This document shows, one piece after another, positions 1 through 64,000 of a DNA stretch of 64,000 nt. Each line of letters begins with the position of its first letter. Within the stretch, counting starts at the first letter, position 1. A program made the position numbers and the translations under genes. The DNA lies in the IMG/VR virus record IMGVR_UViG_3300021499_000001. One strand, 5' to 3'. A model generated the notes under the pieces. The model had not been told where the DNA came from. It saw nothing but the letters and a program-made list of their open reading frames with translations, and made no database searches. The DNA is from an uncultured virus (IMG/VR IMGVR_UViG_3300021499_000001). Lineage: Duplodnaviria; Heunggongvirae; Uroviricota; Caudoviricetes.

Positions 1-1
1 A

Positions 2-463
2 TTATCAAGCCAGCGGGTTCATGACTCAGCTGTTAGTGCTGCGGCCGGTTTCGACCCTTACCAATTTTTTGATGGCTTAAATACAGTTTATTTCAGGAAT
101 AAAGGTACCGTTTATGTACGCATGCCACAGAGAACATGGGAGGTATTAATTTTACATAAATATGGTCGGAATTCTTATAGGAATCCGTTTAGCAGACATG
201 TTTATGCTATTGATAATGTTTCAGCAACAGCAGATGTGATTGTTATGGCTCATCTACATCGCAGGGACTACGCCAGCTTCTACTTTGGTGGAAAGCAACG
301 AGTTTGTATAAACCTGCCGGGCTTCAAATATAACGATCCTTATACTCAATCATATTTTGATCAACATGAAGCGCCGTTCCCCGTTGTTGTGTTTGATGAT
401 GATAATAATACAGTGGATGTGTATCCATCACCGGAGGTAGCGCGTTATGTTATTAGCAGTTGA
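2..463 (+). CDS. Calcineurin-like metallophosphoesterase, C-terminal part (5' end outside window)
   Basis: Frame is open from base 2. Contains VLILHKY and ADVIVMAHLH, matching the late His and GHxH-type motifs of the superfamily. Confidence 0.6.
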   Translation, partial: LSSQRVHDSAVSAAAGFDPYQFFDGLNTVYFRNKGTVYVRMPQRTWEVLILHKYGRNSYRNPFSRHVYAIDNVSATADVIVMAHLHRRDYASFYFGGKQRVCINLPGFKYNDPYTQSYFDQHEAPFPVVVFDDDNNTVDVYPSPEVARYVISS

Positions 464-558
464 TTACAATGTTATTCATAAAATTTACAGGTATATGATG
501 CATATAACATTAAATTATAATGAAGTTTTACCAATTGAGGATTTGATAGGAGGTGTAT

Positions 559-948
559 ATGCGAACGAGGCGAGAGGGCAGGTATCTGTTGATACAGGGT
601 ATCGATCCTCCGATAACGAGGGATGATGTATCCGCTGCAACAGCGATCCCGTTACGTCGTTTGTGTGATATTATGCATGTTACTGATGATGGTCGTTCTG
701 CGAAGATTGATTTAAGGTCTGTTGGGTTAGCTGAGTTGCTTGCTATGACGTCATATCTTACCTTGCCATGGGTTCCCGTGGCGATTGATTGGTTCCGTGT
801 TAATATGAAGGCGCGCTCTACATATGCTGTAGGTGTTATATTAGGCCGCGCGGCTTCATATATTCGTAAACAATTAGGCATAACATTAGAGGGGACAGAT
901 GAAGAGAATACAGTACAATCTGAAGAAACGGTTGAGGCCAATCAGTGA
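559..948 (+). CDS. Hypothetical protein
   Basis: ORF with GGAGG at 549-553 before ATG 559. Confidence 0.7.
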   Translation: MRTRREGRYLLIQGIDPPITRDDVSAATAIPLRRLCDIMHVTDDGRSAKIDLRSVGLAELLAMTSYLTLPWVPVAIDWFRVNMKARSTYAVGVILGRAASYIRKQLGITLEGTDEENTVQSEETVEANQ

Positions 949-1339
949 GGGTACGGCTGTTGTTGTTGATCTGCTTATCAGGCCGCAGACAAATTTGTAC
1001 ATTCCGGAGTCTGTGTTTGTATTGCAGTTTGGGCTTGTTTTAAACCCGGGGATCATCAAAAGATTACCATTGGATCTACATGAGGGGGACATAATTTTGC
1101 GGGCTGCATGGAAGGCCGACCTCATACAAACATGTAGTGGTGAATATGTTAAGTCCGCTGATTATGTTGATATAGAAGTGCCAGATGTGCCGGGCTTCAT
1201 CATCAAACCAGATGACTATCTAAAGCTAGTTTATCATAGAGATATTATAGCAATTTTTGATGATGTTGATGATTGGGTAAAATTTGTTAAACATTTAAGC
1301 AAGATGGAGGGAAATTATGGGAATCAGTGTACCAAATAA
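899..1339 (+). CDS. GroES/Cpn10-like protein (possible TTG start at 932)
   Basis: LRPISEGTAVVV..NLYIPES..FGLVLNPG..LDLHEGDIIL..YHRDIIAIF follows the GroES pattern LRPL-V-V / GI-LP / G-V-AVG / VKVGD-V / E-DILAI, with an insertion. Confidence 0.6.
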   Translation: MKRIQYNLKKRLRPISEGTAVVVDLLIRPQTNLYIPESVFVLQFGLVLNPGIIKRLPLDLHEGDIILRAAWKADLIQTCSGEYVKSADYVDIEVPDVPGFIIKPDDYLKLVYHRDIIAIFDDVDDWVKFVKHLSKMEGNYGNQCTK

Positions 1340-1670
1340 TGTTAGGGATGAGATGGAACGAGAGCGTCGTGAGAAGATTGTGAAGCACGCGCTCCTTGGT
1401 GAGTTGATGCCTATTATGATCGATCTTACGCGTCTGGTTACTGAGATACGCCATATACGTAACAAGGATGGTGATGATGCACCTCATCCTCATATGAAGG
1501 ATGATGTACTCAATAAAATTGATTCATTGGTTGAGCTATTCTTTACGACATATACTGATTTTATGAAAACGTATATTAACGATATTGATGGTCTTGCGCG
1601 TAGTGCGCTTGAGCGTATGATGCAGGAGAGTATGACAATGGGCCCGGGGCCTCGTATACCACGAGAATGA
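1317..1670 (+). CDS. Hypothetical alpha-helical protein
   Basis: 117-aa ORF with GGAGG upstream. Confidence 0.7.
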   Translation: MGISVPNNVRDEMERERREKIVKHALLGELMPIMIDLTRLVTEIRHIRNKDGDDAPHPHMKDDVLNKIDSLVELFFTTYTDFMKTYINDIDGLARSALERMMQESMTMGPGPRIPRE

Positions 1671-1671
1671 T

Positions 1672-2013
1672 ATGAAACTATGTAATGGATATTACATAGG
1701 TGAGATCATTGATGATGGATTTGTTGCGCAGCGTACTGATATTATTGTACCATTTGGTGAATTGTCATATTTGTTAAGAGTGCGCATTAAGTGGAAGGCA
1801 TCATCTGCTTTGGTATATTCAAGGAGACAGGACAAGTATATTGACCTACCAGTTTCAGTTAACGTTGGTGATGAGGTGTTGGTTCTGAGGTTTGATACGC
1901 AGCCTCTTGCTTTACGTGGTACCAATGAGCCGCGCTTCGTTGTCGGTAGGTTGGTAGACATCTTAGGGGTTTATGAAAATAAGCACAATACTCGCGAAAA
2001 TAAAGAAGCGTGA
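1672..2013 (+). CDS. GroES/Cpn10-like protein
   Basis: 113 aa; TDIIVP..LPVSVNVGDEVLV..VVGRLVDILGVYE matches the GroES P-V-VGD-VL and DILG-V signatures. Confidence 0.65.
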   Translation: MKLCNGYYIGEIIDDGFVAQRTDIIVPFGELSYLLRVRIKWKASSALVYSRRQDKYIDLPVSVNVGDEVLVLRFDTQPLALRGTNEPRFVVGRLVDILGVYENKHNTRENKEA

Positions 2014-2467
2014 TGAGGCTGCTAATTATGATTATAAATACGAGAAAAAATATGGAATCCTGAGGCGTAAAGGACGCAAGTGGGACTCGGAACAGGAACG
2101 TATTTTGTATAGTATATTAAGGCAGATATATACAGGTCGTAAGATCTTTAACCATGTTCGTTTTGAGGAAGCGCCGACCCTTGAGTATGATTTTTTTATA
2201 CCTGATGAATCCCTTGTTATTGAATATAATGGTCAGGAGCATTACTGTGTTGTTGAAGGTATGACCGTGTATGACTTCTATGGTCGTGTGTATCGCGATC
2301 GTTGTAAATTAAATAATGCTTGCAAGCGTGGTTATACATACATACCCATTCCGTTCGATATAGGTCTTACTGTTGGTATAGTAAAGAAGTGGATTGATAG
2401 TGGGTGGGATAAGGAAAAGGTAATACAACATTATCTTGAGTACTACGAAAAAAACAAATTCGGATAA
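1973..2467 (+). CDS. Vsr/DUF559-like PD-(D/E)XK endonuclease
   Basis: SEQE..EYDFFIPDESLVIEYNGQEHY..RDRCK..RGYTYIPIPF. Confidence 0.75.
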   Translation: MKISTILAKIKKRDEAANYDYKYEKKYGILRRKGRKWDSEQERILYSILRQIYTGRKIFNHVRFEEAPTLEYDFFIPDESLVIEYNGQEHYCVVEGMTVYDFYGRVYRDRCKLNNACKRGYTYIPIPFDIGLTVGIVKKWIDSGWDKEKVIQHYLEYYEKNKFG

Positions 2468-3083
2468 GCTTGCGCGGGCTTATGATGAAACAATCCAGCG
2501 TGTTTGGGATACATTCTTCCCTGGTGTTGATATTGATGTTGTTGTTGGTATGAGGGATGCTGCATCTGTTGCTAAGCTACCTATCAAAAAATGTACCCCG
2601 GCGTGTCCATTATATGATCAATGTGAGGTTAGGAAAAAGTATTCGCCATCGTATTGTCCTATGGAGTTTGTTAAGTTCTTTGAGCAGTTAACTAACATGG
2701 CGAAGGAGCTTGATATTGACCCTGATAATGTAGTTGAGGCGTCGCGTGTATTGGATTACCAGCTATTATCTCTTATACAGGATGCGATATTGGAAAAAAT
2801 ACAACATAATGGAGTGAGTCAGTATGTTCCTGTTGTATCGGGGGAGGGTGTTATAGCTGAGGTTGAGGAGGTGTCACCATTTGTGAAGACTCTTATGGAG
2901 ATTGCAAAGTTGAAGGGTAAGATATTGGAGGAATTTTTAGCAACGCGTCAGTCGAAGAAAAAATTTGGTGAGGGCGAGGATAGTGATCCCGCGCGTTACT
3001 TATCAGGTTTACCTATTGTTGATGCTGAGGTTGAGGATGTAGATACTGAGAAGAAAGATAATGATGATAAAAAAGCAGATTAA
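2436..3083 (+). CDS. Putative terminase small subunit with Cys cluster
   Basis: Upstream of terL. SPFVKTLMEIAKLKGKILEEFLATRQSK resembles the P27-type TerS C-terminal motif. Also CTPACPLYDQC..YCP and an acidic tail. Confidence 0.5.
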   Translation: MSTTKKTNSDKLARAYDETIQRVWDTFFPGVDIDVVVGMRDAASVAKLPIKKCTPACPLYDQCEVRKKYSPSYCPMEFVKFFEQLTNMAKELDIDPDNVVEASRVLDYQLLSLIQDAILEKIQHNGVSQYVPVVSGEGVIAEVEEVSPFVKTLMEIAKLKGKILEEFLATRQSKKKFGEGEDSDPARYLSGLPIVDAEVEDVDTEKKDNDDKKAD

Positions 3084-3588
3084 AATATTAGAGGGACTTG
3101 CCAAGTCAGGTAAGGAATTTGTCAGGCGTTTTGGACAGTTCTTGCGTGGTTCACATAATTTGGAGCCGCTGGTTGAGTTACCTGCGAAGGCGTTTAGGAA
3201 GCCGCCGCCTCTCCTTCTGTTCAAGAGATCGGCGGGCTTAATAGAAACGAATATTGTTAAGCCCAAGTTGGTAAGATCTACGGTAAGGCGGTTGGAATAT
3301 GCTATGACCCAGGATGTACTTAAGCGGATGCGTCAGAAGCTTAATTACAAGTTTTTGAAGAATAAGGTCGTACCGTTGACCAAAAATGTAAGAAGGGCGC
3401 GGTTTCGTACATCTTATAAACTTATAAGACCAAAACCGACAGGCAGGCATATACGTGATGTGATGTCTATACAAGGTGCAAGTATTGCTTGGGAGAATTT
3501 ACATAAGCAGTCTTTAAATAAATTAGAGGCAACAAGGGTAGGTTTTAGACCGAGGGTAAGGAGACAATGGATAGGTTCAATCAGTTAA
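3061..3588 (+). CDS. Highly basic (Arg/Lys-rich) hypothetical protein
   Basis: 175-aa ORF overlapping both neighbours; very few acidic residues. Confidence 0.65.
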   Translation: MMIKKQIKILEGLAKSGKEFVRRFGQFLRGSHNLEPLVELPAKAFRKPPPLLLFKRSAGLIETNIVKPKLVRSTVRRLEYAMTQDVLKRMRQKLNYKFLKNKVVPLTKNVRRARFRTSYKLIRPKPTGRHIRDVMSIQGASIAWENLHKQSLNKLEATRVGFRPRVRRQWIGSIS

Positions 3589-4349
3589 ATTTATATGCGC
3601 AGCAGACTGATGAGTATTTCCTTCCTGAAGATAAATACAGACCATTGCCATGGAGAGTTGCTGCTGGTTACGTAGGTCTTGTTAAGTCACCTTTTGCAGC
3701 AGGTATTGGTATTGGTAAGGCTTATGCTACCTTAGCAGGTACATCAATCTTATATCATTATGTGTACCGTCCCAAGATATGGCGTACTGCTGTTAAGACA
3801 GGAGAGCTTAAGTGGGTTGGTTTCCCAGGCTTCAGGGGATTTGCGCAGGGTCCGCGTGGTGGAGTGATGCGCAAGGTAGGTCATTGGTTGTTTGGGCAGA
3901 TGTTGAGGCCTGTATTGAGTACACAGGCTTATGATCTGTATAGGAAGCACGGCCTAGTAGGATTAGGTATACATATGGAGATGGCAGGTAAACGAGGTGT
4001 GGCACAAAAAATTTTTAAGATGGCTAGGGTTTTAGGTGGTGATACAATAAAAGTAGGTAAGCGTATTGCTCGTTTGGGGAGTACGGCTGGATGGGGATTG
4101 CTCATATATGATATTGTTCGTGGCGGCATAGCTCTGAGTGGAGCTGCTCTGAACAAAGGGCTTCGTATCTTAGACCGAGTACATACTACATTAGTTCGTT
4201 TAAGAAGAAATCAGCTACCTGAGGCATATAGGATGCCTCAAGCAGCAACATTAAGGTCGTTGGCATTGCAAGAAATTCATACATCGCGTACTAATGTAAG
4301 AAGTGTTTTACTAGGTAATGAGGCAGCTTATTTGCATAGGGCATTATGA
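3567..4349 (+). CDS. Basic Gly-rich protein with hydrophobic segments
   Basis: 260 aa; e.g. STAGWGLLIYDIVRGGIALSGAAL. Confidence 0.7.
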   Translation: MDRFNQLNLYAQQTDEYFLPEDKYRPLPWRVAAGYVGLVKSPFAAGIGIGKAYATLAGTSILYHYVYRPKIWRTAVKTGELKWVGFPGFRGFAQGPRGGVMRKVGHWLFGQMLRPVLSTQAYDLYRKHGLVGLGIHMEMAGKRGVAQKIFKMARVLGGDTIKVGKRIARLGSTAGWGLLIYDIVRGGIALSGAALNKGLRILDRVHTTLVRLRRNQLPEAYRMPQAATLRSLALQEIHTSRTNVRSVLLGNEAAYLHRAL

Positions 4350-4693
4350 GAGCATTACGTAGATTAAGGGAAATATATAATAGGCCACAGGTAGCGCCGC
4401 GGAATGTTTATCATTTTGTTGATCCTTTAGCTCATGTTAAGCGGTTACGGTTGTGGAGGGGTCGATTAGTTAACAGTCAAGGCAAAAAGGTTGTTAATAA
4501 GATTTTGCCCTCTATACAGCGCAGGAGGCCGCGGGCTTCAATGGCTTTAAGCCGTAAATTGCTAAGGTTAACCAAACGTAGCTGGATTGGGTCGCGGCTT
4601 AGTCATTTTATGGTTTCAAAGGGGAGGCTTCGTAAGTGGGTTGGTGTATTAAATGTATTGAAGGATGCTATAAGGGTGAGGATGAGATTATGA
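4346..4693 (+). CDS. Highly basic Arg-rich hypothetical protein
   Basis: 115 aa; ATGA overlaps at both ends. Confidence 0.65.
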   Translation: MRALRRLREIYNRPQVAPRNVYHFVDPLAHVKRLRLWRGRLVNSQGKKVVNKILPSIQRRRPRASMALSRKLLRLTKRSWIGSRLSHFMVSKGRLRKWVGVLNVLKDAIRVRMRL

Positions 4694-4803
4694 AATATGT
4701 AGATATGTATTATAAGTCGGGTTTTTATAAGAAGGGCGCTTTATATGTTCTGTCTTTTTATCAACGTCTTTTGTATAAGTTTATGCGTCCTAAGGCAAAG
4801 TGA
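4690..4803 (+). CDS. Small basic Tyr/Lys-rich peptide (37 aa, not in ORF track)
   Basis: ATGA-coupled to the previous gene; MKYVDMYYKSGFYKKGALYVLSFYQRLLYKFMRPKAK; fills the gap. Confidence 0.5.
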   Translation: MKYVDMYYKSGFYKKGALYVLSFYQRLLYKFMRPKAK

Positions 4804-4833
4804 TTGAAGGTTTATTGACTGTGAGGTGATTAA

Positions 4834-5640
4834 ATGGCCATTGGTAGTATATATTATAGTGGTGGTTACCGCCATATGCCAAGTGCTTTGATAAAGGCTG
4901 GTATGAGAGAGTGGTGGTGGGATGCAACGCATTTTGATCGCGCGGTTGGTATACCACGTCCAGAATTACGTACATTTTGGTGGGAAATTGAATATCCAAG
5001 AAGGATTATCCGTCGTGCAGCTAAGCATGCGCGTCGTGCGTTTCAAACGGTAAGGAAATTATATGGGCCCGGTGCAGTGCCGAAATGGAGACCTTATATT
5101 ATGATGAAGTTTATGAAGCCAATGTGGGATATAGAGCCGGAAGGTTTGCGTGCATTTAGAGGTAAGATATGGGCGGAAGAAATTATAAATTTGCGTTATA
5201 GTAAATATAAACTACCTAATGAATTTGCGGCTGCAGAATATGCCAAAACACGTGCTGCTGCTTTTGCACAAGCAGCAAAGGCTGCGGAGAAAACGACTCG
5301 TGCAAGTGCTGCTGGGGCTGCTGCAAAGGGAGCAGCAGCAGCTTCCCGTGCTGCTGCGCAAGCAGGTGCAACGGGTGCTGCAAAGGGAGTGACAAATAGA
5401 GTAATGAGGAATCGTTTATTGAAACGTATTGCTCAGGGGACATTTAAATTTGCACAGAGCAAAACAGGTGCCTTTACAGCTGCTGTGCTTGGCGGGCTTA
5501 TAGCATTAACCATTGCTGGTGCAAGTTATGTAAGAAGGAATCCATCAGAGATTGCTTTGGCTCAGCTTAGGCAGCGTAGAGCCACGCGTTATCCAAGGGC
5601 GCCTTCTGGTTTGGTGTTTGCACTACATGCAACAAGATAA
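4834..5640 (+). CDS. Basic protein with Ala-rich linker and a C-terminal hydrophobic helix
   Basis: GAGGTG upstream; Ala-rich tract about 5230-5390; AFTAAVLGGLIALTIAGASYV. Confidence 0.75.
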   Translation: MAIGSIYYSGGYRHMPSALIKAGMREWWWDATHFDRAVGIPRPELRTFWWEIEYPRRIIRRAAKHARRAFQTVRKLYGPGAVPKWRPYIMMKFMKPMWDIEPEGLRAFRGKIWAEEIINLRYSKYKLPNEFAAAEYAKTRAAAFAQAAKAAEKTTRASAAGAAAKGAAAASRAAAQAGATGAAKGVTNRVMRNRLLKRIAQGTFKFAQSKTGAFTAAVLGGLIALTIAGASYVRRNPSEIALAQLRQRRATRYPRAPSGLVFALHATR

Positions 5641-5641
5641 T

Positions 5642-8098
5642 ATGGAAGTGAAAAGGTTATCATTAAAAGAGCTAAGTGCTGATGAACTTTTGCGCATACG
5701 CAAATCCGCTTCTTACTTTGTTGAATTGTTCCTGCGTGATCCAACCGATCCGCGCCGGCCTCTAAAACTCTACGATTACCAGCGTGAGGTCTTAGATTAT
5801 CCCGGTAAAAAGGTTGTTATAAGAGGTGGTCGTGGTGTCAGTAAAACAACAATGATGGCATGGAAGGCATTGCACCGTGCCTTCACAATACCAAGGCATG
5901 TTATTATTTATTTAGCCCAATCGGAGACGATGCTGCTCAGATTTTTTACTGATTATCTTGATCGTTTTATTACGGATTCGCCTCTAAGTAAATCAAAGGT
6001 TGCCTACCGTAAGCAACCTCAGTATGAGATTGTATTAAGTAATGAGTCAAAAATTTTGGGGTTTGTTGGTAATTCTACGCAGACGATCAGAGGCCCGCGG
6101 GCTGGTACTATTCTTATCGATGAATGTTTTCACGGTATGACGAAGGTTTTAACACAGCGCGGGCTTACCCCTATCAGCCGTGTTAGAGATGGTGATTATG
6201 TTCTTGATGCTGATAGCAAATGGGTGCGTGTTGTTCGCGCTGCGATGACGGGTGTTAAGGAAATGTGGGTTATTGAGCTACCTATATCAGATGAAAAGTT
6301 AGTTGTTACATCTAATCATCCTGTTTTAACAAAGGATTCAGGATTTCAGCCTCTTGATACAGTTGATGAGATACCGATTAGTTGTCGTTATTATGAGCCT
6401 TTTGAGTATCCTAAGGAAGCGGCGCTGGCGCTTATTTATGCACGGTATATAAGCGAACGTGAATCACTTGTATTTAATAATGAAGGTGTGCGGCTTATTA
6501 TGTCTGGTTATCCCAGATTCCGCACATTTTATGAGCGTTTCACGGCGGGCAGACATATTAATCCTGTTCTTATTGAGAAGGATTTTATAGATGGAAAAAT
6601 CGATCAGCGTCTTTTTGTGTATTATTTAGCCGCGTTTGTTAATAGATTTCCTAAGATTGTCATCGATTATCTGACAGGGTTGGGTTATAAGGTTATAGCG
6701 GGTTCGCTGGCTAGTGACGATGTACCTAGATATGAAAAGGAGATAGGTTTCCCATTTTTTGAGTCAGGATGGTCAACAATTGTGAAATTAGCTGATAAGT
6801 TGAATCGTGATCCTGTTGAGTTATATAAGGAGATGAATTGGTACAATACAGGCATATTTGTTCCTTATAAGAAGAAATCCACCATTAGGGCGGCGGCTTA
6901 TAACCTTACTACCGAATCGGGGACTTATTGTGTCTTTATTGGTGGATTCCGCATCCCCGTCCATAATTGTGATTATATACCTGAGCGTAAGTTTGTAGAG
7001 GTGTTTGGTACGACAATGTCAATGGAGGATGTCGTTATATGGTTATCATCTACACCCAGTCCTAAGAGAGGTTATTTTTGGCGTGCGTGTAATGATGAAC
7101 GCATGGGATTCAAGGAGTTTCATTTACCAAGTTGGTTACATCCGACGTGGACATGGATGAAGGATGCTGAGAGGTTGGGCATACCTATCGAAGAGACAAC
7201 AGAATATCAAACTCGTGTTGAGTTTCCTAACCAAGCTGACTGGTTGCGTGAAATAGCTGCTGAGTTTGTTGATCTTGAGGAGAGTGCTATACCATCAAAA
7301 TATATAGATGAAGCATTTCAGCGTTATGATGGTGAGGTGAGTAGGAAGCGCGGCTTCCGCATTCTTGGTGTTGATTGGAATGCGATGGCAGCAGGTGTTG
7401 TTATGGTATTAGTAGAATACGATAATAAAAATAATGTATTTAGGGTTATCCATTCGGAAACGATTTCTAATGTTGAGTATCATCACCAGAAGGCATTGCA
7501 GCGTATTGTTGAGATGGTTAAACAATACCGCATTGATGCTATTGCAGCTGATTGGGGTTATGGAGAGAGTGATATACAGCAGCTCCAACTTATTGGTAGA
7601 GCTAAAGGGATCCGCGCGCTTACTGACATTATGGCCGTAAAGTTTAATGAGAAGATGAAAATACCGCTTTTCTCTGGTGGTTATGATGAATGTTATGCCA
7701 AGGAGTACCTTATGCGGTTGGTCAGGAAATTGTTTGAAATGGGTGCTATCATGCTGCCTCCATCAGAGGATGAAAGATTGCCTGAGAATTATGCTGATGC
7801 TACGAATATGTTAGGATATCAGTTACGTAATTTGCGTGCAAAGGTAACGGGGACAGGTCATCTTACATATGTTGTTGAACCAGACCATAAATTTGCTGCA
7901 TTTTTGGCTGCTGTCTATGGATTTTATAGGACGTTCCAACCGCGTATAGATCCGGTGCAGGGGCTTATTATTTATAATGATTTAGAACGGCAAGAACAGA
8001 AGTTGGATCATGTTCCTAGTATAACATTACAGCCGAAGAAGACACAGCGGTTTGTCCATAGAGTTACAAATAGGTATAAGCCAATAAGAACTGTATGA
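5642..8098 (+). CDS. terL: Terminase large subunit, intein-containing
   Basis: LYDYQ adenine-binding motif, Walker A GGRGVSKTT, Walker B TILIDE, coupling motif SSTP, RNase H-like nuclease ILGVDWN and PDH. ATG 5642 follows the upstream stop. 818-aa precursor, 537 aa after splicing. Confidence 0.93.
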   Translation: MEVKRLSLKELSADELLRIRKSASYFVELFLRDPTDPRRPLKLYDYQREVLDYPGKKVVIRGGRGVSKTTMMAWKALHRAFTIPRHVIIYLAQSETMLLRFFTDYLDRFITDSPLSKSKVAYRKQPQYEIVLSNESKILGFVGNSTQTIRGPRAGTILIDECFHGMTKVLTQRGLTPISRVRDGDYVLDADSKWVRVVRAAMTGVKEMWVIELPISDEKLVVTSNHPVLTKDSGFQPLDTVDEIPISCRYYEPFEYPKEAALALIYARYISERESLVFNNEGVRLIMSGYPRFRTFYERFTAGRHINPVLIEKDFIDGKIDQRLFVYYLAAFVNRFPKIVIDYLTGLGYKVIAGSLASDDVPRYEKEIGFPFFESGWSTIVKLADKLNRDPVELYKEMNWYNTGIFVPYKKKSTIRAAAYNLTTESGTYCVFIGGFRIPVHNCDYIPERKFVEVFGTTMSMEDVVIWLSSTPSPKRGYFWRACNDERMGFKEFHLPSWLHPTWTWMKDAERLGIPIEETTEYQTRVEFPNQADWLREIAAEFVDLEESAIPSKYIDEAFQRYDGEVSRKRGFRILGVDWNAMAAGVVMVLVEYDNKNNVFRVIHSETISNVEYHHQKALQRIVEMVKQYRIDAIAADWGYGESDIQQLQLIGRAKGIRALTDIMAVKFNEKMKIPLFSGGYDECYAKEYLMRLVRKLFEMGAIMLPPSEDERLPENYADATNMLGYQLRNLRAKVTGTGHLTYVVEPDHKFAAFLAAVYGFYRTFQPRIDPVQGLIIYNDLERQEQKLDHVPSITLQPKKTQRFVHRVTNRYKPIRTV
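6125..6967 (+). mobile_element. Intein (281 aa) in terminase, directly after the Walker B glutamate
   Basis: IDE|CFHGMTKVLT, block B VTSNHPVLT, C-terminus AYNLTTESGTY..IPVHN|CDY. No intact LAGLIDADG motif recognisable. Confidence 0.92.
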
Positions 8099-9492
8099 AA
8101 ATATATGTAAGTAACATAAGTGAAGATGATGTTATATCTTATGAGGGGCGGCGCAACCGTGTGCTTGTAGTTTATGAAGGTGGTCGCAAGGATGTTGTCT
8201 ATGCTGAGTGTGGTAATGGATTCATTGATGTTGATACTGATAGGCGTGATATAAAGAAGATCAAGGGTGTGTTAAAGGGCGGGCGCTTAATCGACATTGA
8301 TGTCCATGCGGACATGTTTGATTTTATACCTGATGTTGTAGAAAAACCCACCAGAGAGCGCAGGCCTGCTGAACCCTTGAGGGTTGAGACACCAGAAACG
8401 CTGACACCTGAGAAGGAGGAGGAGCTTAAGTTAGAAATGTTGGGGATTCTTACCAGCATTATCACCGGCTTACAATATGCGCATAATTTGAAGACATTAA
8501 ATGAGGTTGAAAAAGTATTGGATGAGAAGCTTGCCAATTTATGCGTTAAATTTGACCCATCAGAGCGTCCTATGCTGGTTAAATCGCTAGCTTTTGTTCG
8601 CGGGTGTAAGGAAAATCAGGTTGGTAATTGCGCTTATGTTGAGGATTTTAATAGAGCAATGAATATTATTAATGCCGCGCCTATATTATTAACAGGTACG
8701 AACCCTTTGTTAATACCTGCTAGTGAAAAGGTTCCTCGTTATAAACTACCAGCGGGGCTTCCTCCTAACATCATAGCACGTAAAGATTTTTATAGGCAGT
8801 TAACAGTTGACAGAGATGTATCGACGAGTGCTATTGAGGATTTAAGGAGCGTTCAGCTTATTGATGTATGGCGTATTATGATCCTTAAGGCTAGTATTGA
8901 GTTTTTGAAATTATTGCGTAGCATATTTAGTGTTCTAAGCAAGGTACCGGGGTTAAAAGCGATTCCTCATACACTTGATAAATGGATTGAAGAATTGGGT
9001 AAACAGTTATCGCATTATATAGATCCGCAAGGTAACGTATATATAGGTAATGAAGGATATACGCCACCATTGGAATATATTTTGCGTGATGAAGCAGGTT
9101 ATACTGATGATAATGATATAAATAATGCTTTGGGGGAATATACACAGTTTATGCAAGAACTTGGCAGGGGTAGCTCTGTAGGTATAGGTGGTGTTGAATC
9201 TTCTAATGCCTTAACATATGCTAATACCATTATTAAATTTTTTGCAGCTGAATTCCCCAAGCAATATCCTGATAAGATGCATTTGTTAACAGCAAAGTAT
9301 TATTTACCGCAAGCCAAGGATAAGGTTATGGCGGCGATTGGTACTGATTGGATGCATTTATGTACCCCTGAGAGGAAGGCTATAATGCGTGAGATTGAAG
9401 CGGATCTGCGGCTTAACTTTTACTGGGGTACTCTTATTAACCGTTTGGAATCCGAGGAGGGAGTCCATTGGGTAATGGAGGAGAATGGCTAA
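8095..9492 (+). CDS. Hypothetical protein between terminase and portal
   Basis: 465-aa ORF, ATGA-coupled to terL. Confidence 0.8.
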   Translation: MKIYVSNISEDDVISYEGRRNRVLVVYEGGRKDVVYAECGNGFIDVDTDRRDIKKIKGVLKGGRLIDIDVHADMFDFIPDVVEKPTRERRPAEPLRVETPETLTPEKEEELKLEMLGILTSIITGLQYAHNLKTLNEVEKVLDEKLANLCVKFDPSERPMLVKSLAFVRGCKENQVGNCAYVEDFNRAMNIINAAPILLTGTNPLLIPASEKVPRYKLPAGLPPNIIARKDFYRQLTVDRDVSTSAIEDLRSVQLIDVWRIMILKASIEFLKLLRSIFSVLSKVPGLKAIPHTLDKWIEELGKQLSHYIDPQGNVYIGNEGYTPPLEYILRDEAGYTDDNDINNALGEYTQFMQELGRGSSVGIGGVESSNALTYANTIIKFFAAEFPKQYPDKMHLLTAKYYLPQAKDKVMAAIGTDWMHLCTPERKAIMREIEADLRLNFYWGTLINRLESEEGVHWVMEENG

Positions 9493-11605
9493 ACTTAGTG
9501 AAATATTAGCGGATGTTGAGGGCTATGTTTCGTCTCATTATCCTGATTATATAATGTTTTTGAATAGCAGGTCCTATGAATTTTTAAGTACACCACCGGA
9601 GAATAGGGATAATTGGTGGAATTTTTGGTATCCAGCATTGCGGGCTTCGACTCAGTATGTATGCCAAGATATTTGGGATACTGCAGAGCATGATATAGAG
9701 ATTATTTATTCTGAATATGTCGCTGATATCGTTGTTGATTTGTTTGCACATAGGTTCCCTGATAGCGAAGCTCATTTGAGCAGGCTTTGTACTGATATAG
9801 CTAATTCTCGGGTGCGTATAAGGTATGAGGGTGGAAGATATGTAACGGGTGAGAGGTGGTCTCCCGAAGATTGGAGGGAAGGCGAAGAGGAACCAGAACC
9901 AGAACCCGAGTCGGATGAAGAAGCAGATTCATTTATTGATGATGTAAGGGAGGCTATTACGCGTGGTGCTGAGCATGCGCGGGATTGGATACGTACACAG
10001 GGTGAAAGGATAGGGAATTGGTCCCGTAGCACATATGATACAGTAAGGCGGCGGCTCCGTAACATACGTGAAGGATTAGATGATACGTGGGAGCGCATGA
10101 CGACATTACCTCATAACTGGCGTGATGCATTGGATAGTGTTGATGAGTTTTTAGATAGTATGTACGATCGTATATCTAGTTGGCATATTGATTGGGGTTC
10201 ACTTAGTGAATCATTAGATGAAACTAGGGAATTTGCATTAAGGGCGTTGGGTCATTATCATCTCAGTTTTATGCGACGGCCTCATGATTTTATAAATGAG
10301 GTATGGGAAGAATATCGTTCATGGGCGCAGGCTAATGGATTGTCACTGGATGTAAGTCATACTAATATACGAAAGTTTCTTGCTTATAAGTGGGGGCTTA
10401 AATTTGATCCTAATGATGTGAAGGTAGATGAAGGACGGTTAGTAACAGTTACTATAGGGCGTCGTAAACCAGAAAAGTTTATCAGCATCAGTTTTGGATT
10501 TTCAGATGCGTGGAATGTTATCAAGGAAGACGTAAAAGCCATATGGGATGAATTTGCCGAACGTTATGATGTGATAAAAAGTTTCGATTGGAAGCGTTAT
10601 TTTATGGAGCAGTTGCAGGATATTGTTGATAAATTTGTTGATATAATCAAAGTTGACCCTATTTATTTAGCTTGTTGTCTTCTGGATACAGGGTTAACAT
10701 TAGAAAAATATTTGGATCCTGCACTATTAGCCGCTATTGGCCGTATTCTCCAGATTTTAACGTATAGTCCATATATAGGTTTGTCTTTTGGTTTTGATCT
10801 TATGAAAACGATTAACGAATCGTTAAGTTTTATGATTCGTACAGGATGGGTAATATTTTTGAAATATATGGTGTTTAATGCTGTGTCGGCGGTATGGTAT
10901 AAGATTGATAAATTTTTATATGAATTGGGGATGTGTATTGTTGATCCTACCCGTTCGAAAACTAAATGGTGTAAAGAATGGATGGCATTTTTAAGATGTG
11001 TGCCTTTAATGGATTTTCTGTATTATTTATACAATAAGTTAACAGGCATTAAGGATAGTATTTTGTCATTTTATTTCCAGTTACTTGATGATTTAAGGTT
11101 CCGTGAATGGCGGCTTCTTGAAGACATACGTGTCATTTTTGCCAATGCTATCAATATAAATATTATTAATAGGTGGCGTGGGTTCTTCAATAAACTGTTG
11201 GCAATTGTTGATGCACTTGCTTTGTGTATATCGTCGGCTGATGTGCAGGATTATAGAGGGAGGTTTAGAGGATATAGAATGCCTATTGTACCAACACCCG
11301 GCGGTGAGCCTAGTGATGAAGAACATATTAGTACCTCTGGACATGTACCAGGTCCAGGTGAATCGACGAGCACAGCACGTGAGTTTTACCGCAGGGCTGT
11401 AGGCGGTATAGATACCGAAGGTGCTATAGAGGCGGGCGCTTCCATACATGACGTTATTGCTACAGTTGTGCCAAATGAACTATATAGAAGACTTGTGGAA
11501 TGGTATAATTTTGTGCAAGAACACGTTCATACAGAAAGTAAGGATGAATGTGATCGCCGGTTGATAACCGGCTTGTTTAAGCTAATGGAGGACTTATATG
11601 AATAG
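9485..11605 (+). CDS. Hypothetical Trp-rich protein with acidic EP linker and hydrophobic C-terminal half
   Basis: 706 aa; EEEPEPEPESDEE; amphipathic Trp-containing helices; hydrophobic segments and scattered Cys. Confidence 0.8.
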   Translation: MAKLSEILADVEGYVSSHYPDYIMFLNSRSYEFLSTPPENRDNWWNFWYPALRASTQYVCQDIWDTAEHDIEIIYSEYVADIVVDLFAHRFPDSEAHLSRLCTDIANSRVRIRYEGGRYVTGERWSPEDWREGEEEPEPEPESDEEADSFIDDVREAITRGAEHARDWIRTQGERIGNWSRSTYDTVRRRLRNIREGLDDTWERMTTLPHNWRDALDSVDEFLDSMYDRISSWHIDWGSLSESLDETREFALRALGHYHLSFMRRPHDFINEVWEEYRSWAQANGLSLDVSHTNIRKFLAYKWGLKFDPNDVKVDEGRLVTVTIGRRKPEKFISISFGFSDAWNVIKEDVKAIWDEFAERYDVIKSFDWKRYFMEQLQDIVDKFVDIIKVDPIYLACCLLDTGLTLEKYLDPALLAAIGRILQILTYSPYIGLSFGFDLMKTINESLSFMIRTGWVIFLKYMVFNAVSAVWYKIDKFLYELGMCIVDPTRSKTKWCKEWMAFLRCVPLMDFLYYLYNKLTGIKDSILSFYFQLLDDLRFREWRLLEDIRVIFANAININIINRWRGFFNKLLAIVDALALCISSADVQDYRGRFRGYRMPIVPTPGGEPSDEEHISTSGHVPGPGESTSTAREFYRRAVGGIDTEGAIEAGASIHDVIATVVPNELYRRLVEWYNFVQEHVHTESKDECDRRLITGLFKLMEDLYE

Positions 11606-14018
11606 ATTGCTTAAGCAGTTATTGCAGCGTCTTGCAGGCAGGGACTTGAATGCGGAGGCGCTATCTAGTATTACTGCTGAGCTGCCTCGTGCGACGGTGC
11701 ATACGGTTAAGTATATGGATCCGAACAGAAGTATTATTTATGATGAACCGCCGCGGCCTCGCAACGCTGTTATGATTCATCCACATTTTGATATGCACCA
11801 GTTAGCACAAATCTATGATTCTGTAGCGGGCGACCGGCCTATAATAGTTAAATTCAGAGATGATATAACTGTAACAACACATGCTTTTTTATTTTCATGG
11901 ATGGGTAGTCTGTTTGGTATAAGGGATGAACATCCATATGAGGTTGTTTACCCTGATGATCTAGAAACGATCGTACCTATATCAAGCGATGGGTTTGTGT
12001 TTACAGGGACCTTTAGACCTGTAAAAAAGCTTATCCGTCATGCTGTTGATAAGGATTTGGTTATGTTCCGTAGTACATTAGGTGAAACGGTGGTAACAAA
12101 AGATCATTCTTTAGTATTTATAGATGGTAGTACTGGTACTGTGGATGATGTTGAAAAGAAGGTGCCCGGTATTGTTGCATATGTAAAAGACGTATCATTT
12201 TCTAAGGCAATAACGTACAAGCATTCGACGAGCACATTTTTAGGATTTGCACGCAATAGAGTTGTTGTACATGCACCATCTCTGGCTGAATTTGTGAAGT
12301 TTATGATTGTATTATTTGAGCATGGTGATTATGGTGTTTTTCATGACCAGCTGGGATGGCGGCTTCCTGTCTGCCCATTTTTAATAAGGTTAATTGATGA
12401 TAATAATTATCAGGTTACATATGATGATGAATATGTCTTTGTGCCAAATGATAGTGCATTAGGAGAGGTTCTTTCCTATTTGTTGCCATTTGGGTTAGAT
12501 GCATTGCCAAGATGGTTCTTTGATGAAAAGTTTATTAATGTTGCTATATCAATCTTTTATAATGAATGGGAGGGGTATTTAAGGAGTCATACACCATTAA
12601 TTGCATCATATATATCATTTTTATTAAGGTATAAAGGTGTACAATTTGCGTTAAATTATAATGAGAATGGTTATAAATTCATGGATATACGCAATTTTGA
12701 GATTCCTATTATTTATTCAGATATACAGGTGTTGCCATATATGAGTGATGATCCATATGTTTATGATGTATCCGTTGAGGGCGAGGTTTTTGTAGATCCT
12801 GTTGGATTTTTAACATTACATAATACAGAGGCTATTGTCCGCCGCGGGATTGAGGAGTATGTTATTCGTATCCCATGGCATGAGGTTGAGGTTATTAGTG
12901 ATAGCATAAAAGCTAAAAATCATTTATTGCGGCGGCTTCAAATTATGAGGCGCCGCTTCGACTGTGACCTATTAGGTGAATTTTCGCAGTCATTTATAAG
13001 ACAGTTATTGTTATTTGGTAATGTTTTTATCAGGATTGTATATTCACGTGAAACCTATGAAGGCCGCAAGCTGCCACTCTATCCTGAATTGCTCTATCCT
13101 CCTGATGTAGCTATAATGTATGATATAAAGAGAGATAAAATTATTGGGTATACATATGATCGTTACGTATTTAAACCTGAACGCATTATTCATGTGACCT
13201 TAGCAAAGTTTCCTGGGTATTTTTATGGAAATTCTATCCTATCTGCGACTGTGGAGGATGTTAAGGTTCTCAGGTTATTGGAACAGCAAGCAGAGATTAT
13301 GTCTGTTTTGTATTCGTCACCACAGATATTTTTGAAGGTTGGTACCCCGACGATACCAGCCGGGCGGCCTCCTAATGATCTTTTAGATAGACCGATGATG
13401 ATTGATGCATTAACAGAGGAAGATTTAGCACGTGAGGGGCGCCGGCTTGAGGGTTCGGAGCCTCATTCACTAAAAATTATTCCATATTATGATGAGCCTG
13501 TAGCTATATCACCAGAGGCACCGATTGATTTGGAGCCGTTCTTGAAGCATTTTAAGAATCGTGTTTATCAAGCGCTTGGGATCGATCCTGTTATATTAGG
13601 TGATCCCCAAGGGTCAAATAGAGATACATCTGTTATTGGTGAATCGGCGACAAATAAACGCATTGAATATATAGCACGTCTTTGGCAGAGACACATTAAT
13701 TTCATTATAAATGATATATTTATGAGTGAGGTACCTTATACAGAGCCCGTTTATGTACATTTACCAAAAATTGATACAACGGATTACATGGCACGTATAA
13801 GATTAGGGTTGAACTTGTATCAAAATGGTATAATTACCAATGACGAAATGCGTCGTTTGTATCTTGGTTATGATCCGTTGAGTGATGATGAGCTTGCGAG
13901 AACCATTTTTGGTTTAACGGGGCGCTTAGTAATTAACACAAATGAAATTGAGTCTCAGTTAAGCCCCGAGAATCAATATGGGAGGCAGATGGCGCCTCCT
14001 AAGGTGAAGAGGAGGTGA
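11598..14018 (+). CDS. Portal protein, intein-containing
   Basis: Position before the protease; QLLLFGNVFIRI, FKPERIIHV, FYGNSIL, ALGIDPVILG and GIITNDEMRRLYLGYDPL are typical portal motifs. 471 aa after splicing. Confidence 0.9.
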   Translation: MNRLLKQLLQRLAGRDLNAEALSSITAELPRATVHTVKYMDPNRSIIYDEPPRPRNAVMIHPHFDMHQLAQIYDSVAGDRPIIVKFRDDITVTTHAFLFSWMGSLFGIRDEHPYEVVYPDDLETIVPISSDGFVFTGTFRPVKKLIRHAVDKDLVMFRSTLGETVVTKDHSLVFIDGSTGTVDDVEKKVPGIVAYVKDVSFSKAITYKHSTSTFLGFARNRVVVHAPSLAEFVKFMIVLFEHGDYGVFHDQLGWRLPVCPFLIRLIDDNNYQVTYDDEYVFVPNDSALGEVLSYLLPFGLDALPRWFFDEKFINVAISIFYNEWEGYLRSHTPLIASYISFLLRYKGVQFALNYNENGYKFMDIRNFEIPIIYSDIQVLPYMSDDPYVYDVSVEGEVFVDPVGFLTLHNTEAIVRRGIEEYVIRIPWHEVEVISDSIKAKNHLLRRLQIMRRRFDCDLLGEFSQSFIRQLLLFGNVFIRIVYSRETYEGRKLPLYPELLYPPDVAIMYDIKRDKIIGYTYDRYVFKPERIIHVTLAKFPGYFYGNSILSATVEDVKVLRLLEQQAEIMSVLYSSPQIFLKVGTPTIPAGRPPNDLLDRPMMIDALTEEDLAREGRRLEGSEPHSLKIIPYYDEPVAISPEAPIDLEPFLKHFKNRVYQALGIDPVILGDPQGSNRDTSVIGESATNKRIEYIARLWQRHINFIINDIFMSEVPYTEPVYVHLPKIDTTDYMARIRLGLNLYQNGIITNDEMRRLYLGYDPLSDDELARTIFGLTGRLVINTNEIESQLSPENQYGRQMAPPKVKRR
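11820..12824 (+). mobile_element. Intein (335 aa) in portal protein
   Basis: QIYD|SVAGDRPIIV, block B VTKDHSL, C-terminus YVYDVSVEGEVFVDPVGFLTLHN|TEA (Ser1, Thr+1). Central endonuclease region looks degenerate. Confidence 0.92.
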
Positions 14019-14019
14019 T

Positions 14020-15366
14020 ATGGCTATAAAATATAGGGATGAAGATGGTAATCTTATTATAGAAGGTGTTGAAATATCACATCCCAATGTAGTTAATGAT
14101 AATTTTAGGTTCTATGTTAATGCAGCTGAAAAAATAGACACACTTCTAGAGCCGGCTCCTGTGCCAGTGCTTTTATATCATCAGGATCATGTGGATCCGA
14201 TAGGAGAGGTGAAGGATGCTAAGTTTACTGATTCAGAGTATGTTGAGGGTGCAAAAGCTATTAGTGCTACGCTTGTAATAAAGGATGAGGAGGCGGCTAA
14301 AAAGTTTGAAAAAGGTTTATATAAGAGGTTTTCTATTGGGACGAAACCGAAGAAGGTTATCTGCAGCATATGTGGCAAGGAACGTTATGAATGTGAACAT
14401 ATAGTAGGCAAAATTTATGATGGCAAGCTTTGTTATGATAAGGTTTTCATTGATAGATTTCTGGAGGTATCTGTTGTTAATATTGCAGCTGATAAATTTG
14501 CTGTATTACATGAGAAGGATGATTTGAAAGATGCTCTTTTTGACGAAATAAATTTAGAATTAGACACGGAGGAAGATATGGCAGATAAGGACAAAACGAT
14601 TGATACAGATTTCGTTGAATATGCTGAGAGTATTTTAGGGGAGGATCTTAGTGAGGAGGAATTGAATGATCTTGAAACGATTATAGCGGGGCTTGATGAA
14701 TGTGATGAGTGTGGTGATGAGGATGTTGAGGATAGCGAGACGGAGGATAGGAAGCTTCCTCCTGCAGGATCAAAAGCACGTAAGAAAATGAAGACCACAT
14801 TCTGCGGCCCTAATAAAACATTTCCTGTCCCTGATTGTAAGCATGGTGCTGTTGCATTGGCGATGCTTAATTGGCCGCGTGTTAAGAAAAAATATAAAGG
14901 CCAGATTTCGAAGATACGTGCTTGCATAATGAGAGTTGGCCGCAAGCTTGGCTGCGCGTATGCGAAGAAGAAAAAGGATGAGCTTCAGGCAGCTCTTGAT
15001 GATCTCAAGCAGATTGTTGATTCTATGAACCAAGCGCCGGCTTCACCCGATATAGATTTCACCCCCATTAATGAGCGTTTTGACCGTATTGAGGAAACGC
15101 TGGCTGAATTGGTGGCTCTTATGAAGGATCTTATAAAAGGTATAACGGATAAGATGACAGTACCTGTACCTGTTAAGGAATATGCTGCTGGTGGTAAGCT
15201 TCTTGATGAGATCAAGGCATCACTTAGTGAAGCCGTGAAGGAAAATACTGATAAAATATTAGAGTTTTTATCCAAAGCTACATCAGAGACTGATGATACA
15301 AAAACCGATGATGAGGTACCTAATAAGGTACTTGATGGCAGTGTGTTTGGGAAAATAAAATCATAA
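14020..15366 (+). CDS. Prohead maturation protease with C-terminal scaffold region
   Basis: PVLLYHQDHVDPIGEV (catalytic His), RFSIG (catalytic Ser), CSICG..CEH..GKIY insert, EVSVVNIAAD, then an acidic and coiled-coil C-terminal half. Confidence 0.85.
   Translation: MAIKYRDEDGNLIIEGVEISHPNVVNDNFRFYVNAAEKIDTLLEPAPVPVLLYHQDHVDPIGEVKDAKFTDSEYVEGAKAISATLVIKDEEAAKKFEKGLYKRFSIGTKPKKVICSICGKERYECEHIVGKIYDGKLCYDKVFIDRFLEVSVVNIAADKFAVLHEKDDLKDALFDEINLELDTEEDMADKDKTIDTDFVEYAESILGEDLSEEELNDLETIIAGLDECDECGDEDVEDSETEDRKLPPAGSKARKKMKTTFCGPNKTFPVPDCKHGAVALAMLNWPRVKKKYKGQISKIRACIMRVGRKLGCAYAKKKKDELQAALDDLKQIVDSMNQAPASPDIDFTPINERFDRIEETLAELVALMKDLIKGITDKMTVPVPVKEYAAGGKLLDEIKASLSEAVKENTDKILEFLSKATSETDDTKTDDEVPNKVLDGSVFGKIKS
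14578..15366 (+). CDS. Nested in-frame scaffold protein (262 aa)
   Basis: Internal GGAGG at 14568-14572 precedes in-frame ATG 14578 just after the protease domain, as in lambda C/Nu3. Confidence 0.6.
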   Translation: MADKDKTIDTDFVEYAESILGEDLSEEELNDLETIIAGLDECDECGDEDVEDSETEDRKLPPAGSKARKKMKTTFCGPNKTFPVPDCKHGAVALAMLNWPRVKKKYKGQISKIRACIMRVGRKLGCAYAKKKKDELQAALDDLKQIVDSMNQAPASPDIDFTPINERFDRIEETLAELVALMKDLIKGITDKMTVPVPVKEYAAGGKLLDEIKASLSEAVKENTDKILEFLSKATSETDDTKTDDEVPNKVLDGSVFGKIKS

Positions 15367-15383
15367 TATTATAGGAGGAAACT

Positions 15384-16592
15384 ATGGCAACATTGAGACC
15401 TGAAGGATACTATCGTAACATGGCGCTGCGTGACATTCCATGGAAGCATAAGCGGAATGTCGTTCCTTCGATAGGTGTTATAGCAGATACAAGGGCCGTT
15501 GGTCCATTTGCGCCACATCCTGATCTACCGACTGCATGGATTAATAAGGTTGATGAGAGACAGTTTGTTATACCAGTAGGTAAGATTGTGTCTGTAGTGC
15601 CCATAGATTATTCGACAGCGAAGACACTTGGCAGAACGGATCTTTATACAGAGATGATATATCGTTCTGGAGAGAAGTCTACTTATAAATGGACGATACC
15701 TGAATCGGAGCTGGGTTCAACTACATATGCTGATCCCTATTATGGCTATGGTGGAATATTGGGATTTATGATACCATATGGTGCTACACCTAATGGTATT
15801 AGTTATAGTCTGACGTATGGTTATAAGATAACTGGTGAAGAGGAGATGCCTTACCATACGGATGATTATAATTATGATAAGATTGTCCCATTTGGATTTG
15901 TGATACATGATGTTGAGAGATTTATTGCTGGGGATGATCTGAATTATAGAACACGTCAGGCATATCCTATATGGAGGCATGGGTTGATCACTGTGCCATT
16001 TATAAATATCGTAGCACTTCATCATGATTTAGAGGATGTGGAAAATATTGAGCCTTTGGCTAAGTTTATTGCTCATGATCACACTGCACCAATTGTCAGT
16101 GAGCCTGCTGCATCAAAGGTATATATGACATATAAATATCTGTCCAGGTATTATACTGCAGCTGTTGGGGTTGAGTATGGTAAAGATGACTATAGTGGGA
16201 TTACTGAAATCTATACTGGATATGATTTTAATAAAGCGGTGATGGATACTAGATATGTAGGTACTACGTGTCATGGGGATTATCTGATATCAAGTTTACA
16301 TTTTGGGAGTCAATGGGAGGTTGGTAAAGTTGTACATATAGATTATGAATTCCCCAAGAGTTTTATGGAGATGGTTGATGCCCCGCCAGCCTCAGGTATA
16401 GGTACCGCTAATGGTGGCATCCCAGAGATAGTATATCAGTACATGCATGATTTCATTGTAATTTATAATGAACTAGTTGGTACTGATGCTATGAGTCTGA
16501 AGCCTGCTGATCTAATAAGCTATATAGATCAGGGATATTTTGGTGCCGCTTATATATTGGTGAATTTCAATAATGCAAGGACAGTAGCATAA
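15384..16592 (+). CDS. Putative capsid decoration/auxiliary head protein
   Basis: Strong AGGAGG RBS; lies between protease and major capsid gene. Confidence 0.55.
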   Translation: MATLRPEGYYRNMALRDIPWKHKRNVVPSIGVIADTRAVGPFAPHPDLPTAWINKVDERQFVIPVGKIVSVVPIDYSTAKTLGRTDLYTEMIYRSGEKSTYKWTIPESELGSTTYADPYYGYGGILGFMIPYGATPNGISYSLTYGYKITGEEEMPYHTDDYNYDKIVPFGFVIHDVERFIAGDDLNYRTRQAYPIWRHGLITVPFINIVALHHDLEDVENIEPLAKFIAHDHTAPIVSEPAASKVYMTYKYLSRYYTAAVGVEYGKDDYSGITEIYTGYDFNKAVMDTRYVGTTCHGDYLISSLHFGSQWEVGKVVHIDYEFPKSFMEMVDAPPASGIGTANGGIPEIVYQYMHDFIVIYNELVGTDAMSLKPADLISYIDQGYFGAAYILVNFNNARTVA

Positions 16593-16621
16593 TTAATTGA
16601 AATAAATTTTGGAGGAGGAAA

Positions 16622-18106
16622 ATGGAAATTTTGAAGGATACACTGTATGAGGCGCTTTTGCACAATGGACGCGTTCAGGTAACTGATAAGCTCCGTGAGG
16701 AGTTCAAGTCCGAGATACCGGAGATCGCTGAGGCAAGTGAGATACGATTTACGCTTCGGGATGTACTTACTAATAGCATGCTTGCGCCTCTCTTTCCTGA
16801 GGTTATAACGGTTATTGTTGAGGACACAATGGAACCGCTGCTTCTTATAACCAAGCTATATGATGTTGTCAGGGGTATACCTAATGCCCTTACAGTGAGA
16901 ATCCTGCTGCCAACACCAATGCCTGTAGTTAAACTTTCGCCTAATGCTCCCACCCCAAACCTTGGGAATCCGTCGCTTCATGAGATAGGTGGTACTGTAT
17001 CCATAACTGCAGAGAAATGGGGTGTTATATGGAGTGTTGATGAGCATGTTATTAAGAACAACCAGTGGGATATCCTTAAGATGTCTCTTAGGAATGCTGC
17101 TCGAGCGCTTGCTAGACATAAGGAGAAGCAGGCCTATGAGCACATAAGGCATGGTGGGATAATACTATTCTCGAACTGGAGAAAAAATCATGCTGTTTTC
17201 AAGAATTTCCTCAGGGGTCGTGATATAAAGTTAAGGCAGAATGGTAGCCTTTCACCTAGGGATTTCTTCCAGGGTTATGCTTACTTCCTGCAGAATGAGT
17301 TTATCCCTGATGTTGTTATTATGAACTCATGGTCGTGGCTTGTATTCCTTTATTCACCCCTTACCAGAGAGATTGTTATGAATGGTAATACCATAGCGCC
17401 TGACTTCACCAACTTTAACATGAGGGTCCGCAGCAGATGGCGTGAGGTATGGAACTCTCTTGGTAAGAAGGGTATTCTTGGTGGCAACAGCCCTGATGAT
17501 ATATTCGGTAAGATAGGTCTGAGCATTTTTGGGCCGACGAATGCTCCTTGGAGCTGGAATCCACTTGGTGTTGAGGTTTATCATAAGCCTTCTTGGATGC
17601 CAGCTGGTATAACATTCCTTATTTCACCGTATGCTGATTGGTCGGCCAATGCAACTGATTACATGAATAAATACTTCAGTGGTTGGGACTTTACAGGGGC
17701 TCAGTCGTGGGCAGATACATCAACCCCGAAAGACCCGCTTAATATATTTGCGCACGATGATTCTGGGAATAAGAATGACCCAACGAAAACCAAGGGCTTC
17801 GATGAAGATGGCACTGTGGCAACATCACCTAGTGATGCACGTACTTATGCGGATCCAACGCTTAATTTGACCGATATAATCATGGTTGATAGTTCAGAGG
17901 TTGGAATTCTTTATCAGTACTCAGATCCAACAACTACTAAGTGGTCCGACCCAATGCTGGATATACAGAATAATAAGATTGCTGAGGAATATGGCTTCGC
18001 TGTTAAGTGGGGTGGACGTGCTATTGGTATCTTTGAGGCTGTTGTCATCGATGAGCAGTATACTGCTGAGCTTGTGGCACAGAATGAAATAGCAAAACCG
18101 CTGTAA
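16622..18106 (+). CDS. Major capsid protein (HK97 fold)
   Basis: GGAGGAGG RBS; LFPEVI..; EKWGVIWSVDEHVIKNNQWDILKMSLRNAARALARHKEKQ spine-helix pattern; PDVVIMNS; followed by a long hairpin. Confidence 0.88.
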   Translation: MEILKDTLYEALLHNGRVQVTDKLREEFKSEIPEIAEASEIRFTLRDVLTNSMLAPLFPEVITVIVEDTMEPLLLITKLYDVVRGIPNALTVRILLPTPMPVVKLSPNAPTPNLGNPSLHEIGGTVSITAEKWGVIWSVDEHVIKNNQWDILKMSLRNAARALARHKEKQAYEHIRHGGIILFSNWRKNHAVFKNFLRGRDIKLRQNGSLSPRDFFQGYAYFLQNEFIPDVVIMNSWSWLVFLYSPLTREIVMNGNTIAPDFTNFNMRVRSRWREVWNSLGKKGILGGNSPDDIFGKIGLSIFGPTNAPWSWNPLGVEVYHKPSWMPAGITFLISPYADWSANATDYMNKYFSGWDFTGAQSWADTSTPKDPLNIFAHDDSGNKNDPTKTKGFDEDGTVATSPSDARTYADPTLNLTDIIMVDSSEVGILYQYSDPTTTKWSDPMLDIQNNKIAEEYGFAVKWGGRAIGIFEAVVIDEQYTAELVAQNEIAKPL

Positions 18107-18114
18107 TATAGATT

Positions 18115-18172
18115 AGGCCCGGTCTTCTAGCTCGTTAGACATTGTGATTCTTGTGGCTAGAAGGCCGGGCTT
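18115..18172. terminator. 17-bp stem-loop after the major capsid gene (terminator, attenuator or RNA stabiliser)
   Basis: AGGCCCGGTCTTCTAGC (18115-18131) pairs with GCTAGAAGGCCGGGCTT (18156-18172), two G-U pairs, 24-nt loop, no long U tract. Confidence 0.6.
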
Positions 18173-18189
18173 CCTATAGGAGGACTATT

Positions 18190-18693
18190 GTGTATTGGGT
18201 AAAGCTATCAGGGCGCGCACCTGTAGCTACGATAACCTGTGGGCATCGTGTTGCACAGGTATCAGTCCGGTGTCCTATTTTTCCTCTTAAGGGCTTTACA
18301 CCTCATTGTATAGCTCAGTTTCAGAGGCATGTTGATGTATATATTATAGAGGAAAACTTTCCTATTGATGAGGACCGGAAGGTAGAAATTTTCTCTATGC
18401 TTATGGATGGTGATATTGATATCGAACCTTCTGAGGAGGAATTTGTTATGTGGTTAATCTCCAATGGGTTCCAGCCTAAGGGTACTTATCGTAAGGTTAT
18501 AGTGAAGGAAACAGAGTCAGAGGAGGAGGATGTCGTACCTCCTGAAGTAGGTGAAGAGGATGGTAAGGTTGATGATGCTTCTGTGCAGGAGTCTGATACA
18601 GTTGATGAGGTAACTATTGATGAAAAACCTAAATCGGTAGGGAAGAAGAAAGGTGCGCGTCGAAGTAGAACAAACAAGCGTAAACGTAAATGA
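18190..18693 (+). CDS. Hypothetical protein with acidic then basic tail
   Basis: GGAGG at 18179-18183 before in-frame GTG 18190. Confidence 0.7.
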   Translation: MYWVKLSGRAPVATITCGHRVAQVSVRCPIFPLKGFTPHCIAQFQRHVDVYIIEENFPIDEDRKVEIFSMLMDGDIDIEPSEEEFVMWLISNGFQPKGTYRKVIVKETESEEEDVVPPEVGEEDGKVDDASVQESDTVDEVTIDEKPKSVGKKKGARRSRTNKRKRK

Positions 18694-19903
18694 TACGATT
18701 ATAATTTCATGTGATCAAACACCTGATGTTAATACTGTAAATGAAACGACCGTCCGTCTTTATTATAAAGATTATCCCCTGCCGCCTTCCTATGATTGCA
18801 GGGTAAGTGGAAATAATATCGAGGTGATACCGGTTGAGCCATGGTTAGCTGGTTATACAATAATTTTGACTGTAGTTGGAGAGCGATATGGTGTTAAGTC
18901 TATTGAAGGGGAGGCCCTTGAGGAACCAGTTTATACATTTGCAATAGCTGTATTACCTGCAGAGGAACCTGGCACGGCGCCTTCATATGAACATGCATTA
19001 ATTGTAACGGCAACAATACCAGAGGATTATTATACAAATTATACAGACAATCATATTAAGTTTTTCTTCAATGTTCCTATTGATCCAAGTATCGAGGATG
19101 CATATGAGGAACATGTTTTTATACATATTAAGCCCGTAATAGTTTTGCCTCCTAATAGTCGTCTGCCGGTGCCACCTCAAGGCTATCTTGCGCCCGAGGC
19201 TTATTCTGTTGATGTTGACGGTACTACGATGACTATAACAATAGGTGTGCCTATTTATAATGCTGAGATAAATGTGAAGATTGTTGATATCCATGCATTA
19301 GATATAAGCTATGTTCCTATATCGAGCTATGAAATAGTATTTACATATAGGTATTCACCTCTTCTTTACACTCCTGATTATTTTGAGGTTGATCTACCGG
19401 ATGATGTTATCTATCGGTACATTTTGAGGGCGGAGGCAATAGCCGACACACTTTATCCGGGTATTCTTGATTGGAATGACCCTGAGTGGTGTGTTGTTAT
19501 GTTTGTTTATTATATGACGCAGCGGCTTATTTTAGAGCGTCTTTATGGCATATTAGCAATAATGGGTGGTTCATTTAGCAAGAGATTGGGCGATTTGCAG
19601 ATATCGTATAACATTAGGCCTGATAATGATTTGAATAAGTTGTTAGGTCCTCTTTCTGCGTTGGTGCGTAATAGGTGTGCTAAGGTAGCTTTACATGGTG
19701 TCATACCGGGGCGTTTTGTCTATCCAATACCATATCACCGTCCTGATATAGCATGGCGCCGCTTCCCCATATTGAAGGATTATTTTATTGAGGAGCCTAC
19801 GGTATTTATGGGTGATCGGGCATGGGATTATGGTGTATTTTTCAGGAAGCATATGGATCAATTGGAGACAGGTAGAGAGGTGCTTGGTGAAGAGAATGTA
19901 TGA
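18653..19903 (+). CDS. Ig-like domain protein, putative head-tail adaptor
   Basis: Two SbsA/Big_5-like repeats (TIIISCDQTPDVNTVN; HIKFFFNVPIDPS) and a C-terminal SKRLGDLQISY adaptor-type motif. Confidence 0.6.
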   Translation: MRVEVEQTSVNVNDTIIISCDQTPDVNTVNETTVRLYYKDYPLPPSYDCRVSGNNIEVIPVEPWLAGYTIILTVVGERYGVKSIEGEALEEPVYTFAIAVLPAEEPGTAPSYEHALIVTATIPEDYYTNYTDNHIKFFFNVPIDPSIEDAYEEHVFIHIKPVIVLPPNSRLPVPPQGYLAPEAYSVDVDGTTMTITIGVPIYNAEINVKIVDIHALDISYVPISSYEIVFTYRYSPLLYTPDYFEVDLPDDVIYRYILRAEAIADTLYPGILDWNDPEWCVVMFVYYMTQRLILERLYGILAIMGGSFSKRLGDLQISYNIRPDNDLNKLLGPLSALVRNRCAKVALHGVIPGRFVYPIPYHRPDIAWRRFPILKDYFIEEPTVFMGDRAWDYGVFFRKHMDQLETGREVLGEENV

Positions 19904-20435
19904 GAAAACTACCTTTACTGATCCGATAAATCTGCGTGTTGAGATGGATTTTTTTATGGATGGTGGGGGTGGTATAGGTCCCAAGGGACATTATGTTATT
20001 TTACGGCATTATTTAGTCGATCAGAAGTCTGATTATCACTCGCACATAACAGGAGAAGGGCATGGCGGGCCGGCTTACAAATTTGAGGAAGCTTGTATAA
20101 AGACACGGCGAGTGCCATTTAGATCGATGCAACAAGAAGCTGACATGACTCAGGTTGGTGAAGTACAGAATTATGATTATATTTACTATTTTAGGTACGA
20201 TGATGTGCCGTTTGATTTACTTCCGGGGGATCATATTTATGAATTACAACCGCCTTATGATTTAGAGGGTAGTGCGGATGATGAGGAATTACTCAGGGTT
20301 CCGCGTTATGCGCGTTACCGTATAGGATTTGTGCATCATTATAGAGAACGTTCGGGGCGTGTTGAATATGTTGCGGCATTAGTTACTTATGACAGTATAA
20401 GTAGTGAAGCCCCGCTTATGAAGCAAAATGGCTAA
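19896..20435 (+). CDS. Putative head closure/neck protein
   Basis: Synteny; beta-rich YIYYFRYD..PGDHIYEL. ATG 19896 overlaps the upstream gene end. Confidence 0.55.
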   Translation: MYEKTTFTDPINLRVEMDFFMDGGGGIGPKGHYVILRHYLVDQKSDYHSHITGEGHGGPAYKFEEACIKTRRVPFRSMQQEADMTQVGEVQNYDYIYYFRYDDVPFDLLPGDHIYELQPPYDLEGSADDEELLRVPRYARYRIGFVHHYRERSGRVEYVAALVTYDSISSEAPLMKQNG

Positions 20436-21126
20436 TGGTAGTAACACAGCGCAGTTTGTAGATCTTATTTTTGATCCGCGATTTCTTGATGCATTGAAAT
20501 CTAATGTTATACCGAGGCCGATAAGATATGGTGAGATCTTATCCTTGTCGCAGTTATTTGGTGTTATAAAGCAGGTTATTGAGCATCTGAGGCCACAGTG
20601 CAAGGTTTATCCGGCATATGGAAAGCATTTTTTGTATGCTTATGGTCTTGTTGATGATGAACCTGAGGCGGGCTTCAAAATTCCAGATGAAATTATCGGT
20701 TATGTATTATATAGTGCAGAGCCTGCGACGATGGGTGGGTCACAACCCGGTTCAAGTCCACAGGTGCGGCGGCCCCGTCCGGTACATAATGCTTTAACCG
20801 TAGATGTGGATTATGCTGCACAGTTATATTACTATGCACTTGATGCGTACATTGATTTTTTCTTTTTTGCGAAGGATACACAGAGCATATATGAATTGAT
20901 GGATTGGTTTCAGGAATTGATGTTTTCGACGCTGTCGCCTTTGTTAAAATATCTAGGTGTAGAGCAGGTTCATTTTGATTCGGCGGGCTTCGATGAATAC
21001 ATGCGTTCTGTTCGACCAGAGGTTGTAATTCCGATAATGAGGTATTATTTTAGGATACAGCGTCTGTATGTTTCGTATCAGAAGATTATCAAAGCAATTT
21101 TGTTTAGTCTTATAGAGGAACAATAA
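20428..21126 (+). CDS. Putative tail terminator/completion protein
   Basis: Immediately upstream of the sheath; size and alpha/beta pattern compatible. Confidence 0.5.
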   Translation: MANGSNTAQFVDLIFDPRFLDALKSNVIPRPIRYGEILSLSQLFGVIKQVIEHLRPQCKVYPAYGKHFLYAYGLVDDEPEAGFKIPDEIIGYVLYSAEPATMGGSQPGSSPQVRRPRPVHNALTVDVDYAAQLYYYALDAYIDFFFFAKDTQSIYELMDWFQELMFSTLSPLLKYLGVEQVHFDSAGFDEYMRSVRPEVVIPIMRYYFRIQRLYVSYQKIIKAILFSLIEEQ

Positions 21127-21147
21127 ATTTAACATAGGGGTGGAAAA

Positions 21148-24100
21148 ATGCCAAGAGATATAAGAGTAAGATTCAGGCCTACGTTGGTTACCCCTCAGAT
21201 AAGAGGGGGGTTTCCCACGCTGGGTGTTTTGATTATTGGTACGGCGACTGATGGCCCGACAAATGAGCCGGTTATTGTAAGGGGTCTTGAGGAAGCACAA
21301 GAGATTTTTGGCAATTTAGGTGAAGGGACTCTTCTGGAGGGTTATCATGAGTTTATTACAGGTGCGTCTCGTGGTGCAGATCTGCGTACTGTTGTGGGGC
21401 TTATGAGACTGGATTTTGGTGAGTATGCTAGTGTAGAATTACCAGAACCATCGACAGGTACAGGGCTAAGTGAGCCGATGGGTGCAACGGCGCTTACTAT
21501 TAGAGCGAGATATAAAGGTGAAATATACAACATGTTTACTATATCGTATAAAGCAGTAGCTGGCGGGTTTGCTGTATCTATAGTTGTACCGGCTGAGAAG
21601 GATCCATCGGGAAAAAGCCAGGAATATGTACTTCTGTGTGACCCATCGGGCAGTAATACAGAGCTTATAAATAATCTTACGGAGCTGGCAAATGCTATCA
21701 ATCACCATCCAGTGCTGGCACGTTGGTTGTATGCAGAGGTGAACCTTCTTGATAGTAGATATTCAGCATTTATATCTAATGGGTTTTATTCGGGAGCTGG
21801 TGAGTCATTTAATGCGTGGGGTGTAGGATATAATGATACTGATAAGGTTATAGATTTTGTAAGCCGATTTAGTGGCTCGCCTAGTAGTGATGTATTGGAT
21901 TCAGGTGGAAGTGATACATTAGGGCAGTATCATCCTTATACGATATTTGGAACGACTCCTGTTAATGTAAGAGCAACATCACTTGATAATATACAAAATA
22001 TAAGGAATTTTGGAAAGCTGGCATTGTATGACGTATCTGTGGATGCTAATACAAAAATTGCTAATTTAGGTGTCTATCCTCTTATACAGACCAAAGCTGG
22101 TGCAACAAAATTTTATCCCATAAGTGCATATAATGATTATGATGATGATGGTATGTATATCGATGTACCTAACTATTTAAGGAACTGGGATACTCCTTCA
22201 ACGGCTAAATATCTTATACCGGGTAGGTTTCCTGTGTCAGAGGCTGTCTTTTATATGGATGTGATTCTGAACCCCAGCGGGGCTTCAGGGGATGTGAATT
22301 ATGTTGAAACCAATATGTTCTTGCCTATAGATATTTATGGTGATGATGCCTTAGCTGATCTTATTAATGCATCAAGTGTCAGTGATACGAGACGATTTAG
22401 TTATAAATGGATAATACAGACAGAAGCCAAGACAGTTTATGATAGTGGAGCGTCTACTTATACAGGTTGGATGTTACCCCTTTTCCATTCTCCAATGTCA
22501 TCTGTTGGTGGATTGATACTATTTTATCAAAAAGATAGTTCACCTGTTGATGAACTTGATACAATATTTGGATTATGGAAATATCTCTATTTAGGTGTAC
22601 CTTCACAGGTAGGTGGATCAGCACCTGATTGGTATTCTACCACGTCAGATGCAGCCACATTAAAACTTATTGATACGGGGGATAGTGAGAAAGTTCATAT
22701 AGGTTTAGGTCCTGCATCAGCATTCTTCAAGAAGACTGATGTTGTTGCTCATTATGGTAATGAGACATCACCAGATGAAAATTATACTAATGCTATAAAT
22801 ACAGACGTGACAGATTTTGATGGTTCGTATTCAGGTAATGAATTCAAACTATATTATTCAACAGATGGTTCATCTTGGCATGAGATTCCTCTATATTATG
22901 AATATGATGGCGAGTATTGTTCAGGCCTCACATTAGAATGGACGTTTAATGGGCAAACAGATTTGGCTGCCTTAACTGATTTGAATACATTCAAGATTAA
23001 ATTCTTTGATGGGATCACATGGGCTTCAGAAGATGATCCTGAAATTAAGGAAATCCAGTCAAAGTATCCGTTCCTTGAGGTTGCAAAAGATCCCAGTACT
23101 GGAGAATATTATCTCGTCATAGCTGCTGGAACAAGAATAAGATTAACAGGTTATACGCCGAAGGTGATGTTGAAGTACCTGCCTTCGAGGGCGGCGCTTA
23201 ATGACTGGTATGAGTACACCGTCTATCAGGATAGGATTGAGTTCGGTACCCCTTATCCATATACAATTAAATTCAAGGTTCATTATCTCAAGGAATTTGT
23301 TGAAAATGTTGACTACATATATGATTCCGCACAAGGAACATTCCAAATGCTCGATGCTGAGCTGATCCCATCTGATAAGCTAACATTGCTGTATATGGAT
23401 TACCAGTTTGAGCCTGAGTGGTTTGATACATCTCGTATCTATACATTATCAGGTGGTTCATCTGGGTTTGAGAGGGCGCGGCCTCTTGAGTACTATGCGA
23501 AGTTCCGTACTGCTCTGCAAGCCATAAATACAGATGATAGATTTGATATTATAGTGCCTAAAGGAGCTTATATAGATACAGTTGATGAGGTATATGATGC
23601 GTCTATATCCTCAACGACATACGTTAATGTTGGATATATAGATCTCTTTGATGAATTTACACAGAAGCGTGCTGATGATGGTAACCCAACGATTGTGATT
23701 CTGGCGGCAGAACCTTATAAGCCGGAGACGGCTATTGTTGGTTATACCCGTGAAGGTATAGCTAATTGGGTAACAAGGATGACTGATACTACATCAATTG
23801 ATCCTCGTTCGCCGGCAGGTTTAGTTGCCTCAGTGACTGACAACCCGATGATGTGTGTTACTGTCATGCCTATAGCACTTATAGCACCTGGTGGTACTTA
23901 TTACATATCAGACGGTGCTGCATTCCTTGCAGGTCTTGCGGCAAGATTCCATTATGTACCACGCACTGCAGCTAATGAAAGTCTGTACAATCTTGCTCTT
24001 CCTAATGGGGTCAGACCTGCATTTAGACTGTCGGAATCACAGGTTGATGCATTGCTTAACATGCGTTACATAGTGTTCCATATGGGTCAGGATGGAGCGC

Positions 24101-24432
24101 CGCGGCTTATGAGAGATACAACACTTGCTCAGCCATTTAGTTCATTAAGTGCGCTGACCCATTTGGCCGTACTATTACGTATTAAGCAGGGATTCATAAG
24201 AAGGCTGCGGCCTCATATTGGTAAGATTGTCAATGCTCAGACAAAGATGGAGATTGATGCAGCTATTACATCCGAGCTGGCGCTGTGGCAGAAAAGTGGT
24301 ATCATACAGCAGGCTATAGTTGATATTGATTGGGCAAGTCTTGATGGTACATTAGGAGTATTACCTGTGCATATTACGATCGTAAGGTCACCCATACTGA
24401 AGGGTGTTGAGATAGATATAGTTGTGCGTTAA
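21148..24432 (+). CDS. Tail sheath protein, enlarged (1094 aa)
   Basis: N-terminal LIIGTATDGPTNEPV..EEAQEIFG; LTIRARYKGEIYN; LSGGSSG; C-terminal GAAFLAGL..LSESQVDALL..PHIGK..LKGVEIDIVV. Confidence 0.9.
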   Translation: MPRDIRVRFRPTLVTPQIRGGFPTLGVLIIGTATDGPTNEPVIVRGLEEAQEIFGNLGEGTLLEGYHEFITGASRGADLRTVVGLMRLDFGEYASVELPEPSTGTGLSEPMGATALTIRARYKGEIYNMFTISYKAVAGGFAVSIVVPAEKDPSGKSQEYVLLCDPSGSNTELINNLTELANAINHHPVLARWLYAEVNLLDSRYSAFISNGFYSGAGESFNAWGVGYNDTDKVIDFVSRFSGSPSSDVLDSGGSDTLGQYHPYTIFGTTPVNVRATSLDNIQNIRNFGKLALYDVSVDANTKIANLGVYPLIQTKAGATKFYPISAYNDYDDDGMYIDVPNYLRNWDTPSTAKYLIPGRFPVSEAVFYMDVILNPSGASGDVNYVETNMFLPIDIYGDDALADLINASSVSDTRRFSYKWIIQTEAKTVYDSGASTYTGWMLPLFHSPMSSVGGLILFYQKDSSPVDELDTIFGLWKYLYLGVPSQVGGSAPDWYSTTSDAATLKLIDTGDSEKVHIGLGPASAFFKKTDVVAHYGNETSPDENYTNAINTDVTDFDGSYSGNEFKLYYSTDGSSWHEIPLYYEYDGEYCSGLTLEWTFNGQTDLAALTDLNTFKIKFFDGITWASEDDPEIKEIQSKYPFLEVAKDPSTGEYYLVIAAGTRIRLTGYTPKVMLKYLPSRAALNDWYEYTVYQDRIEFGTPYPYTIKFKVHYLKEFVENVDYIYDSAQGTFQMLDAELIPSDKLTLLYMDYQFEPEWFDTSRIYTLSGGSSGFERARPLEYYAKFRTALQAINTDDRFDIIVPKGAYIDTVDEVYDASISSTTYVNVGYIDLFDEFTQKRADDGNPTIVILAAEPYKPETAIVGYTREGIANWVTRMTDTTSIDPRSPAGLVASVTDNPMMCVTVMPIALIAPGGTYYISDGAAFLAGLAARFHYVPRTAANESLYNLALPNGVRPAFRLSESQVDALLNMRYIVFHMGQDGAPRLMRDTTLAQPFSSLSALTHLAVLLRIKQGFIRRLRPHIGKIVNAQTKMEIDAAITSELALWQKSGIIQQAIVDIDWASLDGTLGVLPVHITIVRSPILKGVEIDIVVR

Positions 24433-24462
24433 GTCTGGATCTTGGTCAGGTGGTTGTTGGGG

Positions 24463-24501
24463 AAGCCCTCCGTTTATCAAAAGCGGGGGGCTTTTTCTTT
24501 T
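24463..24501 (+). terminator. Intrinsic terminator after sheath gene
   Basis: AAGCCCTCCGTTT-ATCAA-AAGCGGGGGGCTT followed by TTTCTTTT. Confidence 0.75.
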
Positions 24502-24517
24502 GGTATGTTGTCTTGAG

Positions 24518-24751
24518 ATGAAAGATGTGAAGATATACATTGATGATGGTATTTTATATGTGGAGTTTCATGATTTTTATGATCGGGCTGATATATTGAT
24601 TTATGATGTGAAGGGTCGGCTTATGCATGAGGGTAGGGCGGCCGGCTTAAGCGTCTATACACATGACATATCTCGTTATGCAAGTGGCCCTTACATTATT
24701 GTTGTTTTGGTTAATGGAAGAAAGTATAGCAAGGTAGTCACATTGCATTAG
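24518..24751 (+). CDS. Stand-alone T9SS type A C-terminal sorting-domain-like protein (77 aa)
   Basis: ILIYDVKGRLM..THDISRYASGPYIIVVLVNGRKYSKVV matches the IYD-x-G, D-x-S-x-x-x-G-x-Y and terminal K motifs of Por-secretion CTDs. Confidence 0.7.
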   Translation: MKDVKIYIDDGILYVEFHDFYDRADILIYDVKGRLMHEGRAAGLSVYTHDISRYASGPYIIVVLVNGRKYSKVVTLH

Positions 24752-24766
24752 TATTAGGAGGTTATT

Positions 24767-25624
24767 ATGGGACTGACATTAAGTTCTAATAAATATGCTA
24801 AGACGTTTAATTCCTTTTCAGGTGCTGATATATTCATAATCTTTGAGAACGCTACTGTGGGGACGATAACCCAGCTATCTTGGAATATAACGAGGGAGAA
24901 GGCCCCTCTTTATGTCCTTGGTCATGTTGATGCTGTGGGTACATCACGTGGTAAGAGAAGCATTGCGGGTTCGCTTACAGGTCTGATCTTTGACCGTTGG
25001 ACACTCTTTGATCTGGCATGGGGATCTGACATTACAGGTGAAGGTGGCCGTACCGGTGAGTATGCTGAGTATGCAAGGAAGACAGGTGATATCTTGGTGC
25101 CGGGTGATTTGATGTTTGTGGATTATGCTGATATATATGGCACTGATGTAGCACCGGGTACTAGAGCATGGCCTGTAGGTGGTGGCGGGTCTGCTGAGGA
25201 AGCATGGAAAAAGATGCTTGGTTGGGAGCCTAGCAGGGTTGTGTATGCTGACCAAATGCTACCATGTGATGTAACGATTGTTGGTATTAATGAGGCAGGT
25301 AACTTTATGGTTTCAAGGATTTTTGGTATAGATTTGCTATCAACAGGTGCTGGTATATCAATTGATGATGTAACTATGGAGGAGCAGTATACATGGTTTG
25401 CTATGTCAATGCTACCATTTTTACCGAGGTATACAGGCGGTGAAGGTACTGGCTTAGAACTTTATAATCTCCTTAAGGAGTATTGGGGATTGCCGGGTTC
25501 AGAGATGGCGTCGTTAAAGTCAGCTATGGAGACAATAGCTAGAGCAAGTCGTTCTGGTTTAGGTACTGGTAGCACTACTGGTGGAACAAGTACTGGAGAA
25601 ACTAGTACTGGTGGGGGAGGTTGA
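24767..25624 (+). CDS. Tail tube protein
   Basis: Strong AGGAGG RBS; follows sheath; FSGADI..LSWNITREKAPLYVLG..RGKRSIAGSL..EEQYTWFA; Gly/Ser/Thr-rich tail. Confidence 0.75.
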   Translation: MGLTLSSNKYAKTFNSFSGADIFIIFENATVGTITQLSWNITREKAPLYVLGHVDAVGTSRGKRSIAGSLTGLIFDRWTLFDLAWGSDITGEGGRTGEYAEYARKTGDILVPGDLMFVDYADIYGTDVAPGTRAWPVGGGGSAEEAWKKMLGWEPSRVVYADQMLPCDVTIVGINEAGNFMVSRIFGIDLLSTGAGISIDDVTMEEQYTWFAMSMLPFLPRYTGGEGTGLELYNLLKEYWGLPGSEMASLKSAMETIARASRSGLGTGSTTGGTSTGETSTGGGG

Positions 25625-26787
25625 TGAGGTTAGAGGATGCTGAAAGCAAGCAGTATGTATTTAGTTTTAGTGGTGCTGATTATATACCGTTTGCTTTTGT
25701 GGGGGGGCGGCTTCGTGCGCTCCCCCTTGTTATGACGATTACGGCTTCTTTCGTTGCTGACCAAGCGCCGGCCTTAACCCTTGGTAGTAAAGTACCATTA
25801 ACGATACGACCCGGTCATGTTACTGTTGCGGGCTCCATTATAGGTGCTGTGAGTGACGTGCATCCTCTTTTTCCATTGACATCGCTATTTGTTAGAGATG
25901 TGCGCTTCGGTACTGATGTTGCGCTAAGGACATATGAATTACCCCTTTTTGATATTATTATTGTTGGTATTAATGAGGTAGGTAGGACAACTGTTGCGAA
26001 GGTTTATGGTGCGCGTATTCAGCAGGGAGGATATACATATTCAATCCAAGATCTTTACACAGAGACAACATTTCAATATAGGGCATTGGATATGGATGAA
26101 CCTCAGGTAGCACCTGTTATGGAAGGTGAGATGATGCATTATATTAATCCAGCCATATTTTTTGACCGGCTTAATAGGATTCCTATCTTAGCGAAGAATA
26201 AGGCGGAGGTTGGTGCTGTATTGGGTGTTATTTTAGCATTACGGGCTAAATTGATAGATATATATGATCGTATTGCTAGGGCTCCCGAGCCAGAGGAAAG
26301 AGAGAAATGGATTAATGAAGCGTCTAAAGTCCAAGAGGAAATTAGGCGTTATGAAGATGCTTTAAATAAGACATTAAGATTGTATTCTCGTACTGTTATT
26401 TCGGGCAACCAATTTGCAGATGCTGTGTTTGGTGATTTAGTGTGGCCTAGAGATTTGCGTTATAAAGAAGTTGAAAAAGATTATATTTACCCGCAACGTT
26501 ATTATGCATCAGTTGGTGATGTGCAAAAAGTTGGCACATATCAATGGAAGTATGAGCATGAATATGATCCGTGGAATGATTATTTTTATTTTGCTCAAAT
26601 GTATATTATGTTATGGAATTCATATGTGAAAGGTGATGTACCAATGCATGATTTATATAGAAAGTGTCTCGACTTTCGTGCACGTTTAGTGTCAGCTATG
26701 TCAATATATGATGAACATCATGGATTATATGAAAATTTATTGAGGCATTATGATGAATTGATAAAGAGAGTAAGGAAGCGCTTATGA
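25621..26787 (+). CDS. Tail-tube paralogue (tube initiator-like)
   Basis: Shares SFSGAD, AGS, IVGINE-G and terminal F-Y-A motifs with the preceding gene; helical C-terminal extension. Confidence 0.7.
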   Translation: MMRLEDAESKQYVFSFSGADYIPFAFVGGRLRALPLVMTITASFVADQAPALTLGSKVPLTIRPGHVTVAGSIIGAVSDVHPLFPLTSLFVRDVRFGTDVALRTYELPLFDIIIVGINEVGRTTVAKVYGARIQQGGYTYSIQDLYTETTFQYRALDMDEPQVAPVMEGEMMHYINPAIFFDRLNRIPILAKNKAEVGAVLGVILALRAKLIDIYDRIARAPEPEEREKWINEASKVQEEIRRYEDALNKTLRLYSRTVISGNQFADAVFGDLVWPRDLRYKEVEKDYIYPQRYYASVGDVQKVGTYQWKYEHEYDPWNDYFYFAQMYIMLWNSYVKGDVPMHDLYRKCLDFRARLVSAMSIYDEHHGLYENLLRHYDELIKRVRKRL

Positions 26788-28733
26788 TAGTCCGCCGTTT
26801 TGTAAATACTAACATATATAAGAATCTACAGGAGAAGCAGGGCATAACAGACAATGATGGTACTGTTTCCTATAAGCCGGCTGAGGAAACGACTTTTGAT
26901 ATACCTTACTTAGAGGATTTTTATACCCCTGCGCTCATTACGCTTTACTTTGATGGCATAAGGATTGCTGAGGCTGTTTTTGTGGAATATGTTTATAATG
27001 ATCAGAAGATACCTGTTTATGGTTATGGGGATCGTTATGTTCGTGCATTTGAGGAGGGGCATCATTTAATAAGCGGGCGCATGGGGTTTTTGTTTAAGGA
27101 GACGGCTTATTTATCGAGTGTTATTGATTTGGTATCAGGAAGCCGGCTTATTACCACACCCGGAGGTGAAAGTGCTGTATATGCATTGCTGCAGAGAGTG
27201 CTGAATGATCCTGAGGTTAATGAAAAAGTTGAATATATGAGGCAAATTTTGACATCGGTGTTTGGGTTGGAGCCCTTCAAGGTTGGGCAGCTTAATGCTA
27301 ATCAGATGATTAACTTATTAAAGATCTATAAGTCTGTTATTTATATGACTGTTAATCCCCGTTATGGCGCTACAGGTCCTTTGGTAACAGAGGCAATGAA
27401 CAGTAGTGAAGCGCTTAGTTCTCCTTCGTCGCCATTGGTATGGAAGATCGGCTCGCCTCATGTTATATCTGCAATGTTGGATATGGAGGATGTCTTTGGT
27501 GAGGTGACTGTTGAAGGATTGTGGGAATCGGTGGAAGATGCATTGTGGAGTAAGGAGGTGCCGGGCTTAGACATTGCACCCATCGTAGAGCATGACTTAG
27601 GTTATACGGGTTATGGGTATGTAATATCTGATAAAACATTTGATGTTTTTATAAGGTATGGTGCCGATGGATCAAGTATTACGGACCATACAGTTGAGGT
27701 TATTAATGATGTCCATCTTGTATCAAGTGGTAAGAGCATCAATGTTGGTTCACCTGATCTTGTTGTTGAGGTTTTGGAGTTCATAGCGCGTACTAATAAT
27801 CGGCGGCTTAATATCTACCAGCATAAACAGGTATCAGAGACGGATGAGCTTATTTCACCCCAAGTTGTTGATAGTAAGCCTACTAAGCCTAAACGTACAT
27901 ACCAAGCACAGGCGCAGACATTGGAGAGAAAAGTGTCTGAAAAGCATGATGAAGAATGCAATGTGTATTTATGTGGTAAGTGTGATACTGGAGAAATCAT
28001 ACGTGTAAAGGTTGTTGGTGGTAAGTATGAGATGCAAACACGTTTTGATATCCTTTTATCTAATACGGGGTTAAAGGTTGAAATGGCTGGATACCAGTAT
28101 GGGCAATTAGGGCCTTTATATCTGTATAAAGAGATTGTAAATACTTATGATGTAGAGAGAACTGTTGATACTTTATTGCAGAATATTGCATCTGTATCTG
28201 CATCATATAAAGTAGAAAATGGGGTCTTCCCATTGGAAAGAGATATTTTATTACAGGCATGGGGGGCTGATTATGATCAGAATGAATATTGTCCATTTGG
28301 TTCATTGGAAGAAGTTGTTACTAATTTGCTTCCTGATTTTTGTTTGCATTATATAAATGCACTAATGAGATATAATGTACCACCTGATACCATTATAGCT
28401 GATATAAAAGCAGGTATAGATTTGGCAATGGGACGAGTGGGATTTACCTATGTAGAGTTTCCAATTGCAATTGCATTACCGGGTCATGAATCTGATTTCC
28501 TGTCAAGTATTTCAAAGTACATGCGGGGAGTCCCTGATACTACATATGATATTTATGATGGCCTAAATATCAATATAGTAAAGGCTGTTTTATTACTAGA
28601 ACATATGGGGGTGCATGGTAAAATTATGGAGATACCATTATATTTTGTGACGGTTAATTTAGGGTTGCGCCATTCTTTGGATGTATTTAAAAATAAGCTT
28701 GACACATGGACATTCCATCATTATTATTATTGA
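26784..28733 (+). CDS. Divergent tail-tube-fold baseplate protein
   Basis: KIPVYGYGD..EGHHLISGRM..DVHLVSSG..LEFIAR align by eye with the tube motifs, with large insertions. Confidence 0.55.
   Translation: MIVRRFVNTNIYKNLQEKQGITDNDGTVSYKPAEETTFDIPYLEDFYTPALITLYFDGIRIAEAVFVEYVYNDQKIPVYGYGDRYVRAFEEGHHLISGRMGFLFKETAYLSSVIDLVSGSRLITTPGGESAVYALLQRVLNDPEVNEKVEYMRQILTSVFGLEPFKVGQLNANQMINLLKIYKSVIYMTVNPRYGATGPLVTEAMNSSEALSSPSSPLVWKIGSPHVISAMLDMEDVFGEVTVEGLWESVEDALWSKEVPGLDIAPIVEHDLGYTGYGYVISDKTFDVFIRYGADGSSITDHTVEVINDVHLVSSGKSINVGSPDLVVEVLEFIARTNNRRLNIYQHKQVSETDELISPQVVDSKPTKPKRTYQAQAQTLERKVSEKHDEECNVYLCGKCDTGEIIRVKVVGGKYEMQTRFDILLSNTGLKVEMAGYQYGQLGPLYLYKEIVNTYDVERTVDTLLQNIASVSASYKVENGVFPLERDILLQAWGADYDQNEYCPFGSLEEVVTNLLPDFCLHYINALMRYNVPPDTIIADIKAGIDLAMGRVGFTYVEFPIAIALPGHESDFLSSISKYMRGVPDTTYDIYDGLNINIVKAVLLLEHMGVHGKIMEIPLYFVTVNLGLRHSLDVFKNKLDTWTFHHYYY
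28699..28727 (+). promoter_or_regulatory. Sigma70-type promoter candidate
   Basis: TTGACA (28699-28704), 17 nt, TATTAT (28722-28727). Inverted repeat TGTTAA-ATC-TTAACA at 28734-28748 follows. Confidence 0.6.
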
Positions 28734-28760
28734 TGTTAAATCTTAACAAAGGGGTGGTAT

Positions 28761-29438
28761 ATGGATCCCAAAGAGTATAAACAGCAGCATGGTGTTGATA
28801 TTTTTGCGGTTGGTTGTAATGTTCTGAAAAATACTTATAAGGCATATTTCCCTATTATGTCTGTTGCTGATCTTACGACTGATGTTACATATAATGACCC
28901 TGCGCGGGTTCATCTATTAAATGTTGTACGAAACCTTGTTGAAAAGATAAGTTTAGGAACGATGACTGATGATGATTTAGTTGCTGTTATGGGTGGTTGC
29001 ATTCATCTTGAAAAGAATATGCAACCTATTGATCCGATGTCTGTAGAGAATGCTATAGCTAAGCTCTTAGCTGAACGGTGGGTTACTGCAATGGGGTTCT
29101 TTGATACACCGCGGGTTTATGTTGCTGAAGTAGATGGGCAAACATGCGATGTTGTTGAAACTGTTTATGCAGGTAAGGTTTATAAAATTTATCTAAAACC
29201 CATATCAGGTGACAATGATCCCCGTATTGAGCATGTATTGAAGGTATTGGGTAGAGAGTATACGATTGATCAGACATATGATGTATTTAGAAGTTCAGTT
29301 GTAAAGGTTGAAGCCGCGCCATTTGGACAGCTGTCATTTGAGGATGTTGAACTTAATGATAAAGTGCTTTTTGCAAGTGCTGTTATGGCATGGATTGAGA
29401 ATACAGGTAGCGTTGAATATGATTATGAAATTATATAA
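28761..29438 (+). CDS. Hypothetical protein, tail assembly chaperone position
   Basis: Acidic 225-aa ORF between tube genes and the first giant protein. Confidence 0.5.
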   Translation: MDPKEYKQQHGVDIFAVGCNVLKNTYKAYFPIMSVADLTTDVTYNDPARVHLLNVVRNLVEKISLGTMTDDDLVAVMGGCIHLEKNMQPIDPMSVENAIAKLLAERWVTAMGFFDTPRVYVAEVDGQTCDVVETVYAGKVYKIYLKPISGDNDPRIEHVLKVLGREYTIDQTYDVFRSSVVKVEAAPFGQLSFEDVELNDKVLFASAVMAWIENTGSVEYDYEII

Positions 29439-29815
29439 TGGAACTTATACGCATCAAGTATGGGGATACCACCTATGAATTTAATTATCCCACCCTATTT
29501 GATTACTACTTGTTTATTGATGGTCAAAAAGTTCGGGTATTTGATCGCCTCGCATTAAGGGATTATAATATTACATCAATTAAGAAGGCGCGCATTATAA
29601 CCATCCTCTTTCGCCACTTCCCTGCCTTTGCTACTGAGGATGAGGTATTTTCCAATATACCGGATGCTGGTGGTTTAATTTATTTGATGCAAGTGTTTGG
29701 ATATAAACCTCATGAATTATTGCAGTTAAATCCTTATGAGCTTGATTTTGCGGTAAGGTTGGCTGAGTATATAAATAATCCAAAACCAGACAATGACAGT
29801 AGTCCGCAGGAATAA
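29438..29815 (+). CDS. Putative tail assembly chaperone
   Basis: TAATG-coupled; FGYKPHELLQLNPYEL resembles chaperone C-terminal (gpT/gpE'-like) motifs. Confidence 0.5.
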   Translation: MELIRIKYGDTTYEFNYPTLFDYYLFIDGQKVRVFDRLALRDYNITSIKKARIITILFRHFPAFATEDEVFSNIPDAGGLIYLMQVFGYKPHELLQLNPYELDFAVRLAEYINNPKPDNDSSPQE

Positions 29816-32800
29816 GCCCTTTCTTTTCCAGAGTGATTTAGCACGCATACGTACAGATGAGACATTGCGCAGTCGTTATGGGTGGGGTCGTACACTTTTG
29901 CGTTTTGGAGTGGCGATGGCTTCCTTTGCTGTTTTATCTTATGGTGCGCGTTCATTATCCCGTGCGTGGCGTGCGTTGGCTACATCTGGAGCATTATCGA
30001 GGAAGTTTGTTGAAGGCGTTAAGGCAGTAAAGAAGTTAGGGCTTGAACAGGGTAATTTACTTGATGTGATATTATCAGTATCTAGGCGTGCGCGTCGGGT
30101 TGCTTATAAATATGTCAAATGGTCACAAGATTATAGAGATGCGTCGCGGCTTCTGCATTTTGGTAAGGCATTAAGGAAAATATGGAGCGGTGGTAAAGCA
30201 TCATTAAAGGGGTTTAGGAAGGCGCGTGAGGCTTATCGGCGGGTTGGGTTACGGGGTGCGTTGTTTGGTGCTTTTTTGCGTGGTGCAGAAAGAGGTGTTG
30301 GATTTGCGATTTTATCTTCGGCTGCTGATGCATTAACACATTCGTTTATAACACCTGCGGATAGAGAGAAGACAAGAAAGTATGGTCCTGTTGCTCGTGT
30401 GAAGCGTTTTTTCACCGATGTTGTCCTATTTAGTGGATTACAAGGACTTTGGGGTGTATCAAAAGTTACCTTTCCTACCTATATACATAGGTATAGCCCG
30501 CAGATACAGCGTTTTCTTACCCGCATTGGGGCACCTACATACATAGCTAAATTTTATGGTTGGAGGCGCCGCTTCTATGATTATCTAATCCGCGCTATAG
30601 AATATAAGCAGAAGTTTACTCAGAAATTGCAGGGTGCTAATATATGGCAGCACATAAAGCAGCAGATGAAGGAGCATCCGGGGTTGGGTGCTGTTGCAAC
30701 CTATTTGCGGGAGCAGATAAGGGAAGCTCATCTACATGCTAAGAAATCGTTTAGGAGGCCGGGTGGATTCCCACCAAGGAGTGGTTATGATACGGTTATA
30801 ACGATGATGAATTATGCGAAGGAGGTTAATGTTAAGGATCCTAAATTTGCAGCGGAGATTGCAGCTCAAGCTGTTGGACGTTATAAGGGTGTGAGTAAGT
30901 GGCGGCGGCTTCTTAATATTGAACGTGAGAGGTTGACTAAGAAGCAGGCTGTTGCTTTCAGGGAGATGCTTGAGAAAATGGGGTTTAGCAAGTCATGGAT
31001 CGAGACATTAAAGGGGGAGGAACGCAAGTTTTATGAGAATCTGTATTACCGTGTGATGAGGGGACCATTGTTCCATGGTCCTGGATGGTTTGAGGTTGCT
31101 GGTCAAAAGTTTTCGCAGTATGAGACACGTTATTTTGTAAAAAGAATTCTCCAGAATCTATATGCTGGTCGATGGAGGGGGGTTACACGCATTTTGGCTT
31201 CTGCGGCAGGCTTAGACCTCTATGCCAACCGCAGACCTGTATTTATCTTCCATCCCACCATGGATATACCAATGAGTGTTCCTATACCGACTGATGAAGG
31301 TGTTCGTATGCTTCGTTTAGTAACCGAACGTGGCAATGATCGGGTCCGTCATGGAATTGTATTCTTACAAAATAAGTTATATAGATTGTCACCGACAGAG
31401 GAAGGTGGTGAGTATTTTGTAGACAGAGTTATAGAAAATGTTAAATTATATGAAAGCCCGGCTTACAACATATTAAAGAGGGAGTTAACGCAGTATTATA
31501 TCAAGCAGAGGCGGCGCACAGATGAAATAGGTTTGCGTCCACCTGGTGAATATGTTAGGGATATAATTAGGAAACTATCACAGGGTGTTGATAAGGCTAG
31601 TTTAGAAGAATTGGTTAATGTGTATAAATCAACTCGTTCGACGGCTCATATTATATTTGGTAAATTGTTATCGAAGAAGGAGGTTCGTGAGGTTGCATCA
31701 CAGATTTTGGAGCAATTAGGTGCGAGTAGAGCGCAAAGAATCTTGCAGATGGATGAGGCATCATTAATCAGGGAACTTGAGAAGGTTATAGAAAAGCCTG
31801 CACAGGTAACGGAGCGGCTTCGTAATAGATTTATTTATCTTGTAAATGCGGCACGTAGCAAAATGAGGACTATGAAGGATCTTTTGAATCAGGAGTTTAT
31901 AGGTTCTGGATATGCAGAAGCACGGGCTAGACATGTTATTGAATCGTTCTTAATTGAGCAACATTTGACACCAGAAATAAGGGCGAAATTCTTTAGCAGG
32001 CTTGCTGAGGAGCAGTTGATCGGGAAGTGGATAAGGAAGCCGGCTTATACGCATTTCTTCAAAGCATTAGCAGAGCTGGCGCCTGTGGAAATGGATGCAG
32101 AAGCTCTCAGATCTACTATAAAGGGCGCGCTTAATGATATTGTAGTCGGTTGGAAAAAGTTACCTACAGTTGATCCATTTAGGCCGATATCTGCTTTGTT
32201 CCAGTATGGGGGATTAGGTATCCATAGATTATTTGAGCCTACCATAGAGGGTATACGGGTAATGGGTACTACAGTACCATTTACTGTTGTTAGAGAAGGT
32301 ATGAGTCCATTTAAACGGTATACGGTAACAAGTTTATTGTTTTCCCATCACTTACGACGTATATGGGGGTTTATGGATTATGTAAGCAAAGCTCCTCGCA
32401 AGTTTCCTATTATCAGACATTTGTTAAGGCGATTGGATCCTAGGTTGGCTGATACGGCGCATATCTTTCCATTTGAAACGAATACTACTGGTTGGACGGC
32501 TTCTGATATGATAAAGAATTTGTGGAAGCCGGCGGCTACATTATTAGCATTAGGTGTAGGTTATAAGGCTGTTGATACATTCTTTGATGAGAGTGGTTTA
32601 TTTGAAGGAACTGCATTAGGAGAGGGGTTGACACCTGCTATACTGGATGCATATGCATTAGGTCGTCTTTCCTTGGCAAGAGTATTGGATATTGCAGGTG
32701 TAACTGATGCAGCGCGGTATTTAGAGGGATTAATGCCGGGGTCTATGACATGGTTACCGGGTGCACTATATGGCGTATGGAAGTTTGCACCTGCAGGGCC

Positions 32801-35624
32801 GGCGGCTTCCGCTATGGGTGCATTAATAATGGGTGCAGTTAATAAAATGTTAGCGCCATTTTTGCCTGACTTAACAAAGAGTTACGATCAGCTGAAGAGG
32901 ATATATAGAGGTGAGGAGTATGTGCCTGTAAGGAGAGCAAGGTATTGGCCTTTATCTTTGACACCATGGGAAGGTTACGACATTGAATATTGGCGGCCTT
33001 CTCTATGGTTCATTGTAAGACAGCAGGCAAAATATACTCCTGATATAAGTGGTAGCAAGATACAGTCCTTATTACAGGGTGACTGGTTGTTTGGTTATAA
33101 TCCATTGCGTATATTTGATCCATATGCTAAGGAAAGACAGCATTATTTCTCTAGGCCGGCGCCTCTGACACAGTTACCATTTTGGGATGTGCCTGTTATA
33201 GGACCATTTTTAGCTTTGACTGTTGGACAGGTATTGAAACCACAACAGATGATGCATACAGCCTTTTTGAAGGAGATTTACCCTGGTGAGTATGGTGTGC
33301 CGAAGGGTGAGGTTGTCACACCGGAGGATTTATCTAATCCTGATCAGTATGTATCAGCTATGCAATCTAACCAGGCTGTTGCAATGTTGATGAACAGATA
33401 TACGGGGCGGGCTTACAGGCATGTCACAGGGGATATGCTTAATAGAGGTATAACGGAGACTCTTTATAGGACGATGGAGATGGCGGGTTTAAGAGGTTAC
33501 TTGACATCGTTATTATTAGGAACACAGACACCGCTTAATTTCAGTAGGTACCTAGAAATGTATGGTGAGAACGAAGGGTTTTTATCTGAATACTGGAACA
33601 TGGAGCTTAATGATGTAGCAGGTGGATTGTCTGAGATGATAAGAAGATTTAGACCCGACAAGCGGATAAATACAGTTAACCCTATTCCTAACCTTATGGC
33701 ACAGTTTTTACCTGAAGGGGAGTATGGTGGTAGCGATTTCTTGCATGGTGACCCTTATACTAAAATTCCTATGGGTTTCATAAGATTGCCAGGGACTGGA
33801 TATGAAGCAACACATAATGTAATGCATACATTTCCTGCATCGTTAAGAATGTTGGGTAAGACAGTAACAGAAATAAGGGACATTATGGCTGGGTGGGAGG
33901 ATATTATTGAGGAGAGAACGGAACGGGAGCTAAATCGATTTTATGATGCTAAAAAGATTGTGCAGGGGTTGCTTGAGATATCAGGACAGAATGTTGAGAT
34001 GGATGTGCAGATTTACGATCCATATAACAACATTGTGGGTACTGTTGATGCTGTTGTGAGGAGAGGGCGATTTAGACAACCTATTATTATACGTCCTGTT
34101 AGTGAGGAAGAGTTTAGGGAGCTTGTTGCCCCGAAGGAGGAGCATGCGAGTCAGGTGAATTTTGCTATGAAGTTTTTTGGTGCGAAAACAGGTAAATTGA
34201 TTTATGTGAATGTGAGGTCGCCTGAGCAGATTAAAACCTACACCATCTTTTTTGATCCATCGAGGTTCAGAGAAGATATAAGTGCGTTAAAAAAAGCGAG
34301 AGAGCAGGCTGGTGAGTTATTGAGGGCAGGAGCTGTTTTTGATTATGGTCGTAGCTATAGCTGGTTTGATAGATATAGGATTTTAGCTGATGTTGCTCCT
34401 TTATCTGATCAGTATAAGCAGGCGCGTGCTATTGTATTGAAGCAATTGCAACAGGGATTTTTGCCGCAGGAGTTATGGGATGAGGTACATGAAATTGAGC
34501 GAAGGCGGCTGCTTCAACTTTTAAAGTATCCTATGTACGTGCGCCGATTTACTGGTGAAAATGTTGTTGAAACAGTACAGAAGTTGTTACACCCGCCCAG
34601 ACTTACGGGTCGTGAGTTATCGCTATCTTTTAATCCATATTTAAAATCGCCTGATGAATACAGTTTACCAGAGAGGATTGTGGGTAGTATCTGGGAGACA
34701 TTTACACATTTACCAACACCTTATAATAGGAAATTCTTCTTCCAGTACTCACCATCGGAGATTTATAAGTACTTCCATTTATATGATAGGGAGTATAAAG
34801 CATGGACGCGGCCTGTCGAGGATTGGGTTAAACCACAGGTTAGAACGATGCTCGCTTCCCAGGGCATTATGGAGGGTGCGGCTTCATGGGCTACAGCAGG
34901 TTATGCTATCGGTAGATTATACGGCGGGCTTATAGGTGCAGTGGCTGGATCCATATATGGATTGATACCTAAGCCGCCGATGATACCGGGGGATGTGGAG
35001 AAGGCACGCGAGGCTTATTCGTATTATGATAAATTGAAATATGCACGTAACATGCAGTTTTATGTTATGACAGGTAATAGAATATATGAGGAGCGTGCTG
35101 AACGGACCTTATTAGGTGCGAAGAACTTACGTGATTATGTAAGAGCATTACCTCGTTTTGAGCGTCCATTTACTGTAGCGTTTATGAACATAACTGATGA
35201 GAGTGAAAGAGAAAGGATAAGGCAGATTATATCACCTGAGGCGCGTCGTGCTCTAGATGCAGCATGGGCAAGACGTGAATTGCGGTATAGTGTTGAAGAG
35301 GGCGGTTATGAGGAGGTACCGAGAACACCAGCTAATTGGGCTGGTTGGATTTTTGCGATACCTGATGAGGATATTTATGTAAAGGAGCTTGAGCAGCGGG
35401 GTGTTGATCCTCTAGATTTTGGTTATGGTTATCATGGTCAGGCAGCTGCTGTACGTCGTCTATCTGAAGATTTTGCTATACCTGATCAAACTGTAGACGT
35501 CGTAAATATTATGGATGTACAGGAAACGATAGTAAGGTCATTGCAGGCGCAGGGTATTAGAGCCTCAGTGTCCATCATGGGATTTGATAATAGTAGAAGG
35601 GTTGATGTTGTTATTTATAAATAA
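29793..35624 (+). CDS. Giant virion protein (1943 aa) at tape-measure position with degenerate Cas4-like PD-(D/E)XK domain
   Basis: Basic N-terminus; Gly/Ala hydrophobic segments (ATAGYAIGRLYGGLIGAVAGSIYGLI); IVGTVDAVV..HASQVNFAM..GKLIYVN near 33990-34260. Confidence 0.6.
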   Translation: MTVVRRNKPFLFQSDLARIRTDETLRSRYGWGRTLLRFGVAMASFAVLSYGARSLSRAWRALATSGALSRKFVEGVKAVKKLGLEQGNLLDVILSVSRRARRVAYKYVKWSQDYRDASRLLHFGKALRKIWSGGKASLKGFRKAREAYRRVGLRGALFGAFLRGAERGVGFAILSSAADALTHSFITPADREKTRKYGPVARVKRFFTDVVLFSGLQGLWGVSKVTFPTYIHRYSPQIQRFLTRIGAPTYIAKFYGWRRRFYDYLIRAIEYKQKFTQKLQGANIWQHIKQQMKEHPGLGAVATYLREQIREAHLHAKKSFRRPGGFPPRSGYDTVITMMNYAKEVNVKDPKFAAEIAAQAVGRYKGVSKWRRLLNIERERLTKKQAVAFREMLEKMGFSKSWIETLKGEERKFYENLYYRVMRGPLFHGPGWFEVAGQKFSQYETRYFVKRILQNLYAGRWRGVTRILASAAGLDLYANRRPVFIFHPTMDIPMSVPIPTDEGVRMLRLVTERGNDRVRHGIVFLQNKLYRLSPTEEGGEYFVDRVIENVKLYESPAYNILKRELTQYYIKQRRRTDEIGLRPPGEYVRDIIRKLSQGVDKASLEELVNVYKSTRSTAHIIFGKLLSKKEVREVASQILEQLGASRAQRILQMDEASLIRELEKVIEKPAQVTERLRNRFIYLVNAARSKMRTMKDLLNQEFIGSGYAEARARHVIESFLIEQHLTPEIRAKFFSRLAEEQLIGKWIRKPAYTHFFKALAELAPVEMDAEALRSTIKGALNDIVVGWKKLPTVDPFRPISALFQYGGLGIHRLFEPTIEGIRVMGTTVPFTVVREGMSPFKRYTVTSLLFSHHLRRIWGFMDYVSKAPRKFPIIRHLLRRLDPRLADTAHIFPFETNTTGWTASDMIKNLWKPAATLLALGVGYKAVDTFFDESGLFEGTALGEGLTPAILDAYALGRLSLARVLDIAGVTDAARYLEGLMPGSMTWLPGALYGVWKFAPAGPAASAMGALIMGAVNKMLAPFLPDLTKSYDQLKRIYRGEEYVPVRRARYWPLSLTPWEGYDIEYWRPSLWFIVRQQAKYTPDISGSKIQSLLQGDWLFGYNPLRIFDPYAKERQHYFSRPAPLTQLPFWDVPVIGPFLALTVGQVLKPQQMMHTAFLKEIYPGEYGVPKGEVVTPEDLSNPDQYVSAMQSNQAVAMLMNRYTGRAYRHVTGDMLNRGITETLYRTMEMAGLRGYLTSLLLGTQTPLNFSRYLEMYGENEGFLSEYWNMELNDVAGGLSEMIRRFRPDKRINTVNPIPNLMAQFLPEGEYGGSDFLHGDPYTKIPMGFIRLPGTGYEATHNVMHTFPASLRMLGKTVTEIRDIMAGWEDIIEERTERELNRFYDAKKIVQGLLEISGQNVEMDVQIYDPYNNIVGTVDAVVRRGRFRQPIIIRPVSEEEFRELVAPKEEHASQVNFAMKFFGAKTGKLIYVNVRSPEQIKTYTIFFDPSRFREDISALKKAREQAGELLRAGAVFDYGRSYSWFDRYRILADVAPLSDQYKQARAIVLKQLQQGFLPQELWDEVHEIERRRLLQLLKYPMYVRRFTGENVVETVQKLLHPPRLTGRELSLSFNPYLKSPDEYSLPERIVGSIWETFTHLPTPYNRKFFFQYSPSEIYKYFHLYDREYKAWTRPVEDWVKPQVRTMLASQGIMEGAASWATAGYAIGRLYGGLIGAVAGSIYGLIPKPPMIPGDVEKAREAYSYYDKLKYARNMQFYVMTGNRIYEERAERTLLGAKNLRDYVRALPRFERPFTVAFMNITDESERERIRQIISPEARRALDAAWARRELRYSVEEGGYEEVPRTPANWAGWIFAIPDEDIYVKELEQRGVDPLDFGYGYHGQAAAVRRLSEDFAIPDQTVDVVNIMDVQETIVRSLQAQGIRASVSIMGFDNSRRVDVVIYK

Positions 35625-38600
35625 TGGCAGTTATAAGAAAAAAACATACATACCTGCGTACTTTTACACGCAGGAAGGAACGTGAGAAGGGTAATCGTTT
35701 TGCGAAATTTGGACTGGGGGTTGCTGCTCTTGTACCTATTGTTTATTTGATCAAGGGACGCGGTTTTGAGAGGTTACATGACTTTCTTAAGACCTTTGCC
35801 GAGGCTTCATATAAGAAGGAAGCGCGGGCTTCAGAAGCATCTCTATGGGCGTATGGGCCTCTAGATAAGATAAAAAAAGCTTTCATGGATAATCCATTTT
35901 TGTCAGTGCTGGGTACTGTTACCAAAAAGGAAGCACAGGGAAGGTCTGTAAGGGAGGTATTGAATAAATTAAAAGATATTGTTGAGCTTCTGCGTGAATA
36001 CTATTCAGTAGCTGAAATAAGAAAGTTGTTTAATGAAGACATTGTTCCTTATGCTGATAAAGCATCCAAGCTAATTGTTGAGGAGGAGAAACAATTATTG
36101 TATAGGTATCAGTTGATGTTCGAGCGGGCGCTTCAAATTCTCACAAGGAGGATTAATGAAAAAGGATGGTTTCCATGGGACCCATTTCATTTTCGTCTTC
36201 TAAGTAAGTATTTACCACATAGCTATAAATTTGGATTATTTTATGGTATGATGCCGAGTTTTTCGGCGCCTCTATTTGAGATTTCTACAGCTGGTGGACA
36301 GTTTGCACAGATTTTTCAAAGGGAGATAAAGAATCTATCAGAAAGTGAGGTTTTACTTGGCCAACATATTGAGCAGGTTATAAAAGATTATGTAAACAAG
36401 CATGTAGTTGTGAACCCTGAGTGGGAGCTTGCTGCTAGTGAGGTATTTAAGCATCTATCAGCTGAGGAGCATTTACAGGTTCGAAATCTTGTTACAAGGA
36501 TTACAGAACAAGTAGCTAAGTGGTTGCATCGTCATGCTGGTATTGATGCAACAGATCTACCTGATGTACAAGTTGTTATTAAGGCGCAACGTTATTATGA
36601 CGTCCCTATATTAGTTGCGCAGCTATCGGTTGTCGATCTGCGTGGTGTTAAAAGAAGTGTAGAGATTAAGCTTGGTGTTCCTCAGAAAAGTGGATTGATG
36701 GCGGCTATAGGAAATTATCCAACAGCAAATGTCAGATTTGCTCAGGGGAATAGAGTAAGGTCGATCTTTTCCTTGAAGCTGGAACGCTTGGGCGAGATGT
36801 TTGAGCATGCCTTGAATGATTTGTACGAAGGGAAATCAGAAGATTATGTTACTAGGCGCATTCATAGAATCATTGGGCGATATGACTTATATGGAACAGG
36901 ACGTAATGATAAGGCGTTCCAGTTAGTGCATTCTATTGTTGATAAGGACTTTAAAGATTATGCGGCTTATAGTGCTAAAAAGAGGTTTTTGAAGCGCGCT
37001 GCTGAATTAATACTTGGAGTGAGAAAGGGTAAGTATCGGCTATTTATGGATGCTGAGTGGGTCATGGCTGGTATATCGAGTACTGGTACACAATATGCTG
37101 TAACTGAATCCCGCCGGCGATTAATATGGAGTTTTGCCATACAGGTTTTTGATGATCTTGGTAATGAAGTTGATAAATTAGTTGTATTCATCGATCCGAA
37201 AACGATAAGCGATGAATTTTTCATGTCGCAGGTACGTCGTTTCGGGTTATCAAAAGCAGCTGCTGAGGAGGCATTAAGGGCAGTTAGAGGACGTGTTGCA
37301 ATGCCTGCTGGATATGTCAGGGTTGGTAGTGAGATGGAAGCTAGCCGGCTTATATGTAAGAAAATAAAAGATATAATTAACAAGTATGGTAAGGACGATC
37401 TACTTGTTATGGGTAAGAACTTTTGGAGCTCGGAGGTTGCGCTATTGGAGCGGGCCTTCAAGGCTGATAGCAGCATCTTGAATTATATCAAAAGAAAATT
37501 AGTTGATATAGAGGATATATATAGGTTAGTATATGGTGCTAAGGCTATTAATAGATCGTTAAGTGTTGAAGCTATTCTCGATTACGTAAAGGTATCAGAT
37601 GAAGGATCGAAATTATTGGGCCGGCTTCTTAATTATGAACCAAAAGTTGAGGTCCAAGCATTTGCTAACTTAGTTAGATCACTACATTTTGGTGAGCAGG
37701 ATAACAGGATTGCATATATCCTATCAAAAATTGCGGAGAGCATGGTTAATAATGATCCTGAGCTACGTGAGAGAGTACTAAGGATTTATGATATTGTAGC
37801 GAAGTCGCAGGGGGCTGTGTTATCGTTTACTACACAACAGGAGTTCATGCAGCAGGCTTACAATTATGTAAAGGAGCAATTGAAATCTGTCGGTGTTGGT
37901 TCGCCTAATGCTGCACGTAAGTGGCGTTTTGAGTATCCATTTAATCCAGCTGATTGGGTTCCGTTATTTGTTCCAACCTTAGAAAAACAAAGGTATCAGT
38001 TGGGCCGCGGCTTACCTCTGTCAGAGGCGTCAAAAAGATTGCTTGAAACTCTGAAAAAGGAGTATGCGAGGCGCGTATTGGGGTTGGGTGAGGCTGATAT
38101 CAATTATTTAGGGCCGGCGCTTATTTCTATGCCATTTAAGAGATTCCTAGAACAGCAGATGTTATATAATGTCCGTAGTGTATTTACGATACCTGTCTTC
38201 TCAACATTTTTCCCATTTGCTGGCGAAGGGCACATGTTTATACATAGGCGGCTTACTGAGCTATCGACAGTAGTTCAGGAGGTAATTAGTCAGAAGATCC
38301 CGATAAGTAGGTTAGAGAATATGGATGCTCGTATGCAGTTGTGGACGAAACTGTTTGAGTCTGCTATGGAGGCAATTAAGACATCGCCTAGGTTGGGTCG
38401 TTTAATAGAAGAGCGTTTTAATAATGATATTGTAAGATTTTTAAGAGCATTAGATTTATCTATTGTAATAGCTAGACGTCAAGGGTGGATTAAAGATTAT
38501 GAACGTTTCGCGGATGTATTAACACGGTTCTTCCCCGAATTTCCCATTAAGCGTTTTGCAGGGGCAGCCATAGGTGGGGACTTAAAGGGGCTTACTATTA

Positions 38601-41600
38601 AACAATACCTTGCTATGCGGGCTAAGGGATTGCAAATCCCTGGTATAGATGTAAGTGATATATTGAAAAAGATTGTGGGAGAGAAGTATGGGGATATACA
38701 TCCATTACATGAGTGGTTGAGTGATGATCTATTATTAAAGTTTGGTCTTTTGGATGAAGTTGTAGAAATGGGGGATGCGCGGGCTGCATTGTTAAGGGAG
38801 GTATTTGATCGAGTTGCAAAATCGGGGCTTCACCTTACCAACCCAGAACAGTACATCAAGTATGGTACTTTTGTAATGACAGACCGGCTTCAGCTTGGTG
38901 ATAAGGTTGTAAAAATTGGTTATAATGGTAAGTTAGTTTTTAATAAGGTAATTACATCTTATGATCTTACAGGTACGCCTTCATTGGATTTTTCGCTTAC
39001 CTATGAAATAATATTACCAACTCCACTTAAATGGGTTACATATTATCAAAAAGGTATGGGGACAACACAGCGCTGGTCCTTAAGCCAATTTCCATATTAT
39101 CTTATAGAGCCAGCGCGGTTTATGGAGCGTGGTGAATTGGGCATTTTTATAGAGACGGAGATGACGCGTCTAAAGGAGGCATTGATCAAAAAGTATGGTG
39201 TGCAAGAAGCCGTCAATGTTATGTCAAAGATGACAAAGGACCTCAATGATTATATGAATAGAGTAGTTAATTACGCTATTAAGGAGCACGGGCTTCCCAT
39301 CAAACTTACCAGTCCCTTATTTATGTTCAATCCCAAAATGATGGCAATAGAGGGCAATTACGATTTATTTAATACATTGACAACAGAACAAAAGGGATTG
39401 TTGTGGACGGTATTCCTAGAGGGTTTACCTGAGAAGGTAGGAAAGATCGGTAGATATCCAAGCTTATTTGATTATCTTGAGGCTAAATTCAAAGAACATG
39501 GTGTTGTTGTGACTCCGGAAGATAGAAAGATATTTAGAAGATATGTACAAAAGCAGTATGCATTATATAAGAGCAAGAAGATAAGTGAAAAAGAATTCTT
39601 TGAGAAGGTTTTGTTAAAAGATATTGCTGATGAAAGGATACGGAATTGGTTTAGCAGATTATATTATGGGGATGATAGGGAGCAACTTGCGCGCTTATTT
39701 GACATATATCAGATAAAATTAGGCAAAAGAGTTGTTGAACTTATTGGTTTAGGCCGTCATAGTCCCTTTGGTTTAGGTGATACGGCTCTAACTAGTACCT
39801 ACAAAAGTTTTGTGCGCATACCGATGCAGATGTATTGGGATATTCATCGCTGGCCTCATTTAGAGGGTATGGCTCAATTTGTTGATGCCTTTCAGGCTCA
39901 GAATCTACCTATCTATGAGACTCTTCTTAAAATGGCTGATATGCTGAAGATGAGTCAGTCATCTATTGATGAGTTAGTGAAGGCAGGGGATATTTATGCT
40001 GTACCGGTGCGGCGCTTCTTCGACTTTGTGCGCAAGCACATGAATCTTCTTAGATTAGTAAGGGAGGATATATATGTACCAGAAAAGATATTAGAGGAGG
40101 CTCATGGTGATATGGTTCAGGCTGTTCAGATGATGCTTGATTTAGGTGTGTCATTAACGGATTTTAAGGAGAATGCTATAAAATTTGAGGGCGCTCAGCT
40201 TCGTGCACAGGTTGCTAAGGAGGTGCAGGATTTCCTGAGGCAGATATTTGAGGAAGCGCAGGGGAAGCGTGTTGTTATTGATGTTGGTAGGGCGATGTCT
40301 GTTTCCTATAAGAATCTTGAATCGATGATTGGTCAGAATGATGCTATTATTAGGGATCTTATCAAATATTTAGAAAAGATGGGTTACAACAAGCTGAAGT
40401 ATATACCATTAGGAACGAGGGAGTTTTGGGATTTATCATTCCACCAGATTGGTAAAGATCAGGTGATTGTTGAGCCTCAGGTTAAGAAATTATTGCAGCT
40501 AATGGCTTCGATTGCATCGATTAGAGGTAAGGTACAGGCAACGGGTGTGCCATCGGCGCAGGTTAAATTTGAAGAAAGGAATGTATTTTATAAGCAATTT
40601 GTTGATTATCTTGGTTCTATAGCAAGTAATTTTATAGGCCGACAGTCCTTGTGGGCGCGGACTGCTGTGACACATCTTCCTGGTGTTGAAGGTGTTGGGC
40701 TTCCGTCCTTCTTGCTTTTTAATAAGTCGCGGCTTCTTGACACAGTTGTATGGGAGCCATTTACGACCTATGTTGATGCTTCTGTTATTGAGAATTTGAA
40801 AGGTATGTTGGAAGCCGCCGGTTTCTCCAAAGAATTTATCGATGCTTTTTATAAGGGCAGTCCTAATGTAGCATTTTTAGGCATGCCTGGGCGTATGCCA
40901 TTCCATCCTGGTATGGGGTTAATAGGATTGATAAAGAGTTTGACTCAGCAGCAGAAACAACGTGTTTCGTCTGTTAGCGACGCTGTTAAGATATATATGG
41001 ATCCGTTATTAATAACGAAGGTTCTATTAGGTGACTGGGATACGGATAGGTTGATGGCGTTACTGACAATGACGTCTCCGAAGGGTGCTGGAGACGTAAC
41101 AAGGATATGGAAGTGGGTCTATGGTTTATCAGATCAGGATGTTGCATTTCTTATGTCATATGGTAAGTTTAAAGCTGGTGATAGAAAGGTGATAGGTGAA
41201 TTACAAACATTTTTTACATCTGTTTTTGAGAAGATGACGAAAGAACAGAAGGAGGCATATATACAGAGCAAAGAGTTTGAGGATATCCTCCATAAGAGAT
41301 TATCAGCTGTTGTTGCAAAGATGAAGGAGGGATATTTGAGTTGGTTTGGTAAATCTGAAGCAGAGGAGTTGAGTAAGCGTATTGAGTTTTTAGTGACTGG
41401 TGATGTGACGAAAATACCCACAACAGAAGGTGAGGTTATTTATTTACCGACTATATTAGCTCAGATGCGTGGTTATACGATGAAGATTGAGAAAATGTGG
41501 CCATTTATACAAGAGGCTAAAGAGATTGCAAGAAAGGAAGGAATTCCATTCAAGGAAGCATTAGCTAAGCATATGGCTGATATTTTTGCGAACAGAGAGC

Positions 41601-42691
41601 TTAGGAATGTAGCAGGTACGTCAATGGCTGGTAAAGTTGATGTGATAAGAACTGGGTATGCATTATTATTGCAACATATGTATTTAATGAAAACAGAAGG
41701 GGTTTCATATCAAGATATGAGTAGAATTATGGGGTTAAGTATCCCAGAAGCATTTGGTCAAGTATTTGATAAATGGATGGCAGCGGGTGCTGAGGGACAG
41801 AAGATGATTCTAACATTTGAAAGGGAGATACTTGATAAAGTATTGAAGATGAAACGAGGTGGCTCTCCGGAGGTTATGGCTGAAGCAATAAATAATCTTG
41901 CTAATGAATTGCTTGAGTATAGTAAGGTTTCATCATCTGTTGCAAAGAAAGGACATGAATTAATAGATAAGTTTGTTGCAGAAATTGATTGGGAGAAAAT
42001 GGGATTGAAGCCACGCGATGCTTTGTATATGATGGGATGGTTGTTGAGGAACACACAATGGGCTATCCGTAATTCCAGTTATCTTGTTACGAGGCAAGCG
42101 ATTAACAGAGGTCTTATTGAAGCATATGCAATGTTTGCATCTCGTTTGCTTAGTCAACCAACAGGTCCTACGGTAGGCCCAACATTGTTAGATGCATTAT
42201 CGAATGAAGTGCTCAGGGGTATGGCAAAGGAGCCAAAGCCATTGAATGAATTACTTGGTGAGCAGACAGCAAATATGAGATTTAGGGAGGCGCTGGCGGG
42301 CTTCCTTATAAAAACATTTGATAATTTATCTAAATCAAGAAAGCATCGGTTATTGTTGGCTGGTGCATTAGCTGGAATAGCAGGATATATATTAAGCGGG
42401 CCGAAATTAAGAGGAGATATATTTTCATTTGGTATTGATTTAGGCACAGTACATGGATTAGAGCCAAGTTTTTTTGATGGTAGATGGACATATCCTGAGC
42501 TGCCTCGTGGGGAGGATATAAGAGGTTTAGAGAATCCATATCATAAGAGGAAGATTTATATTCTACGTAATATAAGGCGTAGGAACCCTGCATTATTTAA
42601 TGAGTTAAGGAGGCGCGGTATAATTCAAGAGTGGGAAATGTCGGCGCCTTATGATTATCCACATAGAGAAAGGAAGGTGATATACGTATGA
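35624..42691 (+). CDS. Giant protein (2355 aa): putative single-chain two-barrel (virion) RNA polymerase with DEDDh exonuclease-like domain
   Basis: FMDAEW/GKNFWSSE/HFGEQD (aa 476-693); LKWVTYYQKGMG (K1136, K1143); GRMP (R1757); IYMDPLLITKVLLGDWDTDRL (D1804, D1806, D1808). Confidence 0.65.
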   Translation: MAVIRKKHTYLRTFTRRKEREKGNRFAKFGLGVAALVPIVYLIKGRGFERLHDFLKTFAEASYKKEARASEASLWAYGPLDKIKKAFMDNPFLSVLGTVTKKEAQGRSVREVLNKLKDIVELLREYYSVAEIRKLFNEDIVPYADKASKLIVEEEKQLLYRYQLMFERALQILTRRINEKGWFPWDPFHFRLLSKYLPHSYKFGLFYGMMPSFSAPLFEISTAGGQFAQIFQREIKNLSESEVLLGQHIEQVIKDYVNKHVVVNPEWELAASEVFKHLSAEEHLQVRNLVTRITEQVAKWLHRHAGIDATDLPDVQVVIKAQRYYDVPILVAQLSVVDLRGVKRSVEIKLGVPQKSGLMAAIGNYPTANVRFAQGNRVRSIFSLKLERLGEMFEHALNDLYEGKSEDYVTRRIHRIIGRYDLYGTGRNDKAFQLVHSIVDKDFKDYAAYSAKKRFLKRAAELILGVRKGKYRLFMDAEWVMAGISSTGTQYAVTESRRRLIWSFAIQVFDDLGNEVDKLVVFIDPKTISDEFFMSQVRRFGLSKAAAEEALRAVRGRVAMPAGYVRVGSEMEASRLICKKIKDIINKYGKDDLLVMGKNFWSSEVALLERAFKADSSILNYIKRKLVDIEDIYRLVYGAKAINRSLSVEAILDYVKVSDEGSKLLGRLLNYEPKVEVQAFANLVRSLHFGEQDNRIAYILSKIAESMVNNDPELRERVLRIYDIVAKSQGAVLSFTTQQEFMQQAYNYVKEQLKSVGVGSPNAARKWRFEYPFNPADWVPLFVPTLEKQRYQLGRGLPLSEASKRLLETLKKEYARRVLGLGEADINYLGPALISMPFKRFLEQQMLYNVRSVFTIPVFSTFFPFAGEGHMFIHRRLTELSTVVQEVISQKIPISRLENMDARMQLWTKLFESAMEAIKTSPRLGRLIEERFNNDIVRFLRALDLSIVIARRQGWIKDYERFADVLTRFFPEFPIKRFAGAAIGGDLKGLTIKQYLAMRAKGLQIPGIDVSDILKKIVGEKYGDIHPLHEWLSDDLLLKFGLLDEVVEMGDARAALLREVFDRVAKSGLHLTNPEQYIKYGTFVMTDRLQLGDKVVKIGYNGKLVFNKVITSYDLTGTPSLDFSLTYEIILPTPLKWVTYYQKGMGTTQRWSLSQFPYYLIEPARFMERGELGIFIETEMTRLKEALIKKYGVQEAVNVMSKMTKDLNDYMNRVVNYAIKEHGLPIKLTSPLFMFNPKMMAIEGNYDLFNTLTTEQKGLLWTVFLEGLPEKVGKIGRYPSLFDYLEAKFKEHGVVVTPEDRKIFRRYVQKQYALYKSKKISEKEFFEKVLLKDIADERIRNWFSRLYYGDDREQLARLFDIYQIKLGKRVVELIGLGRHSPFGLGDTALTSTYKSFVRIPMQMYWDIHRWPHLEGMAQFVDAFQAQNLPIYETLLKMADMLKMSQSSIDELVKAGDIYAVPVRRFFDFVRKHMNLLRLVREDIYVPEKILEEAHGDMVQAVQMMLDLGVSLTDFKENAIKFEGAQLRAQVAKEVQDFLRQIFEEAQGKRVVIDVGRAMSVSYKNLESMIGQNDAIIRDLIKYLEKMGYNKLKYIPLGTREFWDLSFHQIGKDQVIVEPQVKKLLQLMASIASIRGKVQATGVPSAQVKFEERNVFYKQFVDYLGSIASNFIGRQSLWARTAVTHLPGVEGVGLPSFLLFNKSRLLDTVVWEPFTTYVDASVIENLKGMLEAAGFSKEFIDAFYKGSPNVAFLGMPGRMPFHPGMGLIGLIKSLTQQQKQRVSSVSDAVKIYMDPLLITKVLLGDWDTDRLMALLTMTSPKGAGDVTRIWKWVYGLSDQDVAFLMSYGKFKAGDRKVIGELQTFFTSVFEKMTKEQKEAYIQSKEFEDILHKRLSAVVAKMKEGYLSWFGKSEAEELSKRIEFLVTGDVTKIPTTEGEVIYLPTILAQMRGYTMKIEKMWPFIQEAKEIARKEGIPFKEALAKHMADIFANRELRNVAGTSMAGKVDVIRTGYALLLQHMYLMKTEGVSYQDMSRIMGLSIPEAFGQVFDKWMAAGAEGQKMILTFEREILDKVLKMKRGGSPEVMAEAINNLANELLEYSKVSSSVAKKGHELIDKFVAEIDWEKMGLKPRDALYMMGWLLRNTQWAIRNSSYLVTRQAINRGLIEAYAMFASRLLSQPTGPTVGPTLLDALSNEVLRGMAKEPKPLNELLGEQTANMRFREALAGFLIKTFDNLSKSRKHRLLLAGALAGIAGYILSGPKLRGDIFSFGIDLGTVHGLEPSFFDGRWTYPELPRGEDIRGLENPYHKRKIYILRNIRRRNPALFNELRRRGIIQEWEMSAPYDYPHRERKVIYV

Positions 42692-42855
42692 AAATTATAG
42701 TTAGAGTACTGCCAAATGCAGATATTGTTCGTGTTGAAGCGGCGATACGTAATGCTTTGATGGCATATGATTTAGATGTGCGGTCAATACAAGTGGTAAC
42801 AACGGCTTTTGGACAGGAGGAGTATGCCAGAGGACTCGAAAAAGCCGAGGCTTGA
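42688..42855 (+). CDS. Small hypothetical protein (55 aa, not in ORF track)
   Basis: ATGA-coupled to the 2355-aa gene, AAGGTG upstream; MKIIVRVLPNADIVRVEAAIRNALMAYDLDVRSIQVV... Confidence 0.6.
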   Translation: MKIIVRVLPNADIVRVEAAIRNALMAYDLDVRSIQVVTTAFGQEEYARGLEKAEA

Positions 42856-45800
42856 TTACAGGACAGCTATTATAGGTACCGTTCCGGTGATTGTTACAGA
42901 TTTTAGAGTTGTTGAGAATTTTTCCTACCAGCAGATACAGACACTACGTATGGATAATAATGTTATTTACCAGATACCCGGAAGGAATTTGTATGTTATT
43001 ATTGGATTAGAGTTTCCTGATGGTTATTCCATTAATACAGGATTGCGTGAGCTCCATGCTATGATGTTTCTTGCTCCCATTGTACCTATTTATAGTCCGT
43101 GGCTTAATGACATGGTCATTGCATCATTTGATCAATATAGAGGGCTTGCTGAATTAATGGGTGTTAATACAGATGTAAACATTTATGCATTGCGTCGTTT
43201 AACAATGAGATCCGTTGAGTCGCCTTATGCTATTGGTGTTGAGATGGAGATTGCTCCCATGGATTTAGATGCGGCGCGGCTTAAGCCCCAATTCCTTGTG
43301 GATGAGGAGGCAGCGCGGGCTAAATCTGAGTTTATAGCGAGATTGTTTGAATTATATGAAACGATGAAGAGAAGTGAGGACCCGCTGGCTTATTTGGATG
43401 GCTTTACATCTATCTATAATGATTACAAGAGGGCTGTGGCTAATAAGGTTGTCGACTTCCTATGGCAGTCAGAATTATTTAAAAGATGGATAAGCATAAT
43501 GTATCCTGAGGGTGATAAGTCACTTTTACCAGTTCAGGGGGTGCGGCTTAAACGGCAGCTTGGTATATGGAGACAAACGCCGTTTGCTAATATTGTTATT
43601 CATTATCTCCATATGGCTGATGATATCGTATCATTGCGAGATGAAATACATAAATATGTTTCAGATGTGGCTAGTAGTACAGCAAAGATGATCCGTGATT
43701 ACGTAGCTGATTATGAACAAATTCAGCAGGTTGGCGCGCCTCAACGATTTTTCCAAGTATTGCAGACATTATACAATAGCATTAAGGGTGGCATACGTAC
43801 TCGTATTGATAGCTCATTGATGGGTACTATAGCATTTGGCAATCAGATAAGGGAGATGTTACTTGAGGTTGCGTTACGCATGGATAATGGGCAGAGAGGT
43901 AAATATACTAATTACGTGCAGAGAATTCTATCTCTGACGGCAGGGCCTAATCTAGTAGTCCCTGAGATGATGATGGAGGGTGAATCAGCTATTGTCACAA
44001 TGTCTGATTTTCTGACCAGATTTTTTGCAGAATTAGGTAAGAAGTTGGATACGGATTCATACAAAATTTTCGTTGATTTGTTCGCTGATGTTATGTCTGA
44101 ACGTATTGCGTATTGGGAGTTATTCTCAAAGGTGATGAAATATGAGACCTTTGATTTTGGTAAATATCGTGCTACTCCAACCAGATGGGAATATACTGTG
44201 ACTAATAAATTCGTACCTCTGAGGATTGGTGATGCAGTAGCGCCCTTGTTGCAACATCTTGGTACTGATAGTCCTATATTTAGGGTGCAATATGCATGTG
44301 GTGATGGCCTAGCCATAAGGCAATTGAAACAGTTAAGAGATGATGTTGATAAGGCTGTGCAACAGATAAATGAAATAGGGTCATATTTTCCTTGGATTAC
44401 AAAATATATAGAGCCTATAATATTATCCTCAACGGACGGCTTAGTTGAATTTCTGGGCATGCAGCATGCTGTTTTAGATTCGGTAAGTATTAATCCGATG
44501 GAAGAAGCCGCGATGGTTGCTGAGGCTACATGTACATTTGTTGCTTCTGATATAACGATTTTTGATTACGAGCAGTTTGAGTTTGCTGATACTGTTGGTG
44601 CCAATAATTTATCATGTCTATTATTATTTTATGCATTGCGTAAATGGTACCAAGAGATTTTTGGTAAAGATCTTCCTCCGAGCGGTACTATTGCAGAGAC
44701 AGTACAGCCATTAAAGGAGGGTGAAGATATTTCGAAGCTAAGGGTTCCGTTTAAACTGTTTGATGTTATGGATTCACAGAATGTAACTAAGCGTGCATTT
44801 CAGTATGCCATGATATTGTCTAGGGCTGAGAATCAGAATTATTATAATTTCACTATATACAATTCGGATAAAAAGGCTGTATATGCATTGAATGAGGGTG
44901 TAATTACACATATAACTAGTAATTTGGTTGATGGTTATATAGTTCGTGTGAAGAATGGGGATTTTGTAACAGAGTATAGGAATCTAGAGAAGTTGGCAGA
45001 GGATATTAAGCCGGGCGAAAAGGTGTTAGGTGGACAATATTTAGGGGAGGCGCGCTTCTTTGCTAGTGGAACATATCCAAAAGAGGTTGAACCGGGTATT
45101 CTCTATAATAAAGTTAAAACATCTGGTCCTGCACCTTATGGAGTATTTGTATTATTTATGTATAAAAATATCCCATTGGACCTAGAAATTTATAAAGGTA
45201 AGGAGGTTTTTGAAAAAGCAGCCAATATATCTGCGCCCACAGATATATATGCATATTTTTGGACACATACTAAGGATGATAAAATAACATGGGCTGGGCA
45301 TACCTATGATGTGAAAAATAATCCCTATGTCCAAGGTTATGTAAATAGTGTCTTAGGTGGGATACCTATTTTAGAATCAATTTCGAATCGTATTTTTGAT
45401 GAGAAGACATTTGTTGATGTGCTTATCCGACTGCTTATGGAAAAATGTATGACGTGTGTATCATCATTTGATATCGCAGGCTTGGAGCAAAAGCTTGCGA
45501 ATGAGTTAGGTATGGAGCCGGCTTCTGCAACTGATAGAGCTGTTCCAACACAGGAGGAATATGTGCCTGTTCTTGGCCGTCCATACTTTACCCACCCATC
45601 ATTAGAAGAGATGAAACTACCAGAGCCGCAATTGCCTCCTAAGGTAACTCCGGCGCCAGAGGAAGGGAAAATAGAAGTACCTGAGAAGAAAGTAGAGAAA
45701 CCGCAGCCTTCTGCACCAAAAAAATTACCTGAGGAAGCCCCGCCAGTGGAGGTGCCGCCTAGTGAACCACCAGTGATAGAAGAAGGTGAAAAAGAGGAGG

Positions 45801-48163
45801 GTGGTCTTTTAAATAGACTCATAGCACGTTACATGGCGCTTGTATCACAAGATATGAAATACTTACAGCAGTTACCACCTACCCCTATAGTTGATGTGGA
45901 AGCAGTGCCTACTGATGATGAACTTATACATAGGAAAAATAGTGGTTTATGGGAGCATTTAAAGCAGCATTATACAGAGTTTGTAAAATTGGAGGCTGTG
46001 TTGTCACAGAAATTTGGTGATGAATTCTTTAAGGATTTTGATGAACGGGTAAAAGCCGAGCGTGAGGAATTACGGAAACTAGAAAGTGGTGGATTATACC
46101 GTTGGGTTGTTACAGATCGCTACCGTGAAATAATTAATGATGAATATGTGACATATGGTATACCGTGGCAAAGTTTGAAGGATCAGGCACCCTTTGATGA
46201 ATTGTTGCCATTGGTAAAACAGAGACATGCTGTTGTTGTCAGTCTTATGAGGAATTTGTTTGAACTGGGAAAAAATTCTTCTGAGCATGATTTCTGGGCC
46301 GCGGCTTCTTCAAGATTTGAGAATAGGTTGTCCTTTTTTAACAATAGTCTTGATCAGATTGCTGCTGAATACGGTGATAATTCAATGGAGATAATTGAAT
46401 TTTATGATAGCGCTTTGGTAAAGGAACAGGATTATTTATCAGCTCTTGAGGAAGCTTATGAGAGTCAGTTAGTTAGGGAGGAGAAGAAAGAATCTATAGA
46501 GAAAAAGGATATGCCATCTATTACTATACCACCAGCTGGTACTCCAAATCGTCTGCCTGAGTTAGAAGCGAAATATAAGGAGATTATAGGATATGAAAGA
46601 GATTTATTAGAAGCAGCACAGGATTTAAAAGATCCTTATTGGAAGAATGCATTGGAAGAGTTTAACAAGCGTGTGGCTAATTATGAGGGGGATATTAAGG
46701 AGGCCGCGAGCCCAGATTTAGAAAAGATTTATGAGAATGCTATAGCTTATGAGACAATGATGCTTGATAATTATAAGACAAAATATCAGAAGCAGAGGGC
46801 TATTGGGGATTATACGAAGCCGCCAATGCCCCAGCATGTGGCACCGGTAACTGTTCCAAGGGCTAAACCAGTAAAACCACCTACGGAAATTGTTATTTCA
46901 CCAGATGAGGTAGAGATGTGGCGTGAGCTGTTAGATTTTATGGCTGATAGCTACATTAGGGGTAATTTATTTAAAGATGTTGATTTGGTAAGTAAGATAG
47001 ATGCAAATGATATAGATGGGTCATTTAATGCTATTTTATCACAGATAGCATCTTCTCATATGGAATTAGATAGTGTGGATGCTGTTGCTGTGCATATAAC
47101 AGCTAGTGGTCCAGCAAGTGATAATTATATTGGAGGTTGGGAAAGATTAGCTAGAAGTTTTGATTTACAGGGTGGTGTTGAGAAAGCTCGACGTAAGCAT
47201 AAAGGAGCATATAGTATTTATCATATATTAATTGGTAATGGTTTTATAAAACATTATCGTGATAAAATTCGGGGATTTGATTCTAAATATGATGGTTTGA
47301 TTATGGTATGCCGTCCATTAACACAGAAGGCAAATCATATTGAGGGATTAAATCGTCAATCTATTAGTGTTGCATGGGTTGGTATGCCATTTATGCAAGT
47401 TCTTAGGAATAGTCGTGCATGTAAATATCCTATACAAACAGCTACTCCATTTCCTCATATAGGTTTTTGGGAATATGTAATCGAGCCGGCATATCAGTCG
47501 TTGTTGAGAGAACATAAGCCGCCGACTTATACTGCTTTAAGGCAGAGGGCATTCGAAATATTGGATGATAACGGTTGGATAGAGTCTCCTGATAAAGATC
47601 TCAGTAGTCAGGTTGTAGCCTTTACGAATGAGTTTTATGATAAAGTGCCGGCTTATGACTTTACCCATTATATAGCGAATGGTGGGGTTATAACATGGCC
47701 AAGTTGGGGGGATTTGCTACAGGGTGGTAAGATGAAAATAGATGCACATGCAATACCGGGGATAGGAGAGCGTAAGAGTGGTATATGTGTAAGCAAAATA
47801 GGGGGTAAATTTGCTCTTAAATATATTTATGGTATGAGTCCGCGTGCTTGGGATAGATTAGTCAAAGTTGTTGGCGTATTGCGTATGTTATATTCTAAAG
47901 CATTTAATAAGGTTGTTACTGTTGGTGGACATTCAGAATTGTACACATTATTAGATACATCCCATCGTGCAACAGGTAAAGTATGTCCCGGGTTTAATCT
48001 GCGTGGGAAAAGTAGAGGAAATTATGATTTGATACCAGAGATAAGGAGAGGTGCTAATGCGTATTTACCAGATTTGGGTTATGAGTTGTGGCTATCACCG
48101 ACCGCAGAGAAATATTGGGAGAAATATTTTAAAGCTGTCATTAAAGCTATAGGAGAATCATAA
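42824..48163 (+). CDS. Giant tail-associated lysin (1779 aa): degenerate M23-like domain, Pro/Glu linker, C-terminal N-acetylmuramoyl-L-alanine amidase (Amidase_2)
   Basis: GGAGG before ATG 42824. VYALNEGVI..GYIVRVKN..EYRNL..IKPGEKVLGGQYLG is M23-like. AVAVHITAS..YHILI..DGLIMVCRP..ANHIEGLNRQSISVAWVG..GGHSEL..KVCPG is amidase-like. Confidence 0.78.
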   Translation: MPEDSKKPRLDYRTAIIGTVPVIVTDFRVVENFSYQQIQTLRMDNNVIYQIPGRNLYVIIGLEFPDGYSINTGLRELHAMMFLAPIVPIYSPWLNDMVIASFDQYRGLAELMGVNTDVNIYALRRLTMRSVESPYAIGVEMEIAPMDLDAARLKPQFLVDEEAARAKSEFIARLFELYETMKRSEDPLAYLDGFTSIYNDYKRAVANKVVDFLWQSELFKRWISIMYPEGDKSLLPVQGVRLKRQLGIWRQTPFANIVIHYLHMADDIVSLRDEIHKYVSDVASSTAKMIRDYVADYEQIQQVGAPQRFFQVLQTLYNSIKGGIRTRIDSSLMGTIAFGNQIREMLLEVALRMDNGQRGKYTNYVQRILSLTAGPNLVVPEMMMEGESAIVTMSDFLTRFFAELGKKLDTDSYKIFVDLFADVMSERIAYWELFSKVMKYETFDFGKYRATPTRWEYTVTNKFVPLRIGDAVAPLLQHLGTDSPIFRVQYACGDGLAIRQLKQLRDDVDKAVQQINEIGSYFPWITKYIEPIILSSTDGLVEFLGMQHAVLDSVSINPMEEAAMVAEATCTFVASDITIFDYEQFEFADTVGANNLSCLLLFYALRKWYQEIFGKDLPPSGTIAETVQPLKEGEDISKLRVPFKLFDVMDSQNVTKRAFQYAMILSRAENQNYYNFTIYNSDKKAVYALNEGVITHITSNLVDGYIVRVKNGDFVTEYRNLEKLAEDIKPGEKVLGGQYLGEARFFASGTYPKEVEPGILYNKVKTSGPAPYGVFVLFMYKNIPLDLEIYKGKEVFEKAANISAPTDIYAYFWTHTKDDKITWAGHTYDVKNNPYVQGYVNSVLGGIPILESISNRIFDEKTFVDVLIRLLMEKCMTCVSSFDIAGLEQKLANELGMEPASATDRAVPTQEEYVPVLGRPYFTHPSLEEMKLPEPQLPPKVTPAPEEGKIEVPEKKVEKPQPSAPKKLPEEAPPVEVPPSEPPVIEEGEKEEGGLLNRLIARYMALVSQDMKYLQQLPPTPIVDVEAVPTDDELIHRKNSGLWEHLKQHYTEFVKLEAVLSQKFGDEFFKDFDERVKAEREELRKLESGGLYRWVVTDRYREIINDEYVTYGIPWQSLKDQAPFDELLPLVKQRHAVVVSLMRNLFELGKNSSEHDFWAAASSRFENRLSFFNNSLDQIAAEYGDNSMEIIEFYDSALVKEQDYLSALEEAYESQLVREEKKESIEKKDMPSITIPPAGTPNRLPELEAKYKEIIGYERDLLEAAQDLKDPYWKNALEEFNKRVANYEGDIKEAASPDLEKIYENAIAYETMMLDNYKTKYQKQRAIGDYTKPPMPQHVAPVTVPRAKPVKPPTEIVISPDEVEMWRELLDFMADSYIRGNLFKDVDLVSKIDANDIDGSFNAILSQIASSHMELDSVDAVAVHITASGPASDNYIGGWERLARSFDLQGGVEKARRKHKGAYSIYHILIGNGFIKHYRDKIRGFDSKYDGLIMVCRPLTQKANHIEGLNRQSISVAWVGMPFMQVLRNSRACKYPIQTATPFPHIGFWEYVIEPAYQSLLREHKPPTYTALRQRAFEILDDNGWIESPDKDLSSQVVAFTNEFYDKVPAYDFTHYIANGGVITWPSWGDLLQGGKMKIDAHAIPGIGERKSGICVSKIGGKFALKYIYGMSPRAWDRLVKVVGVLRMLYSKAFNKVVTVGGHSELYTLLDTSHRATGKVCPGFNLRGKSRGNYDLIPEIRRGANAYLPDLGYELWLSPTAEKYWEKYFKAVIKAIGES

Positions 48164-51100
48164 TGCCAGAGGATAGGACAAACATTGTCTCTGATCCGAG
48201 TTCTAAGTCTACTGGAGATGAGAAGGCTAAAGGGAAGGGTTATGGAATGTTGCCTCTAACGGCTAGTTTGTTTTTAGATGATATGCTTCAGTTTACGAAT
48301 GAAGCATTTCCTCTTGCATCTGCAATGTCTATATTGAGTGGTGATTATCATTTTATTGTGCGTAATTGGACGACAGCTTACCCAGATAGATATATACCTG
48401 ATAGGATTTTAAATAAGAGGGGGTCGACGCCTCTATTCTATTATGATAGTGATATAGGAATTAACAACAAAGTTATACGTGCTCTTGTTAATGAGACTCG
48501 ATATCAGGCTAATATGATTCTTAATCAGTTGGCGGCATTTACTAATATGCCAGAGGATCTTATTGAATCTATTAAGCAGCAATTAAAGAAATTTTATGGA
48601 CCTGAGGCTGCTAATAAGTTTGAAAATGAAATTAAAAAACACACTTATGGAAAAAAGTTAGATTTAAAGGAATACAGGAAGTTTCTTGAACAATTTAAAG
48701 AGCTTTATTTAGATGATTCGCGGCTTCAGTACTTGCTTGATTCATCAGATAAGCAGACAAGTAAATTATTGGGTGGCTTGGATGCGCGGCTTGGTCTATT
48801 ATCATGGTTAAATGTCCGCAATTACGCGCGCTTATACATCAAGCTTTTGGAGCTCAAGGAGATATTGGAGCAGATTGGAAAGGGAGAGGGAGCCGTGCCT
48901 CCTGATGCTGATGCGCTTAATCTTATAAAGGCGATGATAATAGCTAAGTACAAGGTTGATAATCCAAAAGCATCGGAAGCAGATATATCAGCAAAGACTG
49001 CTGAGATAGATGCTGCTTTTGGTGATGAAGCAAAGTTGGCGCAGGTACTAACAAAATATGGTAAGGAGCTTGCTGATATATATAGTTCATATGATAAATT
49101 GAGTAAATTTGTTGATAAGCTTATTAATGTTTGGACAAATGATCCGTTTTTTAGCGGATTGTTATCGGCATATAGGGCAGAGAATAGAAATATCACTGAA
49201 ATTTTATGGTTGGCAAGGGATATTGCCCATGTTGATGCTGTGTTTGCGGCTAAGAATGTAGAAGATGCTGTGAATACCTATTTCCAGCATTCCCTTATGG
49301 TGGGTCCTAAGGAATTTGAAACACAGTTAGATATTTTGTACCGTATTCTAGTTACGTATCCCCTAGAGGTTGCCTATAAAGTGAACCGAATTTATCCAAC
49401 ATTCAGGATTTTCCTTGTTCATCCGGGCACGGGGCTTATTTACTCATTCAGAGACTTTTATTCACCAAAGGCTGTTGAGAGTATTGATATTTATAGAGAC
49501 AAGTTAGGCACGGCAGATGTATGTCGTATAACAGTTTCTAACCGGGGTGGTCAGTTTGTAACAGATCTTCCAGCGTTTCTTGAGCCACATGATATTATTG
49601 ATGCAGGAGGTGCAAGGACACCTCTTATGTTAAAGCCCGGCATGTATCTTATTGTGAAATTAGGTTATGCTAATTTGGAAAATGATCTTAGGACTAGGTT
49701 TATAGGGCGTATAACAGATGTACAGATGCAGGAAGGGCGCATTGTTGTTATGGCACAAGGTCTTGGTACTCAGTTGTTGATGATACCTGGGCAGGATGAG
49801 GATCATAAGGGTGAGATTAAGGTCAAAGATGGTGGGATATTGAGGTTATTAGGATTTGGTTCTATTATAAGCAGTTATGGGGCGCTTATTGCTCATTTAT
49901 TATTGCAGACACGCGGGCTTGGTGATCTAGGTCGCCGTGTGAGTTTGTTCCGTAGGTGGGAGCTAGGGTATCGTGGTGCTGTTTATAAAACACATCGCGG
50001 TCCTGTTATGTTTGCGTTATCTAATGTATTAAATCGTTTTCTTCATAATACAGCACACCTTTTGCCATTTTTTGCTAAGAAAGTTGTTGGTGTTTTTAAA
50101 TATTCGCCATTATATTATATTTTGCCTAAACGGACGCGCGATAACATAGATAAAATAGTTGATGCCTTGCCTTTATTACCCACAATCATGGATTCATATC
50201 GTCATTACCGTGATATAACACATAATATTGGTGCTCTTATGGAAAATATTTATATTGATGCAGGTGTTGGTGGAGCTAGTACATACACGGGACTGGGGAA
50301 ATATGCATGGGATATACTAGCTCAATATTTTAGAAGCATATTTGGTGGTATTGGACGTGGGCGTTCAGCTAAAGACATTCAGTCGCAACAGAGACCTATT
50401 AATAGTGAGGTTGTTCCATGGGGTATTGAATACTATACTCGTGCAAAGTCCTTGTATGACTGCCTAAAAGAAGTGGCGTGGTTCTTCCCTGGATATATTT
50501 TATATACACCATTTTATAATGAGGATTTTGTGTATAGTGCGCGGGCAACTATATTTATAGGTCAGAAGACATTTTATTACAGATATAGAGATGATTTGTA
50601 TTCAAGAGTCGAGGATGGTCCTGTTATTAAGAAAGCATTATTGGAGATCATTGATGATGCGATGCAGAATATAGGTAAATTAAAGAAGGTTGATTGGATT
50701 TATCGTTATGGGCAGTTGTTTTATCTATTTCCTGATATAAATTCTTTCCTAGGTACATACAGTTCTTCACTTATGAGATCATCGCCAACAACACAGTCAG
50801 GTAAGCTTCCCGGTTATTTAGATCTAGTTTCTGGTGGTCGTGCACATGCTGTTCCACAAACAGTAACAGAAAGTAAGGGTGATATAACTGGGGAGGAGTT
50901 TAGGGTTCAATTGCAGGATCTTAGGACTCTTATCGAAACAGAGGGTGAATCATTACATAAAACAGGGAAGAACATTTTTCACTTGAAATTTTTATTCAGG
51001 CCCGAGAATTATTCCCCCGATGTTTATAACTATGTATTATCGATGAAGCCAGAGGTTGCGTTGCATATGGTATCAGCGCGCCCGCTTCAAAAAACTCACT

Positions 51101-52176
51101 TTATTAATAGTGAAGAGGATATTATAGCCAACAATCTTGCTGCCAATGCAACCGATATGCATAATGCGGTGGCTTATTATTTCCCCCACGATCCATTTAT
51201 GTGGGCTCCGGGGATAGCAGTGCCGGGGCCTGATGAAAATAAATTTGATAATTTCTTTATGTATGTGTTGGATGATTCAATTCCTGATGATATATTAACA
51301 CCTGTTGAGTTTTATGAGCCAAACTCCGATCCTAATGTATGGTTTGACTGGCGTCGCAGTTTGGCATTCAAGAAGCGTGTCAAGAAGAAAATTTTGGAGC
51401 CGAAAGATCTATTAGAAGCATTCCAGTTTTTGCCGGCTTACATGATGCAGCCGCTTAACAAACTTATGGAAGAGATTGCTAAGATGTATGCAGGTGAGGT
51501 CATTATTGTTGGTATGCCGACGATTGATCCATGGGATGTAGTTTACATGATGGATTTAACGAATGATATGATTGGTTTACTGGAAGTAGAGGGGGTTACG
51601 GAGCATTTTAGTGTTGAAACCGGTTATGTTACTGTTATACATCCATCGCTTTTTACAACTATTGACATGCTTGATAAATATAGAGCAAGTGTTTTGCACC
51701 GTGTGTTCCATACAGTTTATGCGTCGACGTTAAAGGGTGCTATTTTGAAGGCGGTATTGACAGCTTTTGGATTAGCCATATTTGGACCATTCATAGGTGC
51801 AGCAGCCTATTTCATAGGCATATCTGCTGGATTTTTGCTTATACCACTCATCATATATAAAATAACCGCAGGCGTTTATAAAACTTTAAAAGAGCATACA
51901 AGTCTGATGGTATTTAATGCAGCTAGGGTTATGTTAAGGAATGCTTTATCATTTATACCTGTATGGTATAAGGGATTCCCGTATGTGGCAGGGATACAGG
52001 GTTACAGAAGAGATACCATAGAGGTTATGATGTTGGATAAGTATCGTAATAATCCTGTGATACGGACGTTCATTGGCATAGATCCATATCGGCTGTGGTA
52101 TAATCAGGGGAAAATAGATAATTGGTATATATTTGGGACATTCTTTAAATCTTTAATTGGATTTTATCCATTCTGA
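48163..52176 (+). CDS. Baseplate hub-like protein (gp27/gpD family), enlarged
   Basis: CRITVSN..LKPGMYLIVKLGY..RFIGRITDV..VVMAQG and GEVIIVGMPTIDPWDVVY..EVEGVTEHFSVETGYVTVI; hydrophobic segment near the C-terminus. Confidence 0.7.
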   Translation: MPEDRTNIVSDPSSKSTGDEKAKGKGYGMLPLTASLFLDDMLQFTNEAFPLASAMSILSGDYHFIVRNWTTAYPDRYIPDRILNKRGSTPLFYYDSDIGINNKVIRALVNETRYQANMILNQLAAFTNMPEDLIESIKQQLKKFYGPEAANKFENEIKKHTYGKKLDLKEYRKFLEQFKELYLDDSRLQYLLDSSDKQTSKLLGGLDARLGLLSWLNVRNYARLYIKLLELKEILEQIGKGEGAVPPDADALNLIKAMIIAKYKVDNPKASEADISAKTAEIDAAFGDEAKLAQVLTKYGKELADIYSSYDKLSKFVDKLINVWTNDPFFSGLLSAYRAENRNITEILWLARDIAHVDAVFAAKNVEDAVNTYFQHSLMVGPKEFETQLDILYRILVTYPLEVAYKVNRIYPTFRIFLVHPGTGLIYSFRDFYSPKAVESIDIYRDKLGTADVCRITVSNRGGQFVTDLPAFLEPHDIIDAGGARTPLMLKPGMYLIVKLGYANLENDLRTRFIGRITDVQMQEGRIVVMAQGLGTQLLMIPGQDEDHKGEIKVKDGGILRLLGFGSIISSYGALIAHLLLQTRGLGDLGRRVSLFRRWELGYRGAVYKTHRGPVMFALSNVLNRFLHNTAHLLPFFAKKVVGVFKYSPLYYILPKRTRDNIDKIVDALPLLPTIMDSYRHYRDITHNIGALMENIYIDAGVGGASTYTGLGKYAWDILAQYFRSIFGGIGRGRSAKDIQSQQRPINSEVVPWGIEYYTRAKSLYDCLKEVAWFFPGYILYTPFYNEDFVYSARATIFIGQKTFYYRYRDDLYSRVEDGPVIKKALLEIIDDAMQNIGKLKKVDWIYRYGQLFYLFPDINSFLGTYSSSLMRSSPTTQSGKLPGYLDLVSGGRAHAVPQTVTESKGDITGEEFRVQLQDLRTLIETEGESLHKTGKNIFHLKFLFRPENYSPDVYNYVLSMKPEVALHMVSARPLQKTHFINSEEDIIANNLAANATDMHNAVAYYFPHDPFMWAPGIAVPGPDENKFDNFFMYVLDDSIPDDILTPVEFYEPNSDPNVWFDWRRSLAFKKRVKKKILEPKDLLEAFQFLPAYMMQPLNKLMEEIAKMYAGEVIIVGMPTIDPWDVVYMMDLTNDMIGLLEVEGVTEHFSVETGYVTVIHPSLFTTIDMLDKYRASVLHRVFHTVYASTLKGAILKAVLTAFGLAIFGPFIGAAAYFIGISAGFLLIPLIIYKITAGVYKTLKEHTSLMVFNAARVMLRNALSFIPVWYKGFPYVAGIQGYRRDTIEVMMLDKYRNNPVIRTFIGIDPYRLWYNQGKIDNWYIFGTFFKSLIGFYPF

Positions 52177-52766
52177 TGGTTGTCGATTATGTAAATAAGT
52201 TAGAGTTTTATGATGCTGATCGGATGCTTGGGCTCTTTAGGGTAAGGCAAGGGCTTTATGTTGGTTATGTAATCAATTTACGCCTTGGTCAAAAGTTTGA
52301 TGATGCCGATTTATTTTTATGGTTTCATTCGGAGAATCCCAGTCCTTATGATGGTAATAAACCTGTTGATGAGACAGATCATTTAGATCCTCCTCATTAC
52401 ATAAGTTTGCTTCTACCTGTTTTTACTCGTGGTATAAAGGGGGCGACTGTTTCACCATTGGAGGCATCGATTGTGAGTGCGCCTTCTGCATATGGTTCGA
52501 AGGATAGTGCATCAGTAACTGATGGTGAGGGGCACGGCTTATTCGTAAGTAATAATACAGTAACAATCAATGCGGAGGATGCTGGTATTACACTTGGGCG
52601 TGATGGCGTTTATATAAAAGGTAGAGTATTGTTCGAGGAACCATCCAATACCTATGGGTGGTTTAAGAAGAATCCCATGGCAATAATTCCTTCTACTGTT
52701 GTTACTCCATTTCCTGACTTATCGATTGATGTCGAGATGTTAAGCAAGCTAATACCGGGCTTATAA
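52176..52766 (+). CDS. Putative baseplate spike/assembly protein
   Basis: Between hub and wedge genes; short beta-strand run GLFVSNNTVTINAEDAGITLGRDGVYIKG. Confidence 0.45.
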   Translation: MVVDYVNKLEFYDADRMLGLFRVRQGLYVGYVINLRLGQKFDDADLFLWFHSENPSPYDGNKPVDETDHLDPPHYISLLLPVFTRGIKGATVSPLEASIVSAPSAYGSKDSASVTDGEGHGLFVSNNTVTINAEDAGITLGRDGVYIKGRVLFEEPSNTYGWFKKNPMAIIPSTVVTPFPDLSIDVEMLSKLIPGL

Positions 52767-53245
52767 TGGTGGATTTGCACATAAATCATTTAGGATTGCT
52801 TAGTGATGATGTTTTTATCGATACTGATAAGAATGAGTATCTTGCTGATTTTATTGCATTTTTGCTGCGCACCACCCCAGGAAGTATTGATATTTATCCA
52901 GAACTAGGTGTTGGTGTTTATGATATGATCGGTGAATTCTGGTCAAAGGAGAAGAAAAAGCACATTACATTAGCTATAAAGAGAAAGCTTAATGATCTGC
53001 CTCAGATAGGAAACAGGGTTGCCCGTATTACTGTGTCAAGGGTTATAGAAAAGGGTGATACTTATTTATTCATTGGTATAACGCTTATTACTGGTGAGCG
53101 ATATTTTTACACATTAGTTATGAATGAGCATGGGTTGAGATTATCAAAAGGGGGTAGGGATGAGGTATATGATGAGTATGTAGAAATGTTGGCAAAAGTG
53201 GAGTTTAAAGATGAAGATTTCAATAGCATTATGGAGCTATTATGA
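52766..53245 (+). CDS. Baseplate wedge protein, gp25/GpW-like
   Basis: LLRTTPGSIDIYPELGVGVYDMIGE; precedes the J-like gene. Confidence 0.75.
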   Translation: MVDLHINHLGLLSDDVFIDTDKNEYLADFIAFLLRTTPGSIDIYPELGVGVYDMIGEFWSKEKKKHITLAIKRKLNDLPQIGNRVARITVSRVIEKGDTYLFIGITLITGERYFYTLVMNEHGLRLSKGGRDEVYDEYVEMLAKVEFKDEDFNSIMELL

Positions 53246-54336
53246 TTACCAAAACAGCAATCAAAAATATATTAGCTGATGCTGGCTTTGACACAACAGA
53301 TGGTTCTCATTTGGATAGGTTGGTTGATGCCATGTATGATGTTACACAGCAACTATTTTCTTCATGGGATATAAATCTTGATGCTTTTAATGTTGATGCT
53401 CTTTCTGGTGGTGATCTTGATCGAGTTGGTGATTTCTTTGGTATAACACGGTTACCTGCATTGAGGGCAAGTGATCCATTGGGTGTGATTTTAAAGGTAA
53501 CCAATGAAACGGATGATCCTATTACATTGCCAACGGGAATATTGGTTAGGTCGGCTGATTGTAATTATGTTTTAACAAATGAAGCCGCCATCACCATCGA
53601 ACCACATGATTCAGTGTTTGTTCCATTCGAGGCATTAGTTGAGGGAACAGTAGGTAATGCTGCTGTTGGTGAGGTTAACAGCATTGATTATGTAGGTTTA
53701 TCTGTAACTAATGTATTACCAATTTTGACTGGTCGTGATGAGGAACCTGATGATTCATACCGTTATCGTCTGTCGTTAGTGCGTCACATGCGCATGGGAG
53801 TTACTGCTACGGCATTAGAGGCGCTTGCATATACATTTCCATATGTAGCTAATGCTAGTGTTGATACAGTAGGCGCGGGCTTAATAACCGTTTTTGTTGA
53901 ACCTGTCATAGGTTATTATGACCCAGCATTATCCTATTATGTTAAACTATATTTGCAGCGTTTTACGGCAGCTGGTGATTTATTGACAGTTCTTATGCCA
54001 TCTGTAAAGGTTGTTGAACTGGATATAGCATACAAATCGCGGACTGATCATACTGCTGAAATCTATAACATTGTTGTTGATTATTTATTGAATCAAACAT
54101 GGTCGTTTTCAATTACTGAGATAATAGAAAGAATTTATGATTCCGTCGGGCCTATTGATCTATACATAAGATCTTGTTATGTTGGTGATTTAGATCTTAA
54201 GGCAATGACTGTTTACAACAGGATACCTATTATTGATGAATATTTACCTGAACGACGGGAGGAACCTGAGGTACCTGTTTTCTCATCTGTGCGGTTTTAT
54301 ACTAATTCAGATTTTATTAAGATAACTAGATTATGA
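53242..54336 (+). CDS. Baseplate J-like wedge protein
   Basis: SGGDLDRVGDFFGITR..EALVEGTVGN..TGRDEEPDDSYRYR..TATALE. Confidence 0.88.
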   Translation: MITKTAIKNILADAGFDTTDGSHLDRLVDAMYDVTQQLFSSWDINLDAFNVDALSGGDLDRVGDFFGITRLPALRASDPLGVILKVTNETDDPITLPTGILVRSADCNYVLTNEAAITIEPHDSVFVPFEALVEGTVGNAAVGEVNSIDYVGLSVTNVLPILTGRDEEPDDSYRYRLSLVRHMRMGVTATALEALAYTFPYVANASVDTVGAGLITVFVEPVIGYYDPALSYYVKLYLQRFTAAGDLLTVLMPSVKVVELDIAYKSRTDHTAEIYNIVVDYLLNQTWSFSITEIIERIYDSVGPIDLYIRSCYVGDLDLKAMTVYNRIPIIDEYLPERREEPEVPVFSSVRFYTNSDFIKITRL

Positions 54337-56693
54337 GAGCCGTAATTTCTAAGTATAGAGGTTTAGTATCCGATAGTGTAATGCGCAGAACATTTCCGCC
54401 GTGGGTATATGTTGAACCCGGCGGGCCTCTCTACACGCTTATCGGTACACTATTATCCCTTACTGAATCATATGCAAGGTATGCCCGCTATTTACGTCGC
54501 AACGATCCATTAAAATCATCATTACAGGATTTAATTAATTTGTATTATAAAACAGTACCTGAAAAACCCGAATTTTGTAATGTTCGTGTTGGTGATAATT
54601 TATTTAAAATAGCTATTACGGATGATCACATAGAATTTCTGGGAGCTGATATAGGATATATTGCACCTGTGGGTGTGATAAGGGTACCAGAAGGAGTACA
54701 AGATTTTATTGTTTACAGAAAGGATATGGAACTTTACCTTGATGTTGTGACATCAAGTGAGCATTATTCGACTAAGTATCCTTTTGAGGTATTTAAGAAA
54801 ATGTCTCCGTTTATAGCGGGGACTGTGGTGAAGCGCGGGCTTATTATCACTCCTAAATACACAACCTATACCAAACTTGATACCTTTGAGGAATCAAAAT
54901 CCGATCCTTATTTTACCATCACAAAAAAGGTTAAAGTCATCGATCCGTTTCATAAAAGAGATGGAATTTCATTATCGTGGGTTCTTAATGATGGTGAGGT
55001 GATAGATCATAATTTGGTAGATCCTGCAACGTATGAAGCCGCGCCGCTTACTGTTTCTAACTTTATGTTTCCCTATACGGATGATAGCACTCCTTACAAA
55101 TTCCGCATTGAATTTGATAATGGTATGGTCCAGTTGTATAATCCTGTTTCACCATTTTATATAATTTATGAGTATGGATCACCAACGCCATATATATCAT
55201 TTAACCAGTCATATGATTACATCCAAGAGGAAATGGTAACTGATTACCCTGATGAAGTTATCTCTAATGGTACTACAGGTGACATGCATCTTGAGGGGAA
55301 TCATATGGTTGTTGATGTTACATTGAATAATATGGTGTCAACCTGTGATCTTTTGGTAGCGCGGCTTATTTCTCATGCCTATTTAGGTGACCCTGATGGT
55401 ATAGAACCAAATGAGTCTGATGATGAGGGTCATTACTATAAATTTACCTTTAATCCAGAACCTTCTGATCCTTATGAATATGGTAATGGGGAAAATAACA
55501 GAGGATTGTTATTTGAAGTCATTTTGCAGCGTGCAGAAGCAAGAGTTGATCTACATGATGCATCGATGACTGATGTTGTGACATTTCCTGTTGGTACTGA
55601 TTTAAAGGATTATTTTACTGTTTCACATGAGGGGTTGACTATATCCATAAGGCCTAACGGGGCACTACTTGAGACGGCTGAGTATGGGACTAGTGACTTT
55701 AAGTTTGCATTTACATTTAAGTATGTATTAATATATACAGTAGAGGGTAATGTACCAACTGTGGGGCGTTTGCAGTACCTTGATGAGGTTATAAATTGGG
55801 AGGACCCTAATGCATGGGTGATTGGTCCTATGACTGCATATATTGATTATGTTCCTGAGGGTTATGGCGAGCGCTTCATCTTTACTGGTGGATTGACAGA
55901 TTATAAGGTGATATTACAGGCAGATGTGCATGAATATGATTCAGTGCATCCAGATACACCCGGACCGGTCTTGTATGCAAGTGGTACTGATATAACAGAT
56001 CTGGTCGAATTAGAAGTACGTGAGGATTATATGCGGTTTGTGCCCAAGATAGAGTTATCATTTAATGGCTTTGAATTCAGGAATTTAAGTGCAACAGTAC
56101 CGGCTATAAGGGTACAAGGTATCCTGCAGATCGAGACATTGAAATTTTATGAGCTGATACCAACTGTCGAGAATATGGTGCATATGTCATTATCATTGTA
56201 TCCATTTACCCATCGCACAAAAGATACCGTTATAAGTAGATACAGTAGATTTCTGTCGAGTGTGAAAATAACAGATATAAGGGTTTATAATTTTCTTGAA
56301 TATATTGATAATGTTCTTATTGAGGATAATATTACAGTTCAGGCATTAGGGCCAGTACGGGCTTATGTATTAAAGGCATATCCGACGCGCCTATTTTTAT
56401 ATTATATGGGGACAAATGATGTAGAATATAGGGATTTTGATAGTAACATTCGTAGTATTACCCACTTTGATGGGTATATCTTTATTGCGCTTGATGATGG
56501 TATTTATGCATATGATTTATATGCTGCTGAGGTAACAAAACTGAGTGATGTTGTGGCTGATAGGATACGCATCGGTCCTGATAATAAATTGTATATTCTT
56601 AAAGGTTCAAGGATTACAGTATGTGAATTGGTAAGAAATAGGGCTTTTTATAATGGTACAGAGATAGTATCATTTTATCCTATTGTAGAATAA
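54333..56693 (+). CDS. Baseplate/fibre-region structural protein
   Basis: 786-aa acidic, beta-rich ORF after baseplate J. Confidence 0.55.
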   Translation: MRAVISKYRGLVSDSVMRRTFPPWVYVEPGGPLYTLIGTLLSLTESYARYARYLRRNDPLKSSLQDLINLYYKTVPEKPEFCNVRVGDNLFKIAITDDHIEFLGADIGYIAPVGVIRVPEGVQDFIVYRKDMELYLDVVTSSEHYSTKYPFEVFKKMSPFIAGTVVKRGLIITPKYTTYTKLDTFEESKSDPYFTITKKVKVIDPFHKRDGISLSWVLNDGEVIDHNLVDPATYEAAPLTVSNFMFPYTDDSTPYKFRIEFDNGMVQLYNPVSPFYIIYEYGSPTPYISFNQSYDYIQEEMVTDYPDEVISNGTTGDMHLEGNHMVVDVTLNNMVSTCDLLVARLISHAYLGDPDGIEPNESDDEGHYYKFTFNPEPSDPYEYGNGENNRGLLFEVILQRAEARVDLHDASMTDVVTFPVGTDLKDYFTVSHEGLTISIRPNGALLETAEYGTSDFKFAFTFKYVLIYTVEGNVPTVGRLQYLDEVINWEDPNAWVIGPMTAYIDYVPEGYGERFIFTGGLTDYKVILQADVHEYDSVHPDTPGPVLYASGTDITDLVELEVREDYMRFVPKIELSFNGFEFRNLSATVPAIRVQGILQIETLKFYELIPTVENMVHMSLSLYPFTHRTKDTVISRYSRFLSSVKITDIRVYNFLEYIDNVLIEDNITVQALGPVRAYVLKAYPTRLFLYYMGTNDVEYRDFDSNIRSITHFDGYIFIALDDGIYAYDLYAAEVTKLSDVVADRIRIGPDNKLYILKGSRITVCELVRNRAFYNGTEIVSFYPIVE

Positions 56694-56694
56694 T

Positions 56695-58320
56695 ATGAGA
56701 AGTGCTGGTTATTTAAATATAGCGGCCTATTTTGATGCGGTACCGAATAGGGAGCTAAAACAAGCGGAAATATCATATTTGTGGAAGCGTATTGGTGGTG
56801 CACCTCTGACACTTCATTATATGTCGCTGAATCGCATATTGATGGCGTTCTTGATGAAGGATTTCGATGTTATTAATTACCGTTTTCCATTTAGAGTTGA
56901 TGGATTATCATTATTCGCTTATAGGAAAAGAGGTGGTGATTGGAAATATAAAGTATATGGGGATATTGAAGCCGCCGCCTCCCTTATAGACAAATATGAG
57001 GAGGGCGATGACTATCCATTCTTTCCTGTAAGAACGGAGACCTCATACATGATTGTACCTTATCCGGGGTATGAGATTCTTTATATTGGTGATAATAGTC
57101 AAGAACTTTTTGAAGCGCCGGCTCCATCGACAGATAGATTAGTTTATTCAGCATTGTATTGGGCCTTGTTATATGCTGATGATTATGGGTATTTACCTAA
57201 GTCAATTGAGGAGCATATTATTAACTGTTTGTTAAAGAGACCAACGACGATGGCGGGCTTCGAACCCTATGCTTATGATGTGGCTGAATATGATGTTAAT
57301 ATGGGTTCCTATCCTCTTATGACTGGAGCCCGTGTTGCGTATCCTGATAAGGATTTTAGTATTGATGCATCTAAGCCGGCGCCCGGCTTATGCTTCGGTC
57401 TGGAGGTGGATGACATAGAGGTTGATGCTGAGGATTATCGTTTTGTTATGACCGACGGCGGCTTCATCATAGGCGGCCGCTTCCTACACACAGGGTTATA
57501 TGATGTTTATGTTTATGATATTTCTAAGTATGAGTGGGATGATGGAGCAGGTACATGGATACCAGTTGGGCCATATGAGGAGCCGATAGATTTAAAGTTA
57601 TCAGTTCCTCTTTCGTTTCCACATCTTATTTTCGCTTTCGAAAAACCGTACATGTTCTCTCATCATTATGGTCGTATTGACCCAACGCCTGGTGATAGCT
57701 TTGAAGTACCATTTATAGATCCTCCGTTGCCTTATTCATTGGAGGGGGCCTATACGCCTTATTCTGGTTCATACCATGATGCTGTGTATGGTAACCCAAC
57801 TGTTTTGGATGAATATCTTTTGAAATGTGTCGATCCAGATAGTCCTGAGCGTTACAGTTATTCGATTCTTGATACGGATCTTATTAGGATACATCATTGT
57901 GGATACAGGACATACATTTATATATTTATTTTGCGACATGATGAGTTGCAAAAATTAAATAAAAGTGTTGATAGTGTTAAATATGATGTTTTAGACGGAC
58001 TAACATTAGGGATTGTTGGCATTGATGATGACTTTTCAGATACTACCATAGAAATCAGAGGTAATCCTGATCCATTGTATTTACCATCTAGTTATGAGTG
58101 GTTGACGTTAAAGGTAAAAGAGGATGGTGTATTTTTAGATGCTATTGTTGTTAAAGCATATGATGATTCAGATAATCGTATTGTAATGCATCATGCCAAT
58201 CTTGCTCCTGATTACGGTACATCTGATGTCTATCCTATTATGACAACATGGTTTGGGTATGCTTTAGTAGGTGTTGAAGATAGTTCACGTATTGATCATT
58301 TTGTGGTTGAAAAGATTTAA
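56695..58320 (+). CDS. Baseplate/fibre-region protein (Tyr/Asp-rich)
   Basis: 541-aa ORF; synteny only. Confidence 0.5.
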   Translation: MRSAGYLNIAAYFDAVPNRELKQAEISYLWKRIGGAPLTLHYMSLNRILMAFLMKDFDVINYRFPFRVDGLSLFAYRKRGGDWKYKVYGDIEAAASLIDKYEEGDDYPFFPVRTETSYMIVPYPGYEILYIGDNSQELFEAPAPSTDRLVYSALYWALLYADDYGYLPKSIEEHIINCLLKRPTTMAGFEPYAYDVAEYDVNMGSYPLMTGARVAYPDKDFSIDASKPAPGLCFGLEVDDIEVDAEDYRFVMTDGGFIIGGRFLHTGLYDVYVYDISKYEWDDGAGTWIPVGPYEEPIDLKLSVPLSFPHLIFAFEKPYMFSHHYGRIDPTPGDSFEVPFIDPPLPYSLEGAYTPYSGSYHDAVYGNPTVLDEYLLKCVDPDSPERYSYSILDTDLIRIHHCGYRTYIYIFILRHDELQKLNKSVDSVKYDVLDGLTLGIVGIDDDFSDTTIEIRGNPDPLYLPSSYEWLTLKVKEDGVFLDAIVVKAYDDSDNRIVMHHANLAPDYGTSDVYPIMTTWFGYALVGVEDSSRIDHFVVEKI

Positions 58321-58334
58321 ATTTTATGTATAAT
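58307..58334 (+). promoter_or_regulatory. Sigma70-type promoter candidate
   Basis: TTGAAA (58307-58312), 16 nt, TATAAT (58329-58334), followed by GGAGG and ATG 58352. Confidence 0.45.
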
Positions 58335-58351
58335 AATATTGGAGGATTAAC

Positions 58352-61300
58352 ATGGGTTTCTCAATAATACCATCGGATCATTATATAAAGCCCGGTCGGA
58401 TAACAGCAGCAGATATTAACCGGGCGTTTGATGATATAAATAATAGGCTTGGTGGCTCAAATTATGTTTTACCGCTTCTTGTTGCAGATACCAATATTAT
58501 TTATCTTTCGCGCATTAGTGAATGGGGTCCTGATGATGTTGAAGTACATGTGAGAGATGTGACCCCTTATTCTACTGATCCAGCAACAAGGACAGGTACG
58601 CTAAAGATATTGCCAAGTATTCCTACCGGTAGTTGTGTAAAGGATACCTCCACATGGGAGATTACTATTGAAGGTACGACGATTGGATCTGGGACGTTTG
58701 ATGGAGCAACGCATGAGTTTAGTGGTATAGCTTTATATGGTAAGACGATAACAGTACATTTTCATTTTGATTTTGATGATTCGGTTGGATTTTTAGACGT
58801 AAGGGAGAAGGTTTTATTTAATTTCCAGCTTGCTGTAGAAGCGTTGACTGATGCTACTGATAAGCCCTGGAGTTATTATACAATTGTTGGACGCGCCGAA
58901 CCACTGCCTTCATTTGCGTCTTCATATCCCCATGTGCTTGTCAGATTTGATTCAAGGGTTGTTGAGACAGATGCTACAGGGACGGCTATGGTTACTGGTA
59001 CCGTGTACTTTTCGTGGGGTAGTGATACGACAGGTACACATTGGGAGATCTATAAGGTTATTGATGGTACGGAGACATTAATATCATCAGGAACTGATGC
59101 TATATCAGAAAAAAATTTTAGTTTTAATGTTACTCTTACGGATGAGCGGGAGAAGGAGGTTATTTTAAAGGTTATTCTTGGTAATAGTACATTTCCTAAT
59201 GTGACTTTTACTGATAAGTGTTGGGTGATAACTGATATATCTAATGCTTTACCTCTGATTGAACAGATACCTTCATGTGTTGTTATGCCCCCACTGTGGG
59301 AGTCATTCTATACTGTTGGTTCGAGTACTTATGTCTATACATTCTATCTAACTACATCAGCTACCCATTGGGTTGGTGTTGATGATGATAAGCGCGCGCT
59401 TAAGTTAGATATAGAGAACGACAATTATGAGATCAGGAAAACTGATGGTACATGGGCAACAATCGCTGATGCCGTTGAGAAAGTAATAGCTATTGCCCAT
59501 ACGCGTAATGCTAGTGGTAGCGAAAATATTTATGTATATGATCCTTATACATTAGATAGTTACATCTATGCAGGTGATGGTAACATACCTTCCGGGGAGA
59601 CCTTACTATATGTTGATTTTCTTGTAATGTTATCAAAGCAATATGATTACAGTTACATCAAATCACCCGGCGGTACTTATACCTATAATGACAGTCCTAT
59701 AGAATTTTTATATACAATAGCTGAACATGATACTGGTTTTACAGTTGTAGGTAGCAGGTCACATACGACTCATGTGCATTATTATCCTATTTTGTCATCT
59801 TGTATTGCATTTTTTGATCCTACTAATATCAGCATGGAAAGTGGTGGTGGTGTTAGCACCCTTAGGGCTATTATTTTGAATGCTCCGTTACAGGAAGCCG
59901 ATCTTATAAAATATGGGTTTATTAGCAGTTCTGCATCACCAACGTCGAAAATTGAATATCAGTATGTTATATCATGTCTGGAAGCCCCTGCGGGGATGAC
60001 AGTTGAGATATATGATGATAGTGATAGCGACTGGCATCCTATTACATCAAGTAGTTATACCATTGATATAGGCGAACTTGATGGTGTACCGGCTTATTAC
60101 AGTTTCCCCGTACGTGTTGTTGGTACTACTACAGCTAATATTTTATTTAATGTGGAATTAGTTGCCAAATATCACGATGCGTCGGGTACTGTTTCAACAG
60201 TATTAATAGAGCGCAGACATATAGCATTGGCTACGTTTTTATCTGGGGGCGCGGCGGCTTATGCAACCTCTCTCTCATTACCCCGCACTAATTTCATGGT
60301 TTTTGTTGGTGGATATGGTATGGGTATACCGACGATTGCGAAACCAGATGTTAGTGATATTTACTTAGATAGCAGCACTCATTTGTATTATCTTGGGCTC
60401 ATCGCTCGCGAACCATTGAAAATTGCTTATGGGGACACTATAGAAGATATCATAGGAGGTGAATCAAGACTTGGTGGTGTAACACTAGAGGATATATCAG
60501 CATCCATGCTTGGGTATCGTCTTGATATGGATATTTTATTACCAGCGGGAGTGCTAAAGAGTGAAATCTATGTTGCTTATGATCCATCATCAAAACATAT
60601 CATAATAAGTAGCGAGTTTACAGGTGGTTGTATTCCTATAGGTGTATTAATAATTGAACGTTATGCTGAAACATTGTATCCGTCGTTGAAATTCATCCCC
60701 TATGTACACACGTATGTATATGAGGCAACACGTGGCTTAGAGGTGGGCCGCTTCGGTTTGGTGGACAAGGTTGGGGCAGATAGTCCTGTTATTGTTGCGA
60801 CAACACATTTTGAAAATGCTGATGATTTGACAAATTTGCTTGCGCTTATGAATATTGGTGATAGTTGTTTGCTTATTGGTGAGAATTATGCGAGTAGCGA
60901 TTCCCTGAGATTCCCTTATGTGATGGGTGTAAGGAAGCTTGCGGAGGATAAGGTAAAGCTTACGATGCTTACTGATGTGGGTATGGCAACTGTTTTAATG
61001 GAGAGTGCTAGCAAGTATGTTTATCCAGTATTAGATGTATTTAGAATTTATTATTTGGATGCATCCGGATCTCTACATACAGTCCCACCACCTATGGGGG
61101 CGGTATATACAGGTTCAGCTATAACTGATACCCTTGTGCCATTAGCTGATTTGGGTGACGATCGAAAAATATTAGAAAATATTGGTGAGAAAGTTGTTAT
61201 CATAGTTGAGCCATACATATATGTCGATAAAACTCTTTTACCTGATCCAAATATTAATATTATGAAAATGGAAGTTGTGTGCTCTGGTTCATATTCGATG

Positions 61301-61468
61301 GGTAGTGGAATACTTGTGCGACATTTTATAAGACTTGTTGATGAACATGGTATACATCATATAATGAGTATACCTGTGAAAATCATGTTATTTGGGTCTA
61401 TGTATAATGCTCTTGGTGGTTGGGGTACATCTGGTGGTTCTGGTGGTCCATTTACACCTATAAGCTAA
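58352..61468 (+). CDS. Putative tail fibre/appendage protein (Ser/Thr-rich, beta-rich)
   Basis: 1038 aa; N-terminal GRITAADINRAFDDINNRL is typical of fibre attachment segments. Confidence 0.55.
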   Translation: MGFSIIPSDHYIKPGRITAADINRAFDDINNRLGGSNYVLPLLVADTNIIYLSRISEWGPDDVEVHVRDVTPYSTDPATRTGTLKILPSIPTGSCVKDTSTWEITIEGTTIGSGTFDGATHEFSGIALYGKTITVHFHFDFDDSVGFLDVREKVLFNFQLAVEALTDATDKPWSYYTIVGRAEPLPSFASSYPHVLVRFDSRVVETDATGTAMVTGTVYFSWGSDTTGTHWEIYKVIDGTETLISSGTDAISEKNFSFNVTLTDEREKEVILKVILGNSTFPNVTFTDKCWVITDISNALPLIEQIPSCVVMPPLWESFYTVGSSTYVYTFYLTTSATHWVGVDDDKRALKLDIENDNYEIRKTDGTWATIADAVEKVIAIAHTRNASGSENIYVYDPYTLDSYIYAGDGNIPSGETLLYVDFLVMLSKQYDYSYIKSPGGTYTYNDSPIEFLYTIAEHDTGFTVVGSRSHTTHVHYYPILSSCIAFFDPTNISMESGGGVSTLRAIILNAPLQEADLIKYGFISSSASPTSKIEYQYVISCLEAPAGMTVEIYDDSDSDWHPITSSSYTIDIGELDGVPAYYSFPVRVVGTTTANILFNVELVAKYHDASGTVSTVLIERRHIALATFLSGGAAAYATSLSLPRTNFMVFVGGYGMGIPTIAKPDVSDIYLDSSTHLYYLGLIAREPLKIAYGDTIEDIIGGESRLGGVTLEDISASMLGYRLDMDILLPAGVLKSEIYVAYDPSSKHIIISSEFTGGCIPIGVLIIERYAETLYPSLKFIPYVHTYVYEATRGLEVGRFGLVDKVGADSPVIVATTHFENADDLTNLLALMNIGDSCLLIGENYASSDSLRFPYVMGVRKLAEDKVKLTMLTDVGMATVLMESASKYVYPVLDVFRIYYLDASGSLHTVPPPMGAVYTGSAITDTLVPLADLGDDRKILENIGEKVVIIVEPYIYVDKTLLPDPNINIMKMEVVCSGSYSMGSGILVRHFIRLVDEHGIHHIMSIPVKIMLFGSMYNALGGWGTSGGSGGPFTPIS

Positions 61469-62517
61469 TGTATAAGTATGTTAACATAGATGAAGCCGGT
61501 AGTAATGTTATTCCATTGTTTACGATGCATGGGCATATTATGCCGTGGGTTGTGCATAATGTATTTGCTAGTGAAGAAGGCTATGCTGCAACGGGTTATT
61601 ACCTCCATCCATTTGATGTTGGTGGTATTAAATATTACTTTTATCATGAGCTTCCATCGGTGCCATCTACATTGAATGTTTATAGAATTGATGGGGTACC
61701 ATTGATTGAGCACGTTGATTATGATTTAGTTGGTAATAGGGTTTATCTTGATTGGTATTGGAGGTATGAGTCTATTATTATTGAAGCCGACGGCGTGAAG
61801 TTGGCTGCTGATTGGAGACCATATGAATTGTCAACAGAGCCAGTAGCTGATGCTAAGCGACACCATTTTCTTGTTCCTGTTGGAGATATAATTGAATTTG
61901 ACGGTTCAGAAGCAGGGCTTCACTATTATTATCCGCGCCTTATCCCTAGGAAGGTTTCAATGCCACCTGTTTATTATGATAGGTTTGATTTAGTCTGGAC
62001 ACCGCCTTCTGGTACTATGTTATATGTTAAAGCGAAGCGGAAAAGATTTATAATTTATCAGACAGTACCATACGTAACATTAGATTTGGCGCACTATTAT
62101 ACATGGGATGGTTCTACATATGTTGAACATGATGTTAGTGATGTGTTATATTTTAAAAATACGGGGGAGATAAAATTTGATGATTATGTACCTTATGATG
62201 AAATAAGTTTCAAGGTTGTATCTGTTGATGGGATTGTTATGAACTTAAATATAAATCCTTCGAATCTTGAGTTATTGTCGAGGACCGAATTCATGCCATC
62301 ATTTTTAGTTGGTTATGCCATGGCATCTGATGCATTTCTTGTATCAGTTAGAGGATTTGACCACCGCATTCATTACTATGATTTTGGAGATATTAAGTCT
62401 GAGTTACACGGTATTACTGATGTTTTTTGGTTATGTGAATATAGATTATTAGATCCTCTGAAACGGTTAATGATGGTAAGACATGATGTCCATCGAAGGA
62501 GAGGAGGATATGTATAG
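61468..62517 (+). CDS. Hypothetical structural protein
   Basis: TAATG-coupled start at 61468; PLIEHVDYDLVGNRVY. Confidence 0.6.
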   Translation: MYKYVNIDEAGSNVIPLFTMHGHIMPWVVHNVFASEEGYAATGYYLHPFDVGGIKYYFYHELPSVPSTLNVYRIDGVPLIEHVDYDLVGNRVYLDWYWRYESIIIEADGVKLAADWRPYELSTEPVADAKRHHFLVPVGDIIEFDGSEAGLHYYYPRLIPRKVSMPPVYYDRFDLVWTPPSGTMLYVKAKRKRFIIYQTVPYVTLDLAHYYTWDGSTYVEHDVSDVLYFKNTGEIKFDDYVPYDEISFKVVSVDGIVMNLNINPSNLELLSRTEFMPSFLVGYAMASDAFLVSVRGFDHRIHYYDFGDIKSELHGITDVFWLCEYRLLDPLKRLMMVRHDVHRRRGGYV

Positions 62518-62929
62518 TATTGGTGAGACAGCCATTATACCGGTTTTATTTTTTGATGAGTCATATAGTCTGATGGATCCTGTTGAATTGGAAGGGGAGT
62601 ATGTTACCCTTACGATGTATCGTCTTGATGCAGCACCGTCTGTAGCGAAATTTATTGATAACTTTAAATGGATATACACAGGGGCTGCAGGCTTGTACGA
62701 TCTAGAGGTTGTTGTTGAGGAGAATATACTAAGTGGTGGAGATTATTATATTGGGGCAACGAGATATGATGTGGGTATTTATGCATTAAAGGTTAAGCCG
62801 CGGCTTCCTGGCACTTATTATATTGTTGTAGAGGCTCATGCATCTGGTCTTGCTAGTGAATGTACTTTACAAACCTTTACCGTAAGATTCATAGAGAAGA
62901 GAGATCCATCATTATTATTAATGGAATGA
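62510..62929 (+). CDS. Hypothetical Ig-like beta-sandwich protein
   Basis: GGAGG before ATG 62510; PGTYYIVVEA. Confidence 0.6.
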   Translation: MYSIGETAIIPVLFFDESYSLMDPVELEGEYVTLTMYRLDAAPSVAKFIDNFKWIYTGAAGLYDLEVVVEENILSGGDYYIGATRYDVGIYALKVKPRLPGTYYIVVEAHASGLASECTLQTFTVRFIEKRDPSLLLME

Positions 62930-63330
62930 GTGAGCTATCAACAGCGCGTGGGCTTCATCGTATAGTAATGTCGTTACCTGATGATGCATATACGGCAACT
63001 ATAAAACGATTTAAGGATTCGTTATTGTATGAGGAATCAGTTAATCTTGAGAAGCTTGATACAGAAAAGTATCTCCTAGAGTTTGTTGATAAGTCGAGTG
63101 GTGATGGCTTGATATTTATCCAAGTTGTTAATTCTGTTGGTGATGTAGTAGCTTTTGAGGCCATTGGGGTTAGTGAGGTAAAAACAGATGTATTATGGTT
63201 AGTTGGTTATGCAGATACCTATGGTGTACGTTATCCATTAGCAAAGGATGCATTTGTTATATTAAATCATAGTGATTTGCATTATCTGATAAGGAAGAAA
63301 TTAAAAGGTAACAGGTTTGGGAGGTCATAA
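62926..63330 (+). CDS. Hypothetical protein
   Basis: ATGA-coupled start at 62926. Confidence 0.6.
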   Translation: MSELSTARGLHRIVMSLPDDAYTATIKRFKDSLLYEESVNLEKLDTEKYLLEFVDKSSGDGLIFIQVVNSVGDVVAFEAIGVSEVKTDVLWLVGYADTYGVRYPLAKDAFVILNHSDLHYLIRKKLKGNRFGRS

Positions 63331-63827
63331 TGAATGTTGCGGTTGATAGATTCGTTGTCTTGCCTATAACATTTAGAACTAGTGGTGGGTATGCTACATT
63401 AGATCCATCTACGAACATAGATGTGGATATCACATATCTTCCGAATTTCGATAGTGATGATGGATCGACGGCAGTCAGTACATATAATATTTTTAACCCC
63501 CTAAGTGACCCGAATGTTTGCATTCTATCCTTCCTGTCATCGAAGAGGGGCATCTATATAGTAAAGGTAACATATACAGGGACTGAAATATTATCAGAGC
63601 CACCAACTAAATATTTTGTTGTAACATGTGGTAATGATTATGATCCACCGCTAAAGCATACATATGTATATAATCCTCTAACTGGTAATGTATCTGAGGT
63701 TCATACAGATTATTACAAAGATAGTGAGAGTACTGAAACCATTTTCAGGAAGAAGATTGTTGGGTTCGTCTATGAAGAGGATGGTGGTGAAGCACGGCTT
63801 AATGAGGTAACGGATAAGAATGAATGA
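63330..63827 (+). CDS. Hypothetical beta-rich protein
   Basis: GGAGG upstream, TAATG coupling; RGIYIVKVTY. Confidence 0.65.
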   Translation: MNVAVDRFVVLPITFRTSGGYATLDPSTNIDVDITYLPNFDSDDGSTAVSTYNIFNPLSDPNVCILSFLSSKRGIYIVKVTYTGTEILSEPPTKYFVVTCGNDYDPPLKHTYVYNPLTGNVSEVHTDYYKDSESTETIFRKKIVGFVYEEDGGEARLNEVTDKNE

Positions 63828-64000
63828 TACGTAGGGAAAGAGAAACATATGCTGGGGCTGTCTATGTAACTGGTATACCGCTGCCTCTGACACCAAGAGC
63901 GTTTGATGGATTATACATCGGGGGACTTCTTTTGCCTTACTATGTCCCCAATGAATTCTATGATCGGTTGCAGACAGATACTGTTAACTTTATAAATGCT
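63824..64000 (+). CDS. Hypothetical protein, 5' part only
   Basis: ATGA-coupled; frame open to window end (MIRRERETYAGAVYVTG...). Confidence 0.55.
   Translation, partial: MIRRERETYAGAVYVTGIPLPLTPRAFDGLYIGGLLLPYYVPNEFYDRLQTDTVNFINA

What the first reader, a model, noticed from the sequence alone, without database searches (positions are those of the whole stretch)
316..62806. Pervasive frame-independent DNA motif (G/C run + GCTT[A/C]) written into nearly every gene
Seen: in this AT-rich sequence, most long pure G/C runs end in GCTT(A/C) or GCCT(C/A), or begin with the reverse complement (G/T)AAGC. I count roughly a hundred by eye, spaced a few hundred bp apart. The G/C core varies in sequence and length while the flank is fixed. 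Copies fall in all three frames (PGF at 316, AAS at 844, RRL at 12929, GGL at 5491), so codon or amino-acid bias does not explain them. The GCTT-last orientation looks commoner on the coding strand. Inference: a genome-wide cis signal under DNA-level selection. Candidates are a binding site for a genome-coating or condensing protein, a Chi/KOPS-like polar signal, a packaging or ejection signal, or a modification-linked motif comparable to cyanobacterial HIP1. I do not recognise it as a described element.
Basis: partly seen in the sequence, partly recalled or inferred. Interest (0 to 1): 0.88.

Follow-up and report, generated by a model that had tools for sequence, protein, structure and literature searches.

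The report
Selected GC-block word throughout vent phage
An uncultured phage from hydrothermal vents writes a short DNA word (a block of G/C letters followed by GCTT and A or C) into nearly all its genes and keeps it by selection on the DNA itself; the word most likely marks where the phage's own primase starts heat-stable primers, but this is not proven.

Summary
The window holds SSSGCTT[AC] 104 times on the + strand and 37 times on the - strand. Synonymous-codon shuffles give about 12 on each strand; dinucleotide-preserving shuffles give 23 and 13. The word falls in all three reading frames.

The full word is a G/C block of 6-11 bases (mode 7-8) ending in GC, then TT (rarely CT), then A or C. 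A 92%-identical 176-kb relative carries 463 copies genome-wide. Only the composite word is conserved between strains: 14 mismatches against 65-74 expected. GCTTM alone and unflanked G/C runs are not conserved.

Use per synonymously writable site is equal on both strands (18.5% vs 16.7%). Spacing is Poisson-like, and palindromic double sites occur at the chance rate. So neither a polar signal nor a palindrome is supported.

My best reading (about 0.4) is that these are start sites for the phage's DnaG-like primase-helicase. The last three bases (TTA/CTA) match documented DnaG start trinucleotides in the right polarity, and the G/C block would be copied into a heat-stable primer.

No relative outside this species complex shows the word. 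This scan noted the same word before in three windows of other genomes, apparently related phages, with the same guess.

The parts
316..62807 (.). Span holding all 141 copies of the word in the window (104 with the G/C block 5' of GCTT[AC] on the + strand, 37 on the - strand). The full coordinate list is in the Full report section.
316..325 (+).
844..857 (+).
5491..5500 (+).
12929..12939 (+).
368..376 (-). Copy in the opposite orientation ((G/T)AAGC + G/C block on the + strand)
3198..3209 (-). Copy in the opposite orientation
7345..7357 (.). Double copy: one G/C block flanked on both sides (GAAGC...GCTTC), readable on both strands
57372..57390 (.). Double copy on a long G/C block
62794..62807 (.).
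11748..11762 (+). Example of the minor variant: G/C block + GCCT[AC], 5-fold enriched as a class

Best explanation
Shown: the word is a selected, frame-independent DNA element. It is a G/C block of 6-11 bases (mode 7-8) that ends in GC, followed by Y-T-M (TT far commoner than CT; M = A or C). It occurs about 2.6 times per kb on both strands of the whole ~176-kb genome of a vent myovirus whose proteins look heat-adapted.

Inferred: the word marks initiation sites for the phage's own primase, a DnaG-like primase (zinc-binding motif plus Toprim) fused to a DnaB-like helicase. On single-stranded template read 3'->5', the primase would recognise the 3' trinucleotide YT(A/C). As DnaG enzymes do, it would start the primer opposite the middle T, giving pppA. 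It would then copy Y, C, G and the G/C block, producing a primer of about 8-12 nt of the form A-R-G-C-(G/C)n.

In a 38-40% GC genome replicating at roughly 60-70 C, only such primers would stay annealed long enough to be extended. Selection would therefore write G/C blocks next to start trinucleotides on both strands, even changing the order of amino acids to do so.
For: (1) The word is real and selected.
- It is enriched 8.7x and 3.1x over synonymous shuffles and occurs in all three frames.
- The 176-kb relative has 260+203 copies, against 16+10 for the pattern read backwards.
- At 92% DNA identity, the 104 + copies show 14 mismatches in 824 sites against 65-74 expected, and the - copies 8 against 21-25. 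GCTTM without a block (18 vs 13), blocks of only 1-2 S (11 vs 13; 9 vs 12) and unflanked runs >=6 (88 vs 83-105) are not conserved.
- 95 of 103 aligned + copies and 30 of 36 - copies are kept in the relative, against 57% of random 8-mers identical and 100 of 200 kept for control S5WWN words.
- A third strain gives 3 mismatches against 23.4 expected, with controls at 44 against 43.6.

(2) The anatomy fits a primase template.
- The fixed part lies at the 3' end of the block.
- One-off analysis shows the flank is G-C-Y-T-M: GCTTM is 10.6x enriched, GCCTM 5.1x, all other single changes 0.5-2.1x.
- The terminal trinucleotides TTA and CTA are the documented start sites of DnaG from S. aureus, G. stearothermophilus and B. 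anthracis. Synthesis there starts at the middle base and the 3' base is not copied (PMC2978363, section 13 read).
- Block length has a distinct hump at 6-10 on top of a geometric decay: 2:380, 3:142, 4:88, 5:52, 6:74, 7:107, 8:104, 9:62, 10:33. That looks like a ruler of primer size.

- The relative encodes a 781-aa protein with DNAG_N, Toprim and DnaB_C domains. It has conserved Cys/His of a CHC2-type zinc motif (C29, C55, C58 invariant in 7 sequences).
- Its best matches among solved structures are six primase chains (5guj 3e-13, 4e2k 1.5e-12, 1eqn, 3b39, 1dd9, 5vaz), which I recall, not from a call, to be bacterial DnaG.
- RNase H, RNase HII, a ligase and a family B polymerase are also encoded.

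(4) Heat.
- 24 sequencing runs hold part of the stretch, nearly all labelled hydrothermal vent metagenome.
- F(IVYWREL) is 0.428, which a formula I recall from memory converts to about 66 C.
- Aquifex DnaG starts only on G/C trinucleotides, which its authors read as thermoadaptation (PMC2532735, abstract and passages).
- Hypothetical 10-nt primers at the word have a median dG(65 C) of -8.6 kcal/mol, against -2.9 at the other 23,042 YTM sites.

(5) Both strands are served, and protein sequences carry more +-writable sites than amino-acid-shuffled versions: 563 vs 435+-21.
Against: There is no biochemical or read-level evidence; every step from 'selected word' to 'primase' is inference.

- In this window all genes, and presumably the fork, run one way. 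A lagging-strand-only signal should then be used more on one strand. Yet use per writable site is equal, 18.5% vs 16.7%. This has to be excused by forks running both ways, for instance recombination-dependent replication (a RecA/UvsX-like protein and two resolvases are encoded).
- Spacing is Poisson-like in the relative (CV 0.94-1.16). There is no sign of selection against long primer-less gaps. The window's CV of 0.775 was not reproduced.
- TTC and CTC, about half of the copies, are not among the documented DnaG trinucleotides.
- The invariant G-C before YTM is unexplained.
- 76 loci of phages with distant homologues of this primase (23-38% identity) show no comparable word, so the link between this kind of primase and a word is not general.
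- The same guess by earlier agents of this scan is not independent evidence.
Confidence: 0.4

Rival explanations
1. The word is the site of another reader acting on duplex DNA. This could be an unidentified phage or host DNA-binding protein (coating, condensing or heat-protecting) or a base-modifying enzyme. It would recognise GC-YT-M next to a rigid, hard-to-melt G/C block.
For: Use per writable site is equal in both orientations. Spacing is Poisson-like. Density is similar in coding DNA (2.6 per kb) and non-coding DNA (38 copies in 13.1 kb). All of this is what an orientation-blind duplex site predicts. About three quarters of the ORFs have no family match, so an unknown reader is easy to hide.
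Against: No methyltransferase, histone-like or other abundant DNA-binding family was found in the 189 ORFs scanned with Pfam or the 123 scanned with PHROGs. A duplex binder does not explain why the fixed part sits on one side of a block of variable length, nor the hump in block length. Protein sequences were reshaped for + copies only, which points to some strand preference.
Confidence: 0.25
2. The word is a Chi-like signal. Read as single-stranded DNA by the host's RecBCD/AddAB-type nuclease, it would turn degradation of phage DNA ends into protection or recombination.
For: The complement (G/T)AAGC(S)n resembles Firmicute Chi sequences: B. subtilis AGCGG and S. aureus GAAGCGG (passage in PMC11442139). 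The density of one per about 400 bp is similar to that of short Chi words (recalled from memory, not checked). The word is enriched on both strands and is commoner on the G-rich strand.
Against: Chi words have a fixed sequence. Here the block varies in length (6-11) and sequence. The S. aureus heptamer makes up only 39 of 556 KAAGCSS heptamers. There is no orientation preference per writable site. The phage has its own RecA-like recombinase and resolvases. The host is unknown, so the defining test, enrichment and skew in the host genome, could not be run.
Confidence: 0.12
3. The word is not read for any function. It is built and kept by a biased repair or gene-conversion process, like very-short-patch repair, that corrects mismatches towards the word.
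For: Equal use on both strands and Poisson spacing fit a blind, duplex-level process. A UDG-superfamily protein is encoded. Apparent conservation would also follow from such a drive.
Against: One-off neighbours that such a drive should consume are not depleted: GTTTM 0.96x, GCTCM 1.8x, GCTTK 1.4x, ACTTM 1.5x; only TCTTM is low at 0.46x. No Vsr-like endonuclease or cytosine methyltransferase was found. A 10-fold enrichment with reshaped protein sequences is far beyond known repair-driven biases (the comparison is recalled from memory).
Confidence: 0.08
4. The word acts in the RNA, for example as a stabilising or processing signal in mRNA at high temperature.
For: In the relative, 294 of 427 genic copies lie on the sense strand, in both + and - gene blocks. 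Protein sequences were reshaped only for sense copies.
Against: Antisense copies are also enriched (37 vs 12-13) and conserved (8 vs 21-25 mismatches; 30 of 36 kept). They are used as often per writable site. Intergenic copies occur at the same density.
Confidence: 0.05

Closest known systems
Initiation trinucleotides of DnaG-type primases: d(CTA)/d(TTA) in Firmicutes, d(CTG)/d(CTA) in Proteobacteria, d(CCC) in Aquifex aeolicus
   Same: The word ends in a 3' trinucleotide with a central T (TTA, CTA), the site where DnaG primases start. The polarity is the same, so the bases 5' of it on the template are the ones copied. In Aquifex, G/C-only start sites were read as an adaptation to heat (PMC2978363 section 13; PMC2532735 abstract).
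   Different: Known sites are bare trinucleotides defined in vitro. I know of none that is written genome-wide, attached to a 6-11 base G/C block, or conserved site by site. TTC and CTC are not documented start sites. It is not shown that the phage primase reads the word.
Bacteriophage T7 gp4 primase-helicase and its sites 5'-(G/T)(G/T)GTC-3'
   Same: The enzyme is a fused primase-helicase. The site is a fixed 3' trinucleotide plus preferred 5' bases that enter the primer, and flanking bases matter for site choice (PMC12839067, abstract only).
   Different: By sequence the phage enzyme is nearer to chains deposited as DNA primase, which I recall to be bacterial DnaG, than to gp4 (no gp4 hit at E<=0.001). 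T7 primers are 4-5 nt (recalled from memory). The abstract read reports no genome-wide enrichment of T7 sites.
Chi sites (E. coli GCTGGTGG; B. subtilis AGCGG; S. aureus GAAGCGG)
   Same: A short, G/C-rich, over-represented word read on one strand. The complement of the phage word contains AAGC(S)n.
   Different: Chi has a fixed sequence, is a host-genome feature and is strongly oriented. Here the block is variable and use per opportunity is equal on both strands. The S. aureus Chi heptamer is a minor subset, 39 of 556.
HIP1 (GCGATCGC), the highly iterated palindrome of cyanobacteria
   Same: A highly iterated short word written into coding DNA in all frames, at a similar order of density.
   Different: HIP1 is a fixed palindrome of a cellular genome linked to methyltransferases (recalled from memory). 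The phage word is asymmetric and composite, with a variable block and a fixed flank. Palindromic double copies occur only at the chance rate, and no methyltransferase was found.

Membership tests
DnaG-type primase initiation site | Template trinucleotide with a central pyrimidine (T) where synthesis starts, and a 3' base that is not copied | tested here: met
   The flank is G-C-Y-T-M. TTA and CTA are documented DnaG start sites. TTC and CTC are not documented.
DnaG-type primase initiation site | A cognate primase with a zinc-binding domain and a Toprim catalytic core is present | tested here: met
   781-aa protein in the 176-kb relative with DNAG_N, Toprim and DnaB_C domains, a conserved Cys/His zinc motif, and best solved-structure matches to chains deposited as DNA primase; that these are bacterial DnaG is recalled. 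The gene lies outside the window.
DnaG-type primase initiation site | Primers are actually made from the site | not testable with these tools
   Needs an in vitro priming assay or mapping of RNA-DNA junctions.
DnaG-type primase initiation site | Preference for the lagging-strand template | tested here: inconclusive
   Raw counts favour the sense, G-rich strand (104:37; 294:133), and proteins were reshaped for that strand only. But use per writable site is equal, and the fork direction is unknown.
Chi (RecBCD/AddAB hotspot) | Fixed sequence of 5-8 bases | tested here: not met
   The block varies in length (6-11) and sequence. GAAGCGG makes up 39 of 556 heptamers.
Chi (RecBCD/AddAB hotspot) | Over-represented and oriented in the host chromosome | not testable with these tools
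   The host was not identified. The single genome-contig scan gave only a 28%-identical TnpB in Runella.
HIP1-like iterated palindrome | Palindromic word | tested here: not met
   The word is asymmetric. Blocks flanked on both sides number 46 against 50 expected by independence.
HIP1-like iterated palindrome | Cognate DNA methyltransferase | tested here: not met
   None found among 189 ORFs (Pfam) or 123 ORFs (PHROGs). Many ORFs have no family, so absence is not proven.
Polar architecture signals (KOPS and the like) | Strong strand skew tied to replication direction | tested here: not met
   18.5% vs 16.7% of writable sites are used on the two strands.
Repair-driven word (VSP-like) | Depletion of the one-transition neighbours that are converted into the word | tested here: not met
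   Neighbours stand at 0.96-1.8x of the shuffle expectation; only TCTTM is low at 0.46x.

The most novel reading that the evidence does not exclude
A phage of a hot, AT-rich niche has written its primase's grammar into its whole genome. About 460 'GC-clamped' start sites, each a G/C block plus a DnaG-type trinucleotide, are kept site by site and bought partly with changes in protein sequence. The reason would be that short RNA primers otherwise melt off at growth temperature. If so, primer stability would be a hidden constraint on genome composition at high temperature, and primase specificity could be read directly from a genome sequence.
Probability: 0.38. Interest if true: 0.85.

Novelty: new variant of a known kind. 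Interest (0 to 1): 0.8.

Why it matters
Genome-wide selected words such as Chi, uptake sequences, KOPS and HIP1 are few, and each opened a mechanism. This one has an unusual build, a G/C block of variable length with a fixed one-sided flank. It sits in a phage rather than a cell, and it is strong enough to reshape codon choice and amino-acid order across about 190 genes.

If the primase reading holds, it would be the first case I know of in which replication priming sites are under visible genome-wide selection. It would give a testable rule for how AT-rich genomes replicate at high temperature.

It could be used to recognise this phage lineage, to tell long-resident genes from recently acquired ones within it, and as bait to fish out the protein that reads it.

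Tried and rejected
- Whole genome of the window: not held. I used the 92%-identical IMG/VR contig G002 instead.
- blastn of 8 kb against the INPHARED phage collection: no match.
- Host search with the phage TnpB in genome contigs: only a 28%-identical hit in Runella. That used the only scan, so the word could not be counted in any candidate host genome.
- Relatives of a virus record cannot be drawn.
- Distant relatives: 76 loci with primase homologues (23-38% identity) and 76 loci with homologues of the 494-aa capsid-like protein (25-34% identity) show no G/C-block word of any kind.
- A relative at 39% identity (P0013, on a 111,781-bp contig) is not in viral contigs, so I could not read it.
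- Scans for the 14-base double word. 
- Regular spacing: the window's + copies looked slightly even (CV 0.775 vs 0.984+-0.091). The orthologous arm of the relative does not (0.94), nor does any other arm. Rejected.
- Cooperative palindromes: rejected.
- Sequencing runs: no RNA holder is listed, and all 24 holders are kept as contigs. Read starts, nicks or modification signals therefore could not be examined.
- The zinc-domain beta4 residues that set DnaG specificity could not be mapped onto the phage protein with confidence.
- tRNAs: none found.
- A run of seven ~110-aa ORFs in the relative is not evidently paralogous.
- Literature searches for a described phage word of this kind found nothing. 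That covers only the open-access library searched.


Full report
WHAT THE WINDOW IS. The 64-kb window is the structural arm of a large tailed phage. It has about 40% GC and a strong positive GC skew. All long ORFs lie on the + strand. Family matches identify terminase (5552-8098), portal (11598-14018), tail sheath (21148-24432) and baseplate J (53242-54336), plus four giant ORFs (29793-52176).

No whole genome is held for the window, and the INPHARED phage collection has no match. IMG/VR holds close relatives. One of them, a 175,796-bp contig rated 100% complete (handle G002), aligns to the window over its positions 95,025-158,908 at about 92% DNA identity. Twenty-four public runs hold part of the stretch, nearly all labelled hydrothermal vent metagenome. 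The predicted proteome of G002 has F(IVYWREL) = 0.428, which a relation I recall from memory converts to about 66 C.

Of 274 maximal G/C runs of 6 or more bases, 84 are followed by ..GCTTA or ..GCTTC, and 32 are preceded by the complement. SSSGCTT[AC] occurs 104 times on + and 37 on -. The same block followed by GCTT[GT], GCAA, GCTA or GCAT occurs 10-22 times.

Background models give far lower counts:
- Synonymous-codon shuffles within genes: 11.9+-3.5 and 12.1+-3.1.
- Third-base shuffles that also keep dinucleotides: 22.6+-4.0 and 13.4+-2.8. No shuffle of either kind reached 37.
- Markov chains of order 1 and 3: 7/7 and 18/15. Order 5 (78/32) largely contains the word already.

The copies fall in all three frames, 25/28/51. 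Total G/C runs >=6 number 274 against 168+-11 in shuffles, and the excess equals the number of flanked runs. A GCTTM or GCCTM flank is present on 49% of runs >=6, 70% of runs >=8 and 84% of runs >=10.

G002 carries 260+203 copies across the whole genome, against 16+10 for the pattern read backwards. Density is 2.6 per kb in genes and 38 copies in 13.1 kb of intergenic DNA.

ANATOMY OF THE WORD.
- Block length. In G002 the length of the G/C block (counting its final GC) before TT[AC] decays geometrically from 2 to 5 (380, 142, 88, 52). It then rises to a separate hump: 6:74, 7:107, 8:104, 9:62, 10:33, 11:18.
- Block content. The block has no fixed sequence, but it favours CG/GC steps (1.3x) over GG (0.67x) and CC (0.81x). 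GGGG or CCCC occurs in 13% of flanked blocks against 26% of unflanked runs. The base before GCTT is G in 317 of 409 copies.
- Flank. Of all single changes to GCTT, only GCCT is itself enriched (5.1x; GCTT 10.6x; the rest 0.5-2.1x). The flank is therefore G-C-Y-T-(A/C).

SELECTION ACTS ON THE DNA WORD ITSELF. Comparing the window with G002, the eight positions of the 104 + copies carry 14 mismatches against 65-74 expected from codon position and base. The ten positions upstream of the word diverge as expected. The - copies carry 8 against 21-25.

The parts of the word are not conserved:
- GCTTM without a block: 18 vs 13.
- Blocks of one or two S: 11 vs 13 and 9 vs 12.
- Unflanked runs >=6: 88 vs 83-105.

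95 of 103 aligned + copies and 30 of 36 - copies keep the pattern. By comparison, 57% of random 8-mers are identical, and 100 of 200 control S5WWN words are kept. A third strain (L003, 7.2% diverged) gives 3 vs 23.4 and 2 vs 6.4, with controls at 44 vs 43.6. L003 and G002 may share history, so this is not a fully independent replicate.

Real proteins also offer more places where the + word can be written synonymously than the same proteins with shuffled residue order: 563 vs 435+-21, and 251 vs 170+-15 for the 10-base form. This does not hold for the - word (215 vs 204+-14).

ORIENTATION, SPACING AND PALINDROMES. Raw counts favour the coding strand: 104:37 in the window, and 294:133 over 187 crude gene calls in G002, for both + and - genes. 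But the + word can be written synonymously at 563 places and the - word at 215, and the fractions used are the same: 18.5% vs 16.7%, or 25.5% vs 27.3% for the 10-base form. So the strand bias in counts is mostly coding opportunity. Only the amino-acid-level excess hints at a real preference for the sense strand.

Spacing of + copies in the window looked slightly even (CV 0.775 vs 0.984+-0.091). This is not reproduced in the orthologous arm of G002 (0.94) or in any other arm (0.96-1.16).

Blocks flanked on both sides, the 14-base palindrome-like form, number 46 against 50 expected if the two flanks are independent.

WHO ELSE HAS THE WORD. Only this species complex, as far as I could sample.
- Four IMG/VR contig sets at 92-96% identity are word-dense.
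- 76 loci with distant homologues of the primase-helicase (23-38% identity) show no comparable word.
- 76 loci with homologues of the 494-aa capsid-like protein (25-34% identity) show none either.
- The one intermediate relative seen, P0013 at 39% identity, could not be read.

The host was not identified, so the word could not be counted in a host genome.

CANDIDATE READERS. Pfam on 189 ORFs and PHROGs on 123 ORFs found no DNA methyltransferase, Vsr-like nuclease or abundant DNA-binding family. Most ORFs match nothing.

G002 does encode a replication set:
- a 781-aa DnaG-like primase fused to a DnaB-like helicase
- a family B polymerase
- RNase H and RNase HII
- a ligase with a LigD phosphoesterase-like domain
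- a RecA/UvsX-like protein, a helicase and two resolvases

It also encodes a sigma-factor-like protein and a TnpB.

The primase has conserved Cys/His of a CHC2-type zinc motif. Its closest solved relatives are six chains deposited as 'DNA primase'; I recall, not from a call, that they are bacterial DnaG (E 3e-13 to 1.5e-8). No T7 gp4 hit appeared. Its nearest sequence relatives outside the species complex are at 30% identity or less.

BEST EXPLANATION. DnaG primases bind a template trinucleotide, start at its middle base and copy towards the template's 5' end. Those of S. aureus, G. stearothermophilus and B. anthracis use d(CTA) and d(TTA) (PMC2978363, section 13). That of the hyperthermophile Aquifex uses only G/C trinucleotides, which its authors read as adaptation to heat (PMC2532735, abstract and passages). 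For T7, flanking bases also matter (PMC12839067, abstract only).

The word ends in YT(A/C), with the G/C block on the side that would be copied. Primers would then be A-R-G-C-(G/C)n of about 8-12 nt. At 65 C such 10-mers are computed to be about 5.7 kcal/mol more stable than primers from the other 23,042 YTM sites of this AT-rich genome.

This reading explains the one-sided flank, the free sequence but constrained length of the block, the frame independence, and the need for sites on both strands. It does not explain the invariant GC before YTM, the C alternative at the last position, the equal use of both strands in a one-directional gene block, or the Poisson spacing. I put it at about 0.4.

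RIVALS.
- An unknown duplex reader or modifier: 0.25.
- A Chi-like signal: 0.12. The S. aureus Chi heptamer makes up only 39 of 556 heptamers.
- A repair drive: 0.08. The one-off neighbours it should consume are not depleted.
- An RNA-level signal: 0.05. Antisense and intergenic copies behave like sense copies.

EARLIER NOTES OF THIS SCAN. Searches show that the same word was seen before in three windows of other genomes, apparently related phages (e1-5736401, e1-5736368, e1-5834068). The guess there was also primase, with a suggested Aquificota host. I re-derived the observation and the selection evidence here independently. The primase idea is thus a repeated guess, not independent support. 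The host claim was not tested.

FULL LIST OF COPIES (window coordinates, block plus flank).

+ strand: 316-325 844-857 1189-1198 1929-1938 2472-2482 3230-3240 4527-4539 4593-4601 5491-5500 6157-6167 6427-6434 6490-6497 6888-6900 7348-7357 7612-7622 7960-7967 8277-8289 8465-8472 8752-8761 9408-9415 9640-9648 10392-10400 11109-11117 11431-11442 12358-12366 12929-12939 12949-12959 13918-13928 15034-15044 16545-16552 17734-17741 18163-18173 19522-19529 19755-19765 20064-20077 20409-20418 20667-20676 20981-20991 21396-21403 21488-21496 22277-22286 23189-23200 24097-24109 24636-24649 25701-25714 26166-26173 27142-27150 27560-27569 27801-27810 30145-30153 30565-30575 30901-30912 31456-31465 31814-31821 32039-32047 32123-32133 32796-32809 33403-33415 34878-34885 34922-34932 35822-35832 36124-36134 36962-36969 37344-37352 37618-37628 38002-38014 38111-38123 38247-38255 38587-38594 38823-38831 38884-38891 39289-39296 39689-39697 40009-40018 40728-40736 42295-42304 43271-43283 43543-43550 45049-45058 45517-45525 46296-46308 47647-47655 48719-48727 48825-48834 49430-49438 49879-49888 51076-51088 51432-51440 51450-51457 52755-52763 53872-53883 54833-54843 55038-55050 55359-55368 56358-56365 57252-57261 57375-57390 57456-57465 57472-57483 59392-59402 60089-60096 60245-60261 60745-60754 62797-62807.

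- strand: 368-376 2168-2176 3198-3209 6416-6425 7345-7354 13960-13968 19129-19136 20406-20415 23718-23725 26873-26881 27070-27080 27139-27147 29310-29320 32036-32044 32525-32536 34970-34979 35819-35829 36991-36999 40811-40821 42393-42403 42736-42744 43282-43289 44504-44512 45007-45017 45734-45744 46816-46824 47515-47524 53581-53589 54830-54840 55035-55047 56968-56979 57112-57122 57372-57387 59389-59399 59981-59988 61492-61499 62794-62804.

Noticed in passing
L008:14808-16052 (G002 74,808-76,052, minus strand): The relative carries a TnpB (OrfB_IS605 + Cas12f-like TNB domains). Its gene block, G002 73,760-77,413, has the densest and most one-sided load of the word: 18 sense against 1 antisense copies, 5.2 per kb. 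This suggests the gene is long resident in the phage rather than newly inserted.
   Followed up: partly
G002 55,000-75,000 (L007/L008): This stretch has raised GC (0.44-0.48 against about 0.39 elsewhere). Within it, 64.7-73.2 kb has few copies of the word (0.6-1.5 per kb), while 57.6-62.6 kb has many (5.4 per kb). The word-poor part may be more recently acquired DNA.
   Followed up: no
window 29793-52176: Four consecutive giant ORFs (1943, 2355, 1784 and 1337 aa) have almost no family matches. There is only a weak M23 peptidase signal in 42809-48163 and an endolysin-like region in 48163-52176.
   Followed up: no
window 24767-28733: Three consecutive ORFs (285, 388 and 649 aa) all match the same PHROG family, phrog_9206, annotated major head protein. 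They look like a tandem family.
   Followed up: no
G002 59,372-61,354 (L212), L008:6089-6760, L009:5392-6105: A 660-aa protein combines a DNA ligase OB domain with a LigD 3'-phosphoesterase-like domain. The phage also encodes both RNase H and RNase HII. That is an unusually full kit for handling RNA in DNA.
   Followed up: no
G002 whole record (L005-L013): There are no tRNA genes in a 176-kb phage genome. Gene orientation and GC skew switch together near 27 kb and 93 kb, like two replication arms.
   Followed up: partly
L005:10552-11259 (G002, minus strand): A 235-aa ORF matches a PHROG family annotated as RNA polymerase sigma factor.
   Followed up: no

Follow-up and report, generated by a model that had tools for sequence, protein, structure and literature searches.

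The closest described counterpart of the protein reported here belongs to the Thermus siphovirus P23-45, whose tape measure protein gp96 carries an active virion two-barrel RNA polymerase (RNAP); according to Chaban et al. (2024; PMC10770324), its DFDGD motif was all that led to its discovery. As described there, gp96 is a giant protein with hydrophobic segments in which the polymerase is N-terminal (DFDGD at residues 779-783 of 5002), with a long ruler and a metallopeptidase behind it; its proposed role is to accompany the DNA into the cell and transcribe the first genes, and the phage pairs it with a second, non-virion RNAP. Another virion enzyme, gp66 of Cellulophaga phage phi14:2 (gp077 in GenBank), is a single-chain protein of roughly 2200 amino acids with giant structural neighbours, carried as head cargo in the podovirus-like crAss lineage. 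The family that unites SPbeta YonO, orf99 of Bacillus phage 0305phi8-36 and the eukaryotic RdRPs (PF05183) also comprises single-chain two-barrel polymerases, of about 800-1250 amino acids for the YonO-type enzymes, which are non-structural and encoded outside the tail module.

We analyzed a window of 64,000 nucleotides from an uncultured virus (IMG/VR IMGVR_UViG_3300021499_000001) and characterized a 2355 amino acid protein encoded in it, P0001, which is probably a very rare new variant of the P23-45 type of tape-measure-linked virion RNAP. Judged from its genes, the source phage is a roughly 176-kb myovirus and a distant relative of 0305phi8-36, with portal, gp145-like and hub genes that link it to 0305phi8-36, WH1, Edson, KLEB27-3 and MTATph1. 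Like gp96, P0001 is a giant protein in the tape measure position, with hydrophobic segments and a putative polymerase recognizable essentially by its DxDxD motif only, and it is proposed to act in the same way. P0001 differs from gp96 as described in its contractile tail, in the placement of its core (aa about 1090-1810 of 2355), in an exonuclease-like domain ahead of that core and in its DWDTD loop; moreover, no other RNAP family and no second large D[FYW]DxD protein was found in the 176-kb relative G002, unlike the pair of polymerases in P23-45. It is also set apart from the YonO-type enzymes by its size and its place in the tail module, and from phi14:2 gp66, for which no exonuclease-like domain is noted, by its tail type.

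An earlier note, made from the DNA alone, had proposed a single-chain virion RNAP in this ORF. The reading frame is indeed open throughout, and the three motifs that the note named lie where it placed them, with the numbering of K1136, K1143, R1757 and D1804/1806/1808 correct. Its myovirus structural operon is borne out by terminase, portal, sheath and baseplate J genes, which are arranged around the locus in the order sheath, tube-like paralogs, two small ORFs, gp145 homolog, P0001 gene, hub-like ORFs and baseplate J (Table 1). The upstream giant also matches MTATph1 CDS0026 (blastp 1e-15), and the two downstream giants together are the counterpart of the baseplate hub gp147 of 0305phi8-36. 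The note had placed the gene between tape measure and baseplate; instead, it fills the very slot that carries the hypothetical tape measure annotation in 0305phi8-36. The note contrasted this location with podoviral virion polymerases; a tail-tape-fused virion RNAP was already known from the siphovirus P23-45.

Table 1. Features of the P0001 locus (positions counted from the first nucleotide of the window).
Feature	Position	Strand	Basis
Two small ORFs (225 and 125 aa) in the place of tail chaperonins gp143/gp144	28761..29815	+	position only
Upstream giant, 1943 aa, 0 Cys, homolog of 0305phi8-36 gp145 (virion protein)	29793..35624	+	blastp 1e-16
P0001, candidate tape-measure-slot exonuclease/two-barrel polymerase, 2355-aa ORF	35624..42691	+	a single Cys in the 2355 aa
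N-terminal hydrophobic, TM-like helix, aa 26-44	35699..35755	+	Kyte-Doolittle scan
DEDDh (DnaQ/RNase T-like) exonuclease-like domain, aa about 470-700	37031..37723	+	motifs, language-model neighbours
Best candidate for beta-type lysines, 1092-GDKVVKIGYNGK-1103 (K1094, K1097, K1103)	38897..38932	+	RpoB match
Motif of the earlier note, LKWVTYYQKGMG (K1136, K1143), aa 1135-1146	39026..39061	+	motif present
Candidate beta'-type barrel, aa 1672-1815: GRQSLWARTAVTHLPGVEGVGLPSFLL ... GRMP ... IYMDPL ... GDWDTD	40637..41068	+	conservation, hhalign
GRMP (aa 1756-1759), R1757-x-P1759 strand, counterpart of NRAPT (beta') and NRYPT (gp034)	40889..40900	+	alignment
DWDTD, putative Mg-binding triad D1804/D1806/D1808, aa 1804-1808	41033..41047	+	conservation
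C-terminal hydrophobic segment, aa 2243-2259	42350..42400	+	same layout in gp146, gp034, gp095, MT_31
Conserved C-terminal domain GDxFSxGxxxGxVxGxxPSxxDxxWxxPELP..., aa 2264-2355	42413..42688	+	densest invariant-column run; dN/dS 0.020
Two downstream giants: 1784 aa (weak M23 peptidase match) and 1337 aa (lysin-like region, two TM helices)	42809..52176	+	

The gene is real and under strong purifying selection, with a dN/dS of 0.062 over its whole length in comparison with the ortholog from a 92%-identical relative (L002). The P0001 family consists of one 12-member cluster and two singletons, and nothing relevant to P0001 was found in Pfam, PHROGs or NCBIfam; a sequence and profile search of the PDB at E<=10 gave no polymerase match. 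To follow the candidate barrel through the family we used an alignment of four sequences, among them two whose overall identity is just 22-25%. P1686, G1687, L1693, P1694, S1695, R1757 and P1759 are invariant in all four, as are Y1791, D1793, P1794, L1795, G1803 and the aspartates D1804, D1806 and D1808, whose conservation in homologs had been named as a check on the original proposal. The metal loop, part of the IYMDPLLITKVLLGDWDTDRL stretch that ends at nt 41053, reads GDWDTD (twice), GDYDGD or GDFDAD in these sequences, with only W, Y or F as the middle aromatic residue. The bare D[FYW]DxD pattern is common enough to occur in 6 ORFs of 80 aa or more in G002; it is the conservation of the RxP/DPL/DxDxD block, not the bare motif, that exceeds chance.

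At the level of motifs, GRQSLWARTAVTHLPG..GLP, GRMP and DPL of P0001 are colinear with GKRVDYSGRSVITVGP..GLP, NRAPT and HPL of E. coli beta', and in pairwise alignment the order and spacing of the elements are those of beta' (GKRVDYSGRSVITVGP..GLP / NRAPT / HPL / NADFDGD). The same order and spacing are found in phi14:2 gp66 (YRIPNQ ... GSDFDIDK), for which neither BLASTP (best E 0.91) nor hhalign (probability 0.1%) detected homology to P0001. The pairwise score of P0001 against E. coli beta' was equalled by 118 of 300 shuffles, a test without power because the proven phi14:2 enzyme fares no better in it (99 of 300). In hhalign comparisons of very shallow profiles (Neff about 1.5-1.8), whose figures are inflated because the compared regions were picked by their motifs, the P0001 family alone matched beta' only over a 9-residue DxDxD stretch (P=0.054), its barrel matched that of the gp034 family described below over 66 columns (P=0.0037; RMP on RYP, GDWDTD on ADYDGD), and a merged 7-sequence profile matched the beta' profile over 80 columns (P=3e-4) with a score of 31.5, against a maximum of 16.8 in 40 column shuffles and 22.6 for the reversed profile. 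At E<=1, neither G002 nor G003 gave a PF00623 match, and the AlphaFold2 models, with a mean pLDDT of 34.7 over aa 1040-2150 and of 40.4 over aa 1665-1850, were too poor to use. A single-chain two-barrel RNAP is the best reading of this block as a sequence pattern. The part of the original claim that stands is a conserved RxP...DPL...GD[WYF]DxD block in a giant of a contractile-tail operon.

As candidate beta-barrel lysines, the note had chosen K1136 and K1143. In the remote homolog P0003, K1143 is kept, together with G1146, but K1136 is replaced by R. The GDKVVKIGYNGK stretch, 40 residues upstream, is more beta-like than LKWVTYYQKGMG: when aa 1080-1160 were compared with the whole of E. coli RpoB, the best local alignment fell on the GDKVVKIGYNGK region (31 of 500 shuffles scored as high), hhalign of the candidate region gave P=0.03, and P0003 retains K1097, N1101 and K1103 (MAFFT). 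Over aa 1040-1320, the alignment of P0001 with P0003 is not significant (score 40 vs a shuffle mean of 36), and neither lysine choice is statistically secure.

N-terminal of the putative polymerase core, our analysis showed a DEDDh-like domain that was absent from the earlier note. DEDDh exonucleases are marked by ExoI (D-x-E), ExoII (N-x(3-4)-D/E) and ExoIII (H-x4-D) motifs. P0001 presents D476/E478 (FMDAEW), N599..E604 (GKNFWSSE), D628 and H688..D693 (HFGEQD) in this order, and P0003 has AIDTEY, GKNFNLADV, FDIEP and HDALID as counterparts. The clusters closest to this domain in language-model features are viral ones of RNase_T/DnaQ-like type (0.93, recognition 2904). Comparisons by hhalign with E. 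coli DnaQ (P=0.16) and RNase T (P=0.39) were in register and not significant, and Pfam gave no match on the cropped region at E<=10. The slot protein of MTATph1, by comparison, matches PF00929 with an E-value of 5.4e-5. The dN/dS of this domain, 0.018, is the lowest in P0001.

We compared P0001 with the proteins that occupy the same slot in related phages. In 0305phi8-36, gp146 is the positional counterpart, encoded after the gp145 homolog and before the hub; it is Cys-free and 2537 aa long, and its record reads 'hypothetical tape measure protein' and reports detection in virions by mass spectrometry. The tape measure assignment in that phage was based on tail length (Hardies et al., 2007; PMC2147016). 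Unlike P0001, gp146 is devoid of any DxDxD, so the tape-measure slot needs no polymerase. In contrast, three proteins of Bacillus jumbo myoviruses, vB_BauM_KLEB27-3 gp034, vB_BceM_WH1 gp095 and their Edson homolog, resemble P0001 in gene position, giant size (2434-2515 aa, 0 Cys) and a beta'-like block, which reads SAKMDMSGRF.I.GV ... NRYPTIN ... KAD(Y/H)DGD. Their barrel is nearer to canonical beta' (SAKMDMSGR) than that of P0001 and their C-terminal domain is different; no BLAST-level similarity to P0001 was found, and full-length hhalign was not significant. In KLEB27-3, WH1 and Edson, the slot protein is the sole match to Pfam RNA_pol_Rpb1_2 (PF00623) in its genome, with per-genome E-values of 7e-5, 5.4e-4 and 9.4e-4, respectively, none of them reaching Pfam's cut-off. 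A YonO/RdRP-type polymerase (PF05183) is encoded in only one of the five related phages, namely 0305phi8-36 (1246-aa ORF, E 1e-20), and in neither of the two records of the source phage; PF05183 matched neither P0001 nor, at E<=1, anything in G002 or G003, with 0305phi8-36 matching as positive control. Among the relatives, the DxDxD of the slot protein and a separate YonO-like polymerase are thus distributed in complement.

On balance, these sequence comparisons lead us to favour P0001 as a multi-domain nucleic-acid enzyme of the tape-measure slot, namely a tail-delivered two-barrel RNAP, and not an inert ruler. It is rather unlikely that P0001 is merely a tape measure or ejection protein in which DWDTD forms a metal- or partner-binding patch or is the relic of a dead enzyme with no polymerase activity left. 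P0001 has the gene position of a tape measure, a length of the order required for a long tail, and hydrophobic segments near both ends together with a conserved C-terminal domain, as in tape measures; the slot that it fills carries the tape measure annotation and no DxDxD in 0305phi8-36, the low-confidence AlphaFold output is mostly helical, and the Pfam and PDB searches returned no HMM or structure match to any polymerase. The block, however, matches four beta' elements in order, which is more than an acidic patch, and the slot proteins of three relatives are the only PF00623 matches in their genomes. The constraint, with a dN/dS of 0.06 over the whole length and 0.018 for the exonuclease-like domain, exceeds what would be expected of a spacer protein. 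Finally, the two functions are not exclusive, as P23-45 combines tape measure and polymerase (PMC10770324).

A different activity for the same fold appears improbable. P0001 would then be a two-barrel nucleotidyl transferase other than an early-gene DNA-dependent RNAP, such as a proofreading DNA polymerase or primase or an RNA-templated enzyme, perhaps working at genome ends or during DNA entry. It is typically in DNA polymerases that a polymerase is fused with a 3'-5' exonuclease, and no part of P0001 is under tighter constraint than its exonuclease-like domain. Two-barrel enzymes are also described as including the archaeal PolD and the RNA-dependent QDE-1 (PMC10770324). Against this, genes for a family B DNA polymerase, a primase-helicase, an RNase H and a ligase OB domain are already present in the phage, the setting of the motif (NRxPT, aromatic DxDxD) is of the RNA polymerase type, and the complementarity is with a YonO-like RNAP and not with replication genes. 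That P0001 is a non-virion RNAP working in the cell, its late expression with the structural genes being a genomic accident, is very improbable: P23-45 and many phages are described as having non-virion two-barrel RNAPs (PMC10770324), but among the positional counterparts of P0001, gp146 is recorded as a virion protein from mass spectrometry and WH1 gp095 and KLEB27-3 gp034 carry virion or structural annotations, the P0001 gene runs in the direction of the tail genes and almost adjoins them, and the almost Cys-free product has terminal hydrophobic segments in an end architecture common to the slot proteins of the relatives.

Since P0001 carries very diverged RNAP catalytic signatures and exonuclease signatures, the phage is likely to inject a transcription enzyme of its own. 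As a tail-delivered polymerase, P0001 would be composed of a membrane-type N-terminal helix, a DnaQ-like 3'-5' exonuclease-like domain, a diverged polymerase core, a hydrophobic segment and a C-terminal anchor; the core would combine a beta-like element around GDK1094...NGK1103 with the beta'-like barrel (R1757-x-P and the Asp metal triad), and the C-terminal domain likely anchors the protein to the tail tip or hub. The sequence data show the motifs and how they are conserved, the synteny, the purifying selection and the complementary distribution; we infer the fold, the polymerase activity, the RNA product, the virion packaging and the timing. With P23-45 gp96 as the model of the mechanism, the nearly Cys-free protein would be built into the particle together with the tail, exit through the tube upon tail contraction, insert near the envelope by means of its hydrophobic segments, and transcribe the first phage genes on the entering DNA with no need for host RNA polymerase. 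A search of the intergenic DNA of G002 found no phage-specific promoter word.

If P0001 is active, tape-measure-linked virion RNAPs would occur not in a single thermophilic siphovirus (P23-45) but also in jumbo phages with contractile tails, and such enzymes would explain how transcription starts in phages with no recognizable polymerase or sigma factor. A function would also be provided for the unannotated 2,300-2,500-aa 'structural proteins' of the cultured Bacillus phages KLEB27-3, WH1 and Edson, in which the injected-polymerase idea can be tested directly; gp034, gp095 and the Edson homolog are annotated as 'structural protein' or 'hypothetical protein', and our literature search found no paper naming them polymerases. 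The complementarity with YonO-like enzymes offers a simple comparative handle on swaps of phage transcription machinery. A broader generalization is possible but doubtful: in the 0305phi8-36 lineage, an ancient group of long-tailed jumbo myoviruses, the slot may hold a tail-delivered, Cys-free fusion of a 3'-5' exonuclease and a single-chain two-barrel RNAP that is interchangeable with a free-standing YonO-like polymerase, injection through a contractile tail may be old and recurrent, and the DWDTD family, with a C-terminal anchor of its own, may form a separate, previously unseen two-barrel branch, possibly the first RNAP with a built-in proofreading-type exonuclease. The fusion of exonuclease and polymerase poses the testable question of whether some injected RNAPs proofread or process nucleic acid ends.

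On the evidence of its sequence, we lean slightly towards regarding the protein encoded at 35624..42691 (+), hereafter P0001, as a polymerase of the tape-measure-linked virion type, of the kind represented by P23-45 gp96. At the coordinates given in the earlier note, this gene is a single uninterrupted ORF encoding 2355 amino acids, and the three motif strings behind that note's proposal of a single-chain RNA polymerase were each found where it had placed them. A comparison with a 92%-identical ortholog gave a dN/dS of 0.062 overall (0.018 for residues 461-710, 0.063 for the barrel region and 0.020 for the C-terminus), and the gene is under strong constraint. Hydrophobic stretches lie near both ends of P0001, a helix at residues 26-44 and a segment at residues 2243-2259, and its C-terminal domain is highly conserved.

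The surrounding structural operon runs in a single direction. It encodes a terminase carrying a Hint-like insert, together with portal, capsid-like and sheath proteins, and has baseplate J downstream, in agreement with the contractile-phage tail operon of the earlier note. Four giant ORFs occur in succession (1943, 2355, 1784 and 1337 amino acids). The portal and hub proteins match only six phage records, corresponding to five phages: Bacillus phages 0305phi8-36 (two records), WH1, Edson and KLEB27-3, and Moorella phage MTATph1. The gene order of 0305phi8-36 is tail chaperonins, gp145 (1930 amino acids), gp146 (2537 amino acids) and the gp147 hub. The 1943 amino acid protein of the window is homologous to gp145 (blastp, 1e-16), the 1784 and 1337 amino acid proteins correspond to the hub, and P0001 occupies the position of gp146, the tape-measure gene position of this lineage (hereafter, the slot), with no BLAST similarity to gp146 itself. 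The record of gp146 reads 'hypothetical tape measure protein', detected in virions by mass spectrometry; Hardies et al. (PMC2147016) base its assignment as tape measure mainly on tail length. Cysteine occurs once in the 2355 residues of P0001 and is missing from its 1943 amino acid upstream neighbour and from the slot proteins of all the relatives; the hub proteins contain 5-12. These slot proteins have the same layout of the ends as P0001 but differ in C-terminal sequence.

The window is ~92% identical to positions 95,025-158,908 of a 175,796-bp IMG/VR contig rated 100% complete (G002, the 176-kb relative), which encodes a family B DNA polymerase, a primase-helicase, RNR, ThyX, dUTPase, RecA and RNase H, and in which no RNA polymerase or sigma factor was recognisable. 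A second polymerase was also sought in this genome and not found, a weak negative because the PF00940 control matched nowhere.

The bare pattern D[FYW]DxD occurs in six ORFs of the 176-kb relative and is not rare by itself, so that its conservation is what counts. An exhaustive phmmer search of 1.84 billion representative proteins, with residues 1000-2149 as query, gave three matches: P0001's own cluster and the remote homologs P0003 (2268 amino acids; 22% identity, E 2e-20) and P0004 (a fragment of 671 amino acids; E 1.5e-11). In the four-sequence alignment of the P0001 family, R1757, P1759, Y1791, D1793, P1794, L1795, G1803, D1804, D1806 and D1808 are invariant, as are P1686, G1687 and L1693-P1694-S1695 farther upstream; the earlier note had made its proposal depend on retention of the DxDxD aspartates in homologs, and all three are kept. 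The loop reads GDWDTD, GDYDGD or GDFDAD within this family, and a reading of 'DTD' as motif C of a family B DNA polymerase was rejected because the homologs show DYDGD and DFDAD. In a pairwise alignment with E. coli beta' (RpoC, taken from the genome), four elements are colinear.

Motifs of P0001 and their counterparts in E. coli beta' or in the remote homolog P0003
Feature	P0001	Residues	Nucleotides (window)	Strand	Counterpart
Lysine motif of the earlier note	LKWVTYYQKGMG	1135-1146	39026-39061	+	
beta' element 1	GRQSLWARTAVTHLPG..GLP				GKRVDYSGRSVITVGP..GLP (E. coli beta')
beta' element 2	GRMP	1756-1759	40889-40900	+	NRAPT (E. coli beta')
beta' element 3	DPL				HPL (E. coli beta')
beta' element 4	GDWDTD				NADFDGD (E. 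coli beta')
Aspartate loop	DWDTD	1804-1808	41033-41047	+	
ExoI	FMD476AE478W				AIDTEY (P0003)
ExoII	GKN599FWSSE604				GKNFNLADV (P0003)
Aspartate ahead of ExoIII	VD628IE				FDIEP (P0003)
ExoIII	H688FGEQD693				HDALID (P0003)

Global pairwise alignment of the barrel region with E. coli beta' was no better than with shuffled sequences (118 of 300 scored equally high), and since the proven enzyme phi14:2 gp66 behaved similarly (99 of 300), this test has no discriminating power; PMC10770324 describes two-barrel families as having little in common outside the DxDxD region. Local alignment of residues 1670-1820 with the whole of RpoC did not recover the barrel (464 of 500 shuffles as high), and hhalign -glob aligned only the ends, without meaning. 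AlphaFold2 models of residues 1040-2150 (from the four-row alignment; mean pLDDT 34.7) and 1665-1850 (mean pLDDT 40.4) were unusable, the low values being due to the shallowness of the alignment.

Database searches gave no further relatives of use. Pfam, PHROGs and NCBIfam had no relevant match to P0001 or its crops, PF00623 was silent across the whole genome of the 176-kb relative, sequence and profile searches of the PDB at E<=10 returned no polymerase, and tblastn of P0001 against 50,697 phage records gave no match. Word-indexed protein searches retrieved nothing beyond the query's own cluster. Scans of IMG/VR (with P0001, the family alignment, P0003 and P0004) and of metagenomes recovered only two 93% orthologs, L001 and L002 (L003 duplicates the L002 record and is not a separate ortholog), and an Atlas search with residues 1000-1999 gave low recognition (1560) and unnamed viral clusters only.

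A bridge to cellular beta' is provided by the slot proteins of three Bacillus phages. KLEB27-3 is a cultured phage that grows on Bacillus australimaris. Its gp034 (2434 amino acids) and the homologous proteins of WH1 and Edson (2515 amino acids), which are 27% identical to it, are all Cys-free and read SAKMDMSGRF.I.GV ... NRYPTIN ... KADYDGD or KADHDGD. A six-frame PF00623 search of these three whole genomes gave one match each, within the slot gene (per-genome E 7e-5, 5.4e-4 and 9.4e-4), at 16.7-20.2 bits, below the 25.3 cut-off; at the protein level the E values were 0.015 and 0.09. With hhalign, the gp034-family barrel aligned with a proteobacterial beta' profile (P=5.8e-4), and the P0001 barrel region aligned with the gp034-family barrel (P=0.0037, 66 columns), placing RMP on RYP and GDWDTD on ADYDGD. 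Both families merged (7 sequences) matched the beta' profile with P=3e-4 over 80 columns and a score of 31.5, compared with a maximum of 16.8 in 40 column shuffles and 22.6 for the reversed profile. These hhalign figures are inflated, because the regions were picked by motif and the profiles are very shallow; nothing forced the alignment to extend to the RxPT and (H/D)PL blocks.

The distribution of polymerases across the lineage was also compared. Of the five related phages, only 0305phi8-36 has a YonO/RdRP-type polymerase (PF05183), a 1246 amino acid ORF (E 1e-20) that corresponds to orf99 of Hardies et al. (PMC2147016). The slot protein of this phage is the one that lacks DxDxD. No PF05183 match occurs in KLEB27-3, WH1 or Edson, in which the slot protein shows the beta' signature, or in either record of the window's phage. 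MTATph1 has neither PF05183 nor a beta'-signature slot protein, and a transposase splits its slot gene. PF05183 and a DxDxD slot protein are thus mutually exclusive in the genomes examined (the five relatives and the window's phage), a complementary pattern that, in these small numbers, would be expected of a slot protein serving as the phage polymerase.

The beta-type barrel is less clearly placed. The earlier note had put its lysines at K1136 and K1143; in P0003, K1143 and G1146 are retained and K1136 is replaced by R. Forty residues upstream lies 1092-GDKVVKIGYNGKLVFNKV...DLTGTP, with the alternative candidate lysines K1094, K1097 and K1103, and a local comparison of residues 1080-1160 with E. 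coli RpoB over its full 1342 residues matched best at the catalytic-lysine strand (...DENGTP), with a score of 41 that 31 of 500 shuffles reached (hhalign for this pairing, P=0.03). A GDK...NGK also occurs once in P0003 nearby, yet MAFFT pairs KIGYNGK with KVQFNHK, and residues 1040-1320 of P0001 and P0003 gave no significant alignment over the whole region. A second barrel was also sought, and not found, in the upstream gp145-like protein and in the gp034 family, where hhalign to beta and beta' gave P values of 0.19 to 0.59.

P0001 also carries a putative exonuclease domain that was absent from the earlier note. The three DEDDh motifs are kept in order between P0001 and P0003, and this part is the most constrained stretch of the protein by dN/dS. 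Pfam was silent on the region, and hhalign to E. coli DnaQ (P=0.16) and RNase T (P=0.39) aligned the correct motifs without reaching significance. In a language-model search with residues 440-720, the nearest named neighbours were clusters of viral RNase_T/DnaQ-like exonucleases (score 0.93, recognition 2904); of the 30 hits, 23 were to clusters bearing RNase_T (15, 6 and 2), and one family or clan was common to the ten best family-bearing hits. The MTATph1 slot protein matches PF00929 (E 5.4e-5); hhalign of the P0001 region with the MTATph1/gp146 exonuclease region did not align the motifs (P=0.33).

If P0001 is a virion polymerase, it would be built in along with the tail, be expelled upon contraction and then lodge at the envelope, where it might transcribe the incoming DNA. 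Transcription of entering DNA is what PMC10770324 proposes for P23-45 gp96, the nearest known system by function; judged by position and weak profile similarity, P0001 is closest to the unannotated gp034-type proteins. P0001 showed no similarity to crAss-like phi14:2 gp66 in direct comparison, and tests of membership placed it in neither the crAss gp66 nor the YonO family. A literature search for two-barrel polymerases of myoviruses that are linked to a tape measure or a tail module returned only the P23-45 and crAss work, and the supplementary lists of PMC10770324, which give 23 RNAP family alignments and survey viral two-barrel RNAPs, may include such families. Among the papers listed by phage name for 0305phi8-36, KLEB27-3, WH1 and MTATph1, no title or abstract opening describes the slot protein as a polymerase, and the names KLEB27-3, WH1 and MTATph1 did not occur.

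Several observations concern the neighbouring genes. The 1943 amino acid Cys-free protein (29793-35624, +) has as homologs 0305phi8-36 gp145, MTATph1 CDS0026 and KLEB27-3 gp031+gp033, where it is split; it has no family match, its conservation exceeds that of the slot protein, and R, W, P, G and H are frequent among its 116 invariant positions. The baseplate hub (42809-52176, +) is seemingly divided between two ORFs, one with a weak M23 peptidase match (residues 685-748 of 1784) and the other, of 1337 amino acids, combining a lysin-like region with two transmembrane helices at 1192-1238; 0305phi8-36, KLEB27-3 and MTATph1 have instead one hub gene of 1900-2330 amino acids. The transposase-interrupted slot gene of MTATph1 (L099, 15513-22869) retains an N-terminal ORF of 1309 amino acids, whose RNase_T exonuclease domain is significant, and small C-terminal ORFs that keep the conserved final ~60 residues.

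Right after the sheath gene, three successive paralogous ORFs (24767-28733, +; 285, 388 and 649 amino acids) all match phrog_9206, 'major head protein', a label that is probably misleading here, because their positions are those of the tail tube and tube-paralog genes gp140-142 of 0305phi8-36. The end of the sheath gene is overlapped by a 109 amino acid ORF (24422-24751, +). This ORF matches DUF3244 (E 2e-6) and shows a weak match to Por_Secre_tail, a sorting domain that is typical of Bacteroidota, an odd finding next to the Bacillota-phage affinities of the structural genes. The large terminase (5552-8098, +; 848 amino acids; phrog_2, E 9e-30) may contain an intein, since a weak Hint/Vint match (residues 192-270; PF14623, E 3.3e-4, below cut-off) sits between two terminase stretches.

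Finally, G002 carries a TnpB/IS605 OrfB-type gene (L007, 14811-16052, -; Cas12f1-like TNB and OrfB_IS605 domains) among early or replication genes. Its intergenic DNA yielded no long repeated phage-specific promoter word, only Shine-Dalgarno and TATAAT-like words, the commonest being long Shine-Dalgarno strings (AAAGGAGG in 15 of 55 regions and AAAGGAGGT in 9), which hints at a host with strong Shine-Dalgarno usage and at host-type promoters for many G002 genes.
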